Under the pieces are notes generated by a model. That model was not told the origin of the DNA and did not search any database. It worked only from the letters and a program-made list of their open reading frames with translations. Below are positions 1-64,000 of a stretch of DNA of 64,000 nucleotides, one piece after another; positions within the stretch are counted from its first letter, which is position 1, and every line of letters starts with the position of its first letter. The stretch is from Escherichia phage Barry: the sequence record LR880803. One strand, written 5' to 3'. The translations under genes were made by a program, and so were the position numbers.

Positions 1-5602: not shown

Positions 5603-6337
5603 ATGAAAGAGATGACAGAACAAGGTAAGGAGATTTTTAATCTCTTAAAAACTGGTAAAGGGTTCTCTAACCCGCTTATTACTGGTGCAGCAGTTCTCGG
5701 TGGAACCGTAGCTGCTTCTACATCACTTGTAAGCTCTATTAGTTCTGTAACAGACCCTACAATGAAGGAGAAACTTGTTGCTGCTGGACTTACAACAGTC
5801 CTTCTAAACAGCTTTACAACAAGCCTTACAAGCACTACAGCAACTACTAAAACTCTGACAGACTACGGTCAAAAATCTATTGATGAGTTTTCATCACGTA
5901 TGCAGGTAGCAAAGGGGTATTCCAATGTTATGGGTGCAGCAGGAGAACAAGTTGGTTGTACACCATTCAGTGGTATCATGGGTGTTGCTACAGAGTATGG
6001 TCAAAAAGCTATTGACATGATGAACAGTACACTAGATAGTGTTAATGGTGTGTTAAGTGACTTACAAGATGCTATTGATAAGGGTCTTGATACTGTTTCT
6101 GATTTAGCTAACCAAGCTGTCAGTAAGATTAATGAAGGTATTTCAAAGATTACAGCTTATGCAGATGAAGTTGTGCAGATGATTGAAGAAGAAGCTGCCC
6201 TTATTGCAGAGTACCTTAAAACGAATATCAATGGGTTCTTAGCAGGTATCTTACCAGACTGGTTTGACGATGCTTGTAAAACTGGTGTGATTGACACTAT
6301 TGCAACACCAGAAATGAAGAGCGCATTACAGAAATAA
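5603..6337 (+). CDS. hypothetical protein (Thr/Ser-rich N-terminal half, alpha-helical C-terminal half)
   Basis: ATG at 5603 with SD aaaggtg; the track start at 5540 overlaps tRNA-Phe and is rejected. Confidence 0.5.
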   Translation: MKEMTEQGKEIFNLLKTGKGFSNPLITGAAVLGGTVAASTSLVSSISSVTDPTMKEKLVAAGLTTVLLNSFTTSLTSTTATTKTLTDYGQKSIDEFSSRMQVAKGYSNVMGAAGEQVGCTPFSGIMGVATEYGQKAIDMMNSTLDSVNGVLSDLQDAIDKGLDTVSDLANQAVSKINEGISKITAYADEVVQMIEEEAALIAEYLKTNINGFLAGILPDWFDDACKTGVIDTIATPEMKSALQK

Positions 6338-6338
6338 T

Positions 6339-6431
6339 GGAAGATTAACCCTAAAAGGTAAGGGAGCAGTTTGCTAAACTGCCAGTAGCTGAGAAATCGG
6401 TGTACCAGTTCAAGTCTGGTATCTTCCTCCA
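6339..6431 (+). tRNA. tRNA-Ser (anticodon GCT), long variable arm
   Basis: 93 nt; perfect acceptor ggaagat/atcttcc, perfect anticodon stem gcagt/actgc with loop ttGCTaa, long variable arm, T-arm ACCAGTTCAAGTCTGGT, CCA encoded. Confidence 0.75.
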
Positions 6432-6435
6432 ATTT

Positions 6436-6511
6436 GAATCCGTGACAGAAATGGATATGTGCCTGTCTGCAAAACAGGTTTATAAGGGTTCGAGTCCCTT
6501 CGGATTCTCCA
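6436..6511 (+). tRNA. tRNA-Cys (anticodon GCA)
   Basis: Perfect acceptor gaatccg/cggattc, perfect anticodon stem cctgt/acagg with loop ctGCAaa, T-arm AAGGGTTCGAGTCCCTT, CCA encoded. Confidence 0.75.
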
Positions 6512-6548
6512 AGTTATTTTACTCTCTCTCAATTAAAATAATAATAAT

Positions 6549-6608
6549 GCCCTGCTATAAGTATTCTTCCTTTCGCTACCGAAGAGTATTTTTAGACAGG
6601 GCTTTTTT
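6549..6608 (+). terminator. rho-independent terminator closing the tRNA island
   Basis: Stem gccctg ... cagggc followed by TTTTTT. Confidence 0.55.
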
Positions 6609-6673
6609 ACAGAGTTATACTTTATAAGAAGGCTTATACAGTATGTCTCTGACGTACATTGTGGTTTCTCCTT

Positions 6674-6698
6674 GACGGTCTCTGTGCCGTCTTTTTTA
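6674..6698 (+). terminator. rho-independent terminator
   Basis: Hairpin gacgg-tctctgtg-ccgtc followed by TTTTTT. Confidence 0.5.
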
Positions 6699-6733
6699 AG
6701 GAGAAACATGGTTAATTATTTGGAGAAAACATA

Positions 6734-6934
6734 ATGAGTGAGACCGTTTATAAAGAACTTTATGAAGCTAACAAAAAGCTAGAATTTATGCAGAACACTA
6801 TCATGGCAATTGCAGATAGATTATCTGTAGCAACAGGTATTGATATCAAAGAAGCCTCTATGGATGCACTTCTTGATGCTGTTGATGCAAAGTTCGAAGT
6901 TAAGAAAGAAGAGACTGCTACAGACTCTGAATAA
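6734..6934 (+). CDS. small acidic protein (possible terminase small subunit or accessory; function unknown)
   Basis: 66-aa ORF with SD ggagaaa, immediately upstream of the terminase large subunit. Confidence 0.4.
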   Translation: MSETVYKELYEANKKLEFMQNTIMAIADRLSVATGIDIKEASMDALLDAVDAKFEVKKEETATDSE

Positions 6935-6955
6935 TTCTATTTGCGGAGGTGCTTA

Positions 6956-8557
6956 ATGGACTTAAATGCTGTTAAGCAGAAGCGAGTGGAAGATGTTAGG
7001 AAAGTCCTAGCTGGAGAGTTGGGGCTTTCTGATGAAGTAAAAGAAATTATCAAATCATTCGGTAAAGACCCCTCTAAATTCCTTCCAACTCAAATTCTGA
7101 CTTTATTAAGATACACACCAGACCAAGTTCGCCTTATCTTTAAATTGATGACTGATAAGAACTATGTAGCCCCTCAACCGGGTTCTCAAGAGGTCTTTTT
7201 AAACACTAATGCTGACTTGGTTCTTTATGGTGGTGCTGCTGGTGCTGGTAAAACTGCTGCATTGTTAATGGACTCTTTAAGATTTATTGAAGACCCTAAC
7301 TATAATGCTGTATATTTCCGTCGAAATACAACACAGTTACAAGGTGGTTTATGGCCTGCTGCAAAGAAACTATTTGGTAAGTTTGGTGGGATTCCTCATG
7401 AGCAGAAAATGACTATCACATTCCCTTCTGGGGCGACTATCAAGTTTACCTATCTAGAACTTGAAAAGCACGCTGAAGGCCATCAGGGTATTGAATACTC
7501 AGCTATTTACTTTGACGAAGGTACACACTTCTCTGCTTCACAGATTTCATACCTACAAACCCGTCTACGTTCTGGTGCTGAAGGTGATTCATACATGAAG
7601 ATTTCCATGAACCCAGATAGAGACCACTTTATTTACGATTGGGTAGAACCATTCTTAGATGAAGAAGGTTACCCAGACCCTGAAAAGTGTGGTCGTATTC
7701 GTTGGTATGTAATGAATGATGGTGTGATGGTTTCTGATTGGGAGAGAGACAAGATTCTTGAAATGTTCCCTCTTGAGATTCCTCAAACATACACCTTCAT
7801 CTCTGGTACGATTGATGATAACCCAATTCTTGACTTCTTAGAACCAAAGTATCGCGGTAAGCTTGAAAACAACACCCCTGTAAACGTTGCAAGACTTCGT
7901 TTCGGTAACTGGAAGGCTCGTGCAGAAGGTTCAAACTACTGGCAAAGACAATGGTGTGAGATTGTTGATTCACTCCCAGAAGATATATTTGATGTTAGAG
8001 CATGGGACTTAGCAGCAACTTTACCATCTGAGGTTAACCCTAATCCAGACTGGACAGCAGGTGTTAAGATGGGTAAATCTAAAAAAGACGGTTGCTATTA
8101 TATCATTGATGTAGTAAGATTTAGAGATAGACCCTCTGGAGTCGAAACACAAATTAATTTGACTGCTGAAAGTGACGGTAAGCGAACTGGTATTTTTATC
8201 CCTCAAGACCCAGGCGCTGCTGGTAAATCCTACGCAACATCCCTCATCAGGAAACTTGCTGAGAAAGGCTATCGTGCAAGAGCTAAACCAACAAATAAAG
8301 ATAAAGTTACCCGATTTGCGGGGTTTTCTGCTGCTTCTGAAGCTGGACTTGTAAAAGTTTTGAGAGGTAGTTGGAACGAAGCTTATTTCCAAGAGCTTGA
8401 AGGCTTTTGTGGTGATGGCAAAACTAAAGATGACCAAGTGGATGCTACCAGTGATGCTTTCAACAGTCTTAACGAAGTTAAATTATTCAAGCCACCATCA
8501 ATGGGTGCTCACACAGACTTAGTGAGGGGAAATCCATATGAGGGGCTTAGACGTTGA
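6956..8557 (+). CDS. terL: terminase large subunit
   Basis: Walker A LYGGAAGAGKT near the N-terminus plus a C-terminal nuclease-like region; ATG at 6956 with SD ggaggtg. Confidence 0.8.
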   Translation: MDLNAVKQKRVEDVRKVLAGELGLSDEVKEIIKSFGKDPSKFLPTQILTLLRYTPDQVRLIFKLMTDKNYVAPQPGSQEVFLNTNADLVLYGGAAGAGKTAALLMDSLRFIEDPNYNAVYFRRNTTQLQGGLWPAAKKLFGKFGGIPHEQKMTITFPSGATIKFTYLELEKHAEGHQGIEYSAIYFDEGTHFSASQISYLQTRLRSGAEGDSYMKISMNPDRDHFIYDWVEPFLDEEGYPDPEKCGRIRWYVMNDGVMVSDWERDKILEMFPLEIPQTYTFISGTIDDNPILDFLEPKYRGKLENNTPVNVARLRFGNWKARAEGSNYWQRQWCEIVDSLPEDIFDVRAWDLAATLPSEVNPNPDWTAGVKMGKSKKDGCYYIIDVVRFRDRPSGVETQINLTAESDGKRTGIFIPQDPGAAGKSYATSLIRKLAEKGYRARAKPTNKDKVTRFAGFSAASEAGLVKVLRGSWNEAYFQELEGFCGDGKTKDDQVDATSDAFNSLNEVKLFKPPSMGAHTDLVRGNPYEGLRR

Positions 8558-8573
8558 TAGCTAGGTGAGAAGA

Positions 8574-10040
8574 ATGGCAGATATTACAGAAACACAAGAA
8601 AGCTTACCACCATTTAGAATGGGTGAAGTAGGTTCTTTGGGTCTGAAGGTTAAGAATGGAAGAATCTATGAAGAACCTCGTCAGGCACTAAGGTTCCCTG
8701 AAAGTATTAAAACTTTCCAATTAATGATGCGTGACCCTGCTGTAGCAGCATCTGTAAATATTATTAAGATGTTTGTCAGAAAAGTCAACTGGAGATTTGT
8801 ACCTCCAAAGGGAAAAGAGCAAGACCCTAAAATGCTTGAAAGAGCAGACTTCTTTAATTCTTTAATGGATGACATGGAGCATGATTGGGCAGATTTTATT
8901 AACTCTGTAATGTCATTCTGCACTTATGGGTTCTGTGTTAACGAGAAAGTTTATAAGAAGCGACAGGGCAAAAAAGGAAAGTACCAGTCAAAATTTGATG
9001 ATGGTCTAATTGGATGGGCTAAATTACCAATCAGAAACCAATCAACACTTGATAAGTGGTATTTTGACGAAGACTTTAGAAGAGTTACTGGTGTTAGACA
9101 GAATCTGAGAAATGTTTCACATATTGCTGGAGCAATTAATCTTGGAGAAAGACCACTAACAAGAAAACTTCCACGAGCTAAATTCATGCTGTTTAAGTAT
9201 GATGATGAATATGGAAACCCAGAAGGTCGTTCACCATTACTTAATGCTTATGTACCGTGGAAGTATAAAGTACAGATTGAAGAGTATGAAGCTGTTGGCG
9301 TTTCAAGAGACTTGGTAGGTATGCCAAAAATTGGGTTACCACCAGATTATCTGGATGAAAATGCAGAACCTGAAAAGAAAGCTTTCGTACAATACTGCAA
9401 AACTGTTGTTAACGATATGATTGCTAATGATAGAGCAGGTTTAATCTGGCCTAGATATATCGACCCAGATACTAAAGAGGATATTTTTGAGTTCTCATTA
9501 GTTTCTAGACAGGGTGCTAAAGCATACGACACAGGTTCTATTATTGACAGATATTCTAAGCAGATTATGATGGCGTTTATGTCAGATGTTCTTGCTATGG
9601 GTCAGTCAAAATATGGTTCATTCTCTCTTGCAGATTCTAAGACAAGCTTACTAGCAATGTCAGTAGATATTCTGCTGAAGCAAATTAAGAACGTAATTAA
9701 CCGCGATTTAGTTGCTCAGACTTATGCTCTTAATATGTGGGATGATGAAGAACATGTGCAAATCACATATGATGATATCGAAACTCCAGACCTTGAAGCA
9801 ATTGGTTCTTATATCCAGAAGACTGTTGCAGTAGGTGCTTTGGAAGTTGACAAAGAGCTATCTAACAAGCTTAGAGAGCATATTGGTCTTCCTCCTGCTG
9901 ATGAGTCTCAGCCAGTATCTGAAAAGCTTTCTCCAAATAGCCAAAGCCGCTCAGGAGATGGTTATAAGACCGCTGGAGAAGGTACTGCAAAGACACCTTC
10001 AGCGAAAGACCCAAGCACAGCAAATAAGGCAAATAAATAA
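8574..10040 (+). CDS. portal protein
   Basis: ~490-aa ORF directly after terL, size and position typical of portal; ATG at 8574 with SD aggtgag. Confidence 0.65.
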   Translation: MADITETQESLPPFRMGEVGSLGLKVKNGRIYEEPRQALRFPESIKTFQLMMRDPAVAASVNIIKMFVRKVNWRFVPPKGKEQDPKMLERADFFNSLMDDMEHDWADFINSVMSFCTYGFCVNEKVYKKRQGKKGKYQSKFDDGLIGWAKLPIRNQSTLDKWYFDEDFRRVTGVRQNLRNVSHIAGAINLGERPLTRKLPRAKFMLFKYDDEYGNPEGRSPLLNAYVPWKYKVQIEEYEAVGVSRDLVGMPKIGLPPDYLDENAEPEKKAFVQYCKTVVNDMIANDRAGLIWPRYIDPDTKEDIFEFSLVSRQGAKAYDTGSIIDRYSKQIMMAFMSDVLAMGQSKYGSFSLADSKTSLLAMSVDILLKQIKNVINRDLVAQTYALNMWDDEEHVQITYDDIETPDLEAIGSYIQKTVAVGALEVDKELSNKLREHIGLPPADESQPVSEKLSPNSQSRSGDGYKTAGEGTAKTPSAKDPSTANKANK

Positions 10041-10540
10041 TGGCTGAAGTTATCTCTATTTCAAATGCTACACGAGTGCATTCGTATAGAGGTGTTCTTA
10101 TTATCACTGACAAATTATCTGTAGAGGCTGGCTCAAGGGTTAGCCTTTCAGGTTATGTAAGTGATGGTGGAGCCTCTGACGTTTTCACTATTTGTAGGTT
10201 ACTTGATGCACCAATGAGTGGAAAACCGTTTATTTCAGGAAATTGTAGTGAAATTGTTAAAATTCCATTTGACAGTTCATGCCTTTTGGGTGTAAAGTTA
10301 TATAACTGCGAGAATAAACGTATCAATGTTAATAGCATTGAAGCCGCTTTCATTACCCTCGACACTGCATTTCAATCTCCAATGACAGTTAATAAAGAAA
10401 CAAACAGACTTGAATACATTTTTTCACAAAATGATTACAAAGTACTTGTCAAAGGCAAAGTATATGATATGATTGTAAATGTGGTAGATGAATCTGGTAA
10501 CCATTCAACAGCCCTTAAACAAAAAGTAAGGTTTAATTAA
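10040..10540 (+). CDS. hypothetical head-associated protein
   Basis: ORF start overlaps the portal stop (ATGA coupling). Confidence 0.4.
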   Translation: MAEVISISNATRVHSYRGVLIITDKLSVEAGSRVSLSGYVSDGGASDVFTICRLLDAPMSGKPFISGNCSEIVKIPFDSSCLLGVKLYNCENKRINVNSIEAAFITLDTAFQSPMTVNKETNRLEYIFSQNDYKVLVKGKVYDMIVNVVDESGNHSTALKQKVRFN

Positions 10541-10872
10541 TGGGAACATTAACTATTGATGGTAAGAATAAAATCCTCGCCACGCTAACCCCAACGACTA
10601 TTATTTTACACAATGTAGACCCAACGGCAGACCCTACAGCAAATAAGGTTACTCAGCCAGTGGCTATTTATTTTTCTGAACCGGATAATGGCTTAATTGC
10701 CTCAGAAGACACAGTTAATATTACTGTTCCAGCTTCTGCAACGGTCTCACACTATAGCTTGTGGGATGCTAACGATAAATGCGTGGCAACTGGTGCTCTT
10801 AGCAAACCTCAATTCTTTGCTGAAGAAGGTATCTATGTTATCTCTTCAGTCTCTGTAGATTTAAACAAATAG
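10540..10872 (+). CDS. hypothetical protein
   Basis: ORF start coupled to the upstream stop. Confidence 0.4.
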   Translation: MGTLTIDGKNKILATLTPTTIILHNVDPTADPTANKVTQPVAIYFSEPDNGLIASEDTVNITVPASATVSHYSLWDANDKCVATGALSKPQFFAEEGIYVISSVSVDLNK

Positions 10873-10883
10873 GGTGAGTAAAA

Positions 10884-12230
10884 ATGAGTTCGAATATCTT
10901 CAGACTTGCTGATAGATTATTCAACCAACCTTTACTAGCCACTGAATCATTAGCTCACTCAGCAGCAACTTATGTGAATAACAGATTGCTGGGTGATGTC
11001 CAAGCAGCAGTAAACTTTGATAAACCCAAAGGTGAAGCAAGAAGTCTTTTAAAAGTAAAAGATGACATTGCTATTATCCCTATTATGGGTGGTTTAACCC
11101 ATCGTATGACATTCATTGATGCAATGTGTACAGGTGGATTAAGCTCTTATGAAGGTTTGCGTAGAGGCTTTGACGAAGCTTTAGCAGATGAGTCAATCAA
11201 GACTATTGTTCTGCACATTGATTCTGGTGGTGGTGAAGCTTCAGGTTGCTTTGAATTAGCACGTCACATTATGGCTTCAAGAGGCCAAAAGAAAATTATT
11301 GCTTATGTAGATGAGTTCGCTTGTTCCGCTGCATACGCTCTTGCATCTTCTGCTGAAGAAATTATTGCATCACCAGATGCAGATGTTGGTTCTATTGGTG
11401 TAATTATGGTTCATCAGGAATTAACTAAAGCATTTGAAAAGAATGGCGTGACAATTAACGTCATCAAAGCTGGTGAGTTTAAAGGTATGGGTTCACCATT
11501 CCAAGCACTTTCAGAAGAAAGCAAAGAAAGACTTCAAAAGAGAATTAATGATACCTACGCAACCTTTACAGGTTTTGTAGCCGAATCTCGTAATCTCTCT
11601 GAAGAAGCTGTAAAGAATACTGAGGCGAATGTTTATTCTGCTCAGGAAGCTCTTGAACTTGGTTTAATTAACTCAATCATGTCTCAAGATGATTTCTTAA
11701 ATTACTTACAAGGTTCTGAAGAGGCTCCTGTAAGTTTAAACGTTAACAATTCAGGTGAAGAAATGACTGAACAAGAAAAGCAAGAACTAGAAGCTTTGCG
11801 TCTTCAGGTTGCTCAAATGAAAGCTAAAGAACAGGAAGCTGCTTTGTCAGATTTGACTAATAAGATTTCTGCTTCTGCTGAAGCTTTTGGGTTTGATGCA
11901 AAAGAAGCTGCAACGGCTATTTTAGGTGCTGGTCTTGATAACCCTCTGAGCGTTCTGTTTATGAATGCTATGGAAGGTGCTAACCAGAAACTTAATGAAA
12001 CTATCGCGTCCCATGCTTCTGCAATGGAAGAAAAAGAATCAGAAATTACCAAGCTGAAAGAAACTGCTGGTGCTGTTCTTGAACATTCCAACGCTATGGA
12101 AGAAGTGGGTAATGACGGCGAAGCTGATTTGGTTGAAGAAGAAAAAGAACCAGCTAAGAATGCTTCCGAAGACACCGCTGAACAACGCAAACTGGCTCTC
12201 CAGAATGCTCTAAAATCTCTTATCAAATAA
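10884..12230 (+). CDS. prohead protease (S49/SppA-like) fused to a scaffold-like coiled-coil C-terminus
   Basis: S49/ClpP-fold motifs (IPIMGG, HIDSGGGEASG, IAYVDEFACSAAYALA) followed by a Glu/Ala/Lys-rich helical tail; SD agggtgag. Confidence 0.7.
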   Translation: MSSNIFRLADRLFNQPLLATESLAHSAATYVNNRLLGDVQAAVNFDKPKGEARSLLKVKDDIAIIPIMGGLTHRMTFIDAMCTGGLSSYEGLRRGFDEALADESIKTIVLHIDSGGGEASGCFELARHIMASRGQKKIIAYVDEFACSAAYALASSAEEIIASPDADVGSIGVIMVHQELTKAFEKNGVTINVIKAGEFKGMGSPFQALSEESKERLQKRINDTYATFTGFVAESRNLSEEAVKNTEANVYSAQEALELGLINSIMSQDDFLNYLQGSEEAPVSLNVNNSGEEMTEQEKQELEALRLQVAQMKAKEQEAALSDLTNKISASAEAFGFDAKEAATAILGAGLDNPLSVLFMNAMEGANQKLNETIASHASAMEEKESEITKLKETAGAVLEHSNAMEEVGNDGEADLVEEEKEPAKNASEDTAEQRKLALQNALKSLIK

Positions 12231-12241
12231 GGAACACAATA

Positions 12242-12619
12242 ATGGCATATCAAGGTTTTACTAAGTTAGGTAACAGAGAACCTCTGAATGATATCATTCT
12301 TTGGGAACAGATTACCCCAACAGGCCACTCTCGTAAAGAGTACACTCCGGTTGCTTCAACAGAATACCGTGTAGGTGAAGTTCTGAAAGCAGATGGTACT
12401 AAGGTACAAGCTGGAGAAGAAGCCCAAGCAGACTCTGTATGTATCGTTAATTTCTACGCAGACCTGCAACTGTCTTATCATGGTCAGTTGAAAGTGGTAG
12501 GTATCCACCGTGATGCAGAACTAAAAGACCTGCTGACTCTTGAATCAAGCGTTAATGCTGCTGAAGTCAAGAAAGCTCTGGCTGCTAAAGGTATTGATTT
12601 CGTACCAACTGGCCTGTAA
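12242..12619 (+). CDS. putative head decoration or minor capsid protein
   Basis: 125-aa ORF between the protease/scaffold and the major capsid gene. Confidence 0.35.
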   Translation: MAYQGFTKLGNREPLNDIILWEQITPTGHSRKEYTPVASTEYRVGEVLKADGTKVQAGEEAQADSVCIVNFYADLQLSYHGQLKVVGIHRDAELKDLLTLESSVNAAEVKKALAAKGIDFVPTGL

Positions 12620-12652
12620 TAACAATAATAAGACATTCTGGAGAATTTTACA

Positions 12653-13759
12653 ATGTTGACTAATTCTGAAAAAAGCAGATTTTTACTTGCTGACCTGACT
12701 CGTGAAGTCCAGTCTATCCCAAACACTTATGGGTATATTTCCAACTTAGGTCTGTTCCGTTCAGCACCACAAACTCAGACAACCTTCCTGATGGACTTGA
12801 CAGATTGGGATATCAGCTTGCTTGATGCTGTAGACCGCACTAGCCGTAAAGCTGAAACAAGTGCTCCTGAGCGTGTTCGTCAAATCAGCTTCCCAATGAT
12901 GTACTTCAAGGAAGTTGAAAGCATTACTCCTGATGAGATTCAGGGTGTACGTCAGCCAGGTACTGCAAATGAACTAACCACTGAAGCTATCGTTCGTGCT
13001 AAGAAGCTGATGAAGATTCGCACCAAGTTCGATATTACTCGTGAGTTCTTGTTCATGCAAGCTCTGAAGGGTAAAGTTATCGACGCTAATGGTGTTCTGT
13101 ACGCAGACCTGTACAAACAGTTCGATGTAACTAAGAAGACTATCTACTTCGACCTTGACAATCCGAACTCTGATATTGATGCTCACATCGAAGACCTACG
13201 TATGCACATGGAAGACGAAGCTAAGACTGGTACTGTAATCAACGGTGAAGAGATTCACGTAGTTGTTGACAGAACTTTCTTCAGTAAACTTACCAAGCAT
13301 CCGAAGATTCGTGACGCATACCTTGCACAGCAGACTCCGCTGGCATGGCAACAGATTACTGGCTCTCTGAGAACTGGTGGTTCTGATGGTGTTCAGTCTC
13401 ATATGAACACGTTCTACTACGGTGGTGTTAAGTTTGTCCAGTACAACGGTAAGTTCAAAGACAAGCGCGGCAAGACCCATACTCTGGTTAGCATCGATGG
13501 TGTTACTCAGGATGGAACTGTAGGTGTAGGGCACGCTTTCCCTAACGTTTCTATGCTTGGTGAAGCAAACAACATCTTTGAAGTAGCTTACGCTCCATGT
13601 CCGAAGATGGGCTACGCAAATACTCTGGGGCAGGAGTTGTACGTATTTGAATACGAAAAAGACCGTGATGAAGGTATTGACTTCGAAGCTCACTCTTACA
13701 TGCTGCCATACTGCACACGTCCTCAACTGCTGGTTGACGTTCGCTCAGACTCTGAGTAA
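12653..13759 (+). CDS. major capsid protein
   Basis: 368-aa ORF after protease/scaffold with highly expressed-type codon usage; canonical position in the head module. Confidence 0.7.
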   Translation: MLTNSEKSRFLLADLTREVQSIPNTYGYISNLGLFRSAPQTQTTFLMDLTDWDISLLDAVDRTSRKAETSAPERVRQISFPMMYFKEVESITPDEIQGVRQPGTANELTTEAIVRAKKLMKIRTKFDITREFLFMQALKGKVIDANGVLYADLYKQFDVTKKTIYFDLDNPNSDIDAHIEDLRMHMEDEAKTGTVINGEEIHVVVDRTFFSKLTKHPKIRDAYLAQQTPLAWQQITGSLRTGGSDGVQSHMNTFYYGGVKFVQYNGKFKDKRGKTHTLVSIDGVTQDGTVGVGHAFPNVSMLGEANNIFEVAYAPCPKMGYANTLGQELYVFEYEKDRDEGIDFEAHSYMLPYCTRPQLLVDVRSDSE

Positions 13760-13781
13760 TGATAGGTAAGGAGGGTTATGA

Positions 13782-14231
13782 ATGTGTTATACAGGCGACC
13801 CAGCCAATAACCCTCTTGATAGAGTAAGAATCCTCTGCACAGACACTAATAATGATGAAATTCTTATTGAGCAGTCTGTGCTAGAGTGGTTCTATCTAGA
13901 ATCTGGAAAGGATGAAAAGAAAGCAGCCATCAAAGCTCTTAAATATTTACTCTTTCAAGTAGCCAAGATGGGAGATGAGAAGGTTGGTGGTGTTTATTTA
14001 CGTAACTCTTCCAGATTCAAGTCTCTGAAAGCTGTTTATGACGACCTTGTTAAAAGCTCTGTTTCAGGACTACCCTATGCAGGTGGTATTAATCAGTGTG
14101 ATATTGACATGCGTCGTCAGAATCCTTGCTCTGTCAAGAAATACACAGAATATGGTGATGCTGCCAGATACGAAGGCAGAGATTACTGCAACCGTGTTAA
14201 TGGCGTATTTATTATCGAGCGAGATGAATAA
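13782..14231 (+). CDS. hypothetical head-tail joining protein
   Basis: ORF with SD taaggaggg; position between capsid and tail genes. Confidence 0.4.
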   Translation: MCYTGDPANNPLDRVRILCTDTNNDEILIEQSVLEWFYLESGKDEKKAAIKALKYLLFQVAKMGDEKVGGVYLRNSSRFKSLKAVYDDLVKSSVSGLPYAGGINQCDIDMRRQNPCSVKKYTEYGDAARYEGRDYCNRVNGVFIIERDE

Positions 14232-14713
14232 TGGTTAAAAGGGTTATTCACCCCGCTAGAGCAAAATTAGTCGGGGCTATGAAGAACTTGCAAACGGCTA
14301 ATGCTCAAGTTGGGTATTTTCAAGAACAAGGTCAACATAGCTCTGGTTTTTCTTATCCTGCTTTAATGTATTTACAAGAAGTTATTGGGGTTCCTTCAGC
14401 TTCTGGTAAAGTATATCGTAGGTTGTTTGAAATCACTATGATGCTAAACAAACAGACCTTGTTAGAGCAGACTAAGAAGAATCTATATAAGCAACTTAGC
14501 AGTCTCAACACAGACCCTTCAAATACCTTAGAAGCATTTGCAAAGAATGCTCAAAAGGCAATTAAAAGGGGTTTTGGTAATTCTGCTATCCTCCCTCCTA
14601 ACGCACCTTCCACAGTCAAGAAAAAAGGCTTTAACGCACCTCTTGTTGAGACAGGTGACTTAAGGGATAACCTTGCTTATAAAATTTCTACTAAGAAGGG
14701 TATTAAGAAATGA
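14231..14713 (+). CDS. hypothetical head-tail connector or completion protein
   Basis: ORF coupled to the upstream stop (ATGA). Confidence 0.4.
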   Translation: MVKRVIHPARAKLVGAMKNLQTANAQVGYFQEQGQHSSGFSYPALMYLQEVIGVPSASGKVYRRLFEITMMLNKQTLLEQTKKNLYKQLSSLNTDPSNTLEAFAKNAQKAIKRGFGNSAILPPNAPSTVKKKGFNAPLVETGDLRDNLAYKISTKKGIKK

Positions 14714-15111
14714 GACTCTTAAACAGACACAGCTTTGTAGTAAAGCGTAAAGTCTCTGAAGATGGTTATTATAATGATGATGGTGATTGGGTAGCTTCAC
14801 AAGATATTGTAGAGGTTAACTGTAAAGGTAATATCCAGCCATATATCAAAGGTTCTGTAAAGAACGGTACACAGATTGCTTTACCGGAAGGTATTAGACT
14901 TACCGATACAAGAATCCTGTATACCACATATAAGCTTAGAACTTCAGATGATGTAGAGTGGAATGAGTCTGATATTGTTATGATTGATGGTCATGAGTAT
15001 GAAGTATTTATGACTATGGATTGGTCACAGCAATTAGCCCATACGTCCCATTATGAATATATCATTATTAGAAGGGATAAAATGAATGCAGTTAGAAACA
15101 GCAGAACTTGA
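14710..15111 (+). CDS. hypothetical head-tail joining protein
   Basis: ORF overlapping the upstream gene by 4 nt. Confidence 0.4.
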   Translation: MRLLNRHSFVVKRKVSEDGYYNDDGDWVASQDIVEVNCKGNIQPYIKGSVKNGTQIALPEGIRLTDTRILYTTYKLRTSDDVEWNESDIVMIDGHEYEVFMTMDWSQQLAHTSHYEYIIIRRDKMNAVRNSRT

Positions 15112-15685
15112 AAAAGGTCTAGTTAGAACCTTAGTGGATGTTATTGGTCACAGATTAGCTCGTGATAAAAATAATAGGCCAAACGTAATTAGGGCTTACC
15201 CTTCTGATAACTCAAATGACAAAGGTTTAAAACCTGACCAGCCATTTATCACCGTATATTGTCAAGATGCTGCAACACCTTATGGTTGGGTTCTTGATAA
15301 GTTTGTTGAGGATGATGTAGTTTGCTACAGAATTGCTTTTCAGATTCCTGTATTGATTACGGTAAATGGTAAAGGTGCTCACAGTATTATGCTTGAGCTT
15401 AAACAACGATTAGAGATGAGTTCAGTCAGAGATTTAATCCTTGAAGAAACAGGAGCTACAGTACTAGACACTGGAGCTATCCCGAATGACTATACTTATC
15501 TCAATACAGATTTCGAAAATTCTGCGCCTCTTGTTGTAACTCTTGTAAAAAACTCAGTCCTGAAAGATGAACGCGGAAGTATTATTGAGCGTGTCATTGT
15601 TGATGGTGAGTTGGTTTATGAAGAAGGACAAGAGCCACCAGAATATACTATCCATCTAGATGTAGACTCCAAAGGGGTAAAATAA
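15086..15685 (+). CDS. hypothetical tail completion protein
   Basis: ORF starting at ATG 15086. Confidence 0.4.
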   Translation: MQLETAELEKGLVRTLVDVIGHRLARDKNNRPNVIRAYPSDNSNDKGLKPDQPFITVYCQDAATPYGWVLDKFVEDDVVCYRIAFQIPVLITVNGKGAHSIMLELKQRLEMSSVRDLILEETGATVLDTGAIPNDYTYLNTDFENSAPLVVTLVKNSVLKDERGSIIERVIVDGELVYEEGQEPPEYTIHLDVDSKGVK

Positions 15686-17038
15686 ATGTGGAATCCAATT
15701 GTTAATGTAGATATTACATTGAACACCGCAGGAACTACAAGAGAAGGTTTTGGTTTGCCACTATTCTTAGCTTCAACAGATAACTTTGAAGAAAGAGTAC
15801 GTGGTTACACTTCCTTAACTGAAGTTGCTGAAGATTTCGATGAAAACTCTGCTGCATATAAGGCTGCTAAACAACTTTGGAGTCAGACTCCTAAAGTAAC
15901 TCAGCTTTATATTGGTAGACGTGCTATGCAGTACACTGTATCAATTCCTGATGCCGTTACCGAAAGTACAGACTACTCAATTACTGTAGCTGTTGGCGGT
16001 GGAATTTCTCAACCATACCAGTACACAGCACAAGATTCAGACACTGCTGAGGTAGTGTTGCAACAGTTTAAAACACAGATTGAAGCTGACCCAACAATCA
16101 AAGATAAGGTTTCTGTGAATGTAACTGGTAGCAATGGCTCTGCCACAATGATTATTACCAAAGCTGGTGATAATGACTTTGTGAAAGTAACAACCACAGC
16201 ACAGACTGTATATATTGCAAGTACAACTGCCGATACAGCAGCAACTGCTCTGGCAGCTATCGAAGCTTATTCTACCGACTGGTATTTCATTGCAGCAGAA
16301 GACAGAACTCAACAGTTTGTCTTAGCAATGGCTTCTGAGATTCAGGCTCGCAAGAAAATCTTCTTTACAGCTAACTCGGATGTAACAGCACTGCAAGGCA
16401 CAGAACTAGCCAGTGCAAATGATGTTCCAGCACAGCTTGCTAAGAATATGTACACTCGTACAGTTTGCTTGTGGCATCACGCAGCAGCAGAAGATTACCC
16501 AGAGATGGCATACATTGCTTATGGTGCTCCATATGATGCAGGTTCAATTGCTTGGGGTAATGCTCAGCTAACTGGTGTAGCAGCTTCTCTACAACCATCT
16601 AATCAGAGACCTCTGACAAGTATTCAGAAGTCTGCTTTAGATGTACGTCACTGTAACTTTATTGACCTTGATGGTGGTGTTCCAGTGGTTCGTAGAGGGA
16701 TTACTTCTGGTGGGGAATGGATTGATATCGTCCGTGGTGTTGACTGGTTAGAATCAGACCTGAAAACTTCTCTGAGAGACTTGCTAATTAACCAGAAGGG
16801 TGGTAAGATTACTTATGATGATACTGGTATTACCCGTATTCGTCAAGTCATTGAAACCTCTCTGCAAAGAGCAGTCAACAGAAACTTCCTGTCATCTTAC
16901 ACAGTTAATGTTCCTAAAGCCTCTCAAGTTGCTTTAGCAGACAAGAAAGCGCGTATCCTAAAAGATGTTACCTTCGCAGGTATCTTAGCAGGGGCTATCT
17001 TGGATGTTGACTTGAAAGGTACAGTGGCTTACGAATAA
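15686..17038 (+). CDS. putative tail sheath protein
   Basis: 450-aa ORF immediately upstream of a small tube-like ORF and the chaperone/tape-measure genes, as in contractile tails. Confidence 0.5.
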   Translation: MWNPIVNVDITLNTAGTTREGFGLPLFLASTDNFEERVRGYTSLTEVAEDFDENSAAYKAAKQLWSQTPKVTQLYIGRRAMQYTVSIPDAVTESTDYSITVAVGGGISQPYQYTAQDSDTAEVVLQQFKTQIEADPTIKDKVSVNVTGSNGSATMIITKAGDNDFVKVTTTAQTVYIASTTADTAATALAAIEAYSTDWYFIAAEDRTQQFVLAMASEIQARKKIFFTANSDVTALQGTELASANDVPAQLAKNMYTRTVCLWHHAAAEDYPEMAYIAYGAPYDAGSIAWGNAQLTGVAASLQPSNQRPLTSIQKSALDVRHCNFIDLDGGVPVVRRGITSGGEWIDIVRGVDWLESDLKTSLRDLLINQKGGKITYDDTGITRIRQVIETSLQRAVNRNFLSSYTVNVPKASQVALADKKARILKDVTFAGILAGAILDVDLKGTVAYE

Positions 17039-17053
17039 TAGAGGTAAATTGGA

Positions 17054-17500
17054 ATGGCTATGTATCAGCAATATTCCCCTAAAGACGTTGTATGTAGCTG
17101 GAACGGCATTGCTATTGAAGGCTTTGCTCCAGACTCATTCTTGCGTCTACAGAGAACATCACCACTTGTGACACCAGTTGTTGGTGCAGGTGGTCAGGTT
17201 GCTCTGACAAGAAATGCAGACAAGACAGGCACTATTGAGATTGAGTTAATGCAGACTTCTCTCTCTAACCAGATGCTTTCTGCAATTCAAGCTAAACAAG
17301 ACAATATGGAACTTGAAGAAGATATCTCTTCTAACTTCGTAATCTACGACCCATCAGGCTCTGTTCTGGCAACTGGTATTAACGCTTGGTTGCAGGAGTT
17401 ACCACAGATTGAACTTGGTCGTGACCAGAACTCTAAAACTTGGATTTTTGGTTGTGAGAAGTTAGACTACACTTCTACAATTCCAGCGTCAAGTGTTTAA
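17054..17500 (+). CDS. putative tail tube protein
   Basis: 148-aa ORF between sheath candidate and chaperones; followed by a terminator. Confidence 0.5.
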   Translation: MAMYQQYSPKDVVCSWNGIAIEGFAPDSFLRLQRTSPLVTPVVGAGGQVALTRNADKTGTIEIELMQTSLSNQMLSAIQAKQDNMELEEDISSNFVIYDPSGSVLATGINAWLQELPQIELGRDQNSKTWIFGCEKLDYTSTIPASSV

Positions 17501-17511
17501 TAAATCCTATA

Positions 17512-17545
17512 AGGGGGAGACTTTAAAAGGTCTTCCCCTTTTTTG
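17512..17545 (+). terminator. rho-independent terminator
   Basis: Hairpin ggggagac-tttaaaag-gtcttcccc followed by TTTTTT. Confidence 0.6.
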
Positions 17546-17573
17546 TTTCTTTTAAAAGTATTAAGGAATCACA

Positions 17574-17972
17574 ATGAAAACAGAATCTAGAGTAATTAAT
17601 GGTAAGAAAGTAAATATCGTTCTGCTTGGGGCAAGAGATGGTATTAAGATGTCTATGAAGTTGGGTAAAATTGTTGTTCCAACCTTTGCACAGATGCTAT
17701 CAAGTCTGACTGACAAGGATAAGAAAGAAGCTCCAATGGTTCCATTTAAAGAACTTGTTGAAGCTTGTTTTGACAGAATTGAAGAAATTAACCTTGAAGA
17801 GATGGCAACCCTGTTATTTCAAGGGGCAACTGTTGATGACTTCCCACTTAATATTGATACGTACTTCCAAGCAAACTACGGTGAATTTATTGATTACCTA
17901 GCATTTGCGCTGGAGGCAAACTTCGGAAGTTTTTTCGAAGCAAGCATTTTCAAAAGCCTAACTTCTCAGTAA
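17574..17972 (+). CDS. tail assembly chaperone (G-like)
   Basis: Small acidic ORF upstream of tape measure; contains the slippery heptamer T_TTT_TTC at 17930-17936. Confidence 0.55.
   Translation: MKTESRVINGKKVNIVLLGARDGIKMSMKLGKIVVPTFAQMLSSLTDKDKKEAPMVPFKELVEACFDRIEEINLEEMATLLFQGATVDDFPLNIDTYFQANYGEFIDYLAFALEANFGSFFEASIFKSLTSQ
17930..17936 (+). promoter_or_regulatory. -1 programmed ribosomal frameshift slippery site (T_TTT_TTC)
   Basis: Heptamer is in X_XXY_YYZ register with the 17574 frame; the -1 frame stays open from 17933 into the ORF at 17975..18214. Confidence 0.6.
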
Positions 17973-17974
17973 AC

Positions 17975-18213
17975 ATGGGTAATACTCTACAGACACCACT
18001 GACTGATGCTGCTGTAGAGGCAACCTATGAAGAAGCAGACGAGATGAAATTTGTGCTTGCTATTTATGGTATGGAAGGGTGTAAAGAAACACTTGACCAA
18101 CTCTTTGCTATGACATTCTCTGATTTATTATCATTGAGACAATTTCTTGAGATTCAGAGGTCGTATAAAGAGGAAATTGCTTACAACGAACTTAGAAGAG
18201 CAGGAAAAATGTA

Positions 18214-18214
<1 letters not shown>
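17975..18214 (+). CDS. tail assembly chaperone frameshift extension (GT-like C-terminal part)
   Basis: ORF in the -1 frame relative to 17574..17972, contiguous with the slippery site; also has its own ATG. Confidence 0.5.
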
Positions 18215-26230
<8,016 letters not shown>

Positions 26231-26232
26231 TA

Positions 26233-27381
26233 ATGGCAGTAGGTGAAATTCAAATTAGTGCCTTGCCTCAAGCAGCCTTACCAATTGACCTTAGTGATAT
26301 CTTCCATCTTAAACAGGGTATCGAGGATAAGAGATGTACTCTTGAGCAATTACTTGCCCCACACTCAAGCCTAAGAAATAATCCTCATGGTGTTACTAAG
26401 ACACAAATTGGTTTAGATAACGTTATTAATGCTCTACAGTTAGTTGCTGAAAATAACTTATCAGACATTGTTAATGTAGCTGAGGCAAGAGCAAATCTAC
26501 AGATTATGTCTTCAGAAGAGGTTAATAATCTTATTCAACAACATATTGATGATAAGAGCAACCCACACAACACCACTAAGGCACAGGTTGGGTTAAGTAA
26601 TGTTCAGAACTGGGTGACATCTAACCTTTATAATGAGGATGCAGATAAGTATGCTACAGCAAGAGCAGTAAATAACTTGTACAAGGCTGTTCAGGCTTCT
26701 TATCCAGTAGGTACTATCCATCTCTCTATGAATCCTGCAAACCCTTCTACATATTTAATTTGTGGAGGTACTTGGGAGTTAGTTTCAAAAGGAAGAGCAC
26801 TTGTAGGTTATGATAGTGCTTCTAGGCCAGTTGGTTCAACGTTTGGTTCGCAGACTACTGCACTGACAGTTAACAACATTCCTGCACATACTCACTCAGT
26901 ATACGTCACTGGTGGTGGTCACACACACGGTGCAACGGCCTCTATCAGTGCTTTTGACTACGGTACTAAAGGGACTACAACGTTTGACTATGGAACAAAG
27001 ACTGTATCTACTTATGACTATGGTAACAGAACAACCAGTGCTGCTGGTTTAACACAAACAACATTCATTAATCGTGGTTATGCTGATGGTGGTTGGAGAG
27101 GTTTATCAGTTGAGGGGGCAAGCTATGACCCAAGAGCTACGCTGACAACAGCTAACAACCACACTCACTCTGTAGCAATTGGTGCGCATAATCACACAGT
27201 TGGTATTGGTGCTCATAGCCATTCTGTTGCAATTGGTTCCCACAACCACTCAGCAACAGTAACAGTAACCGGAGCAGGTGAGCATTCGCACTCTGGCACA
27301 ACTGGCACAACTGGTTCTGGTCAAGCATTTAGCGTTGAACAGCCATCCTTCGTATTGTATGTATGGCAGAGAACAGCTTAA
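26233..27381 (+). CDS. tail fiber protein with C-terminal HxH repeat tip domain
   Basis: C-terminal third has repeated HTHS/HNHT/HSHS motifs and ends GSGQAFSVEQPSFVLYVWQRTA, paralogous to the end of the next gene. Confidence 0.65.
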   Translation: MAVGEIQISALPQAALPIDLSDIFHLKQGIEDKRCTLEQLLAPHSSLRNNPHGVTKTQIGLDNVINALQLVAENNLSDIVNVAEARANLQIMSSEEVNNLIQQHIDDKSNPHNTTKAQVGLSNVQNWVTSNLYNEDADKYATARAVNNLYKAVQASYPVGTIHLSMNPANPSTYLICGGTWELVSKGRALVGYDSASRPVGSTFGSQTTALTVNNIPAHTHSVYVTGGGHTHGATASISAFDYGTKGTTTFDYGTKTVSTYDYGNRTTSAAGLTQTTFINRGYADGGWRGLSVEGASYDPRATLTTANNHTHSVAIGAHNHTVGIGAHSHSVAIGSHNHSATVTVTGAGEHSHSGTTGTTGSGQAFSVEQPSFVLYVWQRTA

Positions 27382-27389
27382 TTTCTTTA

Positions 27390-27412
27390 CAGGGGCTTTA
27401 TAGCCCCTTTTA
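27390..27412 (+). terminator. rho-independent terminator
   Basis: Hairpin aggggct-ttata-gcccct followed by TTTT. Confidence 0.5.
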
Positions 27413-27427
27413 AGAGGAAAATTTATA

Positions 27428-29779
27428 ATGGCAGATTACAAGTTGAGTGAATTAAACTCAATTGATACAATTCGTTCAGACGACCTTCTTCATGTCAGGG
27501 TTAAAAAGAGACCTGAAATGCTGGGTGATGAAGACCGTCGAATGACCTATCAAGACTTCTTAGCATCTTTTAAACTAGAAAGGTTTGTCCAGATTGCTGG
27601 TAGCACTATGACGGGTGACTTAGGAATTGTCAAGTTACTTTATGGTGGTAAGGCAGTATTTGACCCTACAGGTTCTTCTGAGATTACTATGGGGGATGTT
27701 TTAAAGGCTTTTAAAATCAATGCAAATGGTCTTAAACTAACTATTGCAGATGCTTCAAGGTCTGCAACTGTTTACCATACTCTTAATAAGCCAAGCCCTA
27801 ATGAACTTGGGATGAGAACTAATGAAGAGAATGATGCAAGATATGCAAGGTTGGCTGTAACAAACACATTCTCTAGAAATCAGAACATTCAAAGTGATGG
27901 TAATGCACTTCGCCTTAGAAACCAGATTGCAAATAATGCACAATACATTGAGGGTGTAAACCTAGATGGTTCAGCTAGATGGTGGGTTGGTATTGGTAGC
28001 AATGGCGAGGATGCAGTAAGCCTGTATAACAGCAAATACAACTCAGCAGTGATTGTTGCAAGCAATATCTCTGTTAATAAGTCTTTAGCAATCACTGGTC
28101 AAGTTCAGCCTTCTGACTTCTCTAACTTAGATGCTAGATACTTTACTCAGACAGCAGCTAATCAGAGATTTGCGCAGTTAGTTGGTAATAATACCTTCAG
28201 TGGTTTAAACACATTCAGTAATAATGTTAATGTGAACTCTGATGGTGCTGCTATCATTCTAAAAAATAAAACGGCCAATGATACTCTGTTCATCCTAGCA
28301 AGAGACAGTGAAAACAATAATTTGTGGTATATTGGTAAAGGTGATGTAACCTCTAATATCACGATTTATGATTATAATGGTGACACTTCTATTAAATTAA
28401 ACGCGTCTGGTGTAACATTTAATAAGGGTGTAAAAATCACTGGTCAAGTACAACCTTCTGATTGGACTAACATTGACTCTCGTTATGTTCTTATTGGTTC
28501 ATACGCAAATCTTGCTAAGAAGAATGAAGCTAACACATTCACTTTACAGCAGAATATTCAATCTGATGGTGAAGCATTAAGAATCTACAGCAAGGCTCAG
28601 AATAATTCTTCTTACATTGTTGGTAAGAATACTGATAACACAAATAAGTGGTTTATCGGTTGTGGTACTAATGGTTCTGGTACGGCATCATTCCATAACT
28701 ACTTGACTGGTGCAAGACTCGATTTAGCTGACGAAATTCTTCTGTCTAAATCTCTACAGATTACTGGACAGGTAAAACCTTCTGATTGGTCTAACTTAGA
28801 TGCTAGATACTTCACTCAGTCAGCAGCTAATCAGAGATTCATGGTTGCAGGTTCTACAGGAGAAGCTACAGAGCAGAATGCAGATGGTGTGGCATGGAAC
28901 GCTAAAACAGGCTTATATAATGTAACATCACCAAATGGTGATTACACATCACTTGTATTTCAAATGTATCAGGGAGTGTCCTCTTCTACTGCCTGTGCGC
29001 AACTAAAGTTCCAGTATAAAAATGGTGGGATGTGGTACAGAACATCTGTAGACAGTAAAGGTTTTGAGGCTAAGTGGTCTAAGGTTTACACAGAGGCTCA
29101 GAAACCAACCCCTTCAGAGCTTGGTGCATACACTAAAGCTGAAACTGACCAGAAGATTGCACAGGCAGTAAGTGACTCTACAGACCTTAACAAAATCTAT
29201 CCAGTGGGTATTGTGACGTGGTTTAACAGTAATGTTAACCCTAATACAGCACTGCCTGGTCTAACTTGGACGTATCTGAACAATGGTGTTGGTAGAACTA
29301 TCAGAATTGCAGCAGCAAACGGTTCAGATGTTGCTACAACTGGTGGTTCAGACTCTGTGACGTTAGCTGTTGGGAACTTGCCTTCACACACTCACAGTTT
29401 TTCTGCGACTACCTCATCGTTTGACTACGGAACAAAAAACACTAACACGACTGGTGCTCACACACACTCTGTAAGTGGTTCTACTTCATCTGCTGGTAAC
29501 CACAACCACGCTATCTCGTGGATTGGTCAGAACTCTACACACTATTCTGGTGGTGGTGGTGGTAAAATCGGTACAGGTCCGGGTTACACTGATGCTGCTG
29601 GTGCGCACACCCACACAATCTCTGGTACTGCTACTTCTGCTGGTAACCATGCTCACAGTGTTGGTATTGGTGCTCACAGTCATACAGTTAGTGGTAACAC
29701 TGGTGGTACAGGTTCTGGTTCAGCATTTAGTGTTACTAACCAGTTCTATAAGTTAATGGCTTGGGTGAGAACTGCTTAA
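27428..29779 (+). CDS. long tail fiber protein with internal repeat modules and C-terminal HxH repeat tip domain
   Basis: 783 aa; three copies of ITGQV(Q/K)PSD(F/W)(S/T)N(L/I)D(A/S)RY; C-terminus has HTHS/HNHA/HAHS repeats and ends [22 protein letters not shown]. Confidence 0.7.
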
Positions 29780-29858
29780 TCCCTTGTTGACTGATTGTTA
29801 AGATGGTGTTAATATTCTTTATGGGTATTCTCACCATCTTGGCTGATGAGGTGATTAA

Positions 29859-30053
29859 ATGCCTACAATCCTAGCAATTCTTCTAAAAAATCTAGGTAGT
29901 TTCTTCTGGAAACTCATTTTATCCCTTCTGAGTGAATACATGATTGAGAAAGTGTTCTTTAAGCTTGCAAGATACCTTGCGAGTAAAACAGACACACCTA
30001 TTGATGATGAGTTCGTAGATAACTTAGAAAGAGCTTTTAAGGGGGAGAAATAA
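29859..30053 (+). CDS. small membrane protein (possible holin-like)
   Basis: 64 aa with hydrophobic N-terminus and charged C-terminus; located after the tail fibers. Confidence 0.3.
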   Translation: MPTILAILLKNLGSFFWKLILSLLSEYMIEKVFFKLARYLASKTDTPIDDEFVDNLERAFKGEK

Positions 30054-30425
30054 ATGAAGTGGCTAGAGGAAGCTTTTAAAAATAATATTGGTGCAATTGT
30101 AGTTGGTATTTTTAGTGTTATCGGGATGTATACCACTATGCAAGTTTCAAGTGGTAAGCAAGAAGTGTCTGTCACAACAAAGTTACAGCAGCTAGATAAT
30201 TATTCCAAAAGTAACTATTCAGCTATTCGTGATTTACAGTCTGACATGAGACTGATTCAGCTAGGGATGGAGAACCAGAAAGTCCAGTTAGAGAATGTTA
30301 AGGGTGAGAATGCGAAACTTACCAAAACTCTTGATAAATTCTCTGACAGTGTGAACAATCTGGCCCAATCAGTATCAGCCTTGCAAGCTATTACTGAAAA
30401 GAACACAAAGAATACTGAAAAATAA
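30054..30425 (+). CDS. membrane-anchored coiled-coil protein (possible lysis accessory)
   Basis: One N-terminal transmembrane segment then coiled coil; followed by a terminator. Confidence 0.3.
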   Translation: MKWLEEAFKNNIGAIVVGIFSVIGMYTTMQVSSGKQEVSVTTKLQQLDNYSKSNYSAIRDLQSDMRLIQLGMENQKVQLENVKGENAKLTKTLDKFSDSVNNLAQSVSALQAITEKNTKNTEK

Positions 30426-30431
30426 AATTTT

Positions 30432-30465
30432 AAGGCTCCCGTAAAAAGGAGCCTTTTTGTTTTTA
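30432..30465. terminator. bidirectional terminator between convergent modules
   Basis: Hairpin ggctcc-cgtaaaa-ggagcc followed by TTTTTGTTTTT; sits between the plus-strand late genes and the minus-strand block. Confidence 0.55.
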
Positions 30466-31362
30466 CTTACCTACTGACAGAGGTGCTTCAATCTTCCCTG
30501 CATGTTGGTAGTTGTTAATACCACCAATAAAATCACTTGCAGTAAGATGTTTCAGGTCACTTAAAGTATTAAGTGGTAGACCAATCTCAAAAGTTGGTGC
30601 ATGGAACTCTTCATTGTTCATCAGTTCATAAACCTGTTTCATATGGTTCTGATAAATCTGAGTATCCCCAAAGACACCTATCAAGTACCGTGGAGTGTAT
30701 CCAGTCATCTTACAAAGAACTTCTAAGATGAAACCATAAGACGCAATATTAAACGGAAGTCCTAAAAAGGTGTCTACTGAACGTTGATACCACTGTAAGT
30801 CAACTTCACCCTCATTAGTGATATAAATCTGAAACAGAACATGACAAGGTGCTAAAGCCATTGAGTTTGCTGCAATATCTGCTGCATTCCAAGCATTAAC
30901 AAGCATGTAACGGTCTGTGATATCACCCTTCATCTTCGTTACTAAGGTCTCTAGCTGGTCTACAACACAACCATTATGACCCTCAAAGTTTCTCCACTGA
31001 ACCCCGTAGATTCTCCCACCTGCATCTTCTAACCAGTCTTGTTCAGAAGAATAATTAGAACTTAACCAGCGTTTAAAATCATCTGACCAGATAGTCCATC
31101 GTTCCCCATCATTTTCACCCCAAGTACGGTAACGGAGTTCACCAAGCTTATTCTCACCATTCAGGAACCATAAAGCTTCCCCAATAACTTGCCTTGTAAA
31201 CACCTGTTTAGATGTTAAGAGTGGGAAACCAGTACGCATATCAAAACGAAACTTAGGTGGAGCAAATGCAGAGATAACATCTCCAGTTCGTGTAGTACGC
31301 AGTTCACCGACTGATAAAACATGGTTCAGGATATTTTTATAACTTGAATCTGCTTGTGACAT
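30463..31362 (-). CDS. thyA: thymidylate synthase (ThyA family)
   Basis: Catalytic-site motifs ALAPCH and YQRSVDTFLGLPFNIASYGF, plus GDTQIYQNH. Confidence 0.8.
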   Translation of the reverse strand: MSQADSSYKNILNHVLSVGELRTTRTGDVISAFAPPKFRFDMRTGFPLLTSKQVFTRQVIGEALWFLNGENKLGELRYRTWGENDGERWTIWSDDFKRWLSSNYSSEQDWLEDAGGRIYGVQWRNFEGHNGCVVDQLETLVTKMKGDITDRYMLVNAWNAADIAANSMALAPCHVLFQIYITNEGEVDLQWYQRSVDTFLGLPFNIASYGFILEVLCKMTGYTPRYLIGVFGDTQIYQNHMKQVYELMNNEEFHAPTFEIGLPLNTLSDLKHLTASDFIGGINNYQHAGKIEAPLSVGK

Positions 31363-31363
31363 A

Positions 31364-31909
31364 TCAAAAGTGTCCTTTTACTTGTGGAACATAAATTTCA
31401 AAGGTTGCTTTACCATCATCTGAGGGTCTTGACTGCACCTTTGCAAATACACGGCTATCATACAGCTTATCAAAGAAGTTTTCAAAAGGTAAATACACAG
31501 TGGCCTCTTCAGTAACTTTATGGAAAACTGTATGGAAAACTACACCAGCATACGGCAAAGCATCGACAAGAACACCTGCACCACCAATTACAAAGATATC
31601 TTCATCAATAGAGCTATCAAGATACTTCAAAAATGCTCCAAAGGACTCTTTACTAGCCTTAGCATACATTACATCGTCTTTGTCAAAGTCTATACCCAAA
31701 TATGGAACAGAGTTCGTTAAGACGAGGTTTGTACGTTCTGGTAATGGTTTACTACCCAGAGTCTTAAAAGTCTCATTACCCATAACTACCAAGTTGTCTT
31801 TAGTGAGTCTCTTAAACTCTTGCATATCTTGCTTATGTCGAGGCCACGGCATACCAGTTGGAGTACCAAACTCCCCTTTTTCACCACTTGCAAAGATTAA
31901 TTTAATCAT
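31364..31909 (-). CDS. folA: dihydrofolate reductase
   Basis: N-terminal motif IFASGEKGEFGTPTGMPWP and VVMGNETFKTL; adjacent to thyA. Confidence 0.7.
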   Translation of the reverse strand: MIKLIFASGEKGEFGTPTGMPWPRHKQDMQEFKRLTKDNLVVMGNETFKTLGSKPLPERTNLVLTNSVPYLGIDFDKDDVMYAKASKESFGAFLKYLDSSIDEDIFVIGGAGVLVDALPYAGVVFHTVFHKVTEEATVYLPFENFFDKLYDSRVFAKVQSRPSDDGKATFEIYVPQVKGHF

Positions 31910-32166
31910 TTTGTAAACCCTTTCTTAATAAACCAGTTGATAACAATCTTCAAAGCTTTATTGCTATGGTAGACTAAGTGTGGTGTAGGTTGGTATGAAC
32001 CATAAGCCCAGAAAGCAATGATTTCATTACATCCTGTACACCTTGTACTCTCTTCAGCAATATGACCGTTGACTATTTCACTTACCTCACCTTGTAAGTC
32101 TGTACATCCACAATGTGGACATCGGATAGGTGTTCCATCAGACTCATAGCAGTGTTCAATTTTCAT
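31906..32166 (-). CDS. small zinc-ribbon protein
   Basis: Two CxxC pairs (CPHCGC ... CTGC). Confidence 0.4.
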   Translation of the reverse strand: MKIEHCYESDGTPIRCPHCGCTDLQGEVSEIVNGHIAEESTRCTGCNEIIAFWAYGSYQPTPHLVYHSNKALKIVINWFIKKGFTK

Positions 32167-32682
32167 TTACTTAACCTCAAAAACTGGCTCAAGAACCAAT
32201 ATAAAGTCTACACAGTCATCTTCTTCATCCAGAATACCATCAAAGTTCTTAGGAACGAAGTCGAAGAGACTCATAACAAAACAGTCAGAAGTGACCTTGA
32301 TAGTTCCTCCTATGTTCTCTACAGTTAACACTGTACGACTTTCTTTTACCTCCCTCAGAAGATTACCCACAAAGTCATCTAAGAAGTACTTCATCAATGA
32401 CTTAAAACCTTTAGGATAATCTGTACCAGAGTATGTTTCAATCTGTGGTACAAGCTTAACATTTATACTAGTCTTTGTTAAGAACGTTTTAGAGAACATA
32501 CTATCAGGTAACTTACAAACAGTCTTTCCAGTACCTTCATGTTCAATCTCAACAAAACCAGCTTCATCGCCACATGTAACTATTTTAAAAGATGCTTCAT
32601 TCTCATACTGTGAAGCCATAAACTTTTTAAGCATCTCTTTAAGGAAATCTGCATGAGCATCTTGTAAGTAGACATCAATCAT
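32167..32682 (-). CDS. hypothetical protein
   Basis: 171-aa ORF in the minus-strand operon. Confidence 0.4.
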   Translation of the reverse strand: MIDVYLQDAHADFLKEMLKKFMASQYENEASFKIVTCGDEAGFVEIEHEGTGKTVCKLPDSMFSKTFLTKTSINVKLVPQIETYSGTDYPKGFKSLMKYFLDDFVGNLLREVKESRTVLTVENIGGTIKVTSDCFVMSLFDFVPKNFDGILDEEDDCVDFILVLEPVFEVK

Positions 32683-32695
32683 AGTTAATCACCTA

Positions 32696-33055
32696 TTATG
32701 GGAACAGACACTTAATGTCATCGTTTTTGAAAACGAAACTTGTGTAGTTGTGACCATCAACATCCAACCAAACAGCCTGAACATCTACACCATCAAGATT
32801 CTGGTAAAGCTCTTTAATGAAGTGGTCTTTCACAAACTGACTGCTAGTGGTTTCCAGCTTGATGTTTGAGATTGCTGAACCTACAGCCATATAACCCATG
32901 ACACGTTTCTTCTCAGTATGCTTAATCTTACCATCTTTGTAAGCCATAATGAGATTGGAGAGAATCTTCACACCATAATACTTTTCAAGGTGAGTAGGTA
33001 CACCGTAAAAGCCTAATGCGAAGTTTTCAGAGTGGATAATGTTTTCACGTTTCAT
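32696..33055 (-). CDS. hypothetical protein
   Basis: 119-aa ORF. Confidence 0.4.
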   Translation of the reverse strand: MKRENIIHSENFALGFYGVPTHLEKYYGVKILSNLIMAYKDGKIKHTEKKRVMGYMAVGSAISNIKLETTSSQFVKDHFIKELYQNLDGVDVQAVWLDVDGHNYTSFVFKNDDIKCLFP

Positions 33056-33056
33056 A

Positions 33057-33356
33057 TTAATCTGCCAACCTTAAATTAAAATTAACACCAAATTTTTCAC
33101 ATACTTCCAACATATACTCAAGGGAGACATTACCAGTGAGATGAATTATGTTGGACACACGAGCCTGAGAGATACCACAAATTTTAGCAACTTGCTCTTG
33201 AGAAAGACCTCTGGATTTAATCTCTCTCTTAAAACGATGTGCAACGAAGTCTCTCATTTCGTCTACATCCATTGGACAAATATAACTCTCCATTTCAGCC
33301 TCTCTATCAGCCTCCCAATCATCTTGTGGGGCATAAGGGTCAAAAACCTCATTCAT
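33057..33356 (-). CDS. helix-turn-helix DNA-binding protein (XRE-like)
   Basis: HTH motif SQEQVAKICGISQARVSNIIH; start placed at the internal Met to avoid overlap. Confidence 0.45.
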   Translation of the reverse strand: MNEVFDPYAPQDDWEADREAEMESYICPMDVDEMRDFVAHRFKREIKSRGLSQEQVAKICGISQARVSNIIHLTGNVSLEYMLEVCEKFGVNFNLRLAD

Positions 33357-33561
33357 CTTTCTTCTTCCGTTTGCGTGAAGTATCAATTAATGAGTCTATG
33401 TTAGTAGCCCTGACCTTTTCACGTTCATCGTTAAGATAATCGTCAAGAGCCTTTTCAATCTGTGAATCATCTTGACAGATAACTGTAAAGACTGTAAAGC
33501 CGTCTGTATCGTCAATTATCTTACCATAACCGCTTCTGGGATGTAACTTTTTAAGAGCCAT
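33349..33561 (-). CDS. hypothetical small protein with basic C-terminus
   Basis: 70-aa ORF ending in RKRKKKDE. Confidence 0.3.
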   Translation of the reverse strand: MALKKLHPRSGYGKIIDDTDGFTVFTVICQDDSQIEKALDDYLNDEREKVRATNIDSLIDTSRKRKKKDE

Positions 33562-33562
33562 A

Positions 33563-33946
33563 TCAAATACCTGTGCAGCTTCTGTTTTCTAAGAAATACT
33601 CAACACCATACATAGCTTTTTGCATCAAATCTTCTTTAAACTGGATACGGTGGTTGAGCATAGCCTGTACATCAATATCATCACGGTGCTTCTCTTTAAT
33701 GTTTGCAGATTGCAGGAAATACTCTGCAAGAACACGATATTGATAGTCAGTCACCTTATCAGTCATCTCTGTCAAAGATTCTTCAGAGATTGGTTTAAGT
33801 AGCTCACCATTAGCTAGAGCAACACCTTTAACAATCTGGCAAGTGTCTTCTGGAACACCTGATAAGTCCACATTTGGGAGTTCTGTTGCATTGACTGGTA
33901 AATTCATTGCCATAACCATTGCAGCAGCTAATAAAATCTTTTTCAT
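33563..33946 (-). CDS. secreted protein with signal peptide
   Basis: N-terminus MKKILLAAAMVMAMNLPVNA is signal-peptide-like. Confidence 0.45.
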   Translation of the reverse strand: MKKILLAAAMVMAMNLPVNATELPNVDLSGVPEDTCQIVKGVALANGELLKPISEESLTEMTDKVTDYQYRVLAEYFLQSANIKEKHRDDIDVQAMLNHRIQFKEDLMQKAMYGVEYFLENRSCTGI

Positions 33947-34040
33947 AATGACCTCAAAGTTATATTAAATTTTGTATTACATTGAGTATAAAAATAAGCT
34001 ATAACACCTGACTTGTCAACAGATTTTATAGCTTATTTGG

Positions 34041-34163
34041 CAGATTTTTTATAAGGCTACTGCCATCCTTCCATACCTTACCTTACCACACCTAACCATA
34101 CCTAACCAAACTACACCATACAATACCTTGTTAAAAGACCCTCTTAAAGACCTTTTAAAAAGG
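34041..34163. repeat. direct repeat copy A (~120 bp) with pentanucleotide NNACC tract
   Basis: Tract atacc ttacc ttacc acacc taacc atacc taacc then ttaaaagaccctcttaaagaccttttaaaaagg; ~75% similar to 35301-35443. Confidence 0.6.
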
Positions 34164-34190
34164 AGCCTCCGAAGAGGCTGCCTAGTCAAC

Positions 34191-34631
34191 TTAGAAAGGT
34201 TTTCTACGTTGCTTGTTAATGTTAGCTTTCATAGCAGCTAAATGGTTTTGCTGTTCAATTAGTCGTGAACGTTCTTGATGGCTAAGTGCCATAGTGTTCA
34301 CATTCTCAATTGCTTGAGTGGCTTGCTTTAAAGCTCGACCAATCTTACCAGACATTTTACGTTTTGCAATAGTTGCTTGATGCTTAGGTTCAACCACACG
34401 ATAACCAACACCCATTGAAGCAACCAGATAAATCTTCTCTTCTTTAAGAAGCTTCTCAATAAACTTCTCAAGTCGGTTTAGACGTGTAAGCGCATAAGCC
34501 TTCATTTCATCTTCGTACTTAACAATGTCACCTTGATAAGTTGGCTTCACAATACCTAAGAAGGTGTCCATCTCAGAATGTGATACAGTGTCACCGTAAC
34601 TAAACTTTGCTGCTAATGCTTTCGTATTCAT
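34191..34631 (-). CDS. hypothetical protein (first gene of repeat-flanked cassette)
   Basis: 146-aa ORF followed on the minus strand by a terminator hairpin (gcctcttcggaggc plus T-run). Confidence 0.45.
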   Translation of the reverse strand: MNTKALAAKFSYGDTVSHSEMDTFLGIVKPTYQGDIVKYEDEMKAYALTRLNRLEKFIEKLLKEEKIYLVASMGVGYRVVEPKHQATIAKRKMSGKIGRALKQATQAIENVNTMALSHQERSRLIEQQNHLAAMKANINKQRRKPF

Positions 34632-34633
34632 AA

Positions 34634-35239
<606 letters not shown>

Positions 35240-35300
35240 TTAGTTGATTGTTAAGTTGTTTGTAAAGAACCCTCAACAGAAGACTCTTTAGAAACTTGGT

Positions 35301-35443
35301 AGATTTTTAACGTGGCTACTACCATCCACCCATACCTCACATCACCATACCATACCTGACCGGACCTAACCAAACTCCACAGCACCATACATCACATCAC
35401 ACAACCTTATTAAAAGACCCTGTTTAAAGACCTTTTAAAAAGG
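35301..35443. repeat. direct repeat copy B with pentanucleotide NNACC tract
   Basis: Shares agattttta..ggctact.ccatcc..catacc..taaaagaccctgtttaaagaccttttaaaaagg with copy A. Confidence 0.6.
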
Positions 35444-35460
35444 TAAGTCTCATTTTAATG

Positions 35461-35565
35461 TAGCTGAGACTAACTACCCATACCAAACAGCACCGCACTA
35501 TGCCTTACCCCACCTCACCGAGCCTCGCCCCACATCACTTAAAAAACCCTTTTCAAAGACTCTTA
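35461..35565. repeat. partial third copy of the C/A-rich pentamer tract
   Basis: Tract ttacc ccacc tcacc gagcc tcgcc then aaaaaacccttttcaaagactcttaag. Confidence 0.45.
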
Positions 35566-35787
35566 AGTGATGTTGGTGAGTACCCGTTGGTTTATGCTGC
35601 TCAGTATACTCACCAAATTTTCTATGTCAACAACTTTTTATAAAAAAGTTCTGATAGCTATATGTGTCACGAAACAAAAGATTGTAAACAAGACACCTAT
35701 TGCAAAAGATGTGTCCAAAAGCTTACTTGCAACGTATGACAATACAAAGACAACCAGTATAAACAGAATGACTGTACTGAACATAGT

Positions 35788-36888
35788 TTATTCATAATCC
35801 CTAATAACTAGCCCTACAGGGAACTGTAAAGACCCCTTACGAGTCATCTTCTGGAACTGAACCGTTAAAGGTTTCCCGATAAACTCTTCAGGGTGTTCAG
35901 CAAGATACTGTTTCTTCTCGTGACTAGTCTTCCATGAAACATCTACAAAGACGTTAGGAAGAGTCTCTACAACGAACTTACCATGACCACGCTTATCGGT
36001 CTTGACACCAGTCACTTTAAACTCTTCAGTGTGCATCTTCTTGTGCTTAATCAAGAAGTATGAACGGTGACAACACTCATAGAAGGAGTCTTCAGAGATT
36101 GAACGGTACATTGCACCTTCAAACTTAGATTCAACCCACTTATCATGAGCTTCATCAAACTCTTCCCAAGAATTTACACGGATAGTCTGTACAGGAACAA
36201 CTCTACAGGTATCCCCAAGCTCAACAATAGGTGAGTTATCAATAACTTCACGACGTTCAGGCCAAGATTTTGAATTGTCGCAGATATCATACCAGTAGAA
36301 TTTAAGAAGGTGACGGTCTGGATTGTCAGCATTCTTAATCATAGACACAATATCTTCTAAGTCCCAACCATGAGCATAAATCTCACCATCAAAGTCTTCG
36401 ACTTGTGGATGCAATTTAAGCAACAAAAGCAAATCTGGGATTAGTTCTGCTGGGACGTTGTAAATAGTATTCTCACGAGAATAAGCCGTGAAGCTAACTA
36501 AATCAGCATCTCTTGAGATTCTACAACGTACACCATCAAGTTTTGGTTGAGCATCAGCAGGGAACTTCAGATACTTTGCATGACTAACCTTTGCAGCATC
36601 ATGAGCAAGCTGTACACCTACCTTCTCAGTATTCTGTGCAGACTCTTTTGTGTAAGCATAACCTTTACGGTCAACTTGCTTTTTATACTTAGCAGCAACT
36701 TCAAAGAGAGCTTGCTGTTCAGCGTTACGCTCATTCTTTTTACCGATGTTCTTAGGCTCTGCTGTATACTCTTCAAACATCATCTTGCCATTTTCTTTAC
36801 CATAGGTTGTAATAACTTTGTCACCTATAGCACCGCATGACCAGATGTTGAAGGAACCGTCTTTATTTTGTTTGTACAGTGTTGTCAT
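35788..36888 (-). CDS. ATP-dependent DNA ligase
   Basis: Adenylation motif I KLDGVR, motif III FDGEIYA, motif V FLIKHKK; ATG at 36888 with SD gaggt. Confidence 0.8.
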   Translation of the reverse strand: MTTLYKQNKDGSFNIWSCGAIGDKVITTYGKENGKMMFEEYTAEPKNIGKKNERNAEQQALFEVAAKYKKQVDRKGYAYTKESAQNTEKVGVQLAHDAAKVSHAKYLKFPADAQPKLDGVRCRISRDADLVSFTAYSRENTIYNVPAELIPDLLLLLKLHPQVEDFDGEIYAHGWDLEDIVSMIKNADNPDRHLLKFYWYDICDNSKSWPERREVIDNSPIVELGDTCRVVPVQTIRVNSWEEFDEAHDKWVESKFEGAMYRSISEDSFYECCHRSYFLIKHKKMHTEEFKVTGVKTDKRGHGKFVVETLPNVFVDVSWKTSHEKKQYLAEHPEEFIGKPLTVQFQKMTRKGSLQFPVGLVIRDYE

Positions 36889-37081
36889 TTTTAACCTCTG
36901 AGTGATACCAAGAGTTGCAAGCATTACATGCGTAAAGCTCTAAGTCATTTTTATCCGGTTTATGAAAACAGTTTGCTCCGCAGTGGCAACGAAATGGCTT
37001 TCCACCAACTGTCAGGACGAAGGACTGAATCTTTCCATCAGGAGTTCGTACAGCATTTTTATGCTTATCTTCTTTGTTCAT
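36863..37081 (-). CDS. small zinc-finger protein
   Basis: Cys/His cluster CHCGANCFHK ... CNACNSWYH. Confidence 0.4.
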   Translation of the reverse strand: MNKEDKHKNAVRTPDGKIQSFVLTVGGKPFRCHCGANCFHKPDKNDLELYACNACNSWYHSEVKNDNTVQTK

Positions 37082-37335
37082 TTCCTCTTACCACCAATCT
37101 CTACGTCAATAACTTGAACATCGCCAGCAACATCAAACTTATGAATGATGCTTTCCACAGTGTAAGTCCAATCCTCAATGCGAACCAACTCACCTTCTCG
37201 TGGGACGATTGGATTACGTTGAGCTACCGTTGTAGTGGAGTGAACAACATCATAACGATAGATATAGTTTACTAATACTTCCATCGTTAAAACCTCACTC
37301 AATAACCGTAGTATGTGATTGACCATTTTTGCCAT
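37078..37335 (-). CDS. hypothetical protein
   Basis: 85-aa ORF. Confidence 0.4.
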   Translation of the reverse strand: MAKMVNHILRLLSEVLTMEVLVNYIYRYDVVHSTTTVAQRNPIVPREGELVRIEDWTYTVESIIHKFDVAGDVQVIDVEIGGKRK

Positions 37336-37540
37336 AGCTATAAGATGTTGTTGTTTGAGAATTTGGACATCTTACAACAACAATATCTCTACTTATAGCA
37401 TCACCATGTAACTTGTACACTCTGCAATCTTGCATCTCTGGTGGGAGGCTGTAAGAAGCATTCTTATCTTCATAAGAAGGGTTGCAGCCAGATAGAAAAA
37501 TAACACCAAGTGCAATTACTGCTTTCCACATAATACTCAT
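37295..37540 (-). CDS. putative lipoprotein
   Basis: Lipobox-like signal MSIMWKAVIALGVIFLSGC. Confidence 0.4.
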   Translation of the reverse strand: MSIMWKAVIALGVIFLSGCNPSYEDKNASYSLPPEMQDCRVYKLHGDAISRDIVVVRCPNSQTTTSYSYGKNGQSHTTVIE

Positions 37541-37544
37541 CCTA

Positions 37545-37700
37545 TTACTGTTCACGATGTTCTACTTCTCTGTATGTGCGTCGGTAGTTTATGATAAGAG
37601 GTGCTAATTCATTGCTTTTAACATTTGAACGTAACAGTTGCCAGTCAAAACCTTTAGCAACCCTCCCATATAAATTAAATAACTTTACTTTACGTTTCAT
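37545..37700 (-). CDS. small basic protein
   Basis: Start moved to the internal ATG (MKRKVKLF) to avoid overlap. Confidence 0.3.
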   Translation of the reverse strand: MKRKVKLFNLYGRVAKGFDWQLLRSNVKSNELAPLIINYRRTYREVEHREQ

Positions 37701-37719
37701 TTTTTGGTATCCCCAATAT

Positions 37720-37947
37720 TCAGAAGTTAATATTAATACGTTCGCCCTTAAGGACTCCTGTGCGGTCTCTTGCAATCTTACCGTCAACAATAAGAATATG
37801 TGCAGACCTTAAAGAATCATGATTAAAACCTTTTACGAACTTACTAGGCATCACTACAATAAGCATCTCCTGAATCAACTCTGGAGTATAACAATTGTTG
37901 TGAAGTTGCTGAATAACGTCTGCAAGTGTCATTTTTGATGTCTCCAA
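37720..37947 (-). CDS. hypothetical protein
   Basis: 75-aa ORF. Confidence 0.35.
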   Translation of the reverse strand: METSKMTLADVIQQLHNNCYTPELIQEMLIVVMPSKFVKGFNHDSLRSAHILIVDGKIARDRTGVLKGERININF

Positions 37948-38138
37948 TACTCAATATCAATAAGTTCTTGTGCAATGCTTTTTAGATTACCTTTCAAGAA
38001 AACCTTCTCAGAACCTGAAAGAGATGAATTGTCAATTAACCTGTTCATTCTCTCAAACAACTTCTGCTTACGGTTCTTGATAGTTTCCTTTGAAGCACCT
38101 TTCATCATCGCTGCATGGGTTCTTCCACGGTGGCTCAT
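37929..38138 (-). CDS. hypothetical basic protein
   Basis: 69-aa ORF; TTGACAAGGTG motif upstream on the minus strand near 38190. Confidence 0.35.
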   Translation of the reverse strand: MSHRGRTHAAMMKGASKETIKNRKQKLFERMNRLIDNSSLSGSEKVFLKGNLKSIAQELIDIEYWRHQK

Positions 38139-38199
38139 AAGCCCTCCTATATAAGATATAGTATAAGGTACTCTTCCCTGAGCACCTTGTCAATACTAA

Positions 38200-38760
38200 T
38201 CAGTGTACCTCATACCAGCTTTTACCAACCTTACCAGTACCTGTAACAAGTGTTTCTTTCTTAAGACCTAAGTTCTTAGAAGCTTGTCCATAATACCAGT
38301 CAGTAACTGCCTTCACCTCTGCCGTCATACTTTCTGGGCATTCCCAACTTGTCTCGTCGTGATAGGAGCACAATAAACGAGCACCTATAGCTGGTTTACG
38401 ACCGTTCAACTTCATCAAACCTTCGTCAATCATACGACGGCAAGCAAGGTTAATTGCTTCATTCTGAACCTGCGCCTCACTACCCATAAGTGTGTAATTC
38501 AATAACTTATGTGGAGATTTACACCATAACCACGCTCCAGCGACCTGAATGTACCCACCCTTAGCGATTGCAGCACTCTTGCCGAAAACCTCTTCTAATG
38601 CCTTCTTAGTGGCCTTAAAATCGGCTTCTAAGTTATCAAGTAGTTTCTTAATCTTTGGTAGACGCATATAGTAGGTCTGCTTAGTCAATGCACCTTCCTC
38701 TGTAGAAGCTGCCTTAATGGTTTTGGCAAACTTCTCATCACCTGCACCGAACAATACATC
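38200..38760 (-). CDS. DNA polymerase (family A, T7-like), 3' exon carrying second half of motif B and motif C
   Basis: Begins (L)FGAGDEKFAK (T7 YGAGDEK) and has motif C LCSYHDE; no ATG start and an in-frame TGA just upstream, so it must be joined to the upstream exon. Confidence 0.7.
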   Translation of the reverse strand, partial: DVLFGAGDEKFAKTIKAASTEEGALTKQTYYMRLPKIKKLLDNLEADFKATKKALEEVFGKSAAIAKGGYIQVAGAWLWCKSPHKLLNYTLMGSEAQVQNEAINLACRRMIDEGLMKLNGRKPAIGARLLCSYHDETSWECPESMTAEVKAVTDWYYGQASKNLGLKKETLVTGTGKVGKSWYEVH

Positions 38761-39565
38761 TGGTCAATACACTCGCAAGGTGTACCAGTTCTCTTATGAA
38801 CTTCTCCGCATTTCTACGGAGTGTCGGACTATATCACGTAGTAGTAATACTACCGTTGCACTTGGGAATGGTCATTAGCTTACCACCCTACTCTACTCAG
38901 TTCATACATTAAGTATGCTTTTCGATAGTCTCTGAACGTTTCTCTGTTAGGAACTCTAAAATACTATTATTTACTAAGGTATGCAATTGCTCTCTTCATG
39001 TTCTCTATACTATCTGAGAACAGCCCAAGACCTCTGTTACAGTTGTGACACAGCATACCTCTTACCTGTCCTGTTTTGTGGTCATGGTCAACAACCAGCT
39101 TGGCTTTATGTCTTGAACCATCCATGATAAAACCTTCACCACCGCAGATTTGACACTTGTGACCACACTTACTTAGTAACTCTTCGACCTCTTCTCTTTC
39201 TAAGCCGTAAGTCCTTAAGTAATAGTTCTTTACCCTTCCCTTTTCTCCACAAGCAGAACTGCAATACGTCTGTCTTGCTGTTCTAGGTGTAAACTGGTTA
39301 TTGCAACTTGGACATATTTTCTCTATGACACGACTTGCTGCTCTTCTGTCTACTTCAAGAACGCAGTTTCTACAACGTTTTTGATTGTACTGATATGGCT
39401 TAAACTCTTCGCCACATCTGGAACAAACTCTTTCTTTATAACCTGCCATTGTCTCTCTCCCATTTCTACTATAGGAGTCCTAACAGAGACTTCGCTGCTG
39501 ATTACCATATCTTTTAAGACTTAGGCTTCCAGCAATTCACAACGTTTTACATGCGCCACTGACGC
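38761..39565 (-). other. intervening sequence (probable self-splicing intron) in the DNA polymerase gene
   Basis: ~0.8 kb separates ...AKNGIY from ...FGAGDEK at the same point in motif B and carries a free-standing HNH ORF; exact splice sites not determined. Confidence 0.55.
38967..39449 (-). CDS. HNH homing endonuclease (intron-encoded)
   Basis: HNH motif VVDHDHKTGQVRGMLCHNCNRGLG and N-terminal CxxC zinc-binding pairs; lies wholly within the polymerase intervening sequence. Confidence 0.75.
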   Translation of the reverse strand: MAGYKERVCSRCGEEFKPYQYNQKRCRNCVLEVDRRAASRVIEKICPSCNNQFTPRTARQTYCSSACGEKGRVKNYYLRTYGLEREEVEELLSKCGHKCQICGGEGFIMDGSRHKAKLVVDHDHKTGQVRGMLCHNCNRGLGLFSDSIENMKRAIAYLSK

Positions 39566-41704
39566 ATAGATACCATTCTTAGCCTTCTTACGGCCTTTAG
39601 TTATCTCGTGAAGGAGTTCCTCATCCTGTGTCTCTCTACAACGGATAATATCTTCTTCTTTGTTCAATGCAAAATAGATACTGTTAAGTGTATGCGCATC
39701 AGTACCTGTGTAGACTTCATACAAATCATTATCAGCATCGTAACGACAATATTTATCAGCCTCTGGATTTAGGTACTTATCAAGATGCTTGCAGTAGTAT
39801 CGTCCATCATCCTGTTTAGTGAACTCTACAAACTCTTTACCTTCAGTTACCGCTTTGGTGAAGTCTTTATCACCCATAAAGTTACACAGTAAAACAAGCT
39901 GTGCAGAGTTCTGGTCAACTGAAACGATATTAGTCCCTTCCTCACAAATCCACACCTCCCTCATAGGTGCTCCATAGACAGCAGCACCAGACGGTACGTT
40001 TACAATACCATATTGTGTCATACGTCCAGTTGAAGTACCAAACACCATTGCACCAGCACTAAGGCGACCATCTGGACGAATCTGGTTCAACCAACCTTTT
40101 TCATCATCCTTTGAGTTCTCAATAGTTCTGCGTCGGTGCATCAAAGTATAGTACTTAGCAATCTTCTGTCCAAGTTCACCTTCAATCGTATCATAAGATG
40201 ATTCAGTAAGTTTTGGTGAAGTACGGATTAAGCAAGGCTCAAGCAAATCTGTGTACTTCTTCACAGACCAGTTATGCTCAATGTACTGTACACCTTCATG
40301 TTCAACATAACTCAAACCACACCGCTCAACCATTTCCTGCCACTTAGGATGTTTTGTAATCATCTTTTTATTGTCTTTGAAACGACAAACTTTGACAGGG
40401 CGACCATCAGAGTCTTTCTTGTAGTTCCAGTCATCTGGAATCCAACCAACTGATTTCAAGTAGTCTTTAACAACTGCTACCTGAGTCATACGAGAAACTT
40501 CAAACTCAATTGGTGTATATGGTGCATCAATCAAACCTGTGTAGCGACTTGACTCAAGTTCAAAGTGGTTAACAACGTGGCTGTTATAATACTTCACAGT
40601 TTTAACTGTTTTTACTGGCTTCCAGTCTTTGCATTTCTTACCAATCTTTGCGTTCAACTCATTGCAAATTGCACGAGCATCCTTCATTGCTACAAAGCCT
40701 TCCTTGTACTCTTCACCAGTTACAGTGTTGGTTGGTGTATAGCAATTCCTTTTTTCAATGTTAAAAATCTTTGTAGTTGGCTTACCAAATGGTTTGATTT
40801 CGTATGTCTGCATCTCGCCATTACGTACCTGCTGACGATACTTTGTCTTAGGGTACTTGGTAATTCTTTTCAGTCCATCTGCATGACCAAATGTTTCAAC
40901 ATACTCATTCCAAGCTTTTGCAAACTCTTCTCCAGTAACTTTACCTTTAGTCTTAATAGTTGGAGGAAGATGTGGTTCAACTTCTGAAGCAAGCTCATTA
41001 GTCAACTTGTCAAGTTCCTTTACATGGAACTCCATAAGCTCTTTATCAGCTTTCCAACCATTGATAGCTTGTTGACTCATCCAGAAAGATGTTTCTTTAG
41101 CTCGCATGTAAGTTTCATAAGTGTCTATACCACACTTCTTAAGCTTGAGATACTCGTTATCAAGTGCCCGTTTAGTTTTGGCGTTAATACGGATATCTTC
41201 TACAACACGAGTGAAGATTTCTGCATTCCACACACCCCAATGTTCAATCTCTGGTTTACGGACACCAACACGAGCACCCCATGCAGCCAAACCATGAGCA
41301 CCTTTATAACCCTTTGGAGTTGGCCTATCCATCCACTGAACACGAGACTGGATAAGAGAATCCTGAAAGAAATTACTCCACGGCTTACATTTTGGATTAT
41401 CAAAATTCCATAAATCAGGTGCAATGTGATTGAAAACCCACCAGTCATATCCGAGACCATTATGGATGCAAAGACGTTTTGCCTTTAACGCAAACTCAAT
41501 ACCTTCTCGTAAGCCACCCTTAATGTACTTAGTGTACTTGTGACCGAGGATAGGCTCATCTGTAAAGACCCATACAGGTGGCTCTTCATCGTCAGATTTA
41601 TAGTCTGCAAAGGCCATTACGTGAACTTTAGTGAACTCAAGGAGTAAACCATCAGTTTCTGTATCACCAACCAAATGTAAGTTTTTAAAATCTACGTTTT
41701 CCAT
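39566..41704 (-). CDS. DNA polymerase (family A, T7-like), 5' exon with 3'-5' exonuclease domain and first half of motif B
   Basis: Exo I motif VGDTETDGL; ends RKKAKNGIY (T7 RDNAKTFIY); ATG at 41704 with SD gaggga. Confidence 0.75.
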
Positions 41705-41734
41705 TTTTACTCCCTCTAAAACCATTAACCTCAT

Positions 41735-41961
41735 ACATTACTGCAAAAAATTATAAAAAGCAAGTTGACAATGCACTTGACAAGGTGTTAATCTTTGCGA
41801 AGTGGGTTTTTACTTAAAAGGTTACTTAACAGTTTAACTATACAGATACTTTAAAACTCTTAAAAGATTATTTAATAGCTTTTAAAAAGCTTTAAAGTAT
41901 AACGTATAGAATACGTTAAGATAAAAGATTAAAACTTAATAGTTACTTAAAAGAGGCTTAC
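41735..41961. promoter_or_regulatory. AT-rich divergent control region with TTGACAAGGTG promoter motif, ttacttaa repeats and a palindrome
   Basis: Between the divergent polymerase (minus) and 41962 (plus) genes; cacTTGACAAGGTGtta at 41774-41790; repeated ttacttaa(a/c)ag; inverted repeat aacgtata/atacgtt. Confidence 0.4.
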
Positions 41962-42384
41962 ATGCAGAAAATGTTTGTTCACCCAGACATAGCTGACTTT
42001 GTTAGAGCTTTGCAGAAGTTGGAAGAACTTGACATTGCTGCTCAACGGGAATATGCTCACCATCACAGGAGAATGGTTGATATACAACATGAAATAGAGT
42101 TGTCTGAAAACTATGAAGATGACTTGAAATGCTCTGTATTTGAGCATATGAAAGATGTTGCTACAGCTAGACGTAAAGCTAAAGACACAGTTGCTTTACT
42201 AGATTCTCTTAAAAAGAGGTTGCAAAGTGGTACAGACCTGTGTAATCTAGCGTCACTGATTAACGATGTTGAAACTTCTTGGGATAGGCACTATTATCCA
42301 CGTTCTGAAAAGACACTTGACTTTTCTTCATCCGAAAACTTAAAATGTTCTAGAAAGAAACTTAACCAACTGAGAGAGAAATAA
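41962..42384 (+). CDS. hypothetical protein
   Basis: 140-aa ORF, first gene of the plus-strand block. Confidence 0.45.
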   Translation: MQKMFVHPDIADFVRALQKLEELDIAAQREYAHHHRRMVDIQHEIELSENYEDDLKCSVFEHMKDVATARRKAKDTVALLDSLKKRLQSGTDLCNLASLINDVETSWDRHYYPRSEKTLDFSSSENLKCSRKKLNQLREK

Positions 42385-42385
42385 T

Positions 42386-43186
42386 ATGAATATCGATGTA
42401 GAAAAGATGCTTGAAGAAAAAGGTATTGACGAAGCATTTTTAATCAATGCCGTAGAAAGCATGGCTATGATTCTTCGTGGGAACAACTACACAGAACAGT
42501 TTATGCCTGCAAGCTATAATCTGCCTAAAGACAAGTCTGATAACGGTGCTTTTGCAGAACAGGTCAACATGATGCTGACAGACACTACACTTGCTTTGGC
42601 ATCTATAGTCGTAGGTGTTGATGCTCTTGCAGAGTTCATTTTTAAGGAGATGCAGAAAAATGATTATATCTCCCTTAACTCTGAAGAAAAGGACTTGTTA
42701 CTGTCATTAGGTAATAATGAGTTAATTTCCATGATAATTTCATCAACAAGTGCTGTTATGGCTGCTCTTGAGAAGCGAATGGAAGAGAAGCTGTCACGAT
42801 ATGAAAAACTTGATTGGGGGGTAGAAGAACTAAACCCACGAATCCAAGAAATTATCCAGCAAACTAAAGATTCTTTGGAAGAAGCTGTTGAAAATGACTC
42901 TGTAGCTGATATAGAACCACTTCAGGTGAAAGTTGCACTGATGATTCCAGCTATCTCTACGATGATGAATATCGTTGCACTAATCCAACTTTCGCAGATG
43001 ATGGGTATGAGTATTGAGTTCATTGAGGAGATGACTGGCGGTGTCAGTATGCAAGCAATCAATGATGTTTTGGTGAACATTGGTGCTTCAATCATTGAAG
43101 AGAAACTACGTATTAACTTCGGTGATGATTTTGTGAAGCAACTCTCAGCTATGGCTGAAAAAGAGTCTGCTGAGCAACTGCACTAA
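42386..43186 (+). CDS. hypothetical protein
   Basis: 266-aa acidic helical ORF. Confidence 0.45.
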   Translation: MNIDVEKMLEEKGIDEAFLINAVESMAMILRGNNYTEQFMPASYNLPKDKSDNGAFAEQVNMMLTDTTLALASIVVGVDALAEFIFKEMQKNDYISLNSEEKDLLLSLGNNELISMIISSTSAVMAALEKRMEEKLSRYEKLDWGVEELNPRIQEIIQQTKDSLEEAVENDSVADIEPLQVKVALMIPAISTMMNIVALIQLSQMMGMSIEFIEEMTGGVSMQAINDVLVNIGASIIEEKLRINFGDDFVKQLSAMAEKESAEQLH

Positions 43187-43203
43187 GTCTTTATAAATCT
43201 TAC

Positions 43204-43229
43204 AAGCCTCCTTAGTTGGGGGCTTTTTA
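43204..43229 (+). terminator. rho-independent terminator
   Basis: Hairpin agcctcc-ttagttg-ggggct followed by TTTTT. Confidence 0.5.
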
Positions 43230-43247
43230 GTAATTAATGGAGATAAA

Positions 43248-43991
43248 ATGAATAAAATCATCGCATTTACTGGAAAGGCACGTTCTGGAAAAGACACCTC
43301 ATGTTCTATTGTGAAGAACATCTTAGAGGATGAGTATGGCTACAATGTTGAAGTAATGGCCTTTGCAGACAACCTTAAACTATCTGCATCAAAGATATTT
43401 GACTTGACTTGGAATGACCTGTGCGGTGAAACTAAAGAGACTCCACAGGTTTTTGACTTATCATATCCTGAACTAATGTTTAAAGTTACGGAAGCTATGG
43501 AGTTCACCTTCAGAGATGAACGTTACCATATGGACTTCAAGCTTATGTCAGAGCTAACCGGACGATTAATCATGGAGCTTAAGAAGGTTGCTAAACCAAC
43601 TCTATTGACACGTCTGGGGTTTAGCAAAAAGTATAAATTCTCATCAAGACAAATTCAACAGATTTGGGGTACTGAAGTTGTCCGTAAAGTAATGGGCGAC
43701 AAGTTCTGGTCTAAAGACCTTGAAAAAAGAATGGTTAGATTCCATGAAATGTGCTCACTTAGAAATCAATATGGTTTTGTCTTAATCAGTGATTTAAGAT
43801 TTGACTCTGAAGCTGAATGGCTGAGTAGATTTGCACACCAAACTATTGAAGTAAAAAGAGACAATGTGGACAAAGTTTCATCACATGTTTCAGAAAATGG
43901 GATTTCTACAAAATATGAGCGTGACATTATTCATAATAATGGTACTCTTGCAGACCTTGAGAACAAGCTAAGAGCCATCATTAAAGTTTAA
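43248..43991 (+). CDS. deoxynucleoside monophosphate kinase (T4 gp1-like)
   Basis: N-terminal P-loop IIAFTGKARSGKDT resembling T4 gp1. Confidence 0.65.
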   Translation: MNKIIAFTGKARSGKDTSCSIVKNILEDEYGYNVEVMAFADNLKLSASKIFDLTWNDLCGETKETPQVFDLSYPELMFKVTEAMEFTFRDERYHMDFKLMSELTGRLIMELKKVAKPTLLTRLGFSKKYKFSSRQIQQIWGTEVVRKVMGDKFWSKDLEKRMVRFHEMCSLRNQYGFVLISDLRFDSEAEWLSRFAHQTIEVKRDNVDKVSSHVSENGISTKYERDIIHNNGTLADLENKLRAIIKV

Positions 43992-43999
43992 AAGAGATA

Positions 44000-44200
44000 A
44001 TGAAGATGAGAGTAAAAGACAATTTTAAAGTTATTGACCACCGTTTAGTGGAACTCTCATCTCTTTCCAATGAGGTAATGATTGAACGTCTTAAGAGAGT
44101 TGAATCACGAAGGAAAGAGATTGCAGATGAAATTCATGAACTGGACAAGATTGAAAACGGATTGAAGGCAGAACTACAACGAAGAGGTGCTAATGTCTAA
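44000..44200 (+). CDS. small coiled-coil protein
   Basis: 66-aa ORF overlapping the primase start. Confidence 0.35.
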   Translation: MKMRVKDNFKVIDHRLVELSSLSNEVMIERLKRVESRRKEIADEIHELDKIENGLKAELQRRGANV

Positions 44201-46178
44201 AGGTCGTAAATTGAAAGAGGCTGGTCAGTTTATTGGTCATTGTGCATGTCCACGTTGTGGTTCATCAGATGCTGGTTCAATCTATCATCATGACGATGAT
44301 TCTTATTCGATGACTTGCTTTAGTTGTAACAAAGGTTTCCCAGAGTGGGATTTTGATAAAGGACAAATCGTGAGCACTTATTCTACTGGTTCAGACAATA
44401 AAAACCGTACTTTCCGTGGAATGGATTTAGACGATGTGAAAGAAAACCTTGAAGCAATGGACTTAAAGGACAGGAAGATTCCTGCAAAAGTTCTTGAGCG
44501 TTTGGGTATCAAGGTTGACATTGACAGTGACGGTGAAATTGATGCACATTTCTACCCAACTTACAAACGCAATGAAGATGGCAAGCTAGAGCATGTTGGC
44601 TACCGTGTTCGTCACCGTTACCCAGAAGACCATCCAAAAGAGCACCTACGTGGTAAGTTAAAAGACTTCTCAGGTGGTGTTGGAGACATTAAAGGTGAAC
44701 TGGCAATGTTCGGTTCATGGATTGCTCCAGAAGGTGGTAACCGTCTATTCATCTGGGAAGGTGAGATGGAATGTGCGACAGCAATCTATATGACCTCTCT
44801 TGCGATTAAGGACAAGTCTCGTCGTAAGAATTACTGTCACGTATCTGTTCCATCAGGTGCAAACATTAAGTCTATCAAAGACAACTATCAGTACATTACA
44901 TCATTTGATGAAATTTACTTGTGCTTTGATAATGATGAAGCAGGTGCTAAAGCCACTAAAGAGGCTGCTGGCATTCTCCCTATCGAGAAGGTTCGTTTAT
45001 TCCAGTATCCAGAAGGCGTAAAAGACCTTAACGAGTGGTGGACAAAGTTCTATAAAGAGAAAGATACAGTTCTGGAAGGATTTAAGCAGCGTATCTACAA
45101 TGCACCCCGTTACTGTCCTGCTGGTATCAAGAACTTCGCAGATGGTTTTGAGGCAATGAAGAATCGTGGTCAGATTCCATTGATTCCTTTCCCAGAATCA
45201 TTCGGAGATTTGAACAGACTGACTTATGGTGGTTATGGGCTAGGTGAGATTACAACTCTGGCAGCACCATCTTCAGTGGGTAAATCAGCATACACTCGTG
45301 AAATGATTTACACAGCTTGGAAAGATACCGATTACAATATTGGTGTAATTCCTGTAGAGGATACCTATGAAGAGTTGATGGAGATGCTCTGTGCAATCCA
45401 CCTTAGCAAGCAGATTTCTGAGATTCCTTATGACGAACGTGATTGGGATGAATTGAAGGAAGCACACGCAGAACTATCTAAAGGTCGTCGTATCCACATC
45501 GTTGACCATCAAGGGGCAATTGACCAAGATAACTTGCTGGAATTTGTTGACTATCTTGTTAACAGTTTAGACTGTAAGATTATTATTCTTGACCCTATTA
45601 CGTTGGCTCTGTCACGTTCAGATACGGATGAAGAGGAAGTTTTGTCTGAGCTATTGCGTCGTTGCAAACGCTACCAGTATGCACAAGTGAACGTCTGTCA
45701 CGTTCGTAAGAGTGCAGGTGGTCAGAAGGCTAACTCTGAAGGTGGGGATATCTCTGAAGAGGATATTAAAGGCTCTGGTGCGTATTTCCAGATTTCTATG
45801 AACAACATTCTGTTAATGCGTAACAAGGTTGACCCAGACCCTGTTAAGAAAAACTTGACAAAAATCAAGCTAACTAAATGTCGTCGTCACGGTAAGTCAA
45901 CGGGTATTGCTGGTCATACTTGGTACAATCCAGATACAGGACGTCTCATTAAAGCATCTGGTTGTGGAGTTGACATTGATGGTGCAGCAGAAAATATTCG
46001 CCAACAGTTTGGCATTGGTGAAGCTGAAGACCATTACGATGACTCTTTGCCACATTATGAGGATGAAGTGTTTGACCGTGAGACTGGTGAAGTCTATACT
46101 GAAGAGCAGCGCCAAAGCTCAACGATTCCACCTGTATTAAGTGAGGATGCAGATGACTGCCCATTCGAAACTGAGTGA
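44193..46178 (+). CDS. DNA primase-helicase (T7 gp4-like)
   Basis: N-terminal zinc ribbon CPRCGSS...CFSCNKGF, central TOPRIM-like region, C-terminal helicase Walker A AAPSSVGKSAY; ATG at 44193 with SD gaagaggtg. Confidence 0.8.
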   Translation: MSKGRKLKEAGQFIGHCACPRCGSSDAGSIYHHDDDSYSMTCFSCNKGFPEWDFDKGQIVSTYSTGSDNKNRTFRGMDLDDVKENLEAMDLKDRKIPAKVLERLGIKVDIDSDGEIDAHFYPTYKRNEDGKLEHVGYRVRHRYPEDHPKEHLRGKLKDFSGGVGDIKGELAMFGSWIAPEGGNRLFIWEGEMECATAIYMTSLAIKDKSRRKNYCHVSVPSGANIKSIKDNYQYITSFDEIYLCFDNDEAGAKATKEAAGILPIEKVRLFQYPEGVKDLNEWWTKFYKEKDTVLEGFKQRIYNAPRYCPAGIKNFADGFEAMKNRGQIPLIPFPESFGDLNRLTYGGYGLGEITTLAAPSSVGKSAYTREMIYTAWKDTDYNIGVIPVEDTYEELMEMLCAIHLSKQISEIPYDERDWDELKEAHAELSKGRRIHIVDHQGAIDQDNLLEFVDYLVNSLDCKIIILDPITLALSRSDTDEEEVLSELLRRCKRYQYAQVNVCHVRKSAGGQKANSEGGDISEEDIKGSGAYFQISMNNILLMRNKVDPDPVKKNLTKIKLTKCRRHGKSTGIAGHTWYNPDTGRLIKASGCGVDIDGAAENIRQQFGIGEAEDHYDDSLPHYEDEVFDRETGEVYTEEQRQSSTIPPVLSEDADDCPFETE

Positions 46179-46248
46179 TAGTTATAAAAGAGAGGGGTTC
46201 ACACCCTTCTTTGAAGAAAAAAGTTTAAATAAATTTCAGGAAGAGTGT

Positions 46249-46277
46249 TTGACAAAGATTGATAGATTCTATAGAAT
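46249..46277 (+). promoter_or_regulatory. sigma70-like promoter (TTGACA-17-TAGAAT)
   Basis: -35 at 46249-46254, 17-nt spacer, -10 TAGAAT at 46272-46277; in the gap after the primase-helicase. Confidence 0.5.
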
Positions 46278-46430
46278 GCTCCTCATGAAATGCGATGGAG
46301 AGGTTGAGATAAAAGAAGATTTTCACCAGAGCATGATTACAGTCATCATTGCGCTGCCTCAGCATAATATTAGTTGGCTGTTTATAATTAAAGAAAATGT
46401 GTTTGAATATCAAGTATATCGGAGAATATC

Positions 46431-46580
46431 ATGAAACACTCTAAAGCATTTGAAAAAGTTTTTGGGGATTCCTTAAAAGCCACTGCTGGAAAACCAGCAA
46501 AGTACTATGAAGAAAAACGTGTAAGAACTGGAAAAACTGCACGTAAAGCAGCTTCTAAAGATAAGCACAACTTCCAGTAA
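46431..46580 (+). CDS. small basic protein (49 aa), absent from the ORF track
   Basis: ATG at 46431 preceded by ggagaa; Lys/Arg-rich product MKHSKAFEKVFGD...; between two promoters. Confidence 0.4.
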   Translation: MKHSKAFEKVFGDSLKATAGKPAKYYEEKRVRTGKTARKAASKDKHNFQ

Positions 46581-46587
46581 TTAGTAT

Positions 46588-46616
46588 TTGACAATAGAGT
46601 ATCAACAAATTAGAAT
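46588..46616 (+). promoter_or_regulatory. sigma70-like promoter (TTGACA-17-TAGAAT)
   Basis: -35 at 46588-46593, 17-nt spacer, -10 TAGAAT at 46611-46616, upstream of the SSB gene. Confidence 0.55.
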
Positions 46617-46652
46617 TGGTACTCTTCATAAATTGAGATAGAGGTTTAAATA

Positions 46653-47510
46653 ATGTCTAAAGTTGTTAAAATGAAAGCTCCGGTAGAGAAGTACAACGGT
46701 ACTGAACGTCAAACTCTGCGTTACCTGCTGAAAGATGTCTGGTTTTATTACCTGAACACTTCACCACGTCCGGGAAAAGGTAAGTCTATTGATAAAAAAT
46801 TCCCAGGAAAAGATTGTAACTACAGCGTATCAATTCTGGCAGAAGACGGTAACAAGCTCTTTAAAGAGTTTACTAAGTCTAAGAAAAATCCAGAAGGCTG
46901 GGATAAAGTTACTACTGAAGCAGTTGACGCAGATGACTTTGAAGAGAAGTTTGGTTGTAAGCCACCTTTTGAAGCAGACACTTACTACATCTTGAAAGTA
47001 AGTCGTGCAGCAGCTTATAAAGATGGTGCTGTATGGACAGCTAAACAGTCATTCCCTGTAATGCTGATTGAAGAAGTAAATGGTAAGCGTGTAGCTGTTA
47101 AGCAGCCGATGAAGAAAATCAAAGCTCAAGCATCTGATAAACATGAAGATGACAAGAACTATGATGTAATTCATCCAGATATCGCAGTTGGTAATGGTTC
47201 TTTTGGTAGTGTGATTCTTTCTACTCACTTCTACACTTTTGAGAACAATGTTCTGACAAAACCTATTCAGGAACAGTTTATCATTGATACTCTTGTACCT
47301 TACACTGGTGGTAACGGTGCTAATGGTGAACCTGAACTTGATGAAGATGAACTGGCTATGCTTGGTCTTGATGGTGTTGAAGATAACGGTGAAATCACTG
47401 AAGAAGACGCAACAGACCATAAACCTTCGAATGCTTCTGATGATGGTGATGATGAAGATTTGCCAGACCCAGATGACGAAGAAGATGAAGACTTCGATAC
47501 AGAAGACTAA
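46653..47510 (+). CDS. single-stranded DNA-binding protein with acidic C-terminal tail
   Basis: C-terminus DDGDDEDLPDPDDEEDEDFDTED is the acidic tail typical of phage SSBs; strong promoter and SD. Confidence 0.55.
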   Translation: MSKVVKMKAPVEKYNGTERQTLRYLLKDVWFYYLNTSPRPGKGKSIDKKFPGKDCNYSVSILAEDGNKLFKEFTKSKKNPEGWDKVTTEAVDADDFEEKFGCKPPFEADTYYILKVSRAAAYKDGAVWTAKQSFPVMLIEEVNGKRVAVKQPMKKIKAQASDKHEDDKNYDVIHPDIAVGNGSFGSVILSTHFYTFENNVLTKPIQEQFIIDTLVPYTGGNGANGEPELDEDELAMLGLDGVEDNGEITEEDATDHKPSNASDDGDDEDLPDPDDEEDEDFDTED

Positions 47511-47529
47511 TCTCTAAAAGTTACTTTAA

Positions 47530-47558
47530 AGCCCTGTACTTAGTATGGGGCTTTTTCA
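47530..47558 (+). terminator. rho-independent terminator
   Basis: Hairpin agcccc ... ggggct followed by TTTTT. Confidence 0.5.
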
Positions 47559-47572
47559 TATGGAGAGCCATA

Positions 47573-48613
47573 ATGGAGAAGTACACATTAACAAAACTTC
47601 CCGATTCAGTTACACATGTTTTTATTGACTCTGACAGTATTGCCTATAAAGGTGCTTGTGTAGTTGAGAAAGCAAAATATAAATATGTCAATAAACTCAC
47701 AGCAGAAGAATCTGAACCATTTGATAATGCGAAAGATGCTGCAAGATGGTTAGCAGACCAGAGAATCCTTGTGGAAGAACTTGGCCTGACATTTGATGAA
47801 GATGAATGGGAAAGACAGACTTGGAAAGAAGCTAAGAGTGAAAAAGAAGCTATCATGGCTACTCAACAGGTGCTTCAGGAATGGCTTAAGGTTGTTGGTA
47901 AAGAGAGAACTTGGGTAGGTTATTTAACAGAGAAAGGTGTGCATAAACATAAAGACATTAAAGGTCTTGAGCACCAATATCAAGGTAACCGCAAAGATGC
48001 TGTCACACCAACACACTTAGTTGCTTGTCGTGAGTATCTCCTGTCAAGACCAGAGTTCAAACTCTTAAAGGGGGGCTTCGAAGCCGATTCAATCGTAATT
48101 GCTAAAGCTGAAAAGATGGGTAAGAAAGCTGCTCTTATGAGTATTGACAAAGACCTTCGACAAGCTGAAGGGACTTATTGTATTGATATGACTTATGAAA
48201 AATCACCACTAATTTTTATCGCTGATAATAATGTTGGTAATATCTGGGATTGCCCTATCAAATCAAAACCAAAAGCTGCAAAAACAGTTGGTGTAGGTTT
48301 TAAATTCTTGTGTTATCAGGCTGTTGCTGGAGATAATGCAGACAACTACTTCGGCCTAAAAGGTGCTGGTAAAGTAGCTGTGATGAATGCTTTAGAGGGT
48401 AAAGAGACCTACAAAGAGTGTCTTGACGCTATCTATGAACTTTATGCTAAAAAAGACTCTTATACCTATGTGTCATGGGATGGACAGACCGTTACAAAGA
48501 CGCCGTTAGAGTTAATGGAACAGCATTTCTGGGTAGCATATCAAGAGAGAAATCCAAAAGATAATTTCTCTTTTAAGAAATATAATTGGGAGCCGTGTAT
48601 GAATGAAGATTAA
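47573..48613 (+). CDS. 5'-3' exonuclease (FEN / T7 gp6-like)
   Basis: N-terminal acidic motif VFIDSDSIAY and a GDNADNYFGLKGAGKVA helix-hairpin-like segment. Confidence 0.6.
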   Translation: MEKYTLTKLPDSVTHVFIDSDSIAYKGACVVEKAKYKYVNKLTAEESEPFDNAKDAARWLADQRILVEELGLTFDEDEWERQTWKEAKSEKEAIMATQQVLQEWLKVVGKERTWVGYLTEKGVHKHKDIKGLEHQYQGNRKDAVTPTHLVACREYLLSRPEFKLLKGGFEADSIVIAKAEKMGKKAALMSIDKDLRQAEGTYCIDMTYEKSPLIFIADNNVGNIWDCPIKSKPKAAKTVGVGFKFLCYQAVAGDNADNYFGLKGAGKVAVMNALEGKETYKECLDAIYELYAKKDSYTYVSWDGQTVTKTPLELMEQHFWVAYQERNPKDNFSFKKYNWEPCMNED

Positions 48614-49100
48614 AGGATTTGGCAATTGCCCTACCTATGGCCATTGGGTATCTTTATGTGGGGAAGTTGACCCCACTAAACATTTTGGCTTTGTCTATTT
48701 AGTGCACTGTAAGAAGACTGGACAATATTATATCGGAAAGAAACAGCTTAACAGTGTGACAAAAAGAAAAGTTGCTGGGAAGACTCGGAAGAAGGTAGTC
48801 ACTAAGGAGAGTGATTGGATGACTTACGAGACTTCTTCTGAGTATATTAAAAAAGATATTGAGAGCTTTGGAAAAGAATTTTTTGACTTTTACATTATTC
48901 AGACCTACTACACAAAAGGTGGCCTAGTCTATGGTGAAGCAAACCTTCAACATAAATTCGATGTAATGACAAAAAGGATTGACTCGAAGCTCAGACTCTT
49001 CTACAATGCCAATATTGCAGCAATTAAGTTTATTACTAAAGAAACTTATGAAGATGCTGAAAAAAGAATCCATAAGGTAATGAAAGCAAATTGTGCTTGA
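48603..49100 (+). CDS. GIY-YIG homing endonuclease-like protein
   Basis: GIY-YIG core FGFVYLVHCKKTGQYYIGKK; free-standing between replication genes. Confidence 0.55.
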   Translation: MKIKGFGNCPTYGHWVSLCGEVDPTKHFGFVYLVHCKKTGQYYIGKKQLNSVTKRKVAGKTRKKVVTKESDWMTYETSSEYIKKDIESFGKEFFDFYIIQTYYTKGGLVYGEANLQHKFDVMTKRIDSKLRLFYNANIAAIKFITKETYEDAEKRIHKVMKANCA

Positions 49101-49121
49101 TAACTATTGAGAGAGAATAAA

Positions 49122-49370
49122 ATGTTTAACAAAAGTAAAGCTGTGAGTCATGTAGCAAAAGTTGACAGTAAGATTGAAGAACTTGAGCGCATCCTTGCAA
49201 ATGCTAGAGAGTCAATAATTAAAGAAGTTGAAGCTGTTGAGTCTCAAATGCAGCACCTAATGCTTAAACGTCAAGAGCTACGTGAACATCTAGAATATAT
49301 TGAAACACGAGAGCTAAAGGTTAACAAATATTTTAAGGAGTCCGAATGTTTAACTCAAGAGAATCAGTAA
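49122..49370 (+). CDS. small coiled-coil protein
   Basis: ATG at 49122 with SD gagagag. Confidence 0.4.
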   Translation: MFNKSKAVSHVAKVDSKIEELERILANARESIIKEVEAVESQMQHLMLKRQELREHLEYIETRELKVNKYFKESECLTQENQ

Positions 49371-50101
49371 AAAACTGGAACCTTCGTTGTGGAAACACTC
49401 AAAAGCAACCTTACAGTGATGAGTATTGGGAATCTTTAAAATCTCAATCTCTGTGTATGCTTGAAGAAGCAAAAGAGCTTGTAAAAGCAATTGAAGAGAA
49501 AGACCCCATTGAGACACTGGATGCTCAGGCAGATTTGCAATATGTTCTTGACGGCTTGATTTATCTGTCACAACATGACCATAACGGTGCTATGAAAGCT
49601 GTTTGCCGTAATAATGACCTGAAGTACACAGATGACTATGAAGAAGCTTTAAAACGTCTTGCAGACATTGAAAAGCGTACTGGTCAAGAGTGTATTATCA
49701 GAATGTCAGTAGTTGATGGTAAAGAGTGGTATGCTATTGTTCGTGCAGCCGATGGGAAGATTATGAAGCAATCAAATCTCCCTAAAGTACAGCTTGGTGA
49801 ATACATTGTAGAACTTGAAAGCCAAGAACTTTTTGTGGTAGTATCTGAGACATGCGTTATCTGCAAAGGTATTGTAGGTAGCTTAAAGGATTTGGGTGTA
49901 GATGGTTTTGTAGAAGTTAATCCAATTACCTCTAAAGCAGATAAAGACTTCTGTAAAGAGAACGGACTATGGATTGCAGATATTGTCTACTATGATGGTG
50001 AGCAGTTCCATGTAACCTCATACCCGAAACTGAATTATGATGCTAATAACCTGAAGTGCTGGTTAAAAGGGGTTGGTTATAATGGATTCACAGAACATTA
50101 A
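49346..50101 (+). CDS. hypothetical protein, possibly MazG-like nucleotide pyrophosphohydrolase
   Basis: N-terminal helical segment EEAKELVKAIEEKDPIETLDAQADLQYVLDGL resembles an all-alpha NTP-PPase core; weak. Confidence 0.3.
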   Translation: MFNSRESVKNWNLRCGNTQKQPYSDEYWESLKSQSLCMLEEAKELVKAIEEKDPIETLDAQADLQYVLDGLIYLSQHDHNGAMKAVCRNNDLKYTDDYEEALKRLADIEKRTGQECIIRMSVVDGKEWYAIVRAADGKIMKQSNLPKVQLGEYIVELESQELFVVVSETCVICKGIVGSLKDLGVDGFVEVNPITSKADKDFCKENGLWIADIVYYDGEQFHVTSYPKLNYDANNLKCWLKGVGYNGFTEH

Positions 50102-50405
50102 TAAAGAGGGTGTAGCTCAGAAGAGCCACTTCTCAAACTACAATATTTCTATGACGGTGTTTATGAATGACCCGTTACTAGAAAAATATGGTGAGACTCC
50201 AGATACACTTCTGGACAATGAACAAGTTTTAAAAGCAGTCCTGTACAAATACGGTATTGATATTGAGAAAGAGTATTCTTTTGAAATCTGCCAACACAGA
50301 AACACTTTTGGTAAAGTTGTGATGGCTCCACTCTTTATGGGCGTAGAAAGGACTGACTATGGTTGGTTGTATCTAAAAAGAAACTTGGAGAAATACCGTG
50401 TCTAA
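50073..50405 (+). CDS. hypothetical protein
   Basis: 110-aa ORF. Confidence 0.35.
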   Translation: MVIMDSQNINKEGVAQKSHFSNYNISMTVFMNDPLLEKYGETPDTLLDNEQVLKAVLYKYGIDIEKEYSFEICQHRNTFGKVVMAPLFMGVERTDYGWLYLKRNLEKYRV

Positions 50406-50733
50406 AACAAAAAAGCTATCTTATGATGACATCATCTCAGGTGCTAAGTTAGGTGTTGACAGTATCGGACAAGATATCAAGCACGGAGACACAGTTATGT
50501 ACTGTGATGACCGAAGAGGAAGAAGCGCAATCTTGTTTGGGAGAATTGTTTGCAAGATGCGAGGTAATTATGTTGTTGCAGACATGGATGTGAACGTTAC
50601 ACAAAAACTTGAAACGATTATGGGTGATAATACACCGTCATGGCTCCTGAATTGTATGCACACCTCGTCAGTCACAAAAGTAAGTGATAAGTTTTACGAT
50701 ATGTGGCAGAATGAGCAAATTTTCAAGATTTAA
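50398..50733 (+). CDS. hypothetical protein
   Basis: 111-aa ORF with probable GTG start; followed by a terminator. Confidence 0.35.
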   Translation: MSKTKKLSYDDIISGAKLGVDSIGQDIKHGDTVMYCDDRRGRSAILFGRIVCKMRGNYVVADMDVNVTQKLETIMGDNTPSWLLNCMHTSSVTKVSDKFYDMWQNEQIFKI

Positions 50734-50737
50734 ACTA

Positions 50738-50762
50738 TGGAGCCTCTTCGGAGGCTCTTTTC
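50738..50762 (+). terminator. rho-independent terminator
   Basis: Hairpin ggagcctc-ttcg-gaggctc followed by TTTT. Confidence 0.6.
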
Positions 50763-50779
50763 ATCTGTAGGATTCAAAA

Positions 50780-53014
50780 ATGATTAAGACAATTAAAAAA
50801 TCAAACGGTACAGTAGTAAGCTTTGACCCAGAAAGACTGAATAAGTGGGCATCATGGGCAGATAAACGTGGGATTATCTGGTCAGAAGTCACTATGGAAG
50901 CCATGAAACGTGTCTATGAGGGTTGCACTACAAAAGAGATGCACCAAGCCATGATTGATGTTTGTGTTGATAAACAAACTCAAGAGTACTCAGATATGGC
51001 TGGACGACTGCTTTTGGGTATTATCTACAAAGAAGCCTTTGGAGGCTTTACTAAGGTTCCTACGCTGATTACCTTCGTTAAAAATATGGAGAGAGCAGGA
51101 CTTTGGGAGAAGATGGACTATTCACAGGAAGAGCTTGAATACCTGCAAGGTTACATCGTACACTCAAAAGATATCTCTTACGGTTATGCAGTCTTAAAAC
51201 AGTTCAGAGACAAGTATGGTATCCGTGATATTAAAACGGGAAGACTTTTTGAGTCACCACAATTTATGTTTATGGGTATGGCTATGAAAGCCTTTGAGAA
51301 GCAACCAAAGCACCGTAGACTGCAAGATGTTATCAAGCTGTACACTTACCTATCTGACCTGAAGATTAACGCTCCTACGCCTTATTTAAACGGTTTAAGA
51401 GCAACTAAATCAGGCTATGCGTCATGCTGTTTGATTAAGGCAAATGATACTGCTGAATCACTTGGTATTGCTGCAAAGGTTGCTTATGATATGACTACAA
51501 AGCAAGCTGGTATTGGGATGCTGATGGAGACTCGCACTATTGGTGATGGTATCCGTCAAAATACTATTGAGCACATGGGTAAGCTACCTTATTACAAGCT
51601 TGTACGTTCATCTGTAGAGGCAAATAAACAGAAGAGTCGTGGTGGTTCAGCTAATAACTTCTACACTGCTCTAGACCCGCAGATTGAAGATTTACTGCGT
51701 TTGAAGCACCCTACAACGGTTCCTTCTAAACGTATTAATGAGATGGACTACTCATTCGGCACAAACGATTATTTCTGGCAGTGTGTTCAGTATGATACAG
51801 ATTGGTTGCTATTCTCTTACAAAGATGCACCAAAACTCTATGACATGTTCTACACAGCATCTGCTGATGAGTTTGCTATGGCAGTTGGTCATGCAGTACA
51901 TTCAGGTGTTAAGCACAGACGGGTAAAGGCTCGTGAAATTGCTAAGCTGTTTATTCAACAGCGTTATGCTACAGGCCGTGTGTATCCATTCTTCACTAAC
52001 AATGCAAACACACATACACCATTTAAAGAACCATTGAAGATGTCAAATCTTTGTATGGAAATTGTATTGCCAGTGTATGGTTTTGAGAAAGAGACAGACC
52101 TTTACAGAGACGATGCTGTGAAAGAGGATGGTGAGGTGGCTCTTTGCTTCCTAGCTAGTTTGGTTGCAGGGAGAATTTCAGAAGATGAATACGCTGACGT
52201 TGCTTATTATGCTCTTGCAATGGTTGACTCCGTTATTGACCTTATGGATTATCCGTATCCGTCGATGCGTAACCATGTTCAGAAGCGTCGTTCTGTTGGG
52301 ATTGGCCTTACAAATGTGGCTCATTACCTTGCGAAGAACTACGTGAACTACTCTTCACGAGCAGGTAAAACGAAACTTCATGAACTTGCAGAGATGCACT
52401 CTTACTATCTGCATGAAGCCTCTCTGAGACTTGCTAAAGAGCGTGGTGTTCCAGAGTACATGAAGTTCACTAAGTATCCTGAAGGCTGGGTTCCTCCAAA
52501 GACAGCCAACAAGAAGATTGATGAAAAGCATGATGCAAAACTACGATATGATTGGGATGACTTAGCACAACGTATCAAAGAAAATGGTGGAATCCGAAAC
52601 TCTGTATTAGAAGCTTACATGCCTAATGAGAGTTCTTCACTGGCAACTAATACGACAAATGGCCTGTACCCAATTCGTGACTTTATTTTAACTAAAAAGT
52701 CTGCAACTGGTAACGTGTTGTTTATTGTTCCAGATTATGAAGAGTTGAAGTATGTATATGAAATTGCTTGGGGTATTGACACCTTTGACCTGATTGATTG
52801 TTATGCAATTGTTCAAAAGTTCACTGGTCAAGCTATCTCTTCAGATTTTTATGTTGACTACGCAAAAGCTAAGAAGGTATCATTAGCTCAAGCTTTGAAA
52901 TACATGATTTATGCTAACTCAGTAGGTATGAAAACCATGTACTACCTTAACAGTCGCATTGGTGTAGGTAAATCTGCACTACAAGATGCTTATTGCGAGG
53001 GTTGTGGTGTTTAG
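50780..53014 (+). CDS. nrdA: ribonucleoside-diphosphate reductase large subunit (class I, NrdA-like)
   Basis: N-terminal ATP-cone-like region, catalytic core (NLCMEI) and C-terminal CEGCGV cysteine pair. Confidence 0.8.
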   Translation: MIKTIKKSNGTVVSFDPERLNKWASWADKRGIIWSEVTMEAMKRVYEGCTTKEMHQAMIDVCVDKQTQEYSDMAGRLLLGIIYKEAFGGFTKVPTLITFVKNMERAGLWEKMDYSQEELEYLQGYIVHSKDISYGYAVLKQFRDKYGIRDIKTGRLFESPQFMFMGMAMKAFEKQPKHRRLQDVIKLYTYLSDLKINAPTPYLNGLRATKSGYASCCLIKANDTAESLGIAAKVAYDMTTKQAGIGMLMETRTIGDGIRQNTIEHMGKLPYYKLVRSSVEANKQKSRGGSANNFYTALDPQIEDLLRLKHPTTVPSKRINEMDYSFGTNDYFWQCVQYDTDWLLFSYKDAPKLYDMFYTASADEFAMAVGHAVHSGVKHRRVKAREIAKLFIQQRYATGRVYPFFTNNANTHTPFKEPLKMSNLCMEIVLPVYGFEKETDLYRDDAVKEDGEVALCFLASLVAGRISEDEYADVAYYALAMVDSVIDLMDYPYPSMRNHVQKRRSVGIGLTNVAHYLAKNYVNYSSRAGKTKLHELAEMHSYYLHEASLRLAKERGVPEYMKFTKYPEGWVPPKTANKKIDEKHDAKLRYDWDDLAQRIKENGGIRNSVLEAYMPNESSSLATNTTNGLYPIRDFILTKKSATGNVLFIVPDYEELKYVYEIAWGIDTFDLIDCYAIVQKFTGQAISSDFYVDYAKAKKVSLAQALKYMIYANSVGMKTMYYLNSRIGVGKSALQDAYCEGCGV

Positions 53015-53069
53015 TTTTAACAACTATGAGGGTCGTAAAAGACCATCTAAAAATAACTTTGGAGAGACC

Positions 53070-53345
53070 ATGTTAGAACTTATTAAAGCTGCAAGATTGA
53101 GAAGTAAAGATAGCTCATTGTATTTGTATTATGCGCCAAGAAAATCACTGTACTATATTGCAGATTTAGATTTAAAAGTTAAAATGCCAGATGGCTCTTG
53201 GAAAGAGCATATACGTTACACTGACTGTTTCAATCCTAAACAGACATATGCAAGGCCACTTGACATGTTTAAAACCGAACGCTGGGTTGTAATGACAACA
53301 CCTGAAGCCAGAGAATTTCTTAATACAGGAAGATTACCAGAATGA
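53070..53345 (+). CDS. hypothetical protein between nrdA and nrdB
   Basis: ATG at 53070 with SD ggagag; the track start at 52986 overlaps nrdA. Confidence 0.4.
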   Translation: MLELIKAARLRSKDSSLYLYYAPRKSLYYIADLDLKVKMPDGSWKEHIRYTDCFNPKQTYARPLDMFKTERWVVMTTPEAREFLNTGRLPE

Positions 53346-54415
53346 TTAACCAACACCCAATCTTTTTAGGTGGTGAGAGAAAAACTTTTGACTCACTTAA
53401 CAAGCACTACCCAAAAATCTTTGAACTTTATAAACAACAAAAAGCACAAGACTGGTCAGAAGATGAGTTCCCTTTTGAACAATCACGTCTTGATTTTGAG
53501 AGTGTCCCAGCATCAATGTCAGGTGTAATGCTTGAGATTCTTAAGTGGCAATGGGAAGCGGATACTCAAGTTGCTAAGAGCTTGGCATTTGCCTTTGCAC
53601 CCTTTATTTCTGATGACATCTATGCAACTGCAATTATGAAGCAGTCTGAGATTGAAAACCTACATGCTCTTACTTACTCAGAGATTGTAAGGCAATGTAT
53701 TAAAAACCCTGAAACAATCTTAGATGAGATTAACCAGAATGTTGCTGTACAAGACCGATTAAAAACTGTGAATCGTGTTCTTGAAGAATTACTAGATGAA
53801 GGTATAAACTACCGACTGAGTTATGTCCGTGGCTCACTTCTGGACAAAGACCCTTTACACTTCCATAAAGTGATTCTGAAAGGTCTATTTGCAGTGACTG
53901 CACTGGAAGGTATATCTTTTATGGCATCCTTTGCATGTACTTTTGCACTTGATGCTCAAGATAAATTTCAGGGTATTGCTCAAGCGGTACAGAAAATTAT
54001 GCTTGACGAAATCCTTCACACTAAAATTGATATTGAAGTTTTAAAAGAAACTTTAAGAGATGATGAGTGGCAGAAAGCTTTTCAACAAATTCTTCCAGAG
54101 ATTAAAGTAATCTTAGATGAAGTAGTTGAAAGTGAAGAGAAATGGTCGTATTATATCTTCTCCGAAGGACGTGCTGTAGTTGGCTTAAATACAAAGCTTC
54201 TTCATGAGTGGGTTTACTATAATGCTGCCCCGCTGTATGACATGTTTGGCATTCAAAGAGATTTTGTAGCTCCTAAAGAACCACCTTTGAAGTACATGAT
54301 TAAGAAGATGGAAATTGATAAAGAGCAGAATGCTAATCAGGAGCAACAGAACGGTGCGTACCTGTTGAATACTGTTGTAGACGATTTGAATAGTGGATTT
54401 TTAGAGGTTCCTTAA
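53342..54415 (+). CDS. nrdB: ribonucleoside-diphosphate reductase small subunit (NrdB-like)
   Basis: Ferritin-like protein directly downstream of nrdA with conserved E/H-containing helices. Confidence 0.75.
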   Translation: MINQHPIFLGGERKTFDSLNKHYPKIFELYKQQKAQDWSEDEFPFEQSRLDFESVPASMSGVMLEILKWQWEADTQVAKSLAFAFAPFISDDIYATAIMKQSEIENLHALTYSEIVRQCIKNPETILDEINQNVAVQDRLKTVNRVLEELLDEGINYRLSYVRGSLLDKDPLHFHKVILKGLFAVTALEGISFMASFACTFALDAQDKFQGIAQAVQKIMLDEILHTKIDIEVLKETLRDDEWQKAFQQILPEIKVILDEVVESEEKWSYYIFSEGRAVVGLNTKLLHEWVYYNAAPLYDMFGIQRDFVAPKEPPLKYMIKKMEIDKEQNANQEQQNGAYLLNTVVDDLNSGFLEVP

Positions 54416-54657
54416 TGACTTATGTAATTTACTCCAAAACTGGATGCCCTCAGTGTGAGACTGCAAAGAATTTTGCAAAAGCTCGTGGTATTGACCACGT
54501 TGTGAGAATGTTAGGGCAGGATTATGAGCTATCAGACCTGATGGATATTGCACAGATGCCAGTTCGTCAGATGCCATTCATCATGAAAACTGATGGACAA
54601 AACCTAAAACCTGTTGGTACGCTACAGAATTTTATGGCAGAGGTGAATAATGCTTAA
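54415..54657 (+). CDS. nrdH: glutaredoxin-like protein (NrdH/Grx)
   Basis: 80 aa with CPQC redox motif; coupled to the nrdB stop. Confidence 0.7.
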   Translation: MTYVIYSKTGCPQCETAKNFAKARGIDHVVRMLGQDYELSDLMDIAQMPVRQMPFIMKTDGQNLKPVGTLQNFMAEVNNA

Positions 54658-54856
54658 ACGCCTTTGGGAAGGTTTGGTTGTTGATGCACCAGCTATTGTG
54701 ATTGGTATGCTTATTGTTAACCTATTTACTGACTTTGAACAAGGTTCATTGTTTGGAGCCATGTTACTATGGGTTATCTTTGAAATATTAGAGATACAAC
54801 TAGGCATCACTGAAAAACTAAGAAAACTCGTTTCAAAGTTTTCTAAAAAGATTTAA
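54650..54856 (+). CDS. small membrane protein
   Basis: 68-aa hydrophobic ORF. Confidence 0.35.
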   Translation: MLKRLWEGLVVDAPAIVIGMLIVNLFTDFEQGSLFGAMLLWVIFEILEIQLGITEKLRKLVSKFSKKI

Positions 54857-54862
54857 AATGAA

Positions 54863-54886
54863 AGGGTCTCTTCGGAGACCTTTTTA
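54863..54886 (+). terminator. rho-independent terminator
   Basis: Hairpin gggtctc-ttcg-gagacc followed by TTTTT. Confidence 0.6.
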
Positions 54887-54904
54887 GCATGTAAAGGGGT
54901 AATA

Positions 54905-57049
54905 ATGAACAAAGTACAGATTATTAAAAAGAATGGCTCACTTGAAGAACCCGATATCAAAAAAGTTTTAGCAGCAGTAACTAAGTCAGCTAACAGGGTT
55001 GGATATAAAGAACTTCCACCAGATGTTACCCAAGCTCTTGAGTCAGCATTTATGAGGATTCTGGTAAAGTCCACTAAGCAGAATAATTTGCTCATCTCGG
55101 TAAATGATATTCACAGTATTGTTGAGGGTGCTTTGGCAGAAGTCAATCACGAGATTTATGAGTCTTACTCAACATATAGAAATTACCGTAAAGAGGTTGC
55201 TCAAAATTGGGACGAGCTTTACCAAAAGACTAGGGATACACTCTTCTTAGGTGACCGTGAAAATGCTAACTTTGACAGTAGTTTAATTTCTACAAAAGGC
55301 TCAATTATTCGTGGTTACTTGACTAAAGAAATCTTTAAACAGTACCATTTAACACCAGAGGAACTTGAAGCCATTGAAAAAGGGTTTATCTACATCCATG
55401 ACTTAAGAGACCTAATTTTTGGTGGTATCAACTGTTGCCTGTTTGACATCGGCAAAGTACTGAAAGGTGGCTTTGAAATGTCTGGTATCGAATACTGTGA
55501 ACCAAAGTCTGTGCTGTCAGCCTTACAGGTTATTGGTGATGTAGTTCTTTCAGCAACTGCACAGCAATTTGGTGGCTTTACTTTAGCAGAGATTGATAAG
55601 GTACTTGTGCCGTATGCTAAAAAATCTTTAGTGTACCACTCAGAGAAAGCTGAAGAGTACGGAATCCCTAAAGAGCAACACTATAATTACGTAATGGAGC
55701 AATTACAGAATGAGTTAACACAAGGTTTCCAATCTCTTGAAATGAAACTCAACACTGTTCCTTGCAGTCGCGGTGATTTTGCATTTACTACTCTGACATT
55801 TGGCCTGTTGGAACCAGATATGCACAATGAAGATAACCGTCTTCAGTTTATGATTGCTAATACAATCCTTAATGTAAGGATGAACGGGCAAGGGAAAAGC
55901 AAAAAACCTGTTGTTTTTCCTAAACTTGTGTATATCTATGAAGAGACAAGACATAAACTTGATGTATGCCAAGCAAGGTTGTTTGAAAAAGCTATTGAGT
56001 GTTGCTCTAAAGCGATGTATCCAGATTTCTTAAGTGTATCTGGTCATGGTGCTGTAGCAGATGCTTTTGAGCGTTCTGGTAAGGTGATTTCACCGATGGG
56101 TTGCAGAGCTTTCTTGTCTCCATATCTTAATGATAACGGAGAGGAGTTCTATGTAGGTCGTGCTAACATCGGTGCTGTTTCTTTGAACTTACCAATGATT
56201 TACCAGTATTCTAAAGAGAATGGTTTAGATTTCTGGAAAGAGCTTGATAAGTACCTAGAAATGATTCGTAGTTTCCACAAGAAACGCTATGAAATGATTG
56301 CCAATATGCCAGCAAGTTCTAACCCTCTTGCATTTACACAAGGTGGTCTGTACAAAGGAACTAAGAAGCCTACTGACAGGGTTGGTTGGGATATTGTGAA
56401 GTCCTTCACAGCTTCTTTTGGGGTTACTGCGCTTGATGAGCTATCTGTTCTTGCTGAAGGTAAACGACTTCATGAAGTTGGAAGCTATAGTTTTGCATAT
56501 GATGTTCTGGCATACATCAACATGAAAACTGAAGAGTTTAAGAACGAAGATGGCTTCTTGTATGCGGTATATGGCACTCCAGCAGAATCACTTTGTGGAA
56601 CTCAGTTAAAACAGTTCAGAGATATGTTTGGCGTTATTAAAGGTGTCTCTGACAAGGAATACTTTACAAACAGTTTCCATATGAATGTTGCAGCAGACAT
56701 CTCACCATTTGAGAAGCAGGACTTAGAAGAGCCATTCTTCCATATCTGTAGAGGTGGTAGAATCCAGTATGTAAGAGTAGCTAACCCAGAAAACTTAACA
56801 GCACTTAAAAGTTGTATTACCAGAGGGATGTTGAAGGGTTTTTATCAGGGACTTAACTTTGACTTAGCAATCTGTGAACATTGTGGTAACAGACCAAAGG
56901 CTGATGTTGAAGAATGTGAGGTTTGTCATTCACACGATATCTCTGTGATTAACAGGGTGTGCGGGTACTTGTCATTCACAAAAATTAAAGGTCAGTCTCG
57001 AATGAATGACGCTAAGATGGCAGAAATTAAGGATAGGGTTTCTATGTAG
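54905..57049 (+). CDS. nrdD: anaerobic ribonucleoside-triphosphate reductase (class III, NrdD)
   Basis: 714 aa with N-terminal ATP-cone-like region, C-terminal glycyl-radical motif NRVCGYL, and CxxC zinc-site motifs (CEHCGN, CEVCHS). Confidence 0.8.
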   Translation: MNKVQIIKKNGSLEEPDIKKVLAAVTKSANRVGYKELPPDVTQALESAFMRILVKSTKQNNLLISVNDIHSIVEGALAEVNHEIYESYSTYRNYRKEVAQNWDELYQKTRDTLFLGDRENANFDSSLISTKGSIIRGYLTKEIFKQYHLTPEELEAIEKGFIYIHDLRDLIFGGINCCLFDIGKVLKGGFEMSGIEYCEPKSVLSALQVIGDVVLSATAQQFGGFTLAEIDKVLVPYAKKSLVYHSEKAEEYGIPKEQHYNYVMEQLQNELTQGFQSLEMKLNTVPCSRGDFAFTTLTFGLLEPDMHNEDNRLQFMIANTILNVRMNGQGKSKKPVVFPKLVYIYEETRHKLDVCQARLFEKAIECCSKAMYPDFLSVSGHGAVADAFERSGKVISPMGCRAFLSPYLNDNGEEFYVGRANIGAVSLNLPMIYQYSKENGLDFWKELDKYLEMIRSFHKKRYEMIANMPASSNPLAFTQGGLYKGTKKPTDRVGWDIVKSFTASFGVTALDELSVLAEGKRLHEVGSYSFAYDVLAYINMKTEEFKNEDGFLYAVYGTPAESLCGTQLKQFRDMFGVIKGVSDKEYFTNSFHMNVAADISPFEKQDLEEPFFHICRGGRIQYVRVANPENLTALKSCITRGMLKGFYQGLNFDLAICEHCGNRPKADVEECEVCHSHDISVINRVCGYLSFTKIKGQSRMNDAKMAEIKDRVSM

Positions 57050-57056
57050 CATACAA

Positions 57057-57614
57057 ATGAATTACGAACTAATATATAATGCAATTATTAAGAAGGCACA
57101 TTCTGAAAGGGGTGTGCCTCTTACATACTACAAATGTCAAGGTAAGGGTTATGAAAGACACCATATCATACCAGTATGTCTAGGTGGCGATAAAATTAGT
57201 GGAGATAATATTGCTTTACTTACACCTAGAGAGCATTATATAGCTCATAAACTACTGGTTAAGATGTATCCAAACAATCATAAGTTATGGTTTGCATGGA
57301 ACAGGCTAGCTCATGATGGCCTAGATAGGAAAATATCATCCAGAGACTATGAAAAGGTAAGGGCTTTGAACTCGAAAGCTCTATCTATTGTGAATAAAGG
57401 TAGGGTTTTCACTGAAGAACATCGAAGACGATTAGGAGAATCTCAAATAGGCAATACAAAGTCAAAAGGTTGTAAGAGGTCTATAGAAACAAGGAAGAAG
57501 ATGTCAGAAGCCGGAAAAAAGCCAAAGAAAAAGAAAACTTGCCCTCATTGTGGCATGACTGGTGGTGCTGGTAACATGACTCGATATCATTTTGACAATT
57601 GTAAGAAAAAATAA
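57057..57614 (+). CDS. HNH homing endonuclease between nrdD and nrdG
   Basis: HNH motif YERHHIIPVCLGGDKISGDNIALLTPREHYIAH; C-terminal CPHC zinc-finger-like motif. Confidence 0.6.
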   Translation: MNYELIYNAIIKKAHSERGVPLTYYKCQGKGYERHHIIPVCLGGDKISGDNIALLTPREHYIAHKLLVKMYPNNHKLWFAWNRLAHDGLDRKISSRDYEKVRALNSKALSIVNKGRVFTEEHRRRLGESQIGNTKSKGCKRSIETRKKMSEAGKKPKKKKTCPHCGMTGGAGNMTRYHFDNCKKK

Positions 57615-57627
57615 CCTATGTAAAACT

Positions 57628-57656
57628 TGACAAGGTGATGTGGGTCTTGATAGGCT
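57628..57656 (+). promoter_or_regulatory. candidate promoter with extended -35 motif TTGACAAGGTG
   Basis: aacTTGACAAGGTGatg at 57625-57641, same motif as at 41777 and on the minus strand near 38190; -10 is weak. Confidence 0.3.
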
Positions 57657-57777
57657 TACATCACCTTTTTTATTGGATGTTATATATGGCAGAGAGTATT
57701 ATTGGGTTGTTCATAGGTTCTGTCTTACTAGGGTTCTTTTTAGGACTCTCTTATTGTGAATTGAGAGATAAGTTAAA

Positions 57778-57978
57778 ATGTTTAAAATACCAAAAGCATT
57801 GATGCCAATGCTCCGAACACTAGTCTTCTTCTTTGGGGTTAGTGTTATGGTATGGGGCTTTTCTGACCCACAATGGGGTTTCTCATACCACGGTCAGATG
57901 GATTTATGGTCATGCTTCAAACCATTTTTAGGGTTAGCTATAGCATTCAGTGCATTACCAACTAAGGTGAAATTATGA
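57778..57978 (+). CDS. small membrane protein
   Basis: 66-aa hydrophobic ORF. Confidence 0.35.
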   Translation: MFKIPKALMPMLRTLVFFFGVSVMVWGFSDPQWGFSYHGQMDLWSCFKPFLGLAIAFSALPTKVKL

Positions 57979-58370
57979 TTAAGTTGAGCCAAAAACAGTT
58001 AGAGTGGATTAAAGATTATGCCTCAGAGTGTGGCTCTTGCGAAAAGAATCACGTAAGATACTCAACATTCCACACGGTCTTCACATTGTATATTGGTGAC
58101 AATGTTCTAAGTGATTCTGTAGAAGATAGTGTAGCATTACCTAATGAATTACTTGATAAACTAGCTGTAGTCTCTGGAACTTGGTCTGAAGAAGATGGTC
58201 ACAAACTATCTGACGATGTTGTCTTCTACACCCTTGAAAACATCATGAATCCAGAGTACATTATGCTAATGACTTGCGCACAAGATTGTGTACCATTACA
58301 AAACTTCATTAAAGAGTACTGTGAAGAATTTATTACTAAACAGGTTCCTTGTCAGGTGGTGTTTGAATGA
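57975..58370 (+). CDS. hypothetical protein
   Basis: 131-aa acidic ORF. Confidence 0.4.
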   Translation: MIKLSQKQLEWIKDYASECGSCEKNHVRYSTFHTVFTLYIGDNVLSDSVEDSVALPNELLDKLAVVSGTWSEEDGHKLSDDVVFYTLENIMNPEYIMLMTCAQDCVPLQNFIKEYCEEFITKQVPCQVVFE

Positions 58371-58666
58371 GTAAAACAATTCGAAGAAAAGGTTTAAAGA
58401 ACGTTCATGGACTTTATGAGTGGAGAAATGAGGTACGTAACAGAGAAAATGCTTCAGATGTCTACTTCCATTCTGATATGATGTCCAGAAAAGGTGGCTC
58501 TTATGACTTTACAAGTCAACCTTGTAGGGAGATTAAGAAGGCTACTAAACGTCTTACAAGAACACAAATCAGGCAGCTTTCTAAGACATCCTTCTTAGAT
58601 GAAGACTTTGACATTGATAGCAAGTCTCCAAAGAAAGCCGCTAAGAACACTTATATGTATTGGTGA
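58367..58666 (+). CDS. hypothetical basic protein
   Basis: 99-aa ORF. Confidence 0.4.
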   Translation: MSKTIRRKGLKNVHGLYEWRNEVRNRENASDVYFHSDMMSRKGGSYDFTSQPCREIKKATKRLTRTQIRQLSKTSFLDEDFDIDSKSPKKAAKNTYMYW

Positions 58667-58675
58667 GGTAACTAG

Positions 58676-59161
58676 ATGAATTACATGGAGATTCGACCAT
58701 TTGACACAGCTAATGGTGAAGGGGTTCGTGTAAGCCTCTTCGTAGCTGGTTGTAAGCATCACTGCGAAGGCTGCTTTAACAGGGAGTCTTGGAAGTTTAA
58801 TGCTGGTAAAGTGTTCACTTATGCAAACCTATATGGAATCATCCAGTTAATGGGTGACGATGCTGTCAGTGGGTTGTCAATACTTGGTGGAGAACCTCTG
58901 GATGATAGAAATATTCAAGAGGTTACCAATATATGTAAACGTATTAAAACTGTTTACCCAGAGAAGTCTATCTGGCTCTGGACAGGTTTTCAGTTACACG
59001 AAAAAATTCACCTAGATGTAATGAAATATGTTGACGTGGTGATTGATGGTAAGTATGATTCATCTAAACCAACAGTTAAACCGTATCGTGGTTCTGATAA
59101 CCAAAACCTCTGGAGAAAAGAGTATGGGTGGCAAGGTGATTGTCAGTGGCGAGCCGAGTAA
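58676..59161 (+). CDS. nrdG: anaerobic ribonucleotide reductase activating protein (radical SAM, NrdG)
   Basis: Radical-SAM cysteine motif CKHHCEGC near the N-terminus; small size, near nrdD. Confidence 0.75.
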   Translation: MNYMEIRPFDTANGEGVRVSLFVAGCKHHCEGCFNRESWKFNAGKVFTYANLYGIIQLMGDDAVSGLSILGGEPLDDRNIQEVTNICKRIKTVYPEKSIWLWTGFQLHEKIHLDVMKYVDVVIDGKYDSSKPTVKPYRGSDNQNLWRKEYGWQGDCQWRAE

Positions 59162-59286
59162 GTCTCGTCGTAAAGTAGGTTATCGGTAAAGGCCACTTTA
59201 CAATGTTCTACAGAACAAACTTAACCGTTTGGTGTCACTGAAGAAGAACTTAAAACCTTTTGTGAAAAGATTGAGAGAGATATGAA

Positions 59287-59544
59287 ATGGGACTCTGGAA
59301 TAGTTTTAAATCAAAAGTAAAAGCAGCACTAGCTTCATTAGGTATGCTCACTGGTGTTGATGTGACTCATCTTATGCAGAACTTTAAGATGGATGAGAAG
59401 CTGACTAATGAGATTATGAAAAGTATCTATGTAGGCCGTGGCAAAGGTGGTAAGAAACAAGCCCACCGTCCGTCTGGTGCAGCAGCTATTAAACGAGCAG
59501 CTAAGAAAGCTCGTAACCGTAAACGTAATAAGAAGGCTAAATAA
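59287..59544 (+). CDS. small basic protein
   Basis: 85 aa, Lys/Arg-rich C-terminus. Confidence 0.4.
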   Translation: MGLWNSFKSKVKAALASLGMLTGVDVTHLMQNFKMDEKLTNEIMKSIYVGRGKGGKKQAHRPSGAAAIKRAAKKARNRKRNKKAK

Positions 59545-59546
59545 TC

Positions 59547-59867
59547 ATGAGCAAAGTTTATAACACTCGTAAATTACAGATTTTCTTACTGTGCCAGTTT
59601 ATGGCTAGAGAACATAGCTCCTACTATTGTGGTACAGGATTCATTAGTGATAATGATGGCTCATATCTCCCATTCAAAGAGGCTGTAAAACTCTTCAATG
59701 AAGAGAAAAGCTCTGAGAAAGGTATTGAAAAGGTTAAATTAACCTATAGTAAGAAAGATAAGAAGATTATCTGCCTAGATAACTTTGTGAAAGTTACCAA
59801 AGAAACTAAAGAGTTAATGGAAGAAAGTGAAATTCCATTCACAAGAATCTTGAAAGTAGCTCAGTAA
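59547..59867 (+). CDS. hypothetical protein
   Basis: 106-aa ORF followed by a terminator. Confidence 0.4.
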   Translation: MSKVYNTRKLQIFLLCQFMAREHSSYYCGTGFISDNDGSYLPFKEAVKLFNEEKSSEKGIEKVKLTYSKKDKKIICLDNFVKVTKETKELMEESEIPFTRILKVAQ

Positions 59868-59881
59868 ACAGATACTATAAG

Positions 59882-59910
59882 GGGACTGTAAAGGTTCCCT
59901 TTTTATTTTG
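59882..59910 (+). terminator. rho-independent terminator
   Basis: Hairpin ggga-ctgtaaaggt-tccc followed by TTTTTATTTT. Confidence 0.45.
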
Positions 59911-59918
59911 GAGGTAAA

Positions 59919-60434
59919 ATGTATCTGTCAAACCTGAAACGTTCGGTTGCAATGTCAGTTCTAAGACTCAGCTTTGATGAGCGTCAAGAGTTTATAGACT
60001 CCCACAAATATGACCCTTCAAATTCTAATCACATGGTTCTTTGGAATCGTGATAACTTCCGTGAAAGAGCACTTGTCCGTTATTACCCACACTACACAAT
60101 AGATAACCTGTATGAATGGTGTGTTGTGAAGAACACCATTGCAACACTGAACAATCTTTGCAGGTATACTGGTAAGCAAACATTTACATTAGGTCATCAC
60201 AAACCTGTTACAAAAGGTGGTGAACATCACTGTGCAAACTGGTTTATCCAAACTAAAGCTGATAACCAGAAGCAAGGAGATAGCCTCCTAAGTATCCCTA
60301 AGATGACCTATGAAGAGCAAGAGAAATATATCAAAAATAATATGCCAGATGTGCTTGACAACAACTATACAGATTTGGCAATATCTCTCCTGTTGAAGTT
60401 CGAGACAGTTTATAGGGCAACTTATAATGACTAA
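59919..60434 (+). CDS. putative HNH-family endonuclease
   Basis: Motif LGHHKPVTKGGEHHCANWFIQTKADNQKQG resembles an HNH core; low confidence. Confidence 0.35.
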   Translation: MYLSNLKRSVAMSVLRLSFDERQEFIDSHKYDPSNSNHMVLWNRDNFRERALVRYYPHYTIDNLYEWCVVKNTIATLNNLCRYTGKQTFTLGHHKPVTKGGEHHCANWFIQTKADNQKQGDSLLSIPKMTYEEQEKYIKNNMPDVLDNNYTDLAISLLLKFETVYRATYND

Positions 60435-60705
60435 AGAAAAGTGGGAGATTTTACCATTAGTCAGTGAAGGAGGTAATGGTTGTGAAATGTACATGATACG
60501 TGGTCATGTTCCAGAGCCAATTGCACTTGAGATGGTAAACAACTTTACAGATGGTTCTTACAAAGACTTAGGCGAACCAACTGTCAAGCAACAATGGGTT
60601 AAACCTGTACCAGACAGCACAGGTAACTGTAGTGTACTTTATCACGTTGTAGACCCTGCAAAATGCAAATCTGCAATGGCAGTAACAAACGTAACTTTTG
60701 ATTGA
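60427..60705 (+). CDS. hypothetical protein
   Basis: 92-aa ORF. Confidence 0.35.
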   Translation: MTKEKWEILPLVSEGGNGCEMYMIRGHVPEPIALEMVNNFTDGSYKDLGEPTVKQQWVKPVPDSTGNCSVLYHVVDPAKCKSAMAVTNVTFD

Positions 60706-60716
60706 GAGAGAAAACT

Positions 60717-61598
60717 ATGAAAACATCTATCCGTGTTACAGTTCATTCACCAACTAAAGGGACTCATGAAGAAGAGTTTAACATCGTCCAATTCCCTTCT
60801 GGTGAGATTGGTGGACACTTTTCGCCAGAGTTTGTTGATTTTACTGCTTATGCAGCATCATCCATCAACAATGTGATTATGATTGTAAAAGGTTATGACA
60901 AGGACACATTGTTTGCTGTGGCACTTGCTAAAGAAGCAATTGATGATTTAATTCCTCATGATTATGCTTTAAAGACTGTCATCTTTTACTACTTACCAAA
61001 TGCACGATATGACCGTCACATGTTTAAAGGTGACGCAGCAGCTTTAAAGGTTTTTGCTAAACAGATTAATGCAATGGGATTTGGCGCAGTCTGTGCAGTT
61101 GACCCTCACAGCTATGTACCAGATAACCTGTTTAACTGCTTCCAGAGTATTCCTCAAAAGGAGATTGCAGTCCACTATGCAAATGACCCACTGGTTGATT
61201 ACTTAGTAGCCCCAGATGCAGGTGCTGCTAAGAAGGTTGCAGAGACCGCTAAAGAGGTGGATAAACCATATATCACAATGTCTAAGGTGCGTAACCTTAA
61301 GACTGGTGAAATTACTGGTATGCGAATCCTTGATGATGTTGATTTGACAGATAAAACCGTCATGATTCTGGATGATATCTGTGATGGTGGTCGAACCTTC
61401 ATAGAAGCAGCTAAGCATCTTCGTGAAGCAGGTGCAAAACGTGTGGAACTCTATGTAACACATGGTATCTTCTCTAAAGATGTTGAAAACCTTCTTGACA
61501 ATGGCATTGACCACATCTACACTACAAACTCTTTAGGGGAAGCTAAAGACCGTGGCTTAACACATTATGGTCAAGTTACTGTAGCAAACCTTGATTGA
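60717..61598 (+). CDS. prs: ribose-phosphate pyrophosphokinase family protein (Prs-like; possible ADP-ribose pyrophosphokinase)
   Basis: PRPP-synthetase motifs: ribose-5-P loop VMILDDICDGGRT, GAKRVELYVTHGIFS, VDPHS; ATG at 60717 with SD gagagag. Confidence 0.7.
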   Translation: MKTSIRVTVHSPTKGTHEEEFNIVQFPSGEIGGHFSPEFVDFTAYAASSINNVIMIVKGYDKDTLFAVALAKEAIDDLIPHDYALKTVIFYYLPNARYDRHMFKGDAAALKVFAKQINAMGFGAVCAVDPHSYVPDNLFNCFQSIPQKEIAVHYANDPLVDYLVAPDAGAAKKVAETAKEVDKPYITMSKVRNLKTGEITGMRILDDVDLTDKTVMILDDICDGGRTFIEAAKHLREAGAKRVELYVTHGIFSKDVENLLDNGIDHIYTTNSLGEAKDRGLTHYGQVTVANLD

Positions 61599-61606
61599 AA
61601 CTTTAT

Positions 61607-61629
61607 AGGGGCTTAAAAGCCCCATTTTG
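61607..61629 (+). terminator. rho-independent terminator-like hairpin
   Basis: ggggcttaaaagcccc followed by ATTTTG. Confidence 0.4.
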
Positions 61630-61643
61630 AGAGAGATTAAAAG

Positions 61644-63425
61644 ATGACTAAATCACTTTATGCAGTACCAGCAGGTTTAAATGCAGATGCTTACAAATCT
61701 GGTCATGTTTACCAGTATCCTAGTGCAACAGAATACTTGATGTTCAACCTGACACCACGTAGTGATAAATGGTTTAACAGCCCTTTAGCAATTGACGGTG
61801 TAGTGGCTTTTGGTATTCAACGTTTCGTTAAAGATTACCTGATAGACCACTGGAACGCCACTTTCTTTGAACGTGATAAAAAAGAAGCAGTTGACGAAAT
61901 CTTAGAAGTCATGAATGGTGTTCTGGGTAAAGATGCTATCGGTCGAGAGCATTGGGAAGCACTTCACGATTTAGGCTATCTACCAGTTGAAGTATACGCT
62001 GTAGAAGAAGGTACAGTTGTTCCTATGCGTGTTCCAATGATTGTCTTCCAGAACACTGTTTCAGGTTTCCATTGGGTAGCAGGTTATCTGGAAGATGCTT
62101 TCTCTGCTGAGATTTGGAAGACTTGCACCATTGCAACTATTGCATTGCACTACAAACGTATCTGTAAGAAGTGGGCTGACCTTACTTGCGACAATGACTT
62201 ACATTTACCTTATCAGTGCCATGACTTTGCTATGCGTGGTATGTCCGGCTTTACCGATGACGCATTTAATGCTGTAGGTCACTTAACCAGCTTTAAAGGA
62301 ACTGATAGCTTCCCTGCTGTATACACGGCTAAACGCATCTATGGACAGTCTTACCCAATTTCTGATATTGGTAGTTCTGTACCAGCCACTGAACACTCTG
62401 TAATGTGTGCAAACATTGCTTGGGAAGGTGGTAATGAATTGATTGAAGAGGAAAGACGCTTTAAAGGTGAGTTGCAAACCTTCCGTCGTTTCTTAACAGA
62501 AACTTACCCAACTGGTATTGCAAGTATTGTTTCAGATACTTATAACTTCTGGAGAACTGTGTCAGAAATCTTACCAGCACTTCGTAAAGAAATTATGGAA
62601 CGTGATGGTAAGCTGGTAATTCGCCCTGACTCTGGAGACCCTGTACATATTGTCACAGGCTATAAAGCAATCCACTTAGAGTGTGCTAAGAAGGCTTATT
62701 ATGAGCACCTAAGCAAGCTGGAAGCTAGTGACACAATGTTGAATGCTGTTCTGAACATGAAGCTTGAAAACATCAACTATGGTATTGCTGGATGGCTACT
62801 GTCAGAAGGCTACGAAATGGTTGTTGACAGAGAAGACTTTGAAGTTGCTGATACAGTGATGTTGAAAAATGCTTATATGGTTGGCTCTGCAAACGTTGTA
62901 ACACGTCCTGTAGCAGAGATTGATGGAGCTATTAAGACCCTGTACAACATCTTCGGAGGGACTATTAACTCTAAAGGGTTTAAGGTACTGGATGAGCACA
63001 TCGGCCTTATCTATGGTGACTCTATCACGCTGGAACGTGCAAACGAAATCCTGAAGCGTCTGTATGAAATGGGTTTTGCAAGCTCTAACGTAGTGTTTGG
63101 TGTAGGCTCTTACACTTACCAGTACATGACTCGTGACACCTTTGCATTTGCTGTCAAAGCAACTCTTGCAAGCATTGGTGGTAAAGAGATTATGCTTGCA
63201 AAAGACCCTAAAACAGATAGTGGTGTTAAGAAATCTGCCTTTGGTGGTGTAGCACCTATGTGGGATGGTGATAAGCTGAAAGCTGTAGATGGCTATGGAT
63301 TCCAGAGTTTTGCAGATGTACTTGACCACCAAGCTTGTGCTTTACGTTTAGTCTTTAGCGACTCTGAGCAGTTCGGTTATACAACTCTTGGAGATATTCG
63401 AAATAATATTGACAAGCAGCTTTAA
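61644..63425 (+). CDS. nadV: nicotinamide phosphoribosyltransferase family protein (NadV/NAMPT-like)
   Basis: 593-aa ORF with NAMPT-like architecture directly downstream of the Prs-like gene. Confidence 0.6.
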   Translation: MTKSLYAVPAGLNADAYKSGHVYQYPSATEYLMFNLTPRSDKWFNSPLAIDGVVAFGIQRFVKDYLIDHWNATFFERDKKEAVDEILEVMNGVLGKDAIGREHWEALHDLGYLPVEVYAVEEGTVVPMRVPMIVFQNTVSGFHWVAGYLEDAFSAEIWKTCTIATIALHYKRICKKWADLTCDNDLHLPYQCHDFAMRGMSGFTDDAFNAVGHLTSFKGTDSFPAVYTAKRIYGQSYPISDIGSSVPATEHSVMCANIAWEGGNELIEEERRFKGELQTFRRFLTETYPTGIASIVSDTYNFWRTVSEILPALRKEIMERDGKLVIRPDSGDPVHIVTGYKAIHLECAKKAYYEHLSKLEASDTMLNAVLNMKLENINYGIAGWLLSEGYEMVVDREDFEVADTVMLKNAYMVGSANVVTRPVAEIDGAIKTLYNIFGGTINSKGFKVLDEHIGLIYGDSITLERANEILKRLYEMGFASSNVVFGVGSYTYQYMTRDTFAFAVKATLASIGGKEIMLAKDPKTDSGVKKSAFGGVAPMWDGDKLKAVDGYGFQSFADVLDHQACALRLVFSDSEQFGYTTLGDIRNNIDKQL

Positions 63426-63438
63426 AAGTATATGATAA

Positions 63439-63462
63439 GAGGCTCCTACGGGAGCCTTTTTA
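63439..63462 (+). terminator. rho-independent terminator
   Basis: Hairpin aggctcc-tacg-ggagcct followed by TTTTT. Confidence 0.6.
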
Positions 63463-63478
63463 ATTTCTGGAGAAGATT

Positions 63479-63814
63479 ATGAAAATCAAAGAAATGAACA
63501 TTAACGTTGTCCTAGAAGAACGTTGGGAGAACATTAAGAAACCTGAAGATGGTAAAAAGTTCCTTAACAAAATTTTAGTAGCAGCTAAAGAAGAACTGAC
63601 TGGCAAGATTGCAGCAGCAATCACAATAAAAATCTGTGTAAAAGGTCTTCCACAACATCACCAATTTGCACTTGACGAGTTTAAAGAAAGCTTCTACAAT
63701 CCAAACAAACAGATGCTTGAAAGTAACTTTGCAGTGTCTACAAGTATCGTCCATGACAGAAGCTTTATCCTTTACAAGAATATGAGAGGTGAGTCATGCA
63801 AGCATATTGGATAG
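63479..63814 (+). CDS. hypothetical protein
   Basis: 111-aa ORF with SD ggagaag. Confidence 0.4.
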   Translation: MKIKEMNINVVLEERWENIKKPEDGKKFLNKILVAAKEELTGKIAAAITIKICVKGLPQHHQFALDEFKESFYNPNKQMLESNFAVSTSIVHDRSFILYKNMRGESCKHIG

Positions 63815-63971
63815 AAATTTTACTGTCACTTGGTAGTGTAGCAGTATTTGTTTACCTTCTTTGCAAGTACTATGCAGAGCACAAGAAGTGTGATTACTGC
63901 AACGGGGAAGGGTACACAAGAGCAGGTTGTTGCCCTATTTGTGGTGGTTCTGGTAAAATGTTTAATAAGTA
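63796..63971 (+). CDS. small membrane protein with C-terminal zinc ribbon (58 aa), absent from the ORF track
   Basis: ATG at 63796; hydrophobic N-terminus and CDYCNGEG...CCPICGGSG motif. Confidence 0.35.
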
Positions 63972-64000
63972 ATTTAACAGTAAACTAAGAGGAAAGTATT

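Follow-up and report, generated by a model that had tools for sequence, protein, structure and literature searches.

A conserved slippery heptamer and a predicted -1 frameshift fusion in the tail assembly chaperone locus of a Felix O1-like phage

Introduction

The closest described cases of a frameshifted chaperone gene are found in Moogle and Mijalis, two Felix O1-like Citrobacter phages whose genome announcements report a tape measure chaperone with a translational frameshift (PMC4319497, PMC5543628). Both statements were made at the level of annotation, and the Moogle GenBank record encodes the event as a two-piece join across the site orthologous to the one studied here. We refer to the short 0-frame product as G, to the segment read in the -1 frame as T and to the predicted long product as the G-T fusion. 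The Moogle and Mijalis genes form an orthologous pair with an identical TTTTTTC in matching register and a -1 extension of 93 aa. Differences are small, with G being ~75% identical and the 0-frame tail being slightly longer in Moogle. While the Moogle record has the join, the record of the phage Tribble (OX016465.1) annotates neither a join nor the downstream ORF. The records of Felix O1, wV8, Bas63, finno and JLBYU32 list two separate small ORFs, and among the inspected records a join is present in Moogle only. The papers first describing the Felix O1 and wV8 genomes mention neither a frameshift nor a chaperone, and our search of the Ounavirinae literature found no experimental detection of a G-T fusion protein.

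More distant systems show a similar logic. Phage P2 has a contractile tail and reportedly produces the tail chaperones E and E+E' through a -1 frameshift in a small gene between the tube and tape measure genes (Christie et al. 2002; Xu, Hendrix and Duda 2004). The P2 proteins belong to a different family. Phage lambda is a siphovirus and carries the slip site G_GGA_AAG in its G/GT pair. Lambda G/GT reportedly needs no strong 3' structure (Levin et al. 1993). Neither lambda protein is found in the virion, and the chaperone mechanism considered below is drawn from the same source (PMC5009743). In contrast to lambda, the partner here would be the tube of a contractile tail, and a similarity of G to lambda G was not found. 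Outside of phages, dnaX of E. coli also combines a slippery heptamer with a Shine-Dalgarno-like stimulator 9-14 nt upstream (PMC5009743), which is comparable to a GGAGG located 13 nt upstream of the heptamer here. However, dnaX has a strong 3' hairpin, a shorter shifted product and the heptamer A_AAA_AAG, and some relatives of the present phage lack the GGAGG.

Genomic setting and chaperone family

The window analysed here is a stretch of 64,000 nucleotides of Escherichia phage Barry (LR880803). Over positions 15000..21000, it has 100% identity to Escherichia phage vB_Eco_Tribble (OX016465.1, genus Felixounavirus) and 97-98% identity to Felix O1, wV8, Bas63 (JohannRWettstein) and ~200 further phages. 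The phage is a Felix O1-like myovirus. Cryo-EM of Bas63 identified gp13 as the sheath, gp14 as the tube, gp17 as the tape measure protein (TMP) and gp18 as the tube initiator, all of which have orthologues in the region:

15686..17038: sheath-like protein (DUF3383/E217_gp31_N)
17054..17500, plus strand: tail tube gene, upstream neighbour of the chaperone gene (Pfam PF11681, 3.2e-07; orthologue of Bas63 gp14)
17511..17550, plus strand: intrinsic terminator-like hairpin with T-tract between the tube and chaperone genes (13-bp stem)
17563..17567, plus strand: Shine-Dalgarno (SD) sequence AAGGA of the chaperone gene (anti-SD duplex of -6.1 kcal/mol, near the median of the window genes)
17574..17972, plus strand: tail assembly chaperone gene, 0-frame product G (132 aa, 14.8 kDa)
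17975..18214, plus strand: 79-aa ORF
18214..20442, plus strand: TMP gene (Pfam TMP_3, PF20155, 2.3e-17)
20442..21239: Dit-like tube initiator

The initial annotation had placed a chaperone ORF between the tube and tape measure genes and had assigned both small ORFs to the tail assembly chaperones. The Pfam matches of the flanking genes at 17054..17500 and 18214..20442 confirm the position of ORF 17574..17972, and profile searches agree with the assignment of both parts. G matches the Pfam family PF21822 Phage_TAC_15 (1.2e-19, 71.5 bits against a cutoff of 22) as well as phrog_1613 (7.9e-49) and phrog_3840, both of which are tail assembly chaperone families. The T segment matches a further tail assembly chaperone family, phrog_4963 (2.8e-55). 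The phrog_3840 score is 162.8 bits for the fusion compared to 146.9 bits for G alone, and the match of the fusion extends through residue 151. Searching the PDB with the fusion sequence gave no match, and a Foldseek search for structural relatives returned nothing significant. Solved structures of tail assembly chaperones reportedly include HK97 gp13 (2OB9) and YqbN (3KLU) (Pell et al. 2013).

Mass spectrometry of Felix O1 virions detected gp63 (48.9 kDa, sheath), gp64 (16.3 kDa, tube), gp67 (80.3 kDa, TMP), gp68 and gp69, with gp65 and gp66, encoded between gp64 and gp67, being absent from the detections (PMC3185647). In the cryo-EM paper on Bas63, gp15 and gp16 go unmentioned in the main text. 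Taken as negative literature evidence, the Felix O1 detections and the Bas63 text are consistent with chaperones missing from mature virions. The main text of PhageMaP, where per-gene fitness was sought, does not mention Bas63 gp15 and gp16 either.

The terminator-like element at 17511..17550 is carried as an annotation in the Tribble and wV8 records. A strong terminator at this position would leave the chaperone and TMP genes less transcribed than those of the sheath and tube.

A single in-register slip site opens a long -1 frame

The features of the predicted frameshift are as follows:

17930..17936, plus strand: slippery heptamer T_TTT_TTC (P-site UUU, A-site UUC; tRNA-Phe GAA reads both)
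17936..17972, plus strand: dual-coding overlap of the 0-frame G tail and the -1 frame head, with suppressed synonymous variation
17936..18214, plus strand: -1 frame T segment, 92 codons and a stop, C-terminal part of the predicted G-T fusion

The proposed heptamer TTTTTTC is in the X_XXY_YYZ register of ORF 17574..17972. The codons read ...GGA AGT TTT TTC GAA..., with AGT starting at 17928, TTT at 17931 and TTC at 17934. The heptamer is located 36 nt upstream of the 0-frame stop, TAA at 17970..17972. The -1 frame was claimed to be open from the slip site through 17975..18214, and this holds, with the preceding TGA at 17891 and the next stop being TAA at 18212..18214. A -1 slip would produce a protein of 213 aa and 24.3 kDa composed of G residues 1-121 and 92 new residues. 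The predicted fusion reads MKTES...NFGSFF up to the junction, followed by RSKHFQKPNFSVNMGNT...AGKM.

T_TTT_TTC is the only in-register XXXYYYZ of ORF 17574..17972. The 79-nt stretch with an open -1 frame was searched for other slip sites and held no further in-register XXXYYYZ. As a control for chance, we collected the in-register heptamers from all window ORFs with 100 aa or more (66 ORFs, 69 heptamers). The median -1 extension was 4 codons and the next-longest extension was 35 codons. A long frame (92 codons) crossing the 0-frame stop was opened by the chaperone heptamer alone among the 69.

The sequence TAATG at 18212..18216 makes the stop of the -1 frame overlap with the TMP start codon. 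Ribosomes finishing the fusion would hence terminate exactly at the TMP initiation codon.

A second heptamer of a well-known type, A_AAA_AAG, is found in register at 57515..57521 in ORF 57006..57614, a homing-endonuclease-like gene (phrog_655). A_AAA_AAG is among the most efficient -1 heptamers in E. coli reporters (PMC4066793). The -1 frame at this site has 17 codons and ends before the normal stop, and the heptamer is probably there by chance.

Conservation of the slip site across relatives

Conservation was assessed in an Ounavirinae-level set (n=11) with Felixounavirus, Mooglevirus, Suspvirus, Kolesnikvirus (Erwinia M7 and SeKF_13), the Pectobacterium phage Arno18, LPML1, labelled as a "Listeria" phage, and three metagenomic relatives. 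G identity within the set goes down to ~39%. TTTTTTC is in register in all members and located 36-54 nt ahead of the 0-frame stop, followed by a -1 extension of 92-95 aa ending at or just before the TMP start. The S-F-F codons are AGT TTT TTC in 11/11 lineages, and three other invariant Phe columns nearby show a mix of TTC and TTT (7/4, 7/4 and 9/2). Codons for Ala, Leu, Gly and Asp vary freely upstream of the heptamer. Synonymous variation collapses 3' of the heptamer (Ala GCA in 11/11, Lys AAA in 10/10 and Ser AGC in 8/8), as expected for dual coding.

The pattern extends to 13 further relatives at 28-50% identity, retrieved from IMG/VR with the addition of one Erwinia MAG. All carry TTTTTTC in register and have -1 extensions of 79-106 aa. 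These distant loci were found by a peptide pattern requiring S-F-F, not specific codons, so that relatives without S-F-F might be underrepresented. Scanning bacterial genomes with the chaperone profile added only one locus, the Erwinia MAG, where the heptamer is present. The heptamer is in register in all 31 IMG/VR loci, and NNT TTT TTC is kept in 22/22 diverged sequences compared. Such conservation of the slip site is expected of a G/GT-type pair, as the initial annotation had suggested for this locus. Two distant relatives have switched the Ser codon from AGT to TCT, with the T at the X position still being kept. Based on Tribble codon usage, NNT TTT TTY is predicted for S-F-F in ~0.32 per lineage, which by our own arithmetic amounts to a chance of ~3e-5 for ~9 deeply separated lineages.

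The codon-level conservation bears on two alternatives to ribosomal frameshifting. The heptamer could be a by-product of the Ser-Phe-Phe motif, with a decaying or non-functional downstream frame and no fusion being produced. S-F-F is invariant at the protein level and some T-richness would be expected anyway. However, the codon choice is fixed in 22/22 sequences against the ~0.32 expected per lineage, and the T was maintained through a switch of the Ser codon family. The length of the downstream frame is also maintained, as is a shared motif at identities of 12-30%.

Alternatively, RNA polymerase might slip on the run of six T and add one U, thereby creating an identical G-T protein. The T run is homopolymeric, a one-base insertion gives the same protein as a -1 shift, and a small hairpin lies directly upstream of the run. 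Bacterial cases of transcriptional slippage involve ~9 A or T though (PMC5009743), compared to 6 here. The sequence is exactly TTTTTTC in 22/22 relatives, is never longer and is always found in the tandem-tRNA register. The constant register is a requirement of ribosomal slippage and not of polymerase slippage, and hence argues against a transcriptional origin of the fusion. We consider slippage by the polymerase highly improbable, even slightly more so than the independent translation of T discussed next.

The downstream frame as a protein domain

T segments are homologous across 19 lineages, including an in-frame protein of Buttiauxella, and share the motif Y....CK[ED][ST]L..L..M[TS]F.D...L......EE at identities down to 12-30%. 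Gene callers start the 79-aa ORF at the following codon:

17975..17977, plus strand: ATG in the -1 frame, 2 nt past the 0-frame stop

If this ATG were used, for example by termination-reinitiation, G and T would be two independent genes and the heptamer would be incidental. Most GenBank records annotate the locus as two separate ORFs, and with the 0-frame stop and the ATG being just 2 nt apart some T product from reinitiation is possible. Independent genes are still very unlikely given several observations. Anti-SD pairing of the ATG at 17975 is the weakest among 53 genes (-0.1 kcal/mol compared to a median of -6.0 kcal/mol), and is also weaker than the median of all ATGs in the window (-2.2 kcal/mol). 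No Met is found at the head of the -1 frame or close to it in the Kolesnikvirus members Erwinia M7 and SeKF_13, in LPML1 and in Arno18, with the frame being open from the heptamer nonetheless. Annotations of these four genomes show gaps or fragment calls over the -1 frame. The conserved -1 residues RSKHFQKP.F precede the ATG and align with the in-frame Buttiauxella protein. The invariance of the heptamer at synonymous positions would also be unexplained if the site were incidental.

The ATG at 17975 is probably not a real start. The absence of an SD sequence here, the lack of a head Met in four lineages and the conserved coding upstream of the ATG indicate that the T segment is a protein domain rather than an independently translated gene, as far as sequence comparisons can tell. 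A hairpin predicted at 17974..18029 pairs CAUGGGU, which includes the ATG, with ACCUAUG and would bury the start codon. The hairpin is not significant against shuffled sequences (z = -1.74). A CCCC(N)..GGGG stem is found at the matching place in Moogle and SUSP1, and not in Kolesnikvirus.

The G/GT-type frameshift of long-tailed phages (Xu, Hendrix and Duda 2004) is characterised by gene position, a slip site with an open frame, conservation, and a T segment that is not an independent gene. The locus shows each of these features.

An in-frame counterpart in Buttiauxella

The chromosome of Buttiauxella noackiae (JPRU01000001.1) provides a natural control. The TAC_15 gene at this locus encodes S-F-F as TCA TTC TTC and has no T-run. 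Directly downstream are a separate ORF of 201 aa and then TMP_3 and Dit-like genes (L044 4001..4986). The 201-aa ORF has a TAC-like N-terminal part and aligns across the predicted fusion junction (E 5e-13, residues 81-208), with NFGVFLSFVVKPFVKPDF in Buttiauxella corresponding to NFGSF--FRSKHFQKPNF. The presence of an in-frame equivalent where the slip site is missing speaks for a real fusion and for a junction at the predicted place. Having lost the T-run, Buttiauxella has gained an in-frame fusion gene, which would be unexpected if the heptamer were a by-product of the S-F-F motif. Among the alternatives, we regard such a by-product as the least likely. The Buttiauxella genes suggest an evolutionary route in which a duplication, giving one gene for G and another for an in-frame GT, takes the place of the frameshift.

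The upstream genes of the Buttiauxella locus have no PHROG matches and no sheath-sized gene is visible. The locus may be a non-contractile prophage or tailocin.

Discussion

A programmed -1 ribosomal frameshift very probably accounts for the locus, yielding a 132-aa G and a 213-aa G-T fusion with roles similar to lambda G/GT. The proposal in the initial annotation of a fused pair of the G/GT type thus gains support from the invariant heptamer, the conserved T domain, the lineages without a T start codon and the in-frame fusion in Buttiauxella, all of which are comparative sequence evidence. We suggest that most ribosomes would read through the heptamer and terminate at 17972, producing the 132-aa chaperone. 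A minority would slip by -1 at U_UUU_UUC, where two tRNA-Phe could re-pair from UUU-UUC to UUU-UUU. The slipped ribosomes would continue in the -1 frame to 18214 and produce the 213-aa fusion. A fixed shift frequency would set the ratio of the two forms. By analogy to lambda G/GT, the shared N-terminal part might coat the tape measure protein, and the additional C-terminal domain of the fusion might recruit tube subunits. Tube and then sheath would polymerise to the measured length, and neither form would be expected to remain in the virion.

A frameshift in this gene is ordinary and already known for the close relatives Moogle and Mijalis. What we add is modest and comprises the invariance of the heptamer across the family and a duplicated gene taking its place in Buttiauxella. 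NNT TTT TTC at S-F-F was kept in every phage relative with a Phage_TAC_15 gene that we sampled, and a duplicated in-frame gene was found in one bacterial locus. Our understanding of tail assembly chaperones is unchanged by these results. The practical value lies in annotation. Neither the downstream ORF nor the fusion appears in the Tribble record, and two separate small proteins are listed in most of the other Felixounavirus records inspected. A search of the fusion against a database of 5.8 billion proteins for in-frame or annotated fusions recovered only short forms of 124-136 aa. The two-ORF annotation explains why the 213-aa product is missing from protein databases. The T segment alone retrieved 6 short ORFs from the same database, which was uninformative.

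Candidate stimulatory elements and shift frequency

A downstream stimulatory structure had been raised in the initial annotation as a feature to search for. Single-sequence folds and RNAalifold across 11 lineages revealed none that is conserved, with RNAalifold finding 0 conserved pairs downstream of the heptamer. The first 54 nt 3' of the heptamer fold no better than shuffled sequences (z = +0.95). Stimulatory hairpins or pseudoknots are expected 5-9 nt downstream of a slip site. The nearest downstream hairpin, at 17974..18029, begins 37 nt past the heptamer and is too distant to influence a ribosome located there.

A candidate stimulator is located upstream:

17912..17916, plus strand: SD-like GGAGG, 13 nt 5' of the heptamer

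For -1 shifts, stimulatory SD sequences are reported at 9-14 nt upstream (PMC5009743), a range that includes this GGAGG. GGAG is present at 11-13 nt in 14/22 relatives, compared to ~0.09 expected from codon usage for L-E-A, and is missing in 8/22 relatives including all Kolesnikvirus. The distribution makes a lineage-dependent enhancer plausible. The GGAGG is contained in a small hairpin at 17910..17926 (CUGGAG-GCAAA-CUUCGG, -6.5 kcal/mol), which ends 3 nt before the T-run. The hairpin and T-run at 17910..17936 were also considered as an internal terminator, and this was rejected given the weak stem, the 3-nt gap and 0.9 chance matches per region.

In E. coli, heptamers composed of pyrimidines only and those with a UUY codon in the A site rank with the more shift-prone motifs (Sharma et al., PMC4066793). 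Reporter motifs without stimulators reach only 2-10 times the 0.055% background (PMC4066793). Hence, the shift efficiency at the chaperone heptamer could be very low. The phage might also tune the shift rate through the GGAGG, partly sequestered in the small hairpin, or through its own tRNA-Phe(GAA), rather than the rate being a passive property of the heptamer. Such tuning appears unlikely. If true, the proportion of G to GT in infected cells could be set or altered by GGAGG or tRNA-Phe(GAA).

The phage-encoded tRNA-Phe(GAA) at 5511..5586 decodes both slip codons and belongs to a tRNA cluster at 1257..6511. It is one of 26 tRNA genes and occurs in most members of the phage group, with homologues in 286 records of related phages, among them phages of Erwinia and Citrobacter. 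The record GU169904.1, named 'Staphylococcus phage SA1', carries an identical tRNA-Phe. Similarly, the record of LPML1 (OK283618.1, 'Listeria phage') carries an Ounavirinae chaperone locus. The host labels or assemblies of both LPML1 and SA1 look doubtful.

Follow-up and report, generated by a model that had tools for sequence, protein, structure and literature searches.

T4-like needle tips and probable joint-anchored block exchange in the side fibers of a Felix O1-like phage

INTRODUCTION

The closest described counterparts of the fibers analyzed here are those of phages Bas63 (JohannRWettstein) and Sf14, both characterized by cryo-electron microscopy (cryo-EM) in 2025 (PMC12609058, PMC11821841). 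In Bas63, the fiber proteins gp26 ("STF") and gp27 ("LTF") have tips composed of a collar, a needle, and a head, with 7 and 6 HxH motifs, respectively, and the shaft is built from β-helix repeats with helix-and-turn joints (PMC12609058). The authors of that study equated the shaft repeats with the rod of T4 gp34 (PDB code 5NXH). They called the variability of β-helix repeat regions 2 to 5 "unexpected" and "not expected," and they offered three explanations for it, including relaxed constraint and escape from host defence (PMC12609058). Both papers credit variability to sequence variation or to divergence of the tip; block exchange, breakpoints at joints, and transfer of segments between positions are not described there (PMC12609058, PMC11821841).

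The tips have a well-characterized counterpart in T4 gp37, in which iron is bound by H929 and H931, the needle contains a row of seven irons, and plaques no longer form after alanine substitution (PMC6957217). T4 gp37 makes up the distal quarter of a fiber built from four proteins and depends on the chaperones gp38 and gp57A (PMC6957217). Phage Mu (S/S'), phage P1 (Sv'), and P2-like phages (H) exchange alternative forms of a distal part of the fiber, and in Mu and P1 this occurs by site-specific inversion within one genome. In T-even phages, gp37 and gp38 reportedly recombine at conserved motifs (His boxes and glycine islands), so that variable stretches lying between the motifs are swapped (Tetart, Desplats and Krisch, 1998).

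RESULTS

Two side-fiber genes of a Felix O1-like phage

The window (the whole 64-kb stretch of DNA that was analyzed) is 99.9% identical in nucleotide sequence to phage fjerdesal, and its long-fiber protein matches those of phages Barry and fjerdesal at 100% identity. Judged by these identities, the source is a Felixounavirus, a Felix O1-like myophage that is essentially fjerdesal/Barry. The open reading frame (ORF) listing places two tail-fiber genes, short then long, at 26233-29779 on the plus strand:

26233-27381, + strand: short tail-fiber gene, 382 aa; homolog of Bas63 gp26 (98% identity) and of Sf14 gp52
27428-29779, + strand: long tail-fiber gene, 783 aa; homolog of Bas63 gp27 and of Sf14 gp53

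The short fiber falls in PHROG 2097 (tail fiber; E = 1e-127) and carries the Pfam domain Gp10_C at aa 154 to 260, while the long fiber falls in PHROG 4277 and carries three gp37_trimer domains, a gp37_C domain, and a Gp10_C domain. The same genes follow the baseplate genes in the same order in Bas63 and Sf14. The full arrangement, as in Bas63 and fjerdesal, consists of baseplate wedge genes, a 100-aa fiber-platform gene, the short fiber, the long fiber, a small ORF (64 aa here), a holin or holin-like gene, thyA, and dhfr. The two genes thus encode the side fibers of a Felix O1-like phage, and the published Bas63 architecture (baseplate-binding domain, β-helix repeats, and T4-like tip) applies to them directly. 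Each fiber consists of one protein, unlike the T4 fiber to which gp37 belongs, and the Sf14 paper reported no homologs of the Mu fiber chaperones (PMC11821841).

The short fiber shares all seven HxH positions with Bas63 gp26. The long fiber shares the length class, the six HxH positions, the N terminus, the collar, and the C terminus of Bas63 gp27, but the two proteins are only 71% identical because blocks A, C, and D and part of block B, defined below, are different alleles.

Direct repeats of the long fiber are joints between shaft modules

The long fiber can be divided into the following parts:

27428-27847, + strand: conserved N-terminal part (aa 1-140), with the baseplate-binding region and the first shaft segment; ends in joint c0 (13 residues)
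27848-28087, + strand: exchangeable shaft block A (aa 141-220), core of gp37_trimer module 1
28088-28177, + strand: repeat 1, or joint c1 (aa 221-250; 27-residue motif); direct repeats D2 and D3
28178-28432, + strand: exchangeable shaft block B (aa 251-335), gp37_trimer module 2
28433-28507, + strand: repeat 2, or joint c2 (aa 336-360; motif beginning with 21 residues of the repeat); direct repeat D2
28508-28747, + strand: exchangeable shaft block C (aa 361-440), gp37_trimer module 3
28748-28813, + strand: repeat 3, or joint c3 (aa 441-462; 27-residue motif); direct repeats D2 and D3
28814-29092, + strand: domain slot D (aa 463-555), here with a gp37_C-type domain related to segments of Mu S, P1 Sv', and P2-like H
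29093-29377, + strand: conserved junction (20 residues, KPTPS...TDQKIA) and collar (aa 556-650), aligning with the T4 gp37 collar
29378-29707, + strand: needle, carrying six HxH motifs, around the variable head (aa 681-735, nt 29468-29632)
29708-29779, + strand: conserved C-terminal segment (22 residues) and stop codon, aligned with the C termini of the short fiber and T4 gp37

The three matches to PF20744 (gp37_trimer) span aa 158 to 247, 275 to 363, and 381 to 472, with scores of 108.9, 64.5, and 81.8 bits (E = 1e-31, 9e-18, and 4e-23); the curated threshold is 21.7 bits, and the long fiber as a whole summed to 219 bits. A direct blastp comparison of the long fiber with T4 gp34 yielded no match at E ≤ 0.01. 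Block C also shows a weak match to the T7 gp17 pyramid domain (PDB codes 4A0T and 4A0U).

Slot D matches PF12604 (gp37_C) at about aa 477 to 580 (72.6 bits, E = 2.9e-20; curated threshold, 22.5 bits). It also matches the Mu S/S' structure (PDB code 8JU3; E = 1e-16) and is 37 to 43% identical to fibers of Mu, P1, and P2-like phages. Unlike in those fibers, the domain is internal here and is followed by a T4-type needle.

An earlier note on this DNA had described three direct repeat modules of about 90 nt in the longer gene. We located the copies at 28074-28140, 28419-28485, and 28743-28809, where they are 75% identical; copies 1 and 3 share a longer repeat of 93 nt at 83% identity. In a blastn search against the whole window, copy 1 matched copy 3 with E = 5e-23 and copy 2 with E = 7e-8. 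The repeated peptides start at aa 222, 337, and 445 (nt 28091, 28436, and 28760), as the note had placed them, but the ARYFTQ ending assigned to all three belongs to copies 1 and 3 only, the 20-residue peptide of copy 2 ending otherwise. The repeated segments are therefore real, but they are not free-standing modules. They are the conserved C-terminal ends of the PF20744 modules, that is, inter-module joints, and the joint consensus ITGQV.PSD.(S/T)N(L/I)D.RY closes each gp37_trimer module.

We compared the long fiber with sets of 38 and 119 related long fibers. Conserved islands in these proteins coincide with the repeats: conservation of joint c1 is 0.87 to 0.89 among the 38, and most close relatives show an island of 98.5 to 100% nucleotide identity there, at about 28108-28181. 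The N-terminal part, whose role in baseplate binding is assigned from the Bas63 structure (PMC12609058), reaches 0.88 to 0.98 among the 38 and occurs in only two types among the 119. The junction and collar, with the Gp10_C match at aa 588 to 695, reach about 0.9 (38 long fibers), and the C-terminal segment is of a single type in all 119. Invariance of the repeats among relatives had been put forward as grounds for rejecting recombination. The repeats are indeed nearly invariant in both sets, yet that test is ill-posed: because a recombination anchor should itself be conserved, near-invariance does not refute recombination.

Shaft blocks assort independently and move between positions and genera

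Between the conserved islands, different relatives share different blocks with the source phage, as seen in per-block identity profiles, so the domain swaps that the note had anticipated among related fiber genes are found. Across the sets of 38 and 119, we distinguished 11 to 15 types of block A, 20 or 21 of block B, 18 to 26 of block C, and 12 or 13 of the head. The 119 long fibers hold 82 distinct block combinations, four-gamete violations number as many as 54 for a pair of blocks, and block identities are bimodal within a clade whose backbones are identical. Slot D falls into at least four classes that are mutually unalignable, and relatives with other classes match PF12604 in only the last 35 to 50 or so profile positions, which correspond to the shared junction. 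What is reshuffled is thus the shaft blocks, slot D, and the small needle-tip head, whereas the HxH needle and collar are conserved; the expectation of recombination among receptor-binding domains was borne out in this narrower form.

Sharp switches in identity fall at 27831-27849, 28108-28181, 28459-28462 (joint c2, in heid, JK55, and finno), 28795 (joint c3, in JK55 and bumzen), and 29092-29152. An all-pairs breakpoint histogram, whose 1,530 steps are not independent events and partly restate where conservation ends, peaks at the joints (both sides of c1, and c2) and at the HxH stretches flanking the head (aa 651 to 680 and 741 to 760); its largest peak lies at 29078-29137, the junction after slot D. 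Crossovers can be placed only to the conserved stretch between two informative blocks, and their location inside the joints is thus probable rather than observed.

Transfer between positions is shown by a block that occupies position A of one phage and position C of a different phage. Block A of one relative (L014) and block C of a second (L039) are 94% identical over 290 nt, from "NTF" to "RYFTQ," and their synonymous divergence (dS = 0.148) is close to that of the backbone (0.167), compared with in-register values of 1.14 and 1.83. A further 38 A-versus-C pairs have at least 80% amino acid identity. Block A of the source phage is 76% identical to position-C blocks of other phages, while block B does not exceed 54% identity to any A or C block. 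Between the source phage and SUSP2, which represent different genera, dS is 0.52 in block C and 0.20 in joint c3 but about 1.1 in the backbone. These sequence comparisons indicate that old alleles have been exchanged at conserved joints, including between positions and between genera.

The T-even precedent is similar in that conserved fiber-gene motifs anchor the swaps, and the head block here is bounded by invariant HxH stretches. In line with motif-anchored block recombination, we found bounded variable segments, independent assortment, and divergence that is older inside the segments than outside. Unlike exchange at the T-even His boxes, exchange here mostly concerns gp37_trimer modules in mid-shaft and slot D, would occur at the ITGQV.PSD...RY joints, and includes transfer between A and C. 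It also differs from the Mu and P1 systems, since the alternatives reside in different phages and would be exchanged by homologous recombination.

Whether the joints serve exchange as such bears on a second reading, which accepts that the blocks shuffle but holds that the joints are kept for the structure of the trimeric joint, that their use in crossover is incidental, and that the blocks serve as interchangeable spacers and take no part in host recognition. It differs from our main explanation in the inferred function of the blocks only. The joints may indeed be conserved for purely structural reasons: their dS (0 to 0.2) is like that of the backbone and no lower, with no extra synonymous conservation, and the short fiber has the same helix-and-turn motif without intervening blocks (PMC12609058). 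The receptor contact in T4-type fibers is the needle head (PMC12609058, PMC6957217), which is itself variable here. No fiber with more or fewer shaft modules was found among the related long fibers, and fiber length and module number are fixed, in keeping with this reading. Neutral spacers would not, however, be expected to comprise 11 to 26 deeply diverged allele classes under purifying selection (dN/dS of 0.2 to 0.55), nor to spread between genera, as block C has with SUSP2, and the slot-D domain occurs in host-range-variable parts of Mu, P1, and P2-type fibers. On this evidence, we consider this second reading less likely than the main one, and the shaft blocks may have a role in host recognition.

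Both fibers end in T4-like HxH tips

The short fiber contains the following parts from aa 141 onward:

26653-27012, + strand: collar and ascending needle strand (aa 141-260), with HxH motifs at aa 219 and 230 and FDYGTK repeats; aligns with T4 gp37 from residue 802 and with the T4 gp10 C terminus
27013-27159, + strand: needle-tip "head" (aa 261-309), the most variable stretch, at the position of the T4 head domain in the alignment
27160-27291, + strand: descending needle strand, with five HxH motifs at aa 310, 319, 328, 337, and 351
27292-27381, + strand: conserved C-terminal segment, returning to the collar; aligned with the C termini of the long fiber and T4 gp37

Among 41 homologs, conservation is 0.38 to 0.50 in the head and 0.84 to 0.96 in the C-terminal segment; over most of the first 200 aa it exceeds 0.9. 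The descending strand has a periodic unit of 27 nt (9 aa), in tandem at 27175-27253 (repeat family D1).

The earlier note had proposed that both fiber genes end in paralogous, HxH-rich domains resembling the T4 needle tip, and this description holds. All of the named motifs (HTHS, HNHT, HSHS, and HAHS) are present. The short fiber has seven HxH motifs (same-protein shuffles: mean, 1.0; maximum, 5), and the long fiber has six, at aa 654, 678, 692, 727, 741, and 750 (mean, 0.3; maximum, 4). Among the window's 66 ORFs of 100 aa or longer, just these two contain three or more. The tips align with one another (short fiber, aa 157 to 382; long fiber, aa 591 to 783) at 32% identity (E = 4e-15), and both close with the terminal segment GSG(Q/S)AFSV...W(Q/V)RTA.

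Both C termini are sequence homologs of the T4 gp37 tip (residues 785 to 1026; PDB code 2XGF) in collar, needle, and C-terminal strand. A phmmer search of the PDB retrieved 2XGF with aa 652 to 762 of the long fiber (E = 3.3e-15) and aa 146 to 352 of the short fiber (E = 3.2e-14). In pairwise blastp, aa 585 to 779 of the long fiber align with T4 gp37 residues 807 to 1019 (38% identity, E = 1.6e-29), and aa 146 to 352 of the short fiber align with residues 802 to 1013 (E = 2.5e-25). The six long-fiber motifs are in register with those at T4 883, 915, 929, 966, 980, and 989 (6 of the 7 in T4), and the iron ligands H929 and H931 align with H692 and H694. The differences are that the long fiber has no equivalent of T4 998-1000, that the short fiber, in an alignment that is uncertain around its aa 230 to 310, has two ascending and five descending motifs versus three and four in T4, and that the head sequences are unrelated to the T4 gp37 head.

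The histidines could in principle persist without binding metal, as a β-strand habit retained from a common ancestor or as a histidine-rich, low-complexity bias. No metal has been directly observed in any Felixounavirus fiber, and the Bas63 density did not permit side-chain (rotamer) modelling, so that iron is putative in those fibers too (PMC12609058). Low-resolution cryo-EM with AlphaFold 3 fitting of the 98%-identical Bas63 protein supports the fold, not the metal (PMC12609058). Our own single-chain AlphaFold2 model was confident only in the collar (pLDDT of about 80 to 90; mean pLDDT, 61.8; pTM, 0.29), and a Foldseek search with this poor model gave weak matches to gp10-type collars only and did not retrieve 2XGF. 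The number of motifs also differs among relatives (7 or 9 in short fibers; 4, 6, or 7 in long fibers).

The pattern of conservation and loss nevertheless argues against such a habit or bias. Short-fiber histidine columns are kept in 40 or 41 of 41 homologs, and H219, H221, H337, and H339 show no exception across 57 diverse homologs, the most distant at 28% identity. In the long fiber, four of the motifs occur unchanged in all 38 proteins compared and the other two in 32 of them, whereas neighboring needle columns average 0.71. Motifs are lost in pairs (692/694 with 727/729), together with the head block. Together with the alignment to documented iron ligands (PMC6957217) and the enrichment over shuffled sequences, this makes histidines without metal quite improbable, and we infer by homology that the HxH motifs of both tips bind metal, probably iron.

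Shaft variability reflects imported alleles

Shaft blocks might also vary by point mutation in place, tolerated or selected, with the repeats as the parts that are unable to change. This is among the possibilities listed in the Bas63 paper, where the joints are structurally important helix-and-turn motifs (PMC12609058), and some variation within block types is present. Synonymous divergence runs counter to it. Between the source phage and heid, dS is 0.02 to 0.07 in the shared parts and 1.3 to 3.0 in blocks A and B, a 20- to 50-fold difference between differing blocks and flanks at dN/dS below 1. Against heid, JK55, and bumzen, dS ranges from 1.3 to saturated in block A, with flanks at about 0.06, and from 2.5 to saturated in block B. 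Block C is nearly identical to that of heid and JK55 (dS of 0 to 0.02), but dS is 0.9 to saturated against finno, bumzen, and skuden. The differing blocks are therefore imported old alleles and not products of local mutation. The bimodal rather than graded identities, the independent assortment of blocks, the unalignable slot-D classes, and the presence of one block at two positions in different phages all point the same way. We regard in-place mutation as very improbable, and on these sequence data simple accumulation of mutations is ruled out as the source of shaft variability. A diversity-generating retroelement target, which would show adenine-specific substitutions in a variable repeat that is paired with a template repeat and a reverse transcriptase, does not fit the saturated change at all site classes, the unalignable domain classes, and the sharing of whole blocks between phages.

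DISCUSSION

The explanation that we favor, at a probability of roughly 0.8, is that these fibers combine T4-like tips with joint-anchored exchange of the long-fiber shaft blocks, slot D, and head. At each tip, three chains would make the collar, extend as a six-stranded β needle as far as the small head, and then turn back. Along the needle, one iron would sit inside every set of HxH motifs that the three chains bring together, which amounts to seven irons for the short fiber and six for the long, and these would stabilize the slender needle. Co-circulating relatives share conserved DNA in the joints, the N-terminal part, the collar, and the HxH stretches, where homologous recombination between phages would allow crossover. 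Such crossovers would bring in anciently diverged alleles as complete blocks (A, B, C, D, and the head of the needle tip). A block could also be copied from A to C, since the same gene contains the joints more than once. The fiber surface would thereby be recombined while length and architecture are kept. Since module-number variants are absent among the related long fibers, simple unequal crossing-over between repeats leaves no visible products.

A further reading, which we offer tentatively, treats the shaft as a combinatorial specificity array. The joints would be a built-in exchange system, operating in register and between A and C; the blocks and slot D might provide side-on sites for variable surface sugars or host-defence targets; and the combination of blocks, together with the needle tip, might set host range or evasion of defence. 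If true, this would answer the question that the Bas63 paper raised about variable β-helix repeats 2 to 5.

The T4-like HxH tip of these fibers was already known, the proteins being in GenBank and near-identical ones having been described structurally in the 2025 cryo-EM work on Bas63 and Sf14, and our analysis adds nothing new there. Its useful part is comparative: exchange of old alleles at joints addresses the shaft variability that the Bas63 authors did not expect. Felix O1-like phages are used in Salmonella diagnostics, in biocontrol, and in Escherichia coli phage cocktails. If the blocks matter for host recognition, a map of exchangeable blocks and of safe junctions (c0, repeats R1 to R3, the KPTPS...TDQKIA junction, and the HxH stretches) would be a practical guide for engineering or predicting the host range of these phages.

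Two adjacent tail fiber genes in a Felix O1-like phage

The DNA is 99.9% identical to that of Escherichia phage fjerdesal and matches 241 phage records, nearly all from Felix O1-like phages of Escherichia, Salmonella, Shigella, and Citrobacter. The two fiber genes described in the earlier note are indeed adjacent open reading frames (ORFs) on the + strand, and they contain the following features.

26233-27381, +: short fiber gene, 382 amino acids (aa)
27428-29779, +: long fiber gene, 783 aa
28074-28140, +: direct repeat 1 of the long fiber gene
28419-28485, +: direct repeat 2
28743-28809, +: direct repeat 3
Long fiber aa 158-247, 275-363, and 381-472: gp37_trimer (PF20744) modules, from Pfam
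Long fiber, after the third module: PF12604 (gp37_C) domain, related to the Mu S/S' fiber (8JU3, E = 1e-16)
Long fiber, after the PF12604 domain: conserved junction, then the collar

Phages Barry and fjerdesal each have a fiber protein 100% identical to the long fiber, and gene order is the same in fjerdesal and Bas63 (JohannRWettstein). Upstream lie baseplate genes (Baseplate_J and DUF2612-like) and then a 100-aa ORF; downstream follow a 64-aa ORF, a holin-like gene, and convergent thymidylate synthase and dihydrofolate reductase genes. The 64-aa ORF (29859-30053, +), between the long fiber and holin-like genes, belongs to PHROG 402 (unknown function) and has a hydrophobic N terminus. It is annotated in Bas63 and phage JK55 and absent from the annotation of the fjerdesal record, and a different 114-nt ORF is annotated at its site in phages heid, bumzen, and momo. 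The order of fiber, small gene, and holin echoes T4 genes 37, 38, and t.

A promoter and terminator scan of the fiber region gave counts no higher than in shuffled sequence. In the 46-nt gap between the fiber genes, a G+C-rich hairpin (27393-27412; GGGGCT-TTAT-AGCCCC, then TTTT) directly precedes the long fiber ribosome-binding site; it is missing from the consensus scan because it has only four T residues. This hairpin could be a partial terminator or an RNA-stabilizing element that fixes how much of one fiber is made relative to the other. A second hairpin (30432-30455; AAGGCTCC...GGAGCCTT) is flanked by T runs and, placed between the convergent holin-like and thymidylate synthase genes, looks like a bidirectional terminator. 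Elsewhere, 26 tRNA genes were called by ARAGORN at 1257-6511 (+); the table of Olsen et al. gives 21 for fjerdesal.

Both fibers end in T4-like tips rich in HxH motifs

The claim that both fibers are rich in HxH motifs was borne out. The short fiber has seven (aa 219, 230, 310, 319, 328, 337, and 351; shuffled mean, 1.0) and the long fiber has six (aa 654, 678, 692, 727, 741, and 750; shuffled mean, 0.3), while other ORFs of at least 100 aa in the window never have more than one. The tips are paralogous, as proposed: alignment of the C-terminal regions gives 32% identity across 233 positions (E = 4e-15), and both carry the terminal segment GSG.AFSV...W.RTA. Both are also homologous to the needle tip of T4 gp37 (residues 785 to 1026; PDB code 2XGF), with phmmer E values of 3e-15 and 3e-14; pairwise blastp of the two fibers against gp37 gave 1.6e-29 and 2.5e-25. 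T4 gp37 has seven needle HxH motifs (883, 915, 929, 966, 980, 989, and 998). In the alignment, the six motifs of the long fiber correspond to the first six of these, whereas the short fiber has motifs at the first position and at the last four, plus two extra ones. The T4 needle histidines are ligands of seven iron atoms, and no plaques form with H929A or H931A (PMC6957217); the counterparts of H929 and H931 in the long fiber are H692 and H694.

The motif histidines are highly conserved. All 14 in the short fiber are kept in 40 or 41 of 41 Ounavirinae sequences, and H219, H221, H337, and H339 do not vary in any of 57 homologs, some with identities as low as 28%. Four of the long fiber motifs are invariant in 38 of 38 sequences; the two next to the head, at the needle end, are kept in 32 of 38 and were lost in nearly the same sequences as each other. 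This conservation provides strong indirect support for, but not proof of, metal sites in the tips, and together with the homology to gp37 it suggests that these fibers may bind iron. Motif number varies among relatives: short fibers have 7 (n = 15, this phage included) or 9 (n = 26), and long fibers have 6 (n = 31), 4 (n = 6; the two motifs next to the head are gone), or 7 (n = 1).

An AlphaFold2 single-chain model of the whole short fiber, built from the 57-sequence alignment, was confident in the collar alone (mean pLDDT, 61.8; pTM, 0.29) and cannot show metal sites because the real fiber is an intertwined trimer. A Foldseek search of the PDB with this model gave no match at E ≤ 0.001 and did not retrieve 2XGF; weak matches were to gp10-type collars (9F4B, 5IV5, and 2FKK) and a Bizionia C24 protein (E of about 1).

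The T4-like reading of the HxH motifs is correct, yet it is already published for near-identical proteins. Cryo-electron microscopy (cryo-EM) of Bas63 showed gp26, to which the short fiber is 98% identical, as a 430-Å short fiber and gp27 as a 630-Å long fiber, with T4 gp37-like collar, needle, and head tips carrying seven and six di-histidine motifs (PMC12609058), and the same two fibers are shown in the Sf14 paper (PMC11821841). The Bas63 GenBank record (MZ501086) labels the 382-aa gene "long tail fiber protein" and the 784-aa gene "tail fiber protein," the reverse of the cryo-EM naming, which could confuse database users.

The window encodes a third HxH-bearing virion protein. An upstream 207-aa ORF (22557-23180, +) ends in ...NEHTHHYYW... 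(aa 188-191), with the motif H188-T-H190; it matches H188 and H190 of the central puncturing needle of Bas63, a likely iron site (PMC12609058).

The direct repeats are joints between long fiber modules

The three direct repeats of the long fiber gene are real. Identity between copies 1 and 3 is 83% across 93 nt, and blastn within the 64-kb window recovered the repeats at E values of 5e-23 and 7e-8. The peptide consensus given in the earlier note holds for copies 1 and 3, but copy 2 departs from it at its end, the sole correction to that observation. Every gp37_trimer module ends, at its C terminus, in one of these conserved repeats. We refer to the variable shaft segments as blocks A, B, and C, separated by joints c0 to c3 (repeats 1 to 3 lie at c1 to c3), and to the segment before the collar as slot D. 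The PF12604 domain in slot D shows 37 to 43% identity with parts of the fibers of Mu, P1 (Sv', within the invertible segment), and P2-like phages. No match between the long fiber and T4 gp34, gp35, or gp36 was found by blastp at E ≤ 0.01; its likeness to gp34 rests on the Bas63 paper (PMC12609058).

The N-terminal half of the short fiber (26233-26652) has a repeat of its own, NPH(G/N)(V/T)TK(T/A)Q(I/V)GL(D/S)NV(I/Q)N, at aa 50-66 and 110-126. These copies are probably the "triple alpha helix and turn" joints that the Bas63 paper shows in the short fiber with no β-helix modules between them.

The long fiber is a mosaic of imported blocks

We compared the fibers with those of 10 GenBank phages and about 30 IMG/VR Ounavirinae contigs. 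The short fiber is 98 to 100% identical in seven close Felixounavirus relatives from GenBank and 85 to 87% identical in two Suspvirus phages; its variation in the wider set (n = 41) is concentrated in the head (aa 261-309). The long fiber, in contrast, is a mosaic of blocks. Phage finno has blocks A and B in common with the window but not C and D, heid has C and D but not A and B, JK55 shares only C, and bumzen shares only D. In 38 long fibers, conservation values of about 0.9 occur at aa 1-140, 221-250, 341-360, 441-460, 556-680, and 741-783; those in A (141-220), B (251-335), C (361-440), D (463-555), and the head (681-735) lie at about 0.25 to 0.7. The three repeats form conserved islands, as do a partial "copy 0" and the junction of D with the collar.

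Another 119 long fibers, an independent set drawn from the protein database, were typed at 85% identity and gave 11 types of A, 21 of B, 26 of C, 25 of D, and 12 of the head, against two each of the N terminus, joint c1, and collar and one of the C terminus. These types occur in 82 distinct combinations, and a single pair of blocks shows as many as 54 four-gamete violations.

At least four classes that cannot be aligned with one another occupy slot D, all in the same frame. One, of about 155 aa (RIRSTGFNNGNGEKWVKIATV...), occurs in the 843-aa long fibers of finno, momo, and three further relatives (L030, L036, and L039); it has no significant PDB sequence match, and its Pfam match is limited to the shared junction. 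Two further classes are those of phage skuden and of JK55. Products of unequal crossing-over between repeats, with altered module number, were not seen; the two length classes (about 780 and 843 aa) arise because a longer domain class sits in slot D. In two IMG/VR Ounavirinae contigs the long fiber ORF is interrupted (L027, gene from 5223, 541 aa; L032, 5218-6579 and 6626-7561, 453 and 311 aa), which could reflect sequencing errors or real truncations. Apparently truncated long fibers have been noted in phages EC6 and Si3 (PMC12609058).

Three results point to blocks that are imported old alleles rather than products of local mutation. First, among 29 fibers with one common backbone, block identities are bimodal, at about 30 to 40% or at least 70%. 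Second, synonymous divergence (dS) between the window and heid is 0.06 in the N terminus, 0.02 in C, and 0.07 in D but 1.31 in A and 3.0 in B, with dN/dS below 1; other pairs show the same pattern in different blocks. Third, there are abrupt changes in nucleotide identity, each complete within tens of bases, at 27831-27849, at either edge of 28108-28181 (repeat 1), and at 28459-28462 (repeat 2), 28795 (repeat 3), and 29092-29152. An all-pairs scan placed identity steps at the same sites and at aa 651-680 and 741-760, the invariant HxH regions flanking the head; as these steps show where conserved stretches end, and are not independent events, we localize crossovers to the joints by inference.

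Blocks have moved between positions and genera

The most direct evidence that intragenic repeats are used, besides allelic homology, is transfer between positions A and C. The position A block of one relative (L014; gene nt 432-721) and the position C block of another (L039; nt 1101-1390) are 94% identical in DNA over a stretch that starts at the "NTF" motif of the joint upstream and stops at "RYFTQ" in the joint downstream. Their dS (0.148) is the same as that of the backbone of the two phages (0.167), while in register A and C have dS values of 1.14 and 1.83. An older case is the 80% identity, over 272 nt, between block A of Bas63 and block C of finno, and block A of the window is 76% identical to position C blocks of two other phages. 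The larger set contains 38 A-versus-C pairs with at least 80% aa identity, whereas A-B and B-C pairs never exceed 54%. Between the window and Suspvirus phage SUSP2, dS is about 1.1 in the backbone but 0.52 in block C, 0.20 in joint c3, and 0.21 in the head; these parts therefore crossed genus boundaries after the backbones diverged.

Recombination and the function of the shaft

The idea that the repeats are substrates for recombination is supported by the block mosaic, the dS contrast, and the transfer between positions A and C, with three changes. The repeats are module joints. Near invariance of the repeats among relatives, expected in the earlier note to speak against reshuffling, is what we found, and recombination is supported all the same. 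Reshuffling affects the shaft blocks, slot D, and the head at the needle tip; the HxH needle and collar belong to the conserved frame.

A precedent involving gp37 "His boxes" and recombination was reportedly described by Tetart in 1998. Several Felixounavirus genome papers report fiber variability without block analysis, and the PhageMaP preprint and a 2026 receptor screen contain nothing specific on these fiber genes. The Bas63 authors called the shaft variability "not expected" and proposed mutation tolerance, variable host recognition, or defense escape; block exchange was not considered among their explanations (PMC12609058). The shaft blocks may be interchangeable spacers. However, that many old alleles are kept under purifying selection, and that slot D holds a Mu/P1/P2-type domain, suggests that the shaft blocks may have a role at the cell surface.

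Follow-up and report, generated by a model that had tools for sequence, protein, structure and literature searches.

The window, the whole stretch of 64,000 nucleotides analysed here from Escherichia phage Barry (LR880803), is Felixounavirus DNA with 99.9% identity to phage Tribble across 37000–43000. It contains exactly three copies of the 11-mer TTGACAAGGTG, located as follows:

38183–38193, minus strand (read 38193–38183): site 1, exact copy, after the DNA polymerase gene
41777–41787, plus strand: site 2 (its box 2), exact copy
57627–57637, plus strand: site 3, exact copy

All three copies are non-coding and are oriented in the same way as the genes downstream, and in Tribble a fourth copy (site 4) is found just beyond the window edge. 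The initial annotation of the stretch had placed the repeat at these three positions, and the copies there proved to be exact, but a 12-mer with a leading C occurs only at 41776 and 57626, with A preceding site 1. The motif search across the genome that it had proposed was run within the window and returned the three exact copies, whereas shuffled sequences gave a mean of 0.06 matches. The distance of 120–190 nt given there between each copy and its first gene holds for site 2 (185 nt, ATG at 41962) but not for site 1 (55 nt, ATG at 38138) or site 3 (59 nt, ATG at 57686).

A triple 11-mer is not rare in itself, because the window contains 158 different 11-mers with three or more copies, which is the argument for attributing the recurrence to chance. 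However, TTGACAAGGTG is the only one of them outside the tRNA zone with every copy non-coding, non-coding sequence making up just 4% of the window outside that zone, and none of 100 shuffles reached three matches. In addition, all copies are kept at orthologous places in the three genera Felixounavirus, Suspvirus and Mooglevirus, the word being exact at the orthologous sites of ASO1A, Felix O1, Suspvirus SUSP1 and Mooglevirus HP1. The probability that the recurrence is due to chance is negligible. A literature search for TTGACAAGGTG in a phage context found no paper mentioning the 11-mer.

One related copy was present elsewhere, between a protein gene and the tRNA array:

1110–1120, plus strand: 10/11 copy TTGACAATGTG, a candidate −35 within a hairpin GGGTA...TACCC, with TAATAT 17 bp on

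The Felix O1 sequence orthologous to this region corresponds to terminators t42/t43 of the published list (PMC3185647).

A role of the word as the target of a homing endonuclease was considered, as HNH genes lie immediately 5' of site 1 in Felix O1, ASO1A and SUSP1 and of site 3 in the window and SUSP1. This was ruled out, since these two groups of HNH genes are not related to each other and the word also occurs in places that have no HNH gene. Consensus sites of the host regulators FNR, CRP, IHF and NrdR were compared by eye, and none fits.

Sites 1 and 3 and their hairpins

At both sites a TTGACA hexamer stands 17 or 18 bp before a −10-like hexamer, and the remainder of the 11-mer enters a hairpin:

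38193–38188, minus strand: proposed −35 TTGACA of a promoter for the small-ORF cluster following the DNA polymerase gene
38165–38170, minus strand: −10-like hexamer TACCTT, 17 bp past the −35
38165–38188, minus strand: hairpin AAGGTGCTC-AGGGAA-GAGTACCTT, 9 pairs including one G.U, its 3' arm being the −10 hexamer
57627–57632, plus strand: proposed −35 TTGACA, with AAGGTG starting the terminator stem
57632–57673, plus strand: intrinsic terminator of nrdD, 16-pair stem, loop TGAT, then TTTTTT
57648–57656, plus strand: extended −10-like TGATAGGCT, its hexamer at 57651–57656, 18 bp past the −35 and in the 3' half of the stem

Starts are predicted at about 38158 for site 1, upstream of the ATG at 38138, and at about 57663 for site 3, upstream of the ATG at 57686. 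An extended −10 TG is present at site 3 (TGA-TAGGCT) and absent at site 1 (GAG-TACCTT).

The site 1 word is exact in 23 of 24 relatives, and its TTGACA shows no change among 24 sequences. Conservation begins at TTGACA regardless of whether the polymerase gene or an HNH gene lies upstream. Variation of the hairpin among relatives is confined to the loop, and TACCTT is invariant apart from a single TACCAT, which is closer to the −10 consensus and costs the hairpin one stem pair, making it weaker. The hairpin is stable (−16.3 kcal/mol, z −3.7), but with no U-tract after it site 1 does not qualify as an intrinsic terminator; for this reason the hairpin would more likely be a 3'-end or stability element. 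Kolesnikvirus lacks TTGACAAGGTG and has a plain TTGACA-N17-TATCTT at the site-1 position, after the polymerase gene, with no hairpin.

At site 3, 20 of 27 relatives have the exact word, the variants being TTGACATGGTG (five), TTGACAATGTG (one) and TTGACGAGGTG (one), and TTGACA carries one A-to-G change among 27 sequences. The hairpin has the features of an intrinsic terminator and is the best one in 38000–57900 (−24.8 kcal/mol, z −5.0); in the window it serves an HNH gene inserted after nrdD, the stem with its T-run directly following the stop codon. Changes in the 5' arm are transitions that preserve pairing, and the length of the T-run varies, indicating that the region is non-coding. TCTTGATAGGCTT is invariant in the 27 sequences despite the variable opposite arm.

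These features could also be explained if sites 1 and 3 were RNA hairpins or terminators only, the downstream genes being expressed by read-through from promoters in the site-2 region. Site 3 is a textbook terminator and is annotated solely as a rho-independent terminator in ASO1A (TransTermHP and WebGeSTer predictions), both −10 candidates lie within stems, so that their invariance could reflect pairing alone, and hairpins account for the conservation of AAGGTG. Yet TTGACA lies outside both stems, is almost invariant and opens the conserved block, and in every genome 17 or 18 bp separate it from TAnnnT. The TACCAT variant improves the −10 at the expense of a stem pair, the Kolesnikvirus promoter exists with no hairpin, and expression of nrdG and the genes next to it would be poor if transcription did not restart after the strong terminator of site 3. 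We consider it fairly unlikely that the two sites are hairpins alone.

In the promoter reading, TTGACA at sites 1 and 3 would act as −35 for a TAnnnT −10 (TACCTT; TGA-TAGGCT) at a spacing of 17 or 18 bp, while AAGGTG would be the 5' foot of an RNA hairpin formed only in transcripts coming from upstream. The hairpin of site 3 would act as a strong intrinsic terminator. Each cassette would therefore end or insulate the transcript arriving from upstream, which at site 3 is that of nrdD or of an inserted HNH gene and at site 1 that of the polymerase gene, and would then restart transcription for the next small-gene cluster. A promoter-plus-hairpin layout was also found at 1110, 34019, 46588 and at 81199 of Tribble.

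Site 2 and the proposed tandem-box promoters

Sites 2 and 4, located in the genome's two divergent regions, have another architecture. They share about 30 nt, with gaps, and are 42 kb apart in Tribble. At site 2 the following elements were recognized:

41743–41764, plus strand: A-rich, UP-element-like tract upstream of the promoter
41765–41770, plus strand: box 1, TTGACA, the properly spaced −35, 18 bp before TAATCT
41789–41794, plus strand: −10 TAATCT preceded by TGT (TAGTCT in Mooglevirus HP1)
41812–41823, plus strand: leader box ACTTAAAAGGTT, the same box following all three tandem-box promoters of the genome
41859 and 41946: extra copies of CTTAAAAG in the site-2 leader

The predicted start is at about 41801, giving a leader of about 160 nt to the ATG at 41962. 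Similar A-rich tracts precede other TTGACA promoters of the genome. Box 1 is invariant in 27 sequences, and in the ASO1A GenBank record a promoter is annotated from it, paired with GTTAAT (16 bp) and not with TAATCT (18 bp). Box 2, the TTGACAAGGTG copy itself, is a second −35-like box within the spacer, and its final TG is the TG of the extended −10; it, too, shows no variation across 27 sequences, in contrast to the 5-nt linker that separates the two boxes. At site 4 the TG directly abuts the −10 hexamer. Promoters at sites 2 and 4 would thus consist of an A-rich tract, TTGACA at the canonical −35, the 11-mer as spacer box and TG(n)TAnnnT.

Alternative assignments at these sites were rejected. 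When the TTGACA of the 11-mer itself is taken as −35 at sites 2 and 4, no TAnnnT is present 16–18 bp on (AAGTGG; TACTTA), and a minus-strand promoter at site 2 using the reverse complement TTGTCA as −35 for the perfect TATAAT at 41755–41750 would have spacers of 10 or 22 bp. Neither site is a convincing terminator; the site 2 fold is weak (z −2.2), with no same-strand gene upstream. An Rfam search found no RNA family in the site-2 leader and, at gathering score, only tRNAs across the window.

The second TTGACA box lies 11–13 bp downstream of the true −35 and ends 4–6 bp before the −10, and purifying selection acts on it in each of the three tandem-box promoters that Felix O1-like phages carry. 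It might serve as a docking place for another sigma region 4 or polymerase, or for a phage factor. That it forms a functional part of a distinct tandem-box early-promoter design is a tentative suggestion to which we assign a rather low probability, and it poses a small question of phage promoter design. In an IMG/VR scan with the 11-mer plus TAnnnT, most matches were chance-like; those that were informative carried another TTGAC box upstream. At least 93 different contigs of environmental viruses, T4-like ones among them, contain the layout TTGAC-N6/7-TTGACA-NNN-TG-(N)-TAnnnT, a count not controlled for chance.

Alternatively, a DNA-binding protein of the phage might use the word or the second box as its operator. 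One candidate is the XRE-type HTH protein encoded at 33356–33057, which when bound would shut off or tune early promoters by masking the −35 or the spacer. The selection on the second box, although it lies in the spacer, would be consistent with this, as would the 9-bp palindrome CTTGACAAG and the HTH_3 domain of the phage-encoded protein (E 5e-10), which also gives a sub-threshold match to sigma-70 region 4. However, the palindrome extends no further than TTGACAA itself gives, its leading C is missing at site 1 and, in other genera, at site 3, and AGGTG is asymmetric. The sites show no coordinated change within a lineage, and the match to sigma-70 region 4, being under the Pfam cutoff, is typical of HTH cross-matching. 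An operator is quite unlikely on these grounds.

Proposed promoter class and comparison with known systems

Considering the above results, we propose that the three copies and the fourth outside the window are −35-type boxes of promoters for host RNA polymerase with sigma-70, and that the 11-mer is not one recognition unit; we put the probability of this reading at roughly 0.6. The 11-mer is a composite, with TTGACA as a sigma-70 −35 box and the bases after it part of a hairpin (sites 1 and 3) or, in the final TG, of the extended −10 (site 2). From the sequence we infer that polymerase starts at the sites, when the genes are expressed and what the second box might do. TTGACAAGGTG is thus a fairly ordinary promoter feature and not evidence for a special phage sigma.

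The association with promoters made in the initial annotation is supported. A perfect sigma-70 −35 hexamer (6/6 TTGACA) is present at all three sites and in box 1 of site 2, and it is correctly spaced from a TAnnnT (the spacers are 17 bp for TACCTT and 18 bp both for TAGGCT and, counted from box 1, for TAATCT). Conservation begins at TTGACA, and a sigma-70-like promoter occupies the orthologous place in Kolesnikvirus, whose divergent region also contains sigma-70-like promoters. TTGACA and −10 positions 1, 2 and 6 are invariant, while the linker between the boxes and the −10 interior vary (TAGGCT, TAGCCT, TAAGTT, TAGTGT; TAATCT, TAGTCT). This signature of fixed key positions, with a free spacer and −10 interior, is clear at sites 2 and 4 and the third tandem promoter. 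The −10 elements had been called weak, and TACCTT, TAATCT and TAGGCT do match the consensus at only 3/6 positions, but all three retain T-12, A-11 and T-7. A consensus promoter scan had no discriminating power (46 found vs 51 expected) and did not list the three −10s.

The initial annotation had proceeded from the weak −10 to a single extended motif read by a phage-encoded or modified sigma or an activator, and this part is not supported, on several counts. The properly spaced −35 of site 2 is the other TTGACA, 12 bp upstream of the 11-mer, while AAGGTG forms the foot of a hairpin at site 1 and of the nrdD terminator stem at site 3. Relatives differ at positions 7–9 of the word in sites 1, 3 and 4 with no coordinated change at the other sites of the same genomes, which speaks against the 11-mer being recognized as a whole. 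Because the −10 elements keep TAnnnT, they do not require a special sigma; together with a consensus −35 (9/12 matches) they are within the range of ordinary sigma-70 promoters. What would still speak for a distinct promoter class is that 11 bases are common to four copies per genome and that the −10 hexamers, matching at 3/6, are of a TAnnnT-only type resembling that of T4 middle promoters. However, sigma-70 region 4 can bind unaided because the −35 is a perfect sigma-70 consensus, and the position of the word differs: it occupies the −35 of sites 1 and 3 but falls within the spacer of sites 2 and 4. Genes for a sigma factor or for AsiA-like or MotA-like proteins are absent from the annotation of the four records examined and from the Felix O1 paper, which reports no RNA polymerase and no known modifier of the promoter specificity of the host polymerase (PMC3185647). 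A distinct class is highly unlikely. The host-promoter reading accounts only in part for the GGTG shared after TTGACAA, whose presence in four unrelated contexts is, by a rough estimate, far beyond chance.

T4 middle promoters combine a MotA box at −30 with a TAnnnT −10 and depend on sigma appropriation by MotA and AsiA. The sites described here are alike in a −10 reduced to TAnnnT and in a longer conserved element in the −35/−30 region. In contrast, the element is the sigma-70 −35 consensus and not the MotA box TGCTT: TTGACAAGGTG, at −35 to −25, does not match (a/t)(a/t)(a/t)TGCTT(t/c)A, and no MotA/AsiA homologue is annotated in the four records or the Felix O1 paper.

E. coli sigma-70 promoters serve lytic coliphages for their early genes and have a consensus −35, an UP-element and an extended −10 (TGn). 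With these the sites share perfect TTGACA, spacers of 17–18 bp, the retained T-12/A-11/T-7, TGn before the −10 (sites 2 and 3), the A-rich tract (site 2) and a position at the head of gene clusters. They differ in the G+C-rich −10 interiors (TACCTT, TAGGCT), the extra, conserved TTGACA that the spacers of sites 2 and 4 contain and the overlap with hairpins (sites 1 and 3), the starts here being predicted ones. Site 3 also resembles rho-independent terminators, including those that overlap promoters in compact phage genomes, in its G+C-containing stem, 4-nt loop and T-run, but its stem has a conserved −35 at the 5' foot and a −10-like element in the 3' arm.

These elements provide a concrete, testable map of promoters and terminators that covers part of the replication and nucleotide-metabolism region in Felix O1-like phages, which are widely used in Salmonella and E. 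coli typing and biocontrol; the current understanding of transcription is unchanged by them. The Felix O1 genome paper saw no obvious promoter in the polymerase-side divergent region (genes 96–97) and left read-through of many terminators unexplained (PMC3185647). The terminator-plus-promoter cassettes of sites 1 and 3 may offer a simple answer, stopping transcription and then restarting it. The RT-PCR timing in that paper is of coarse resolution and does not cover the gene after site 1; a literature search found no transcript maps or 5'-end or 3'-end data for any Ounavirinae phage, and the BPROM table for UAB_Phi87 held no usable match.

PAK_P1/KPP10-type phages, placed with Felix O1-like phages in a proposed subfamily, carry comparable cassettes, in which TTGACA-N17-TAgAAT occurs several times with conservation extending past the hexamers and which were interpreted as early promoters of the host polymerase. 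Their copies are identical at 32/41 nt and clustered in one early region, whereas the phage studied here has no clustered, near-identical repeat of at least 30 nt containing both hexamers; its copies share 11 nt, are scattered and belong to two architectures.

The 11-mer and its setting

The triple occurrence of TTGACAAGGTG (the 11-mer) proposed in the initial annotation was confirmed, with exactly three copies in the window, at 38193-38183 (minus), 41777-41787 (plus) and 57627-57637 (plus). In 100 shuffles the mean was 0.06 matches, and three were never reached. A triple 11-mer is by itself unremarkable, as the window contains 158 different 11-mers with three or more copies; TTGACAAGGTG is the only one of these outside the tRNA zone with every copy non-coding, and just 4% of the sequence outside that zone is non-coding. 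A fourth copy is found at Tribble 13042 (plus), about 900 bp ahead of the window start in the other divergent intergenic region. Over 37000-43000 the sequence shares 99.9% identity with Escherichia phage vB_Eco_Tribble and 90-95% with about 200 Felix O1-like phages (Ounavirinae, Felixounavirus). The plus strand carries the genes up to about 30.4 kb and the minus strand those from there to 41734, where the DNA polymerase gene starts; from 41962 genes are again on the plus strand.

All three window copies face their downstream genes. The distance of 120-190 nt claimed earlier held for site 2 only (185 nt, ATG 41962), the first start codon being 55 nt away at site 1 (ATG 38138) and 59 nt at site 3 (ATG 57686). 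The T-run at site 3 differs in length among genomes, and therefore the stretch preceding ATG 57686 cannot be coding.

Predicted promoter anatomy and proposed mechanism

Sites carrying the 11-mer, and a related tandem-box promoter
Site 1: 38193-38165, minus; TTGACA-N17-TACCTT; hairpin AAGGTGCTC-AGGGAA-GAGTACCTT (-16.3 kcal/mol, z -3.7) without U-tract, its 3' arm being the -10
Site 2: 41743-41794, plus; A-rich tract, TTGACA (41765), 6 nt, TTGACAAGGTG, T, TAATCT; folds only weakly (z -2.2)
Site 3: 57627-57673, plus; TTGACA-N18-TAGGCT, TGA ahead of the hexamer; hairpin with a 16-pair stem and a TGAT loop (-24.8 kcal/mol, z -5.0), TTTTTT directly after it
Site 4: Tribble 13030-13058, outside the window; TTGACA, 6 nt, TTGACAAGGTG, TAGGCT; no hairpin by folding (z +0.5)
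Third tandem-box promoter: Tribble 2629/2642; second box TTGACATTGG

The site-3 hairpin is the best terminator-like site within 38000-57900 and is annotated in the ASO1A record as a rho-independent terminator after nrdD. At site 2, the first TTGACA (box 1) is the properly spaced one, 18 bp from the -10; the 11-mer with the second TTGACA (box 2) falls inside the spacer, and its last TG is the TG of an extended -10. The ASO1A annotation of this promoter also begins at box 1, but pairs it with GTTAAT at 16 bp. Site 4 has the same layout, with a spacer of 17 bp counted from its box 1.

The 11-mer is a composite word. Its TTGACA(A) would serve as the -35 box, GGTG at sites 1 and 3 would form a G+C-rich hairpin foot, and the final TG at sites 2 and 4 would belong to the -10 region. 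The simplest mechanism would be stop-and-restart: the upstream message would be terminated or insulated at the hairpin, and the host polymerase would then re-initiate for the following gene cluster. Of the predicted promoters in the divergent regions, sites 2 and 4 look like the main ones. By a rough estimate, GGTG after TTGACAA in four contexts is far above chance, possibly reflecting common descent of the cassettes or some shared constraint.

The promoter reading of the initial annotation was partly right; its appeal to a special phage sigma is unsupported, and the observed patterns do not require one. The -35 consensus plus TAnnnT gives 9/12 matches, a score usual for functional promoters of E. 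coli. Neither a phage polymerase nor a specificity factor was reported for Felix O1 (PMC3185647). Among known systems, ordinary sigma-70 early promoters that have UP and extended -10 elements come closest, as do intrinsic terminators; the sites fall outside the T4 middle-promoter definition. As a finding this is genuine and has biological meaning, yet it is ordinary in kind, with promoter activity predicted from sequence.

Conservation and tandem boxes

Felix O1, ASO1A, Suspvirus SUSP1 and Mooglevirus HP1 each match all three window sites 11/11 at the orthologous position. Larger samples per site were drawn from IMG/VR.

Variability at each site
Site 1 (n=24): varying, word position 7 (one change), hairpin loop, one TACCAT; fixed, remaining word and both stem arms
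Site 2 (n=27): varying, linker between boxes, one -10 interior change (TAGTCT); fixed, both boxes
Site 3 (n=27): varying, positions 6 (once), 7 (five times) and 8 (once), 5'-arm transitions; fixed, TCTTGATAGGCTT
Site 4 (n=30): varying, linker, positions 8-9 (GG, CG, GC, GA), -10 interior (TAGGCT, TAGCCT, TAAGTT, TAGTGT); fixed, both boxes, TG plus TA...T

The TACCAT variant has a better -10, but loses one stem pair, and the 5'-arm transitions at site 3 keep pairing intact. The conserved block at site 1 starts exactly at TTGACA, irrespective of the upstream gene, and the third tandem promoter varies in a like manner. These putative promoters vary as expected of sigma-70 promoters, with the -35 and T-12/A-11/T-7 fixed and the interior and spacer free, and the alignments clearly point to selection on box 2 despite its spacer position. 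Positions 7-9 of the 11-mer are not fixed, and their changes within a lineage are not coordinated among sites. In Kolesnikvirus (Erwinia and Cronobacter phages) the 11-mer is absent; TTGACA-N17-TATCTT stands downstream of the polymerase gene there, and sigma-70-like promoters lie in the divergent region.

An IMG/VR scan that imposed the tandem layout but no bases at positions 7-9 gave at least 93 different candidate promoters. Among the matches listed, the unconstrained positions look like those of real promoters: the -10 interior is enriched for TATAAT, the upstream sequence is A-rich, and C precedes box 2 in 63%. Positions 7-9 show no enrichment of AGG in these matches.

The arrangement TTGAC-N6/7-TTGACA-NNN-TG-(N)-TAnnnT is common in environmental viral contigs (IMG/VR loci L103-L325; for example L103 3519-3547, L105 5657-5685 and L224 8735-8763), often with CTATGT or GGTGT after it. 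L105 and L107, which came from an earlier 11-mer scan and share the layout, are T4-like by their neighbour genes (gp4/gp2; gp13/gp14), and their boxes lie between late structural genes, pointing against them. One tandem family shares about 90% identity over 37 nt with the predicted promoter at site 4 of Felix O1.

Leaders, further cassettes and neighbouring genes

At all three tandem-box promoters, ACTTAAAAGGTT lies 17-40 nt past the -10, and additional CTTAAAAG-like copies follow it as far as the start codon (leaders: window 41795-41961 at site 2; Tribble 2660-2818 and 13060-13179). In the window, three exact copies fall in a stretch of 140 nt, against 13 window-wide, and these boxes could serve as a control site for a protein or at the RNA level. 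The site-2 leader also holds a palindrome, AGCTTTT-A-AAAAGCT (41877-41891), and a hairpin, AACGTAT-AGA-ATACGTT (41901-41917), in which SUSP1 (TACGTAT/ATACGTA) and HP1 (TATGTAT/ATACATA) show compensatory changes; an Rfam search of this leader gave no match. Several CTTAAAAG copies, on both strands, occur in 1.5 kb without annotated gene at Tribble 3730-5312, outside the window.

Cassettes combining a predicted promoter with a hairpin recur in this genome.

Further cassettes
1110: listed in Felix O1 as terminators t42/t43 (PMC3185647)
33985-34050, minus: 13-bp inverted repeat AAATAAGCTATAA...TTATAGCTTATTT around a TTGACA box (cassette 34019)
46588: window and SUSP1 stems differ in sequence, pairing kept
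Tribble rIIA/rIIB junction

A T-run and TATACT come after the repeat at 33985-34050 (-17.8 kcal/mol, z -4.3), which makes this a further predicted terminator-promoter overlap.

The DNA polymerase gene (38200-41734, minus) is split by a 766-nt insert (38755-39520), its parts corresponding to residues 1-721 (5') and 723-907 (3') of the intact ASO1A polymerase. The insert carries an Endonuclease VII family ORF (39449-38967; Pfam E 6e-20) and matches Rfam group I introns twice below threshold (E 0.0011 and 0.42); a group I intron that harbours a homing endonuclease is its probable identity. The nrdD stop codon is separated from the nrdD terminator by an inserted free-standing endonuclease gene of the HNH/NUMOD3 type (57050-57626, likely start 57057); because its 3' end duplicates the nrdD end (CTATGTAA), insertion right at the stop codon is suggested. 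The equivalent slot 5' of site 1 holds unrelated HNH genes in Felix O1, ASO1A and SUSP1. Annotation of the phage names a single transcription regulator, a small XRE-type HTH protein (33057-33356, minus; Pfam HTH_3, E 5e-10), with a sub-threshold match to sigma-70 region 4 (22 bits, cutoff 24.1). Finally, the 12-mer TAAAATGTTTAA has three plus-strand copies (49118, 57774 and 63954), and the ORF at 57778 starts with the ATG of the copy at 57774.

Follow-up and report, generated by a model that had tools for sequence, protein, structure and literature searches.

Group I introns in phage genes for family A DNA polymerases appear in the accessible published listings at three insertion sites only, Pol I positions 674, 676 and 881 (PMC3428280). 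Position 674 is occupied in Pf-WMP3, SPO1, SP82 and Bastille, whose introns encode canonical HNH enzymes (PMC3428280), and the same source places the PhiI and W31 introns, again with canonical HNH enzymes, at position 881. It also describes the introns of PhiI, W31, K1F and Pf-WMP3 (I-PfoP3I) as IA2 elements without P2 that interrupt a phage family A polymerase gene and carry an ORF in P6a with its own ribosome-binding site. The element analysed here resembles them in these respects but lies at position 764 and encodes a predicted Endonuclease VII-type enzyme. K1F was rejected as the closest T7-like relative: its intron, of the 3' PhiI/W31 type, lies close to the 3' end of the gene and encodes a different HNH enzyme.

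The DHHRN family is defined by D, H, H, R and N residues together with a CX2-4C...CX2C zinc site, and its founding characterised homing endonuclease is F-CphI of cyanophage S-PM2 (PMC6083498). The enzyme predicted here has the same motif and zinc site; in contrast to F-CphI, which is free-standing beside the intron-containing psbA gene ('collaborative homing'), it is encoded within the intron. The Endonuclease VII family is set apart from HNH enzymes because the central Asn is absent (PMC6083498). Endonuclease VII-motif proteins of EC6, JH2 and FSL SP-010 have been listed as 'intron-encoded' (Fang et al. 2018, PMC6083498), and phage Meda was noted to have an ORF-less intron in its polymerase gene (PMC6486253); neither paper describes the structure, splice sites or splicing of the Felixounavirus intron. 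In these sister phages the insertion site and the ribozyme are those of the intron studied here, with 96-97% nucleotide identity over the region and no substantive difference. This intron is thus already known from sister phages and is an ordinary selfish element, and nothing known about group I introns is challenged by it. PMC6083498 further lists the gp35 endonuclease VII of Pseudomonas phage LUZ24 as group I intron-embedded (citing Ceyssens et al. 2008), and the Berlin-like phages Berlin and YpP-G are covered in the same paper.

Our window, the whole 64,000-nt stretch of Escherichia phage Barry DNA (LR880803), is 100% identical to the record of phage vB_Eco_Tribble (Felixounavirus). In the public record, an 'endonuclease' stands between two CDSs that are each labelled 'putative DNA polymerase'; the second of these starts from TTG 38754, and no intron is annotated. 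The elements described in the initial annotation were all confirmed, on the minus strand: the upstream ORF (41734..39521) reaches ...RKKAKNGIY and reads through 14 further codons (ASVAHVKRCELLEA) to a stop, and the downstream ORF (38754..38200) begins (TTG)-FGAGDEKFAK, has no ATG and is preceded by an in-frame TGA (38765..38763) 9 nt 5' of the TTG. The accompanying claim that the downstream part is untranslatable without splicing or a non-standard start holds as regards the missing ATG, but a TTG start does exist and is the one used in GenBank.

Comparison with intron-less polymerases bore out the proposal that the joined ORFs rebuild motif B, and did so exactly. The conceptually spliced polymerase of 906 aa, which starts at 41725 (the other start candidates being 41734 and 41704), aligned without gaps over 906/906 residues to the uninterrupted fjerdesal polymerase at 95% identity and reads KAKNGIYA|LLFGAGDEK across the predicted junction (rebuilt motif, KAKNGIYALLFGAGDEK; junction-spanning peptide, NGIYALLFGAGDEK). 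Against Pfam DNA_pol_A (cut-off 34.3 bits), the spliced product scored 55.2 bits with motif B contiguous, a family A assignment, whereas the separate halves reached 17.6 and 27.2 bits. The insertion falls in the DNA coding for the O-helix (motif B), after base 1 of the codon for Leu722, the counterpart of position 764 in E. coli Pol I, which is flanked by the aromatic residues 762 and 766.

The intron boundaries were set by uninterrupted alleles and group I splice-site rules. The alleles of fjerdesal and Sf17 fixed the insert at 805 nt, the length given in the initial annotation, which had placed it at 38761..39565, 4 nt away from its true position (Table 1). A split at 39562/39561 and 38757/38756 is the only one that restores the conserved Y-A-L-L-F-G. 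Exon 1 then ends in AAG AAT GGT ATC TAT GCG T, where the last T (39562) is base 1 of the Leu722 codon, and exon 2 begins with UA UUG UUC GGU GCA GGU GAU GAG, encoding ..L L F G A G D E K; the intron runs from CAGUGGCGCAUG to ACCAGAUG, with G38757 as its terminal base. All the group I splice-site features were found: exon 1 ends in U, the intron ends in G, the guide GCGCAUG and the last seven exon-1 bases UAUGCGU form a P1 of 7 bp in which this U makes a U-G wobble, and there is a P10 of 5 bp between intron bases 1-5, CAGUG (39561..39557), and the first five exon-2 bases, UAUUG. Since the exon-1 frame meets a UAA 14 codons into the intron, unspliced RNA would yield only a truncated protein. The predicted ligated junction in Tribble reads ...TATGCGT|TATTGTTC..., and the intron-less target sequence in fjerdesal and Felix O1 is AAGAATGGTATCTATGCACTGCTGTTCGGTGCAGG.

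Table 1 Features of the interrupted polymerase gene and its predicted intron.
Feature	Coordinates	Strand	Basis
Exon 1, family A DNA polymerase	39562..41725	minus	ORF list; junction alignment to intron-less alleles; 906-aa gapless alignment
Predicted group I intron, 805 nt, IA2-like, without P2	38757..39561	minus	size against intron-less alleles; RF00028; core identity to ORF-less allele
Internal guide sequence GCGCAUG	39550..39556	minus	pairing check; P1 in minimum-energy folds
Core 5' half (P3 5' strand, P4, P5/P5a)	39496..39544	minus	partial RF00028 match; landmarks; fold
P3 5' strand	39544..39538	minus	landmark coordinates
P4	39534..39529 x 39501..39496	minus	landmark coordinates
UAA stop, exon-1 frame, within P5, intron bases 39-41	39521..39523	minus	ORF end; sequence
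P6a 5' arm UCUCUGUUAGGA	39478..39489	minus	pairs with 38952..38941; minimum-energy fold
Shine-Dalgarno-like GGGAGAGAGA, 2 nt 5' of endonuclease ATG	39452..39461	minus	sequence; local fold
Putative endonuclease gene, 160 aa, Endonuclease_7 / DHHRN family	38967..39449	minus	PF02945; Hpy99I match; residues; EC6 identity
P6a 3' arm UCCUAACAGAGA	38941..38952	minus	landmarks; fold
Core 3' half	38757..38935	minus	landmarks; helices in seven lineages; RNAalifold; weak RF00028 match
P7	38930..38925 x 38832..38827	minus	landmarks
P7.1	38917..38903	minus	landmarks
P7.2	38888..38864	minus	landmarks
P3 3' strand	38859..38854	minus	landmarks
P8	38853..38838	minus	landmarks
P9, GAAA loop	38821..38804	minus	landmarks
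P9.1	38801..38788	minus	landmarks
P9.2	38788..38760	minus	landmarks
Exon 2, polymerase, through stop codon	38200..38756	minus	ORF list; junction alignments; spliced-protein alignment

The intervening element is, by its predicted structure, a group I intron. At curated cut-offs, an Rfam search of the whole window returned tRNAs only; RF00028 (cut-off 50 bits) gave split sub-threshold matches on the same strand as the gene, one of 23.8 bits (39534..39421, E=0.0015) and a second, weak one of 15.2 bits (38978..38804). The match is split, and missed at the curated cut-offs, because of the 549-nt ORF-bearing insert in P6a. [quoted passage not shown] When the whole intron is folded at minimum energy, the P6a arms form 12/12 pairs and enclose the 549-nt loop; in the ORF-less allele this place is taken by CCUCUUAAGAGG alone. 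P7.1 and P7.2 lie between P7 and the P3 3' strand with the linker AACUGAGUAGAGUA, in agreement with the IA2 hallmark of these two extra helices and a G-U-A-containing joiner (PMC3428280), and the intron is assigned to IA2 by this arrangement of helices.

Comparison among seven lineages (Felix-type, LUZ24, Yersinia Berlin-like and four metagenomic) further supported this structure. A helix table built by hand revealed that P3, P4, P7.1, P7.2, P8, P9, P9.1 and P9.2 are fully paired with differing sequences. RNAalifold analysis of a MAFFT alignment of the 3' halves recovered P7, P9 and P9.1, with eight pairs changed on both sides and the compensatory pairs located in P9 and P9.1; MAFFT misaligned the variable hairpins P7.1, P7.2, P8 and P9.2, and the remaining helices were therefore checked by hand. 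The minimum-energy fold of the ORF-less intron was no stabler than that of shuffled sequence (z = -1.19), and such a fold cannot display P3 and P7 together because they form a pseudoknot. An E-value Rfam scan of the whole window detected no second intron.

A different reading of the insert, as a group II intron or an intein, as a stretch bypassed in translation or as an artefact of assembly, would account for the bare interruption of the gene and nothing more, and we consider it barely conceivable. No group II family matched at E<=10 and no reverse-transcriptase ORF was found, and an intein is ruled out because the length of 805 nt is not divisible by 3 and stop codons interrupt the exon frame. 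Bypassing was rejected on length; to our knowledge, all known bypasses are far shorter than 805 nt. An assembly artefact, which the initial annotation had named as a possible refutation, was not borne out: among the 261 phage records matching the polymerase gene, 92 cover >=80% of the 3.7-kb insert-containing region, and the same arrangement occurs in dozens of independently sequenced genomes. These records and the gapless alignment of the spliced protein also speak against a chance resemblance.

The two CDSs of the GenBank record, and the presence of a TTG-initiated ORF, would also fit a true split gene, in which the ribozyme is dead and polypeptides of 737 aa and 184 aa (TTG start) assemble non-covalently. 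However, the break would then fall inside the O-helix, between the equivalents of Pol I 762 and 766, and inspection of the sequence ahead of the TTG revealed no Shine-Dalgarno. The ribozyme core is moreover 96-100% conserved in about 90 phage records with all helices intact, the guide sequence matches the exon ends by exact complementarity, and joining the two parts gives a protein co-linear with its uninterrupted homologues. We therefore regard a split gene as very improbable.

The initial annotation had described the ORF inside the intron as a complete HNH ORF; it is indeed a complete ORF, lying wholly within the P6a loop, but the HNH label has to be replaced. The protein scored 71.4 bits against Pfam PF02945 (cut-off 23.6), a match to the Endonuclease VII / DHHRN family, and only Endonuclease_7 was reported at E<=0.01, with no match to the HNH Pfam families. 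Predicted catalytic residues are D121, H122, H124, R130 and N138 and predicted zinc ligands C99, C102, C134 and C137, with more CxxC pairs in the N-terminal half; the nearest solved structure in the PDB is Hpy99I (E=2.5e-7). Judged from these matches, the putative enzyme is not a canonical HNH endonuclease but one of the His-Me-finger enzymes related to HNH. It is 100% identical to the phage EC6 protein. The Shine-Dalgarno-like site of its gene is predicted to lie inside a local hairpin, CUCCUAU...AUGGGAG, which may have a regulatory role. A promoter/terminator scan found no promoter-like site ahead of the endonuclease gene, and its total of sites was below that of shuffled sequence.

The intron core was present in about 96 of the 261 records and the endonuclease ORF (>=60% identity) in about 56. 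Among close relatives, intron-less, ORF-less and ORF-containing alleles exist side by side, the ORF-less forms comprising the 268-nt intron and a deletion form of 311 nt in which the P6a arms are retained. Around the insertion site (junction at coding base 2164), a flanking exon tract of about 750 nt is divergent: identity to the intron-less allele is 71-83% at coding bases 1800-2550 and 93-99% elsewhere. Intron-containing alleles are mutually 97-99% alike in the 360 nt 5' of the junction. Presence/absence polymorphism and co-converted flanks, the two marks of a homing intron, were thus both found. The coexistence of alleles, the divergent flanks and the related motif B introns of LUZ24, Berlin-like and uncultured phages indicate that the intron probably spreads by homing, even though the divergent flanks could stem from recombination unrelated to homing. 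With a degenerate search, an uninterrupted site was recovered at 27 loci, which together with fjerdesal and Sf17 gave 29 allele sequences. The intron-type flank GCGTTATTG was absent from all of these; one uninterrupted allele carries GCGTTACTG. An exact IMG/VR search for precise intron loss with the 20-mer ATCTATGCGTTATTGTTCGG gave no match.

ORF-less derivatives are common, as would be expected late in the homing cycle, and this would suit an intron that still splices but has lost mobility, its endonuclease being inactive or retained, for example, to exclude competing phages, and its patchy distribution reflecting ordinary recombination and loss. However, the ORF of the window intron is intact with every catalytic and zinc-binding residue present, it is 79-100% identical across many phages, and the recombinant tract is centred on the insertion site, a classic trace of homing. 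Loss of mobility is therefore unlikely, with a somewhat better claim than a split gene.

Every computational test agreed with the earlier suggestion of a putative self-splicing intron that encodes a homing endonuclease and interrupts a catalytically essential site, and we propose that the essential family A polymerase gene very probably carries a mobile group I intron (IA2-like, without P2) in its motif B DNA. Its anatomy, family memberships, allele polymorphism and recombinant flanks were observed directly, and from family membership we infer catalytic splicing and DNA cleavage. A single pre-mRNA would be transcribed across the polymerase gene, and the intron RNA would fold so that its guide pairs with the exon-1 end. 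Free guanosine would attack after U39562, and the exon-1 3'-OH would then attack after the terminal G38757 while P10 holds exon 2, so that exon ligation would produce the mRNA for the 906-aa polymerase with an intact KAKNGIYALLFGAGDEK. The endonuclease would be translated from its own ribosome-binding site in the P6a loop. In mixed infections it would cut intron-less polymerase alleles near the insertion site, and repair templated by the intron-containing allele would transfer the intron together with several hundred bases of exon flank.

The main value of these findings lies in annotation: a joined CDS, an intron and a homing-endonuclease gene should replace the two 'putative' CDSs, and dozens of Felix O1-like genomes carry the same error, among them some used in biocontrol and phage therapy. 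The natural allele series, which runs from no intron through an ORF-less intron and a deletion derivative to the full mobile intron, has a clear co-conversion tract and offers a convenient system for homing and for a putative Endonuclease VII-type homing enzyme in coliphages.

Related intron-endonuclease pairs were found at at least four staggered points within about 12 nt (Pol I 760, 760/761, 762 and 764), in Felixounavirus myoviruses, the T7-like Berlinvirus, Bruynoghevirus LUZ24 and several uncultured phages. It is conceivable, though on balance doubtful, that the motif B (O-helix) DNA of phage family A polymerases is an uncatalogued cross-family hotspot for one IA2/Endonuclease VII intron lineage; if so, a single endonuclease family with a conserved protein-coding sequence as its target would have driven repeated re-targeting, or 'sliding' of the intron. 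In LUZ24, a Pseudomonas podovirus, gp35 is annotated between two polymerase CDSs; as in our Felixounavirus window, the family A polymerase is broken in motif B, the Endonuclease_7-type enzyme is 52% identical, and the helix plan runs from P3 to P9.2 with a GNRA-capped P9. The LUZ24 insertion differs in lying 6 nt upstream, at K-T-F-I-Y(T|AT)-A (position 762 against 764), and in that P2 is present and P7.1 apparently absent, whereas the window intron lacks P2 and has P7.1. The last sense codon (TGT) of its ORF overlaps base 1 of the GUGCAGAGACUAU core segment (J6/7-P7), in contrast to the window ORF inside the P6a loop. Yersinia phage vB_YpP_T3 (Berlin-like, T7-group) likewise has a motif B intron, with an Endonuclease_7 ORF 46% identical to ours; its insertion is 11 nt upstream, at RDNAKTF|IYG (position 760), and the ORF extends into the ribozyme core. 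The P9.1 of the Yersinia Berlin-like introns, GUUCAUAAGAGAAC, is identical to that of the window.

The region 38100..41800 of the window matches Escherichia phage vB_Eco_Tribble (OX016465.1; Ounavirinae, Felixounavirus; hereafter Tribble, which stands in for the window in comparisons) at 100% identity and many Felix O1-like phages at 83-97%. It is annotated in OX016465.1 as 'Putative DNA polymerase' (TRIB_075), 'endonuclease' (TRIB_074) and a second 'Putative DNA polymerase' (TRIB_073), with no intron feature over the polymerase region. We indeed observed, on the minus strand, what the initial annotation had described: polymerase ORFs carrying ...RKKAKNGIY and FGAGDEKFAK, an in-frame TGA 5' of the downstream piece and a complete ORF in between. 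The two halves separately scored 17.6 and 27.2 bits against Pfam DNA_pol_A, both below the cut-off of 34.3, and the conceptually spliced product scored 55.2 bits, above it. Exon 1 and exon 2 joined in frame encode a 906-aa protein that aligns with the polymerase of fjerdesal, an intron-less homologue of the kind proposed initially for comparison, over 906 residues with no gaps and 95% identity. The public annotation (38200-38754 and 39521-41704, minus strand; TRIB_073/TRIB_075, the downstream CDS with a TTG start) should be one joined CDS with an intron feature. The same two-CDS split recurs in many sister records.

Features of the interrupted polymerase gene and of related introns
Feature	Position or sequence	Strand	Remarks
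Upstream polymerase ORF	41734..39521	-	ends ...GRKKAKNGIY, then ASVAHVKRCELLEA and stop
Exon 1 end	39562	-	single split restoring Y-A-L-L-F-G, with U and G at the splice sites
Intron	39561..38757	-	805 nt; same split
Internal ORF	39449..38967	-	160 aa; between the polymerase ORFs
In-frame TGA	38765..38763	-	9 nt 5' of TTG
Exon 2 start	38756	-	same split
Downstream polymerase ORF	38754..38200	-	TTG start; reads (M)FGAGDEKFAK
P1	UAUGCGU/GCGCAUG	-	U-G wobble at splice site
P10	CAGUG/UAUUG	-	mapped pairing
P9			GAAA loop
Other mapped elements			P3, P4, P5/P5a, P6/P6a, P7, P7.1, P7.2, P8, P9.1, P9.2, terminal G
Related motif B intron, L008 (vB_YpP_T3)	2350-3000
Related motif B intron, L091 (LUZ24)	1270-1912
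Related motif B introns, L014, L023, L024, L026 (IMG/VR contigs)	around 1050-1800

The uninterrupted genes of fjerdesal (Felixounavirus) and Sf17 (Mooglevirus) read ...AAGAATGGTATCTATGCACTGCTGTTCGGTGCAGG... at the junction, and the window reads ...AAGAATGGTATCTATGCGT/CAGTGGCGC...CCAGATG/TATTGTTCGGTGCAGG. Only a single split restores Y-A-L-L-F-G while leaving the 5' splice site preceded by U and the intron ending in G. Against these intron-less genes, the interval first proposed (38761..39565) had the right length and was shifted by 4 nt. The O-helix residues are R754, K758, F762 and Y766 in E. coli Pol I and K522, Y526 and Y530 in T7, and from an O-helix alignment we take the insertion to follow base 1 of the codon corresponding to Pol I position 764. 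An intein is excluded, as 805 is not divisible by 3 and the insert contains in-frame stops; a group II intron, translational bypass and an assembly artefact, the last a concern of the initial annotation, are excluded as well.

A scan of Rfam at curated thresholds gave no match at the intron, and a permissive scan returned two same-strand pieces of RF00028, 39534..39421 (23.8 bits, E=0.0015, spanning P4-P6) and 38978..38804 (15.2 bits). These scores are weak because the window carries an ORF-bearing insert absent from a 268-nt, ORF-less version of the same intervening sequence in Salmonella phages BPS17L1 and BPS17W1. The covariance-model check proposed initially was answered by this ORF-less allele, which scored 63.8 and 62.1 bits against RF00028 (cut-off 50), the window itself giving only the sub-threshold pieces. 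The ribozyme core of the window, made up of 72 nt before and 184 nt after the loop that bears the ORF, agrees with the 268-nt form at 255/256 positions. Beyond this the two differ only in P6: the 12 nt CCUCUUAAGAGG of the short form give way in the window to 549 nt, which a perfect 12-bp stem (UCUCUGUUAGGA/UCCUAACAGAGA) closes. The mapped structure has no P2, and its P7.1 and P7.2 are joined by a GUA-containing stretch; both features agree with subgroup IA2 as described for the introns of PhiI, W31 and Pf-WMP3 (PMC3428280). For the ORF-less intron, the minimum-energy fold, which cannot display the P3/P7 pseudoknot, had a thermodynamic z-score of -1.19, with no clear gain in stability over shuffled sequence.

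Related introns were located through the endonuclease protein in Yersinia phage vB_YpP_T3, Pseudomonas phage LUZ24 and IMG/VR contigs L014, L023, L024 and L026. Pairing in P3, P4, P7.2, P8, P9, P9.1 and P9.2 is complete or nearly so in all these lineages despite differing helix sequences; P3, for instance, occurs as CGUUGU/GCAACG, CUCUG/CAGAG, UUGUG/CACAA, CUGUG/CACAG, CUAUC/GGUAG and CUGGG/CCCAG. The P7 sequence is invariant among them, and one P8 pair takes the forms U-A, U-G and C-G inside the Felix group. Unsupervised RNAalifold recovered P7, P9 and P9.1, and 8 pairs in which both bases had changed, from a MAFFT alignment too poor in the variable hairpins for judging other helices. A true split gene yielding two polypeptides is very unlikely, because the break falls within the O-helix, the TTG lacks a preceding ribosome-binding site, and the conserved ribozyme is intact.

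The internal ORF had been called an HNH endonuclease; it is complete, but the family is Endonuclease_7 (PF02945, 71.4 bits), and no HNH family in Pfam matched. The closest solved structure is that of the restriction enzyme Hpy99I. The product contains the DHHRN residues (D121, H122, H124, R130, N138) and zinc cysteines (C99, C102, C134, C137) defined as family features by Fang et al. (PMC6083498), and additional CxxC pairs in its N-terminal half. A Shine-Dalgarno-like GGGAGAGAGA lies 2 nt 5' of the ATG within a predicted small hairpin, which, speculatively, might limit endonuclease expression; the stretch preceding the ORF showed no sigma-70-like promoter. Free-standing homologues (43-48% identity), outside any intron, begin ~60-70 nt past a polymerase stop codon (...GKNWRDVH*) in IMG/VR contigs L017, L018 and L020 (~1150-1650).

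Among 261 phage records matching the polymerase gene, the intron core occurs in ~96 and the ORF, at at least 60% identity, in ~56 (all counts containing duplicate RefSeq and GenBank entries); the rest, including Felix O1, are intron-less. For Felix O1, a 906-aa polymerase and no introns were reported (PMC3185647). That the intron is splicing-competent but no longer mobile is possible but less likely. Evidence for mobility comes from this allele polymorphism, from the flanks and target sites described below, and from Salmonella phage Mushroom (L006, 405-715), whose 311-nt intron retains both P6a arms and 31 nt between them and has lost the ORF; this would be a decay intermediate, apparently a deletion derivative separate from the 268-nt form. 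Identity between Tribble and intron-less fjerdesal runs at 93-99% along the gene and falls to 71-83% in coding bases 1800-2550, which include the junction at base 2164. For Tribble and BPS17L1, each with the intron, it is 97-99% over the 360 nt preceding the junction and 83-90% beyond it. Such divergent flanks are the pattern that would be expected of co-conversion during homing. P1 and P10 require GCG U|UA UUG at the junction, and every Felix-type intron-containing allele has it. GCA CUG CUG predominates in the 29 alleles lacking the interruption (those of fjerdesal and Sf17 and of 27 IMG/VR loci); the intron-type sequence is absent from all of them, and one allele comes within a single base of it.

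The initial observation and its interpretation as an intron with a homing endonuclease were essentially right. We infer from sequence that a phage polymerase gene here carries a typical mobile group I intron, which would splice and home. It is useful for annotation correction and as a tidy homing system, and is not surprising.

The element is already known, since the literature mentions introns in its relatives: Endo VII-motif proteins of JH2, EC6, FSL SP-010 and '2 JES-2013' were described as intron-encoded (Fang et al. 2018, PMC6083498), an ORF-less intron in the polymerase gene was announced for Meda (PMC6486253), and 'two introns' are mentioned for SPJ41 (PMC9951933). We found no literature description of intron structure, splice sites or splicing in any Felixounavirus. 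The EC6 endonuclease is 100% identical to the ORF product. Characterised polymerase introns share the architecture (IA2, ORF in P6a), but differ in insertion site and enzyme family; published sites are 674 (SPO1, SP82, Bastille, Pf-WMP3), 676 (phiL7) and 881 (PhiI, W31) (PMC3428280), and K1F has an intron of the 3' type. In LUZ24 the endonuclease shares 52% identity with that of the window, and the intron lies 6 nt upstream of the window's site; the corresponding values for Berlin-like phages are 46% and 11 nt. In the uncultured phages L014 and L024, whose polymerases are otherwise divergent, the site and the exon context (UAUGCGU|) are exactly those of the window.

Very dissimilar family A polymerases carry related introns with Endonuclease_7-type ORFs in motif B, at sites staggered within ~12 nt: after K-T-F (760), K-T-G (760/761), K-T-F-I-Y codon base 1 (762) and Y-A plus one base (764, as in the window). 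In most of these introns the ORF C-terminus (...CNDYP..EY) extends into the ribozyme core. A free-standing HNH_3 and AP2-domain endonuclease gene directly follows the polymerase stop in BPS17L1 (3363-3875) and BPS17W1 (from 3368). Annotation tables suggest that it also stands beside intron-less and intron-plus-ORF polymerases, and Tribble lacks it; it looks like an independent element. In Shigella phage Moonfish (Schitoviridae; 2466-3375), an unannotated stretch interrupts the gene for an RNA polymerase subunit; it is 79% identical to the P3-P7 core of the window's intron, is followed by an HNH endonuclease gene, and is probably another unannotated group I intron. Contig IMGVR_UViG_3300027763_000043 contains, at 284-735 and about 2614, the group I core strings AATTGCNGG, CAGAGACTA and GATATAGTC in two copies ~320 nt apart, and a third P4-like string; these may be tandem introns near an Endonuclease_7-type gene. 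Elsewhere in the window, 1257-6511 (plus strand) holds a dense tRNA array, with 26 genes by ARAGORN and 23 by Rfam at curated cut-offs. Rfam picks up the long-arm tRNA-Tyr (1750-1837) and tRNA-Ser (3145-3231) only weakly, as 'tRNA-Sec'. Such arrays are typical of Felix O1-like phages.

Follow-up and report, generated by a model that had tools for sequence, protein, structure and literature searches.

Several phage loci invite comparison with the AT-rich divergent gap analyzed here. The PR/PRM promoters of lambda with the operators of OR, and the early promoters of T4 and T5 with their A-rich upstream elements, are divergent or early control regions that use the host RNA polymerase. The primary origin of T7 consists of the tandem promoters phi1.1A and phi1.1B followed by an AT-rich stretch, and the T4 origins oriF and oriG combine a middle promoter with a downstream unwinding element. 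T7 reportedly also carries short repeat arrays, SRL and SRR, in which the heptamer CCTAAAG recurs beside the terminal repeats. The p6 protein of phi29 binds DNA with a periodicity of 12/24 bp, reading bendability and not a sequence motif; it represses an early promoter and activates the origin.

For the Felix O1-like phages, a divergent promoter region is already part of the published picture. Divergent promoters were assumed between genes 96 and 97 of Felix O1, and transcripts of ORFs 96-99 were detected by RT-PCR (Whichard et al. 2010, PMC3185647). The same genome paper did not find a recognisable promoter in the gap and stated the promoters and their temporal regulation as unknown (PMC3185647). 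In the GenBank records of ASO1A and AYO145A, promoters are annotated on both strands of the gap. The literature searched contained neither 5'-end or transcription-start mapping for Ounavirinae nor origin mapping for Felix O1-like phages, and the PhageMaP (Bas63) and CRISPRi-ART (SUSP1) studies give gene fitness data with nothing on the gap.

The window, that is the whole stretch of DNA analyzed, comprises 64,000 nucleotides of Escherichia phage Barry (LR880803). Positions 41000-43000 match 258 phage records, with Escherichia phage vB_Eco_Tribble on top (99.7% identity), and the close matches to the window all belong to Felixounavirus (Ounavirinae). Judged by its matches, the window is a Felixounavirus (Felix O1-like) genome. 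Annotation of the relatives places a leftward DNA polymerase gene to the left of the gap and a rightward block on its other side, which encodes Felix01p180 (140 aa), a product labelled 'minor tail protein', a dNMP kinase, a primase/helicase and an exonuclease. The rightward operon is named here as p180, p181, dNMP kinase and primase-helicase. Beyond the polymerase, the leftward operon encodes DNA ligase, a helix-turn-helix regulator, DHFR and thymidylate synthase. As both divergent operons start there, the gap forms a hinge between modules for replication and nucleotide metabolism. Neither of the two proteins encoded just downstream of the gap has a Pfam domain. For p180 a PHROG of unknown function was the sole family match, and its model, a predicted helical hairpin, gave no significant match in a PDB comparison; the predicted structure of p181 (pLDDT 45) was too poor to use.

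A first, sequence-only reading had described a gap of 227 nt between the divergent genes. The gap itself is real, but its left edge had been taken from ATG 41734, which is only the start of the longest ORF. The following start was used instead:

41702-41716, minus strand: DNA polymerase start, ATG at 41704-41702 with Shine-Dalgarno GAGGGAG at 41716-41710, as read from the sequence.

Since ATG 41704 has a Shine-Dalgarno sequence and is the annotated polymerase start in Tribble, SUSP1 and Moogle, it is probably the true start, and the gap was corrected to 41705-41961 (257 nt). On the right it is bordered by the first rightward gene, p180, with ATG 41962 and the Shine-Dalgarno sequence AAGAGG. 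The G+C content of the region is 25.6%, in agreement with its earlier description as AT-rich.

In our view, this gap is probably the transcriptional control region of the two divergent operons for DNA replication and nucleotide metabolism. Conservation carries much of the argument. The window was aligned with Felix O1, ASO1A, SUSP1, CHB7, Sf13, Moogle and Sf17, a set that represents three genera. The core of the gap (41756-41961) is 83-87% identical to Suspvirus and Mooglevirus, on a par with the reading frame of the polymerase (84-86% to the same genera) and far above the third-codon positions, which are 52-67% identical across the three genera. For the genes downstream of the gap, identity to these two genera is 68-76% (p180) and 53-57% (the gene after it). 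Compared with Felix O1, the core is 100% identical, the polymerase gene 97% and the next-but-one gene 91%. The least conserved segment of the gap is 41705-41755 (60-83%). By these figures purifying selection acts on this non-coding element as strongly as it does on the polymerase gene. Moreover, the layout of promoter, repeated units and an inner TAGAAT recurs in Pectobacterium phage Arno162, Yersinia phage P778 and Erwinia Kolesnikvirus, despite unalignable sequence. In these distant genera a TTGACA-17-TAnnnT promoter is followed by a G-run, units, TAGAAT (TATAAT or TAAGAT in Kolesnikvirus), more units and a Shine-Dalgarno sequence, and five or six CT(T/A)(A/T)A(C/A/T)AG units occur every 11-13 bp.

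It could be argued that the gap is a spacer without specific function, in which repeats and palindromes arise by chance as they do in AT-rich DNA. Indeed, the palindrome taken alone has P = 0.2, the A-tract periodicity is not significant and sigma-70-like matches are frequent in the genome. Against this stand the identity of the core across three genera, compared with that of synonymous positions, and its full identity to Felix O1. In addition, the repeated units far exceed the shuffle expectation, variation is concentrated in the spacers between them, and the layout is kept in genera without alignable sequence. The conservation seen in the alignment already contradicts the spacer reading, to which we give hardly any credence.

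The control-region reading rests in the first place on the following promoter elements:

41765-41794, plus strand: P1, predicted rightward promoter, TTGACA at 41765-41770, an 18-nt spacer and the extended -10 element TGT-TAATCT at 41786-41794.
41735-41763, minus strand: Ppol, leftward promoter predicted from sequence only, TTGCTT at 41763-41758, 17 nt, TAATGT at 41740-41735.
41837-41864, minus strand: weak alternative leftward promoter, TTTAAG-16-TATAGT (in the ASO1A annotation TTAAGA-15-TATAGT).
41744-41759, plus strand: A-tracts CAAAAAATTATAAAAA between Ppol and P1, UP-element-like for P1.

The promoter-like -35 elements reported at the outset were recovered as two TTGACA hexamers (41765-41770 and 41777-41782), the second of which sits within the P1 spacer. 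Transcription from P1 is predicted to start at ~41800. A position-weight sigma-70 scan was run on both strands in seven phages of six lineages. P1 was the highest match of the gap in every genus scanned (11.2-13.4 bits), the top site everywhere being a rightward TTGACA, 17-18 nt and TAnnnT with an upstream TG. The P1 block is almost invariant across the three aligned genera, an equivalent TTGACA-17/18-TAnnnT was located in three more, and a promoter is annotated at the P1 position in the ASO1A record. Because matches of P1 strength are frequent by chance (sites of at least 10 bits: 54 in the window, 33 ± 6 in shuffles), the promoter call rests on position, conservation and paralogy.

Ppol, with a predicted transcription start at ~41728, is a weak sigma-70 match; the T, A, G and T of its -10 element are invariant across the three genera inside an otherwise variable stretch. 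Ppol and P1 would stand back to back in the left third of the gap. The alternative leftward promoter scores 5.7 bits, yet the alignment shows it at one and the same place in the Felix, Susp and Moogle genera. The TATAAT at 41755-41750 was rejected as polymerase promoter; it has no -35 element at a usable distance and is missing in the Susp and Moogle genera. The A-tracts upstream of P1 coincide with a predicted curvature peak, which a wedge model places at 41746; its 28.8 degrees per 30 bp rank at the 99.9th percentile of the window. Curvature had been named earlier as a check on the region: a sharp bend is predicted at 41744-41759 upstream of P1, but the repeat array is not curved, its curvature being near the window mean and its A-tract periodicity near 10.5 bp not significant. 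Taken together, the idea of a shared control region held up well, as the gap heads two divergent operons, has predicted promoter elements on either strand, which are kept from genus to genus, and is under selection at the level of the polymerase gene.

Downstream of P1 lies a leader with an array of short repeats:

41800-41961, plus strand: leader of the rightward operon, ~160 nt (162 nt), 77% A+T.
41813-41897, plus strand: eight direct CTWWWWAG-type units with starts at 41813, 41825, 41838, 41849, 41859, 41871, 41879 and 41890, mean spacing 11 bp.
41935-41957, plus strand: two more units with starts at 41935 and 41946, merging into the Shine-Dalgarno sequence AAGAGG of the gene with ATG 41962.
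41812-41823, plus strand: 12-mer box ACTTAAAAGGTT, which holds unit 1.
41873-41895, plus strand: paired half-sites TAATAGCTT-N5-AAGCTTTAA, a short hairpin or dyad whose stem is invariant or nearly so.

In the window as well as in the whole Tribble-like genome, no other 150 nt are as AT-rich as 41803-41952 (79.3%, next best 74.0%), and no other 100 bp are as unstable as 41850-41949 (-105 kcal/mol, compared to a mean of -128.5 and a standard deviation of 5.1). The repeats of the form TTACTTAA(A/C)AG, which had first drawn attention to the gap, are present at 41810-41820, 41822-41832 and 41943-41953. TTACTTAA was seen three times with 0.18 expected, and none of 5000 dinucleotide shuffles of the region reached three. 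These repeats belong to a larger set of ten CTWWWWAG units. For CTWWAHAG, a motif defined post hoc, seven copies were seen with 0.28 expected (0/5000 shuffles). Units are also better conserved than the DNA between them: 72 of 80 unit positions are invariant across the three genera compared to 28 of 51 spacer positions (Fisher P = 6e-6), in a test where the units were defined on the window itself and the genera amount to effectively three lineages. Of the 40 positions that make up the CT..AG frame, 39 are invariant in the three genera. A unit joined to a Shine-Dalgarno sequence (CTTTTAAGAGG, CTTATAAGAGG) was found at other genes too. The pair TWAWAGCTT / AAGCTWTWA within 30 nt occurs only at 41873-41895 and around a leftward promoter at 33996-34034. 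A palindrome with 27-nt arms (41846-41900) was rejected as an element of its own; its outer pairs are broken in Mooglevirus without compensation, and it is therefore a by-product of the near-palindromic units.

The genome (88.9 kb) was rebuilt from the window and Tribble flanks. Cassettes with tandem TTGACA and an upstream A-tract were found at Tribble 2629, at Tribble 13030 and in this gap, and each of them heads a rightward gene block. The cassette at 13030 occupies the other divergent gap, between Felix O1 genes 40 and 41. AAAAAG just upstream of TTGACA is common to the paralogous cassettes, and the 12-mer ACTTAAAAGGTT has exactly three copies in 88.9 kb, one per cassette, 17-37 nt downstream of the -10 element. 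As far as sequence and layout tell, the gap module is one of three paralogous promoter-leader cassettes per genome. A further related promoter was found in the window:

57606-57662, plus strand: related promoter TTGACA-18-TAGGCT followed by GTGGGT, with the common CTTGACAAGGTG block, 12.7 bits.

The unit itself is spread much more widely. In 9.3 kb of noncoding DNA, 50 copies of strict CTWWWWAG were counted, where ~5 are expected from composition (~10-fold enrichment); the 79.5 kb of coding DNA also hold 50 copies, where 38 are expected. CTWWWWAG units are also fused to Shine-Dalgarno sequences and present in terminator loops. A 1.6-kb field without ORFs (Tribble 3730-5311, outside the window) is packed with units of this type and is also rich in CTGTTAAG, the reverse complement of CTTAACAG. 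Genome-wide, unit orientation relative to gene direction has no clear bias, so that roles of the units at the DNA level and at the RNA level are not separable on this basis.

The right part of the leader holds a second symmetric element, which overlaps a possible inner promoter:

41900-41918, plus strand: dyad TAACGTAT-AGA-ATACGTTA, 19 bp, candidate operator or RNA hairpin.
41907-41912, plus strand: TAGAAT, -10-like hexamer of a putative promoter P2, inside the dyad.

The inverted repeat AACGTATAGAATACGTT named in the sequence-only reading was located at 41901-41917. The dyad has a single copy in the genome. As an 8-bp palindrome alone is within chance for this composition (P = 0.2), support for the dyad comes from its compensatory conservation: a C:G pair is changed to T:A in Moogle, Sf17 and the metagenomic relative L040, and an outer A:T pair to T:A between Felix and the others.

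Two compensatory pairs are the classic signature of a hairpin, and the leader might work as RNA, namely as an AU-rich element for stability or translation in which the CUUAAAAG units bind ribosomal protein S1 or a phage protein and the dyad forms a hairpin. In all genera the units do follow P1 as direct repeats of the transcribed strand, and the last one runs into the Shine-Dalgarno sequence, an arrangement seen at other genes too. Relative to shuffles, the leader has a slightly better fold on the plus strand (z = -2.07) but not on the minus strand (z = +0.98). A z-score of -2 is weak, though, and the covariation term of the alignment fold, only -0.63, comes entirely from the small dyad hairpin. 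An Rfam scan of 41500-42200 gave best matches with E values of at least 0.49, far below gathering scores. Other genera keep neither the palindrome with 27-nt arms nor the pairing between the Shine-Dalgarno sequence and the P1 5' end. This latter pairing, seen in the minimum-free-energy fold, was rejected, being broken in the other genera and missing from the alignment fold. Furthermore, the ORF-free field carries units in both orientations, and most of the unit array would lie outside the mRNA if P2 were active. We regard an RNA function of the leader as unlikely.

The stretch CUCUUAAAA at 41857-41865 matches the lambda nutL sequence. A lambda-type nut site has a conserved boxA (CGCUCUUA) followed by a hairpin with a stem of 5 bp and a loop of 5 nt. 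A nut-like site was rejected here; the boxA-like CUC varies in relatives (CT, GT, CC, GA, AC) and only CUUAAAAG is conserved.

The control-region reading assigns the dyad a role in DNA. Suspvirus, Arno162 and Yersinia phage P778 have TAGAAT at the corresponding position, and Mooglevirus has TAACAT; the hexamer is thus conserved well beyond the clade that bears the dyad. A P2 with a good -35 element was found only in the distant genera (9.4-11.5 bits), and the sigma-70 scan gave no usable -35 element for P2 in the Barry window. The arrangement AGCTTTA-N12-TAGAAT recalls the MotA box of T4. T4-like polymerase-modifying proteins were not reported in the Felix O1 genome paper (PMC3185647).

A candidate partner of the dyad is encoded in the leftward operon:

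33057-33356, minus strand: Cro/CI-type helix-turn-helix protein, 99 aa, leftward operon (Pfam HTH_3, E = 6e-10).

A Cro/CI-type operator is a dyad of 14-20 bp that overlaps a promoter element, usually one of several related operators, in a genome that encodes a helix-turn-helix protein; here a 19-bp dyad enclosing TAGAAT and an HTH_3 protein are both present. A tblastn search with the helix-turn-helix protein returned 260 records, of which two are weak Zymomonas matches and the others all belong to the Felix, Susp and Moogle clade. No match was obtained in the Erwinia, Pectobacterium and Yersinia phages, which also lack the dyad. Among nine phages, residues 73-75 of the protein are x-(T/N/S)-G where the dyad has ACGTAT and D-P-Q where it has ATGTAT, and residue 58 is K (once M) with ACGTAT and I or T with ATGTAT. 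The link between protein and dyad is a lead and not a proof, since it goes back to one evolutionary event and one phyletic co-occurrence. We infer from these data that the helix-turn-helix protein (33057-33356) is a candidate trans-acting factor for the dyad.

According to the control-region reading, host RNA polymerase would fire early at Ppol, leftward into the polymerase gene, and at P1, rightward. The phased units and the dyad would act as cis sites in the DNA, where a regulator would block or modulate the P1 transcripts and control P2. For the dyad, the best candidate for such a regulator would be the Cro/CI-type protein from the leftward operon. The outcome would be a timed expression of p180, p181, dNMP kinase and primase-helicase.

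A replication origin had also been suggested for this region, and a transcription-primed origin would be compatible with its role in transcriptional control. A transcript from P1 would begin with a G-rich stretch (GAAGTGGG) and run into the DNA of the genome that melts most easily, the RNA-DNA hybrid would prime the PolA-type polymerase, and the T7-gp4-like primase-helicase would load there; the repeated units might bind an origin factor. Several observations fit. The leader, where AT content is the highest in the genome (over 150 nt) and duplex stability the lowest (over 100 bp), lies directly downstream of the conserved promoter and between the genes for polymerase and primase-helicase. From the predicted P1 start (~41800) transcription would proceed into DNA of 77-79% A+T, as in transcription-primed origins. 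The direct repeats are spaced by roughly one helical turn, the conservation of the gap is extreme for non-coding DNA, and the layout resembles the T7 primary origin and T4 oriF/oriG. On the other hand, the cassette of promoter, G-run and units is present three times per genome, and the ~10-fold enrichment of CTWWWWAG units extends across noncoding DNA, including ribosome-binding sites and terminator loops. Comparison with Pfam, PHROG and PDB did not reveal a recognisable initiator-like protein next to the gap, and the 1.6-kb ORF-free repeat field elsewhere is at least an equal origin candidate. An origin function of the gap therefore seems rather doubtful to us.

As to the label 'iteron-like' given to the repeats, the direct repeats are real and far above shuffles, and an AT-rich unwinding element adjoins them as in iteron origins. 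However, the unit core has 8 bp with a spacing of 8-13 bp, iterons have 17-22 bp, and origin-specific repeats of that length were not found; the 8-bp units are dispersed genome-wide and no recognisable initiator is encoded next to them. GC skew, which had been named as a check for an origin, gave no support. It is positive at 1-31 kb of the window, falls below zero only in the stretch of minus-strand genes (31-41.7 kb), returns to positive values farther right, and tracks gene orientation, not distance from the gap. Because it follows gene orientation everywhere, GC skew contains no independent replication signal. The analysis does not demonstrate that the gap is a replication origin.

A more far-reaching idea would join both functions. 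The CTWWWWAG units might be recognition sites of an Ounavirinae-wide factor that coats the leaders at the three cassettes and the ORF-free field; the phased array would shut off early transcription by the host polymerase and, at this site, which has the least stable DNA and lies between polymerase and primase-helicase, also open the DNA for replication. We consider this very improbable. If true, it would amount to a transcription/replication switch like that of phi29 p6 in an enterobacterial myovirus without a known temporal regulator.

Overall, the region is best described, on present predictions, as a phage promoter-leader control region with a repeat motif. In the literature searched we found no description of Ppol and P1 as a back-to-back pair whose spacer contains a second TTGACA, of the three paralogous cassettes and the genome-wide CTWWWWAG unit, or of the conserved inner TAGAAT and the pairing of dyad and helix-turn-helix protein. 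Felix O1-like phages are widely used for typing, biocontrol and therapy against Salmonella and E. coli. The analysis provides a testable map with two predicted back-to-back promoters, a family of three cassettes, a genome-wide noncoding 8-mer and a candidate operator-regulator pair. By itself this map is no new kind of biology; if confirmed, it would account for the on and off switching of the replication genes and would give defined parts for phage engineering.

Compared to the described systems, the locus shares single traits with each. As with the p6 sites of phi29, phased units follow closely on a predicted early promoter, an array that by analogy could couple transcription shut-off with replication; a p6-like protein was not identified here. 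The T7 SRL/SRR arrays are similar in their short A-rich, non-coding units of the type C(C)T-A/T-run-AG every 10-13 bp, a likeness that is greatest for the 1.6-kb field outside the window. In Barry, however, the units of the gap sit in promoter leaders, and the T7 arrays have no known function. With iteron origins such as lambda ori and plasmid oriV, the gap has in common direct repeats about one helical turn apart beside an AT-rich segment; it differs by a core of 8 bp instead of 17-22 bp, by genome-wide dispersal of the repeats and by the lack of a recognisable initiator gene next to it and of DnaA boxes. The origins of T7 and T4 resemble it in a promoter, here a predicted one, aimed into the most easily melted DNA and in a replication gene cluster with PolA-type polymerase and gp4-like primase-helicase. 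The gap differs by its host-type promoter, a triplicated module and a GC skew without replication signal. Compared with the early control regions of lambda, T4 and T5, the gap has a single dyad instead of an operator set, a second TTGACA in the P1 spacer and a 160-nt leader with ten direct units of 8 bp. It is like them in its predicted back-to-back sigma-70-type promoters heading two operons, in the A-tract and curve upstream of a strong promoter, in a dyad overlapping a -10 element and in a Cro/CI-type helix-turn-helix protein encoded nearby.

The divergent gap carries one of three paralogous promoter-leader cassettes, which lie at Tribble 2612-2720, Tribble 13010-13185 and window 41745-41965. 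Subtracting 13944 from a Tribble position gives its window coordinate. Every cassette comprises AAAAAAG, TTGACAA-N5-(C)TTGACA, TAnnnT, ACTTAAAAGGTT, further copies of the CTWWWWAG-type 8-bp unit, a dyad and a unit that merges with the Shine-Dalgarno sequence. The cassette at Tribble 13030 occupies the genome's other divergent gap, that of Felix O1 genes 40/41, where it heads the morphogenesis genes. Shine-Dalgarno sequences fused to a unit (CTTTTAAGAGG) were also seen at several genes. In addition, the unit serves as the loop (GGGGCTTTATAGCCCC, GGGGCTTAAAAGCCCC) of hairpins resembling intrinsic terminators, which are flanked by more units:

27385-27414, terminator-like hairpin with unit loop
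61601-61625, terminator-like hairpin with unit loop
17510-17545, terminator-like hairpin with unit loop

A cluster of tRNA-like sequences (window 1092-5385) has its own A-tract and TTGACAA promoters at 1110 and 1201; the GenBank record of UAB_Phi87 begins within this tRNA region. A promoter in window 57592-57662 (TTGACA-18-TAGGCT, 12.7 bits) has the exact block CTTGACAAGGTG in common with P1, the predicted rightward promoter of the gap, and another TTGACAA is found 35 nt upstream of it. A third TTGACAAGGTG is located at window 38193 on the minus strand, upstream of the C-terminal fragment of the DNA polymerase. The polymerase gene itself is in pieces:

39521-41704, minus strand, N-terminal part of the DNA polymerase
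38967-39449, minus strand, HNH/endonuclease VII-type ORF between the polymerase parts
38200-38754, minus strand, C-terminal part of the DNA polymerase

The same split is present in Tribble, in FSL SP-010 and in a metagenomic relative, and the polymerase is encoded by a single unbroken 2.7-kb gene in ASO1A, Felix O1, SUSP1 and Moogle.

A Cro/CI-type helix-turn-helix protein (window 33057-33356, minus strand) occurs only in the clade formed by Felix, Susp and Moogle. The promoter that precedes its gene block (window 33996-34034) is flanked by inverted half-sites, AAGCTATAA ... TTATAGCTT. Elsewhere the genome has this pair just once, at 41873-41895 within the divergent gap.

On the rightward side, window 42386-43186 is labelled "minor tail protein" by PHROG 4251 and in GenBank records, a name that seems questionable. 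The gene is located in the replication module, no Pfam domain was found in its protein, and the predicted structure is all-helical, albeit a poor model (pLDDT 45). In CRISPRi-ART its SUSP1 homologue, gp048, was scored "Fit", and gp047, the homologue of the first rightward gene p180, "Not Fit".

Outside the window, a 1.6-kb field without ORFs (Tribble 3730-5311) separates two convergent gene blocks. Dozens of CTTAAAAG / CCTATAAAG units crowd this field, together with CTATATAG units and CTGTTAAG units, the reverse complement of CTTAACAG. Strict CTWWWWAG sites number 17, and two segments within the field reach ~73% A+T. The field could be an origin, a binding-site sink or a terminus-associated array; as the last of these, it recalls the SRL/SRR arrays of T7.
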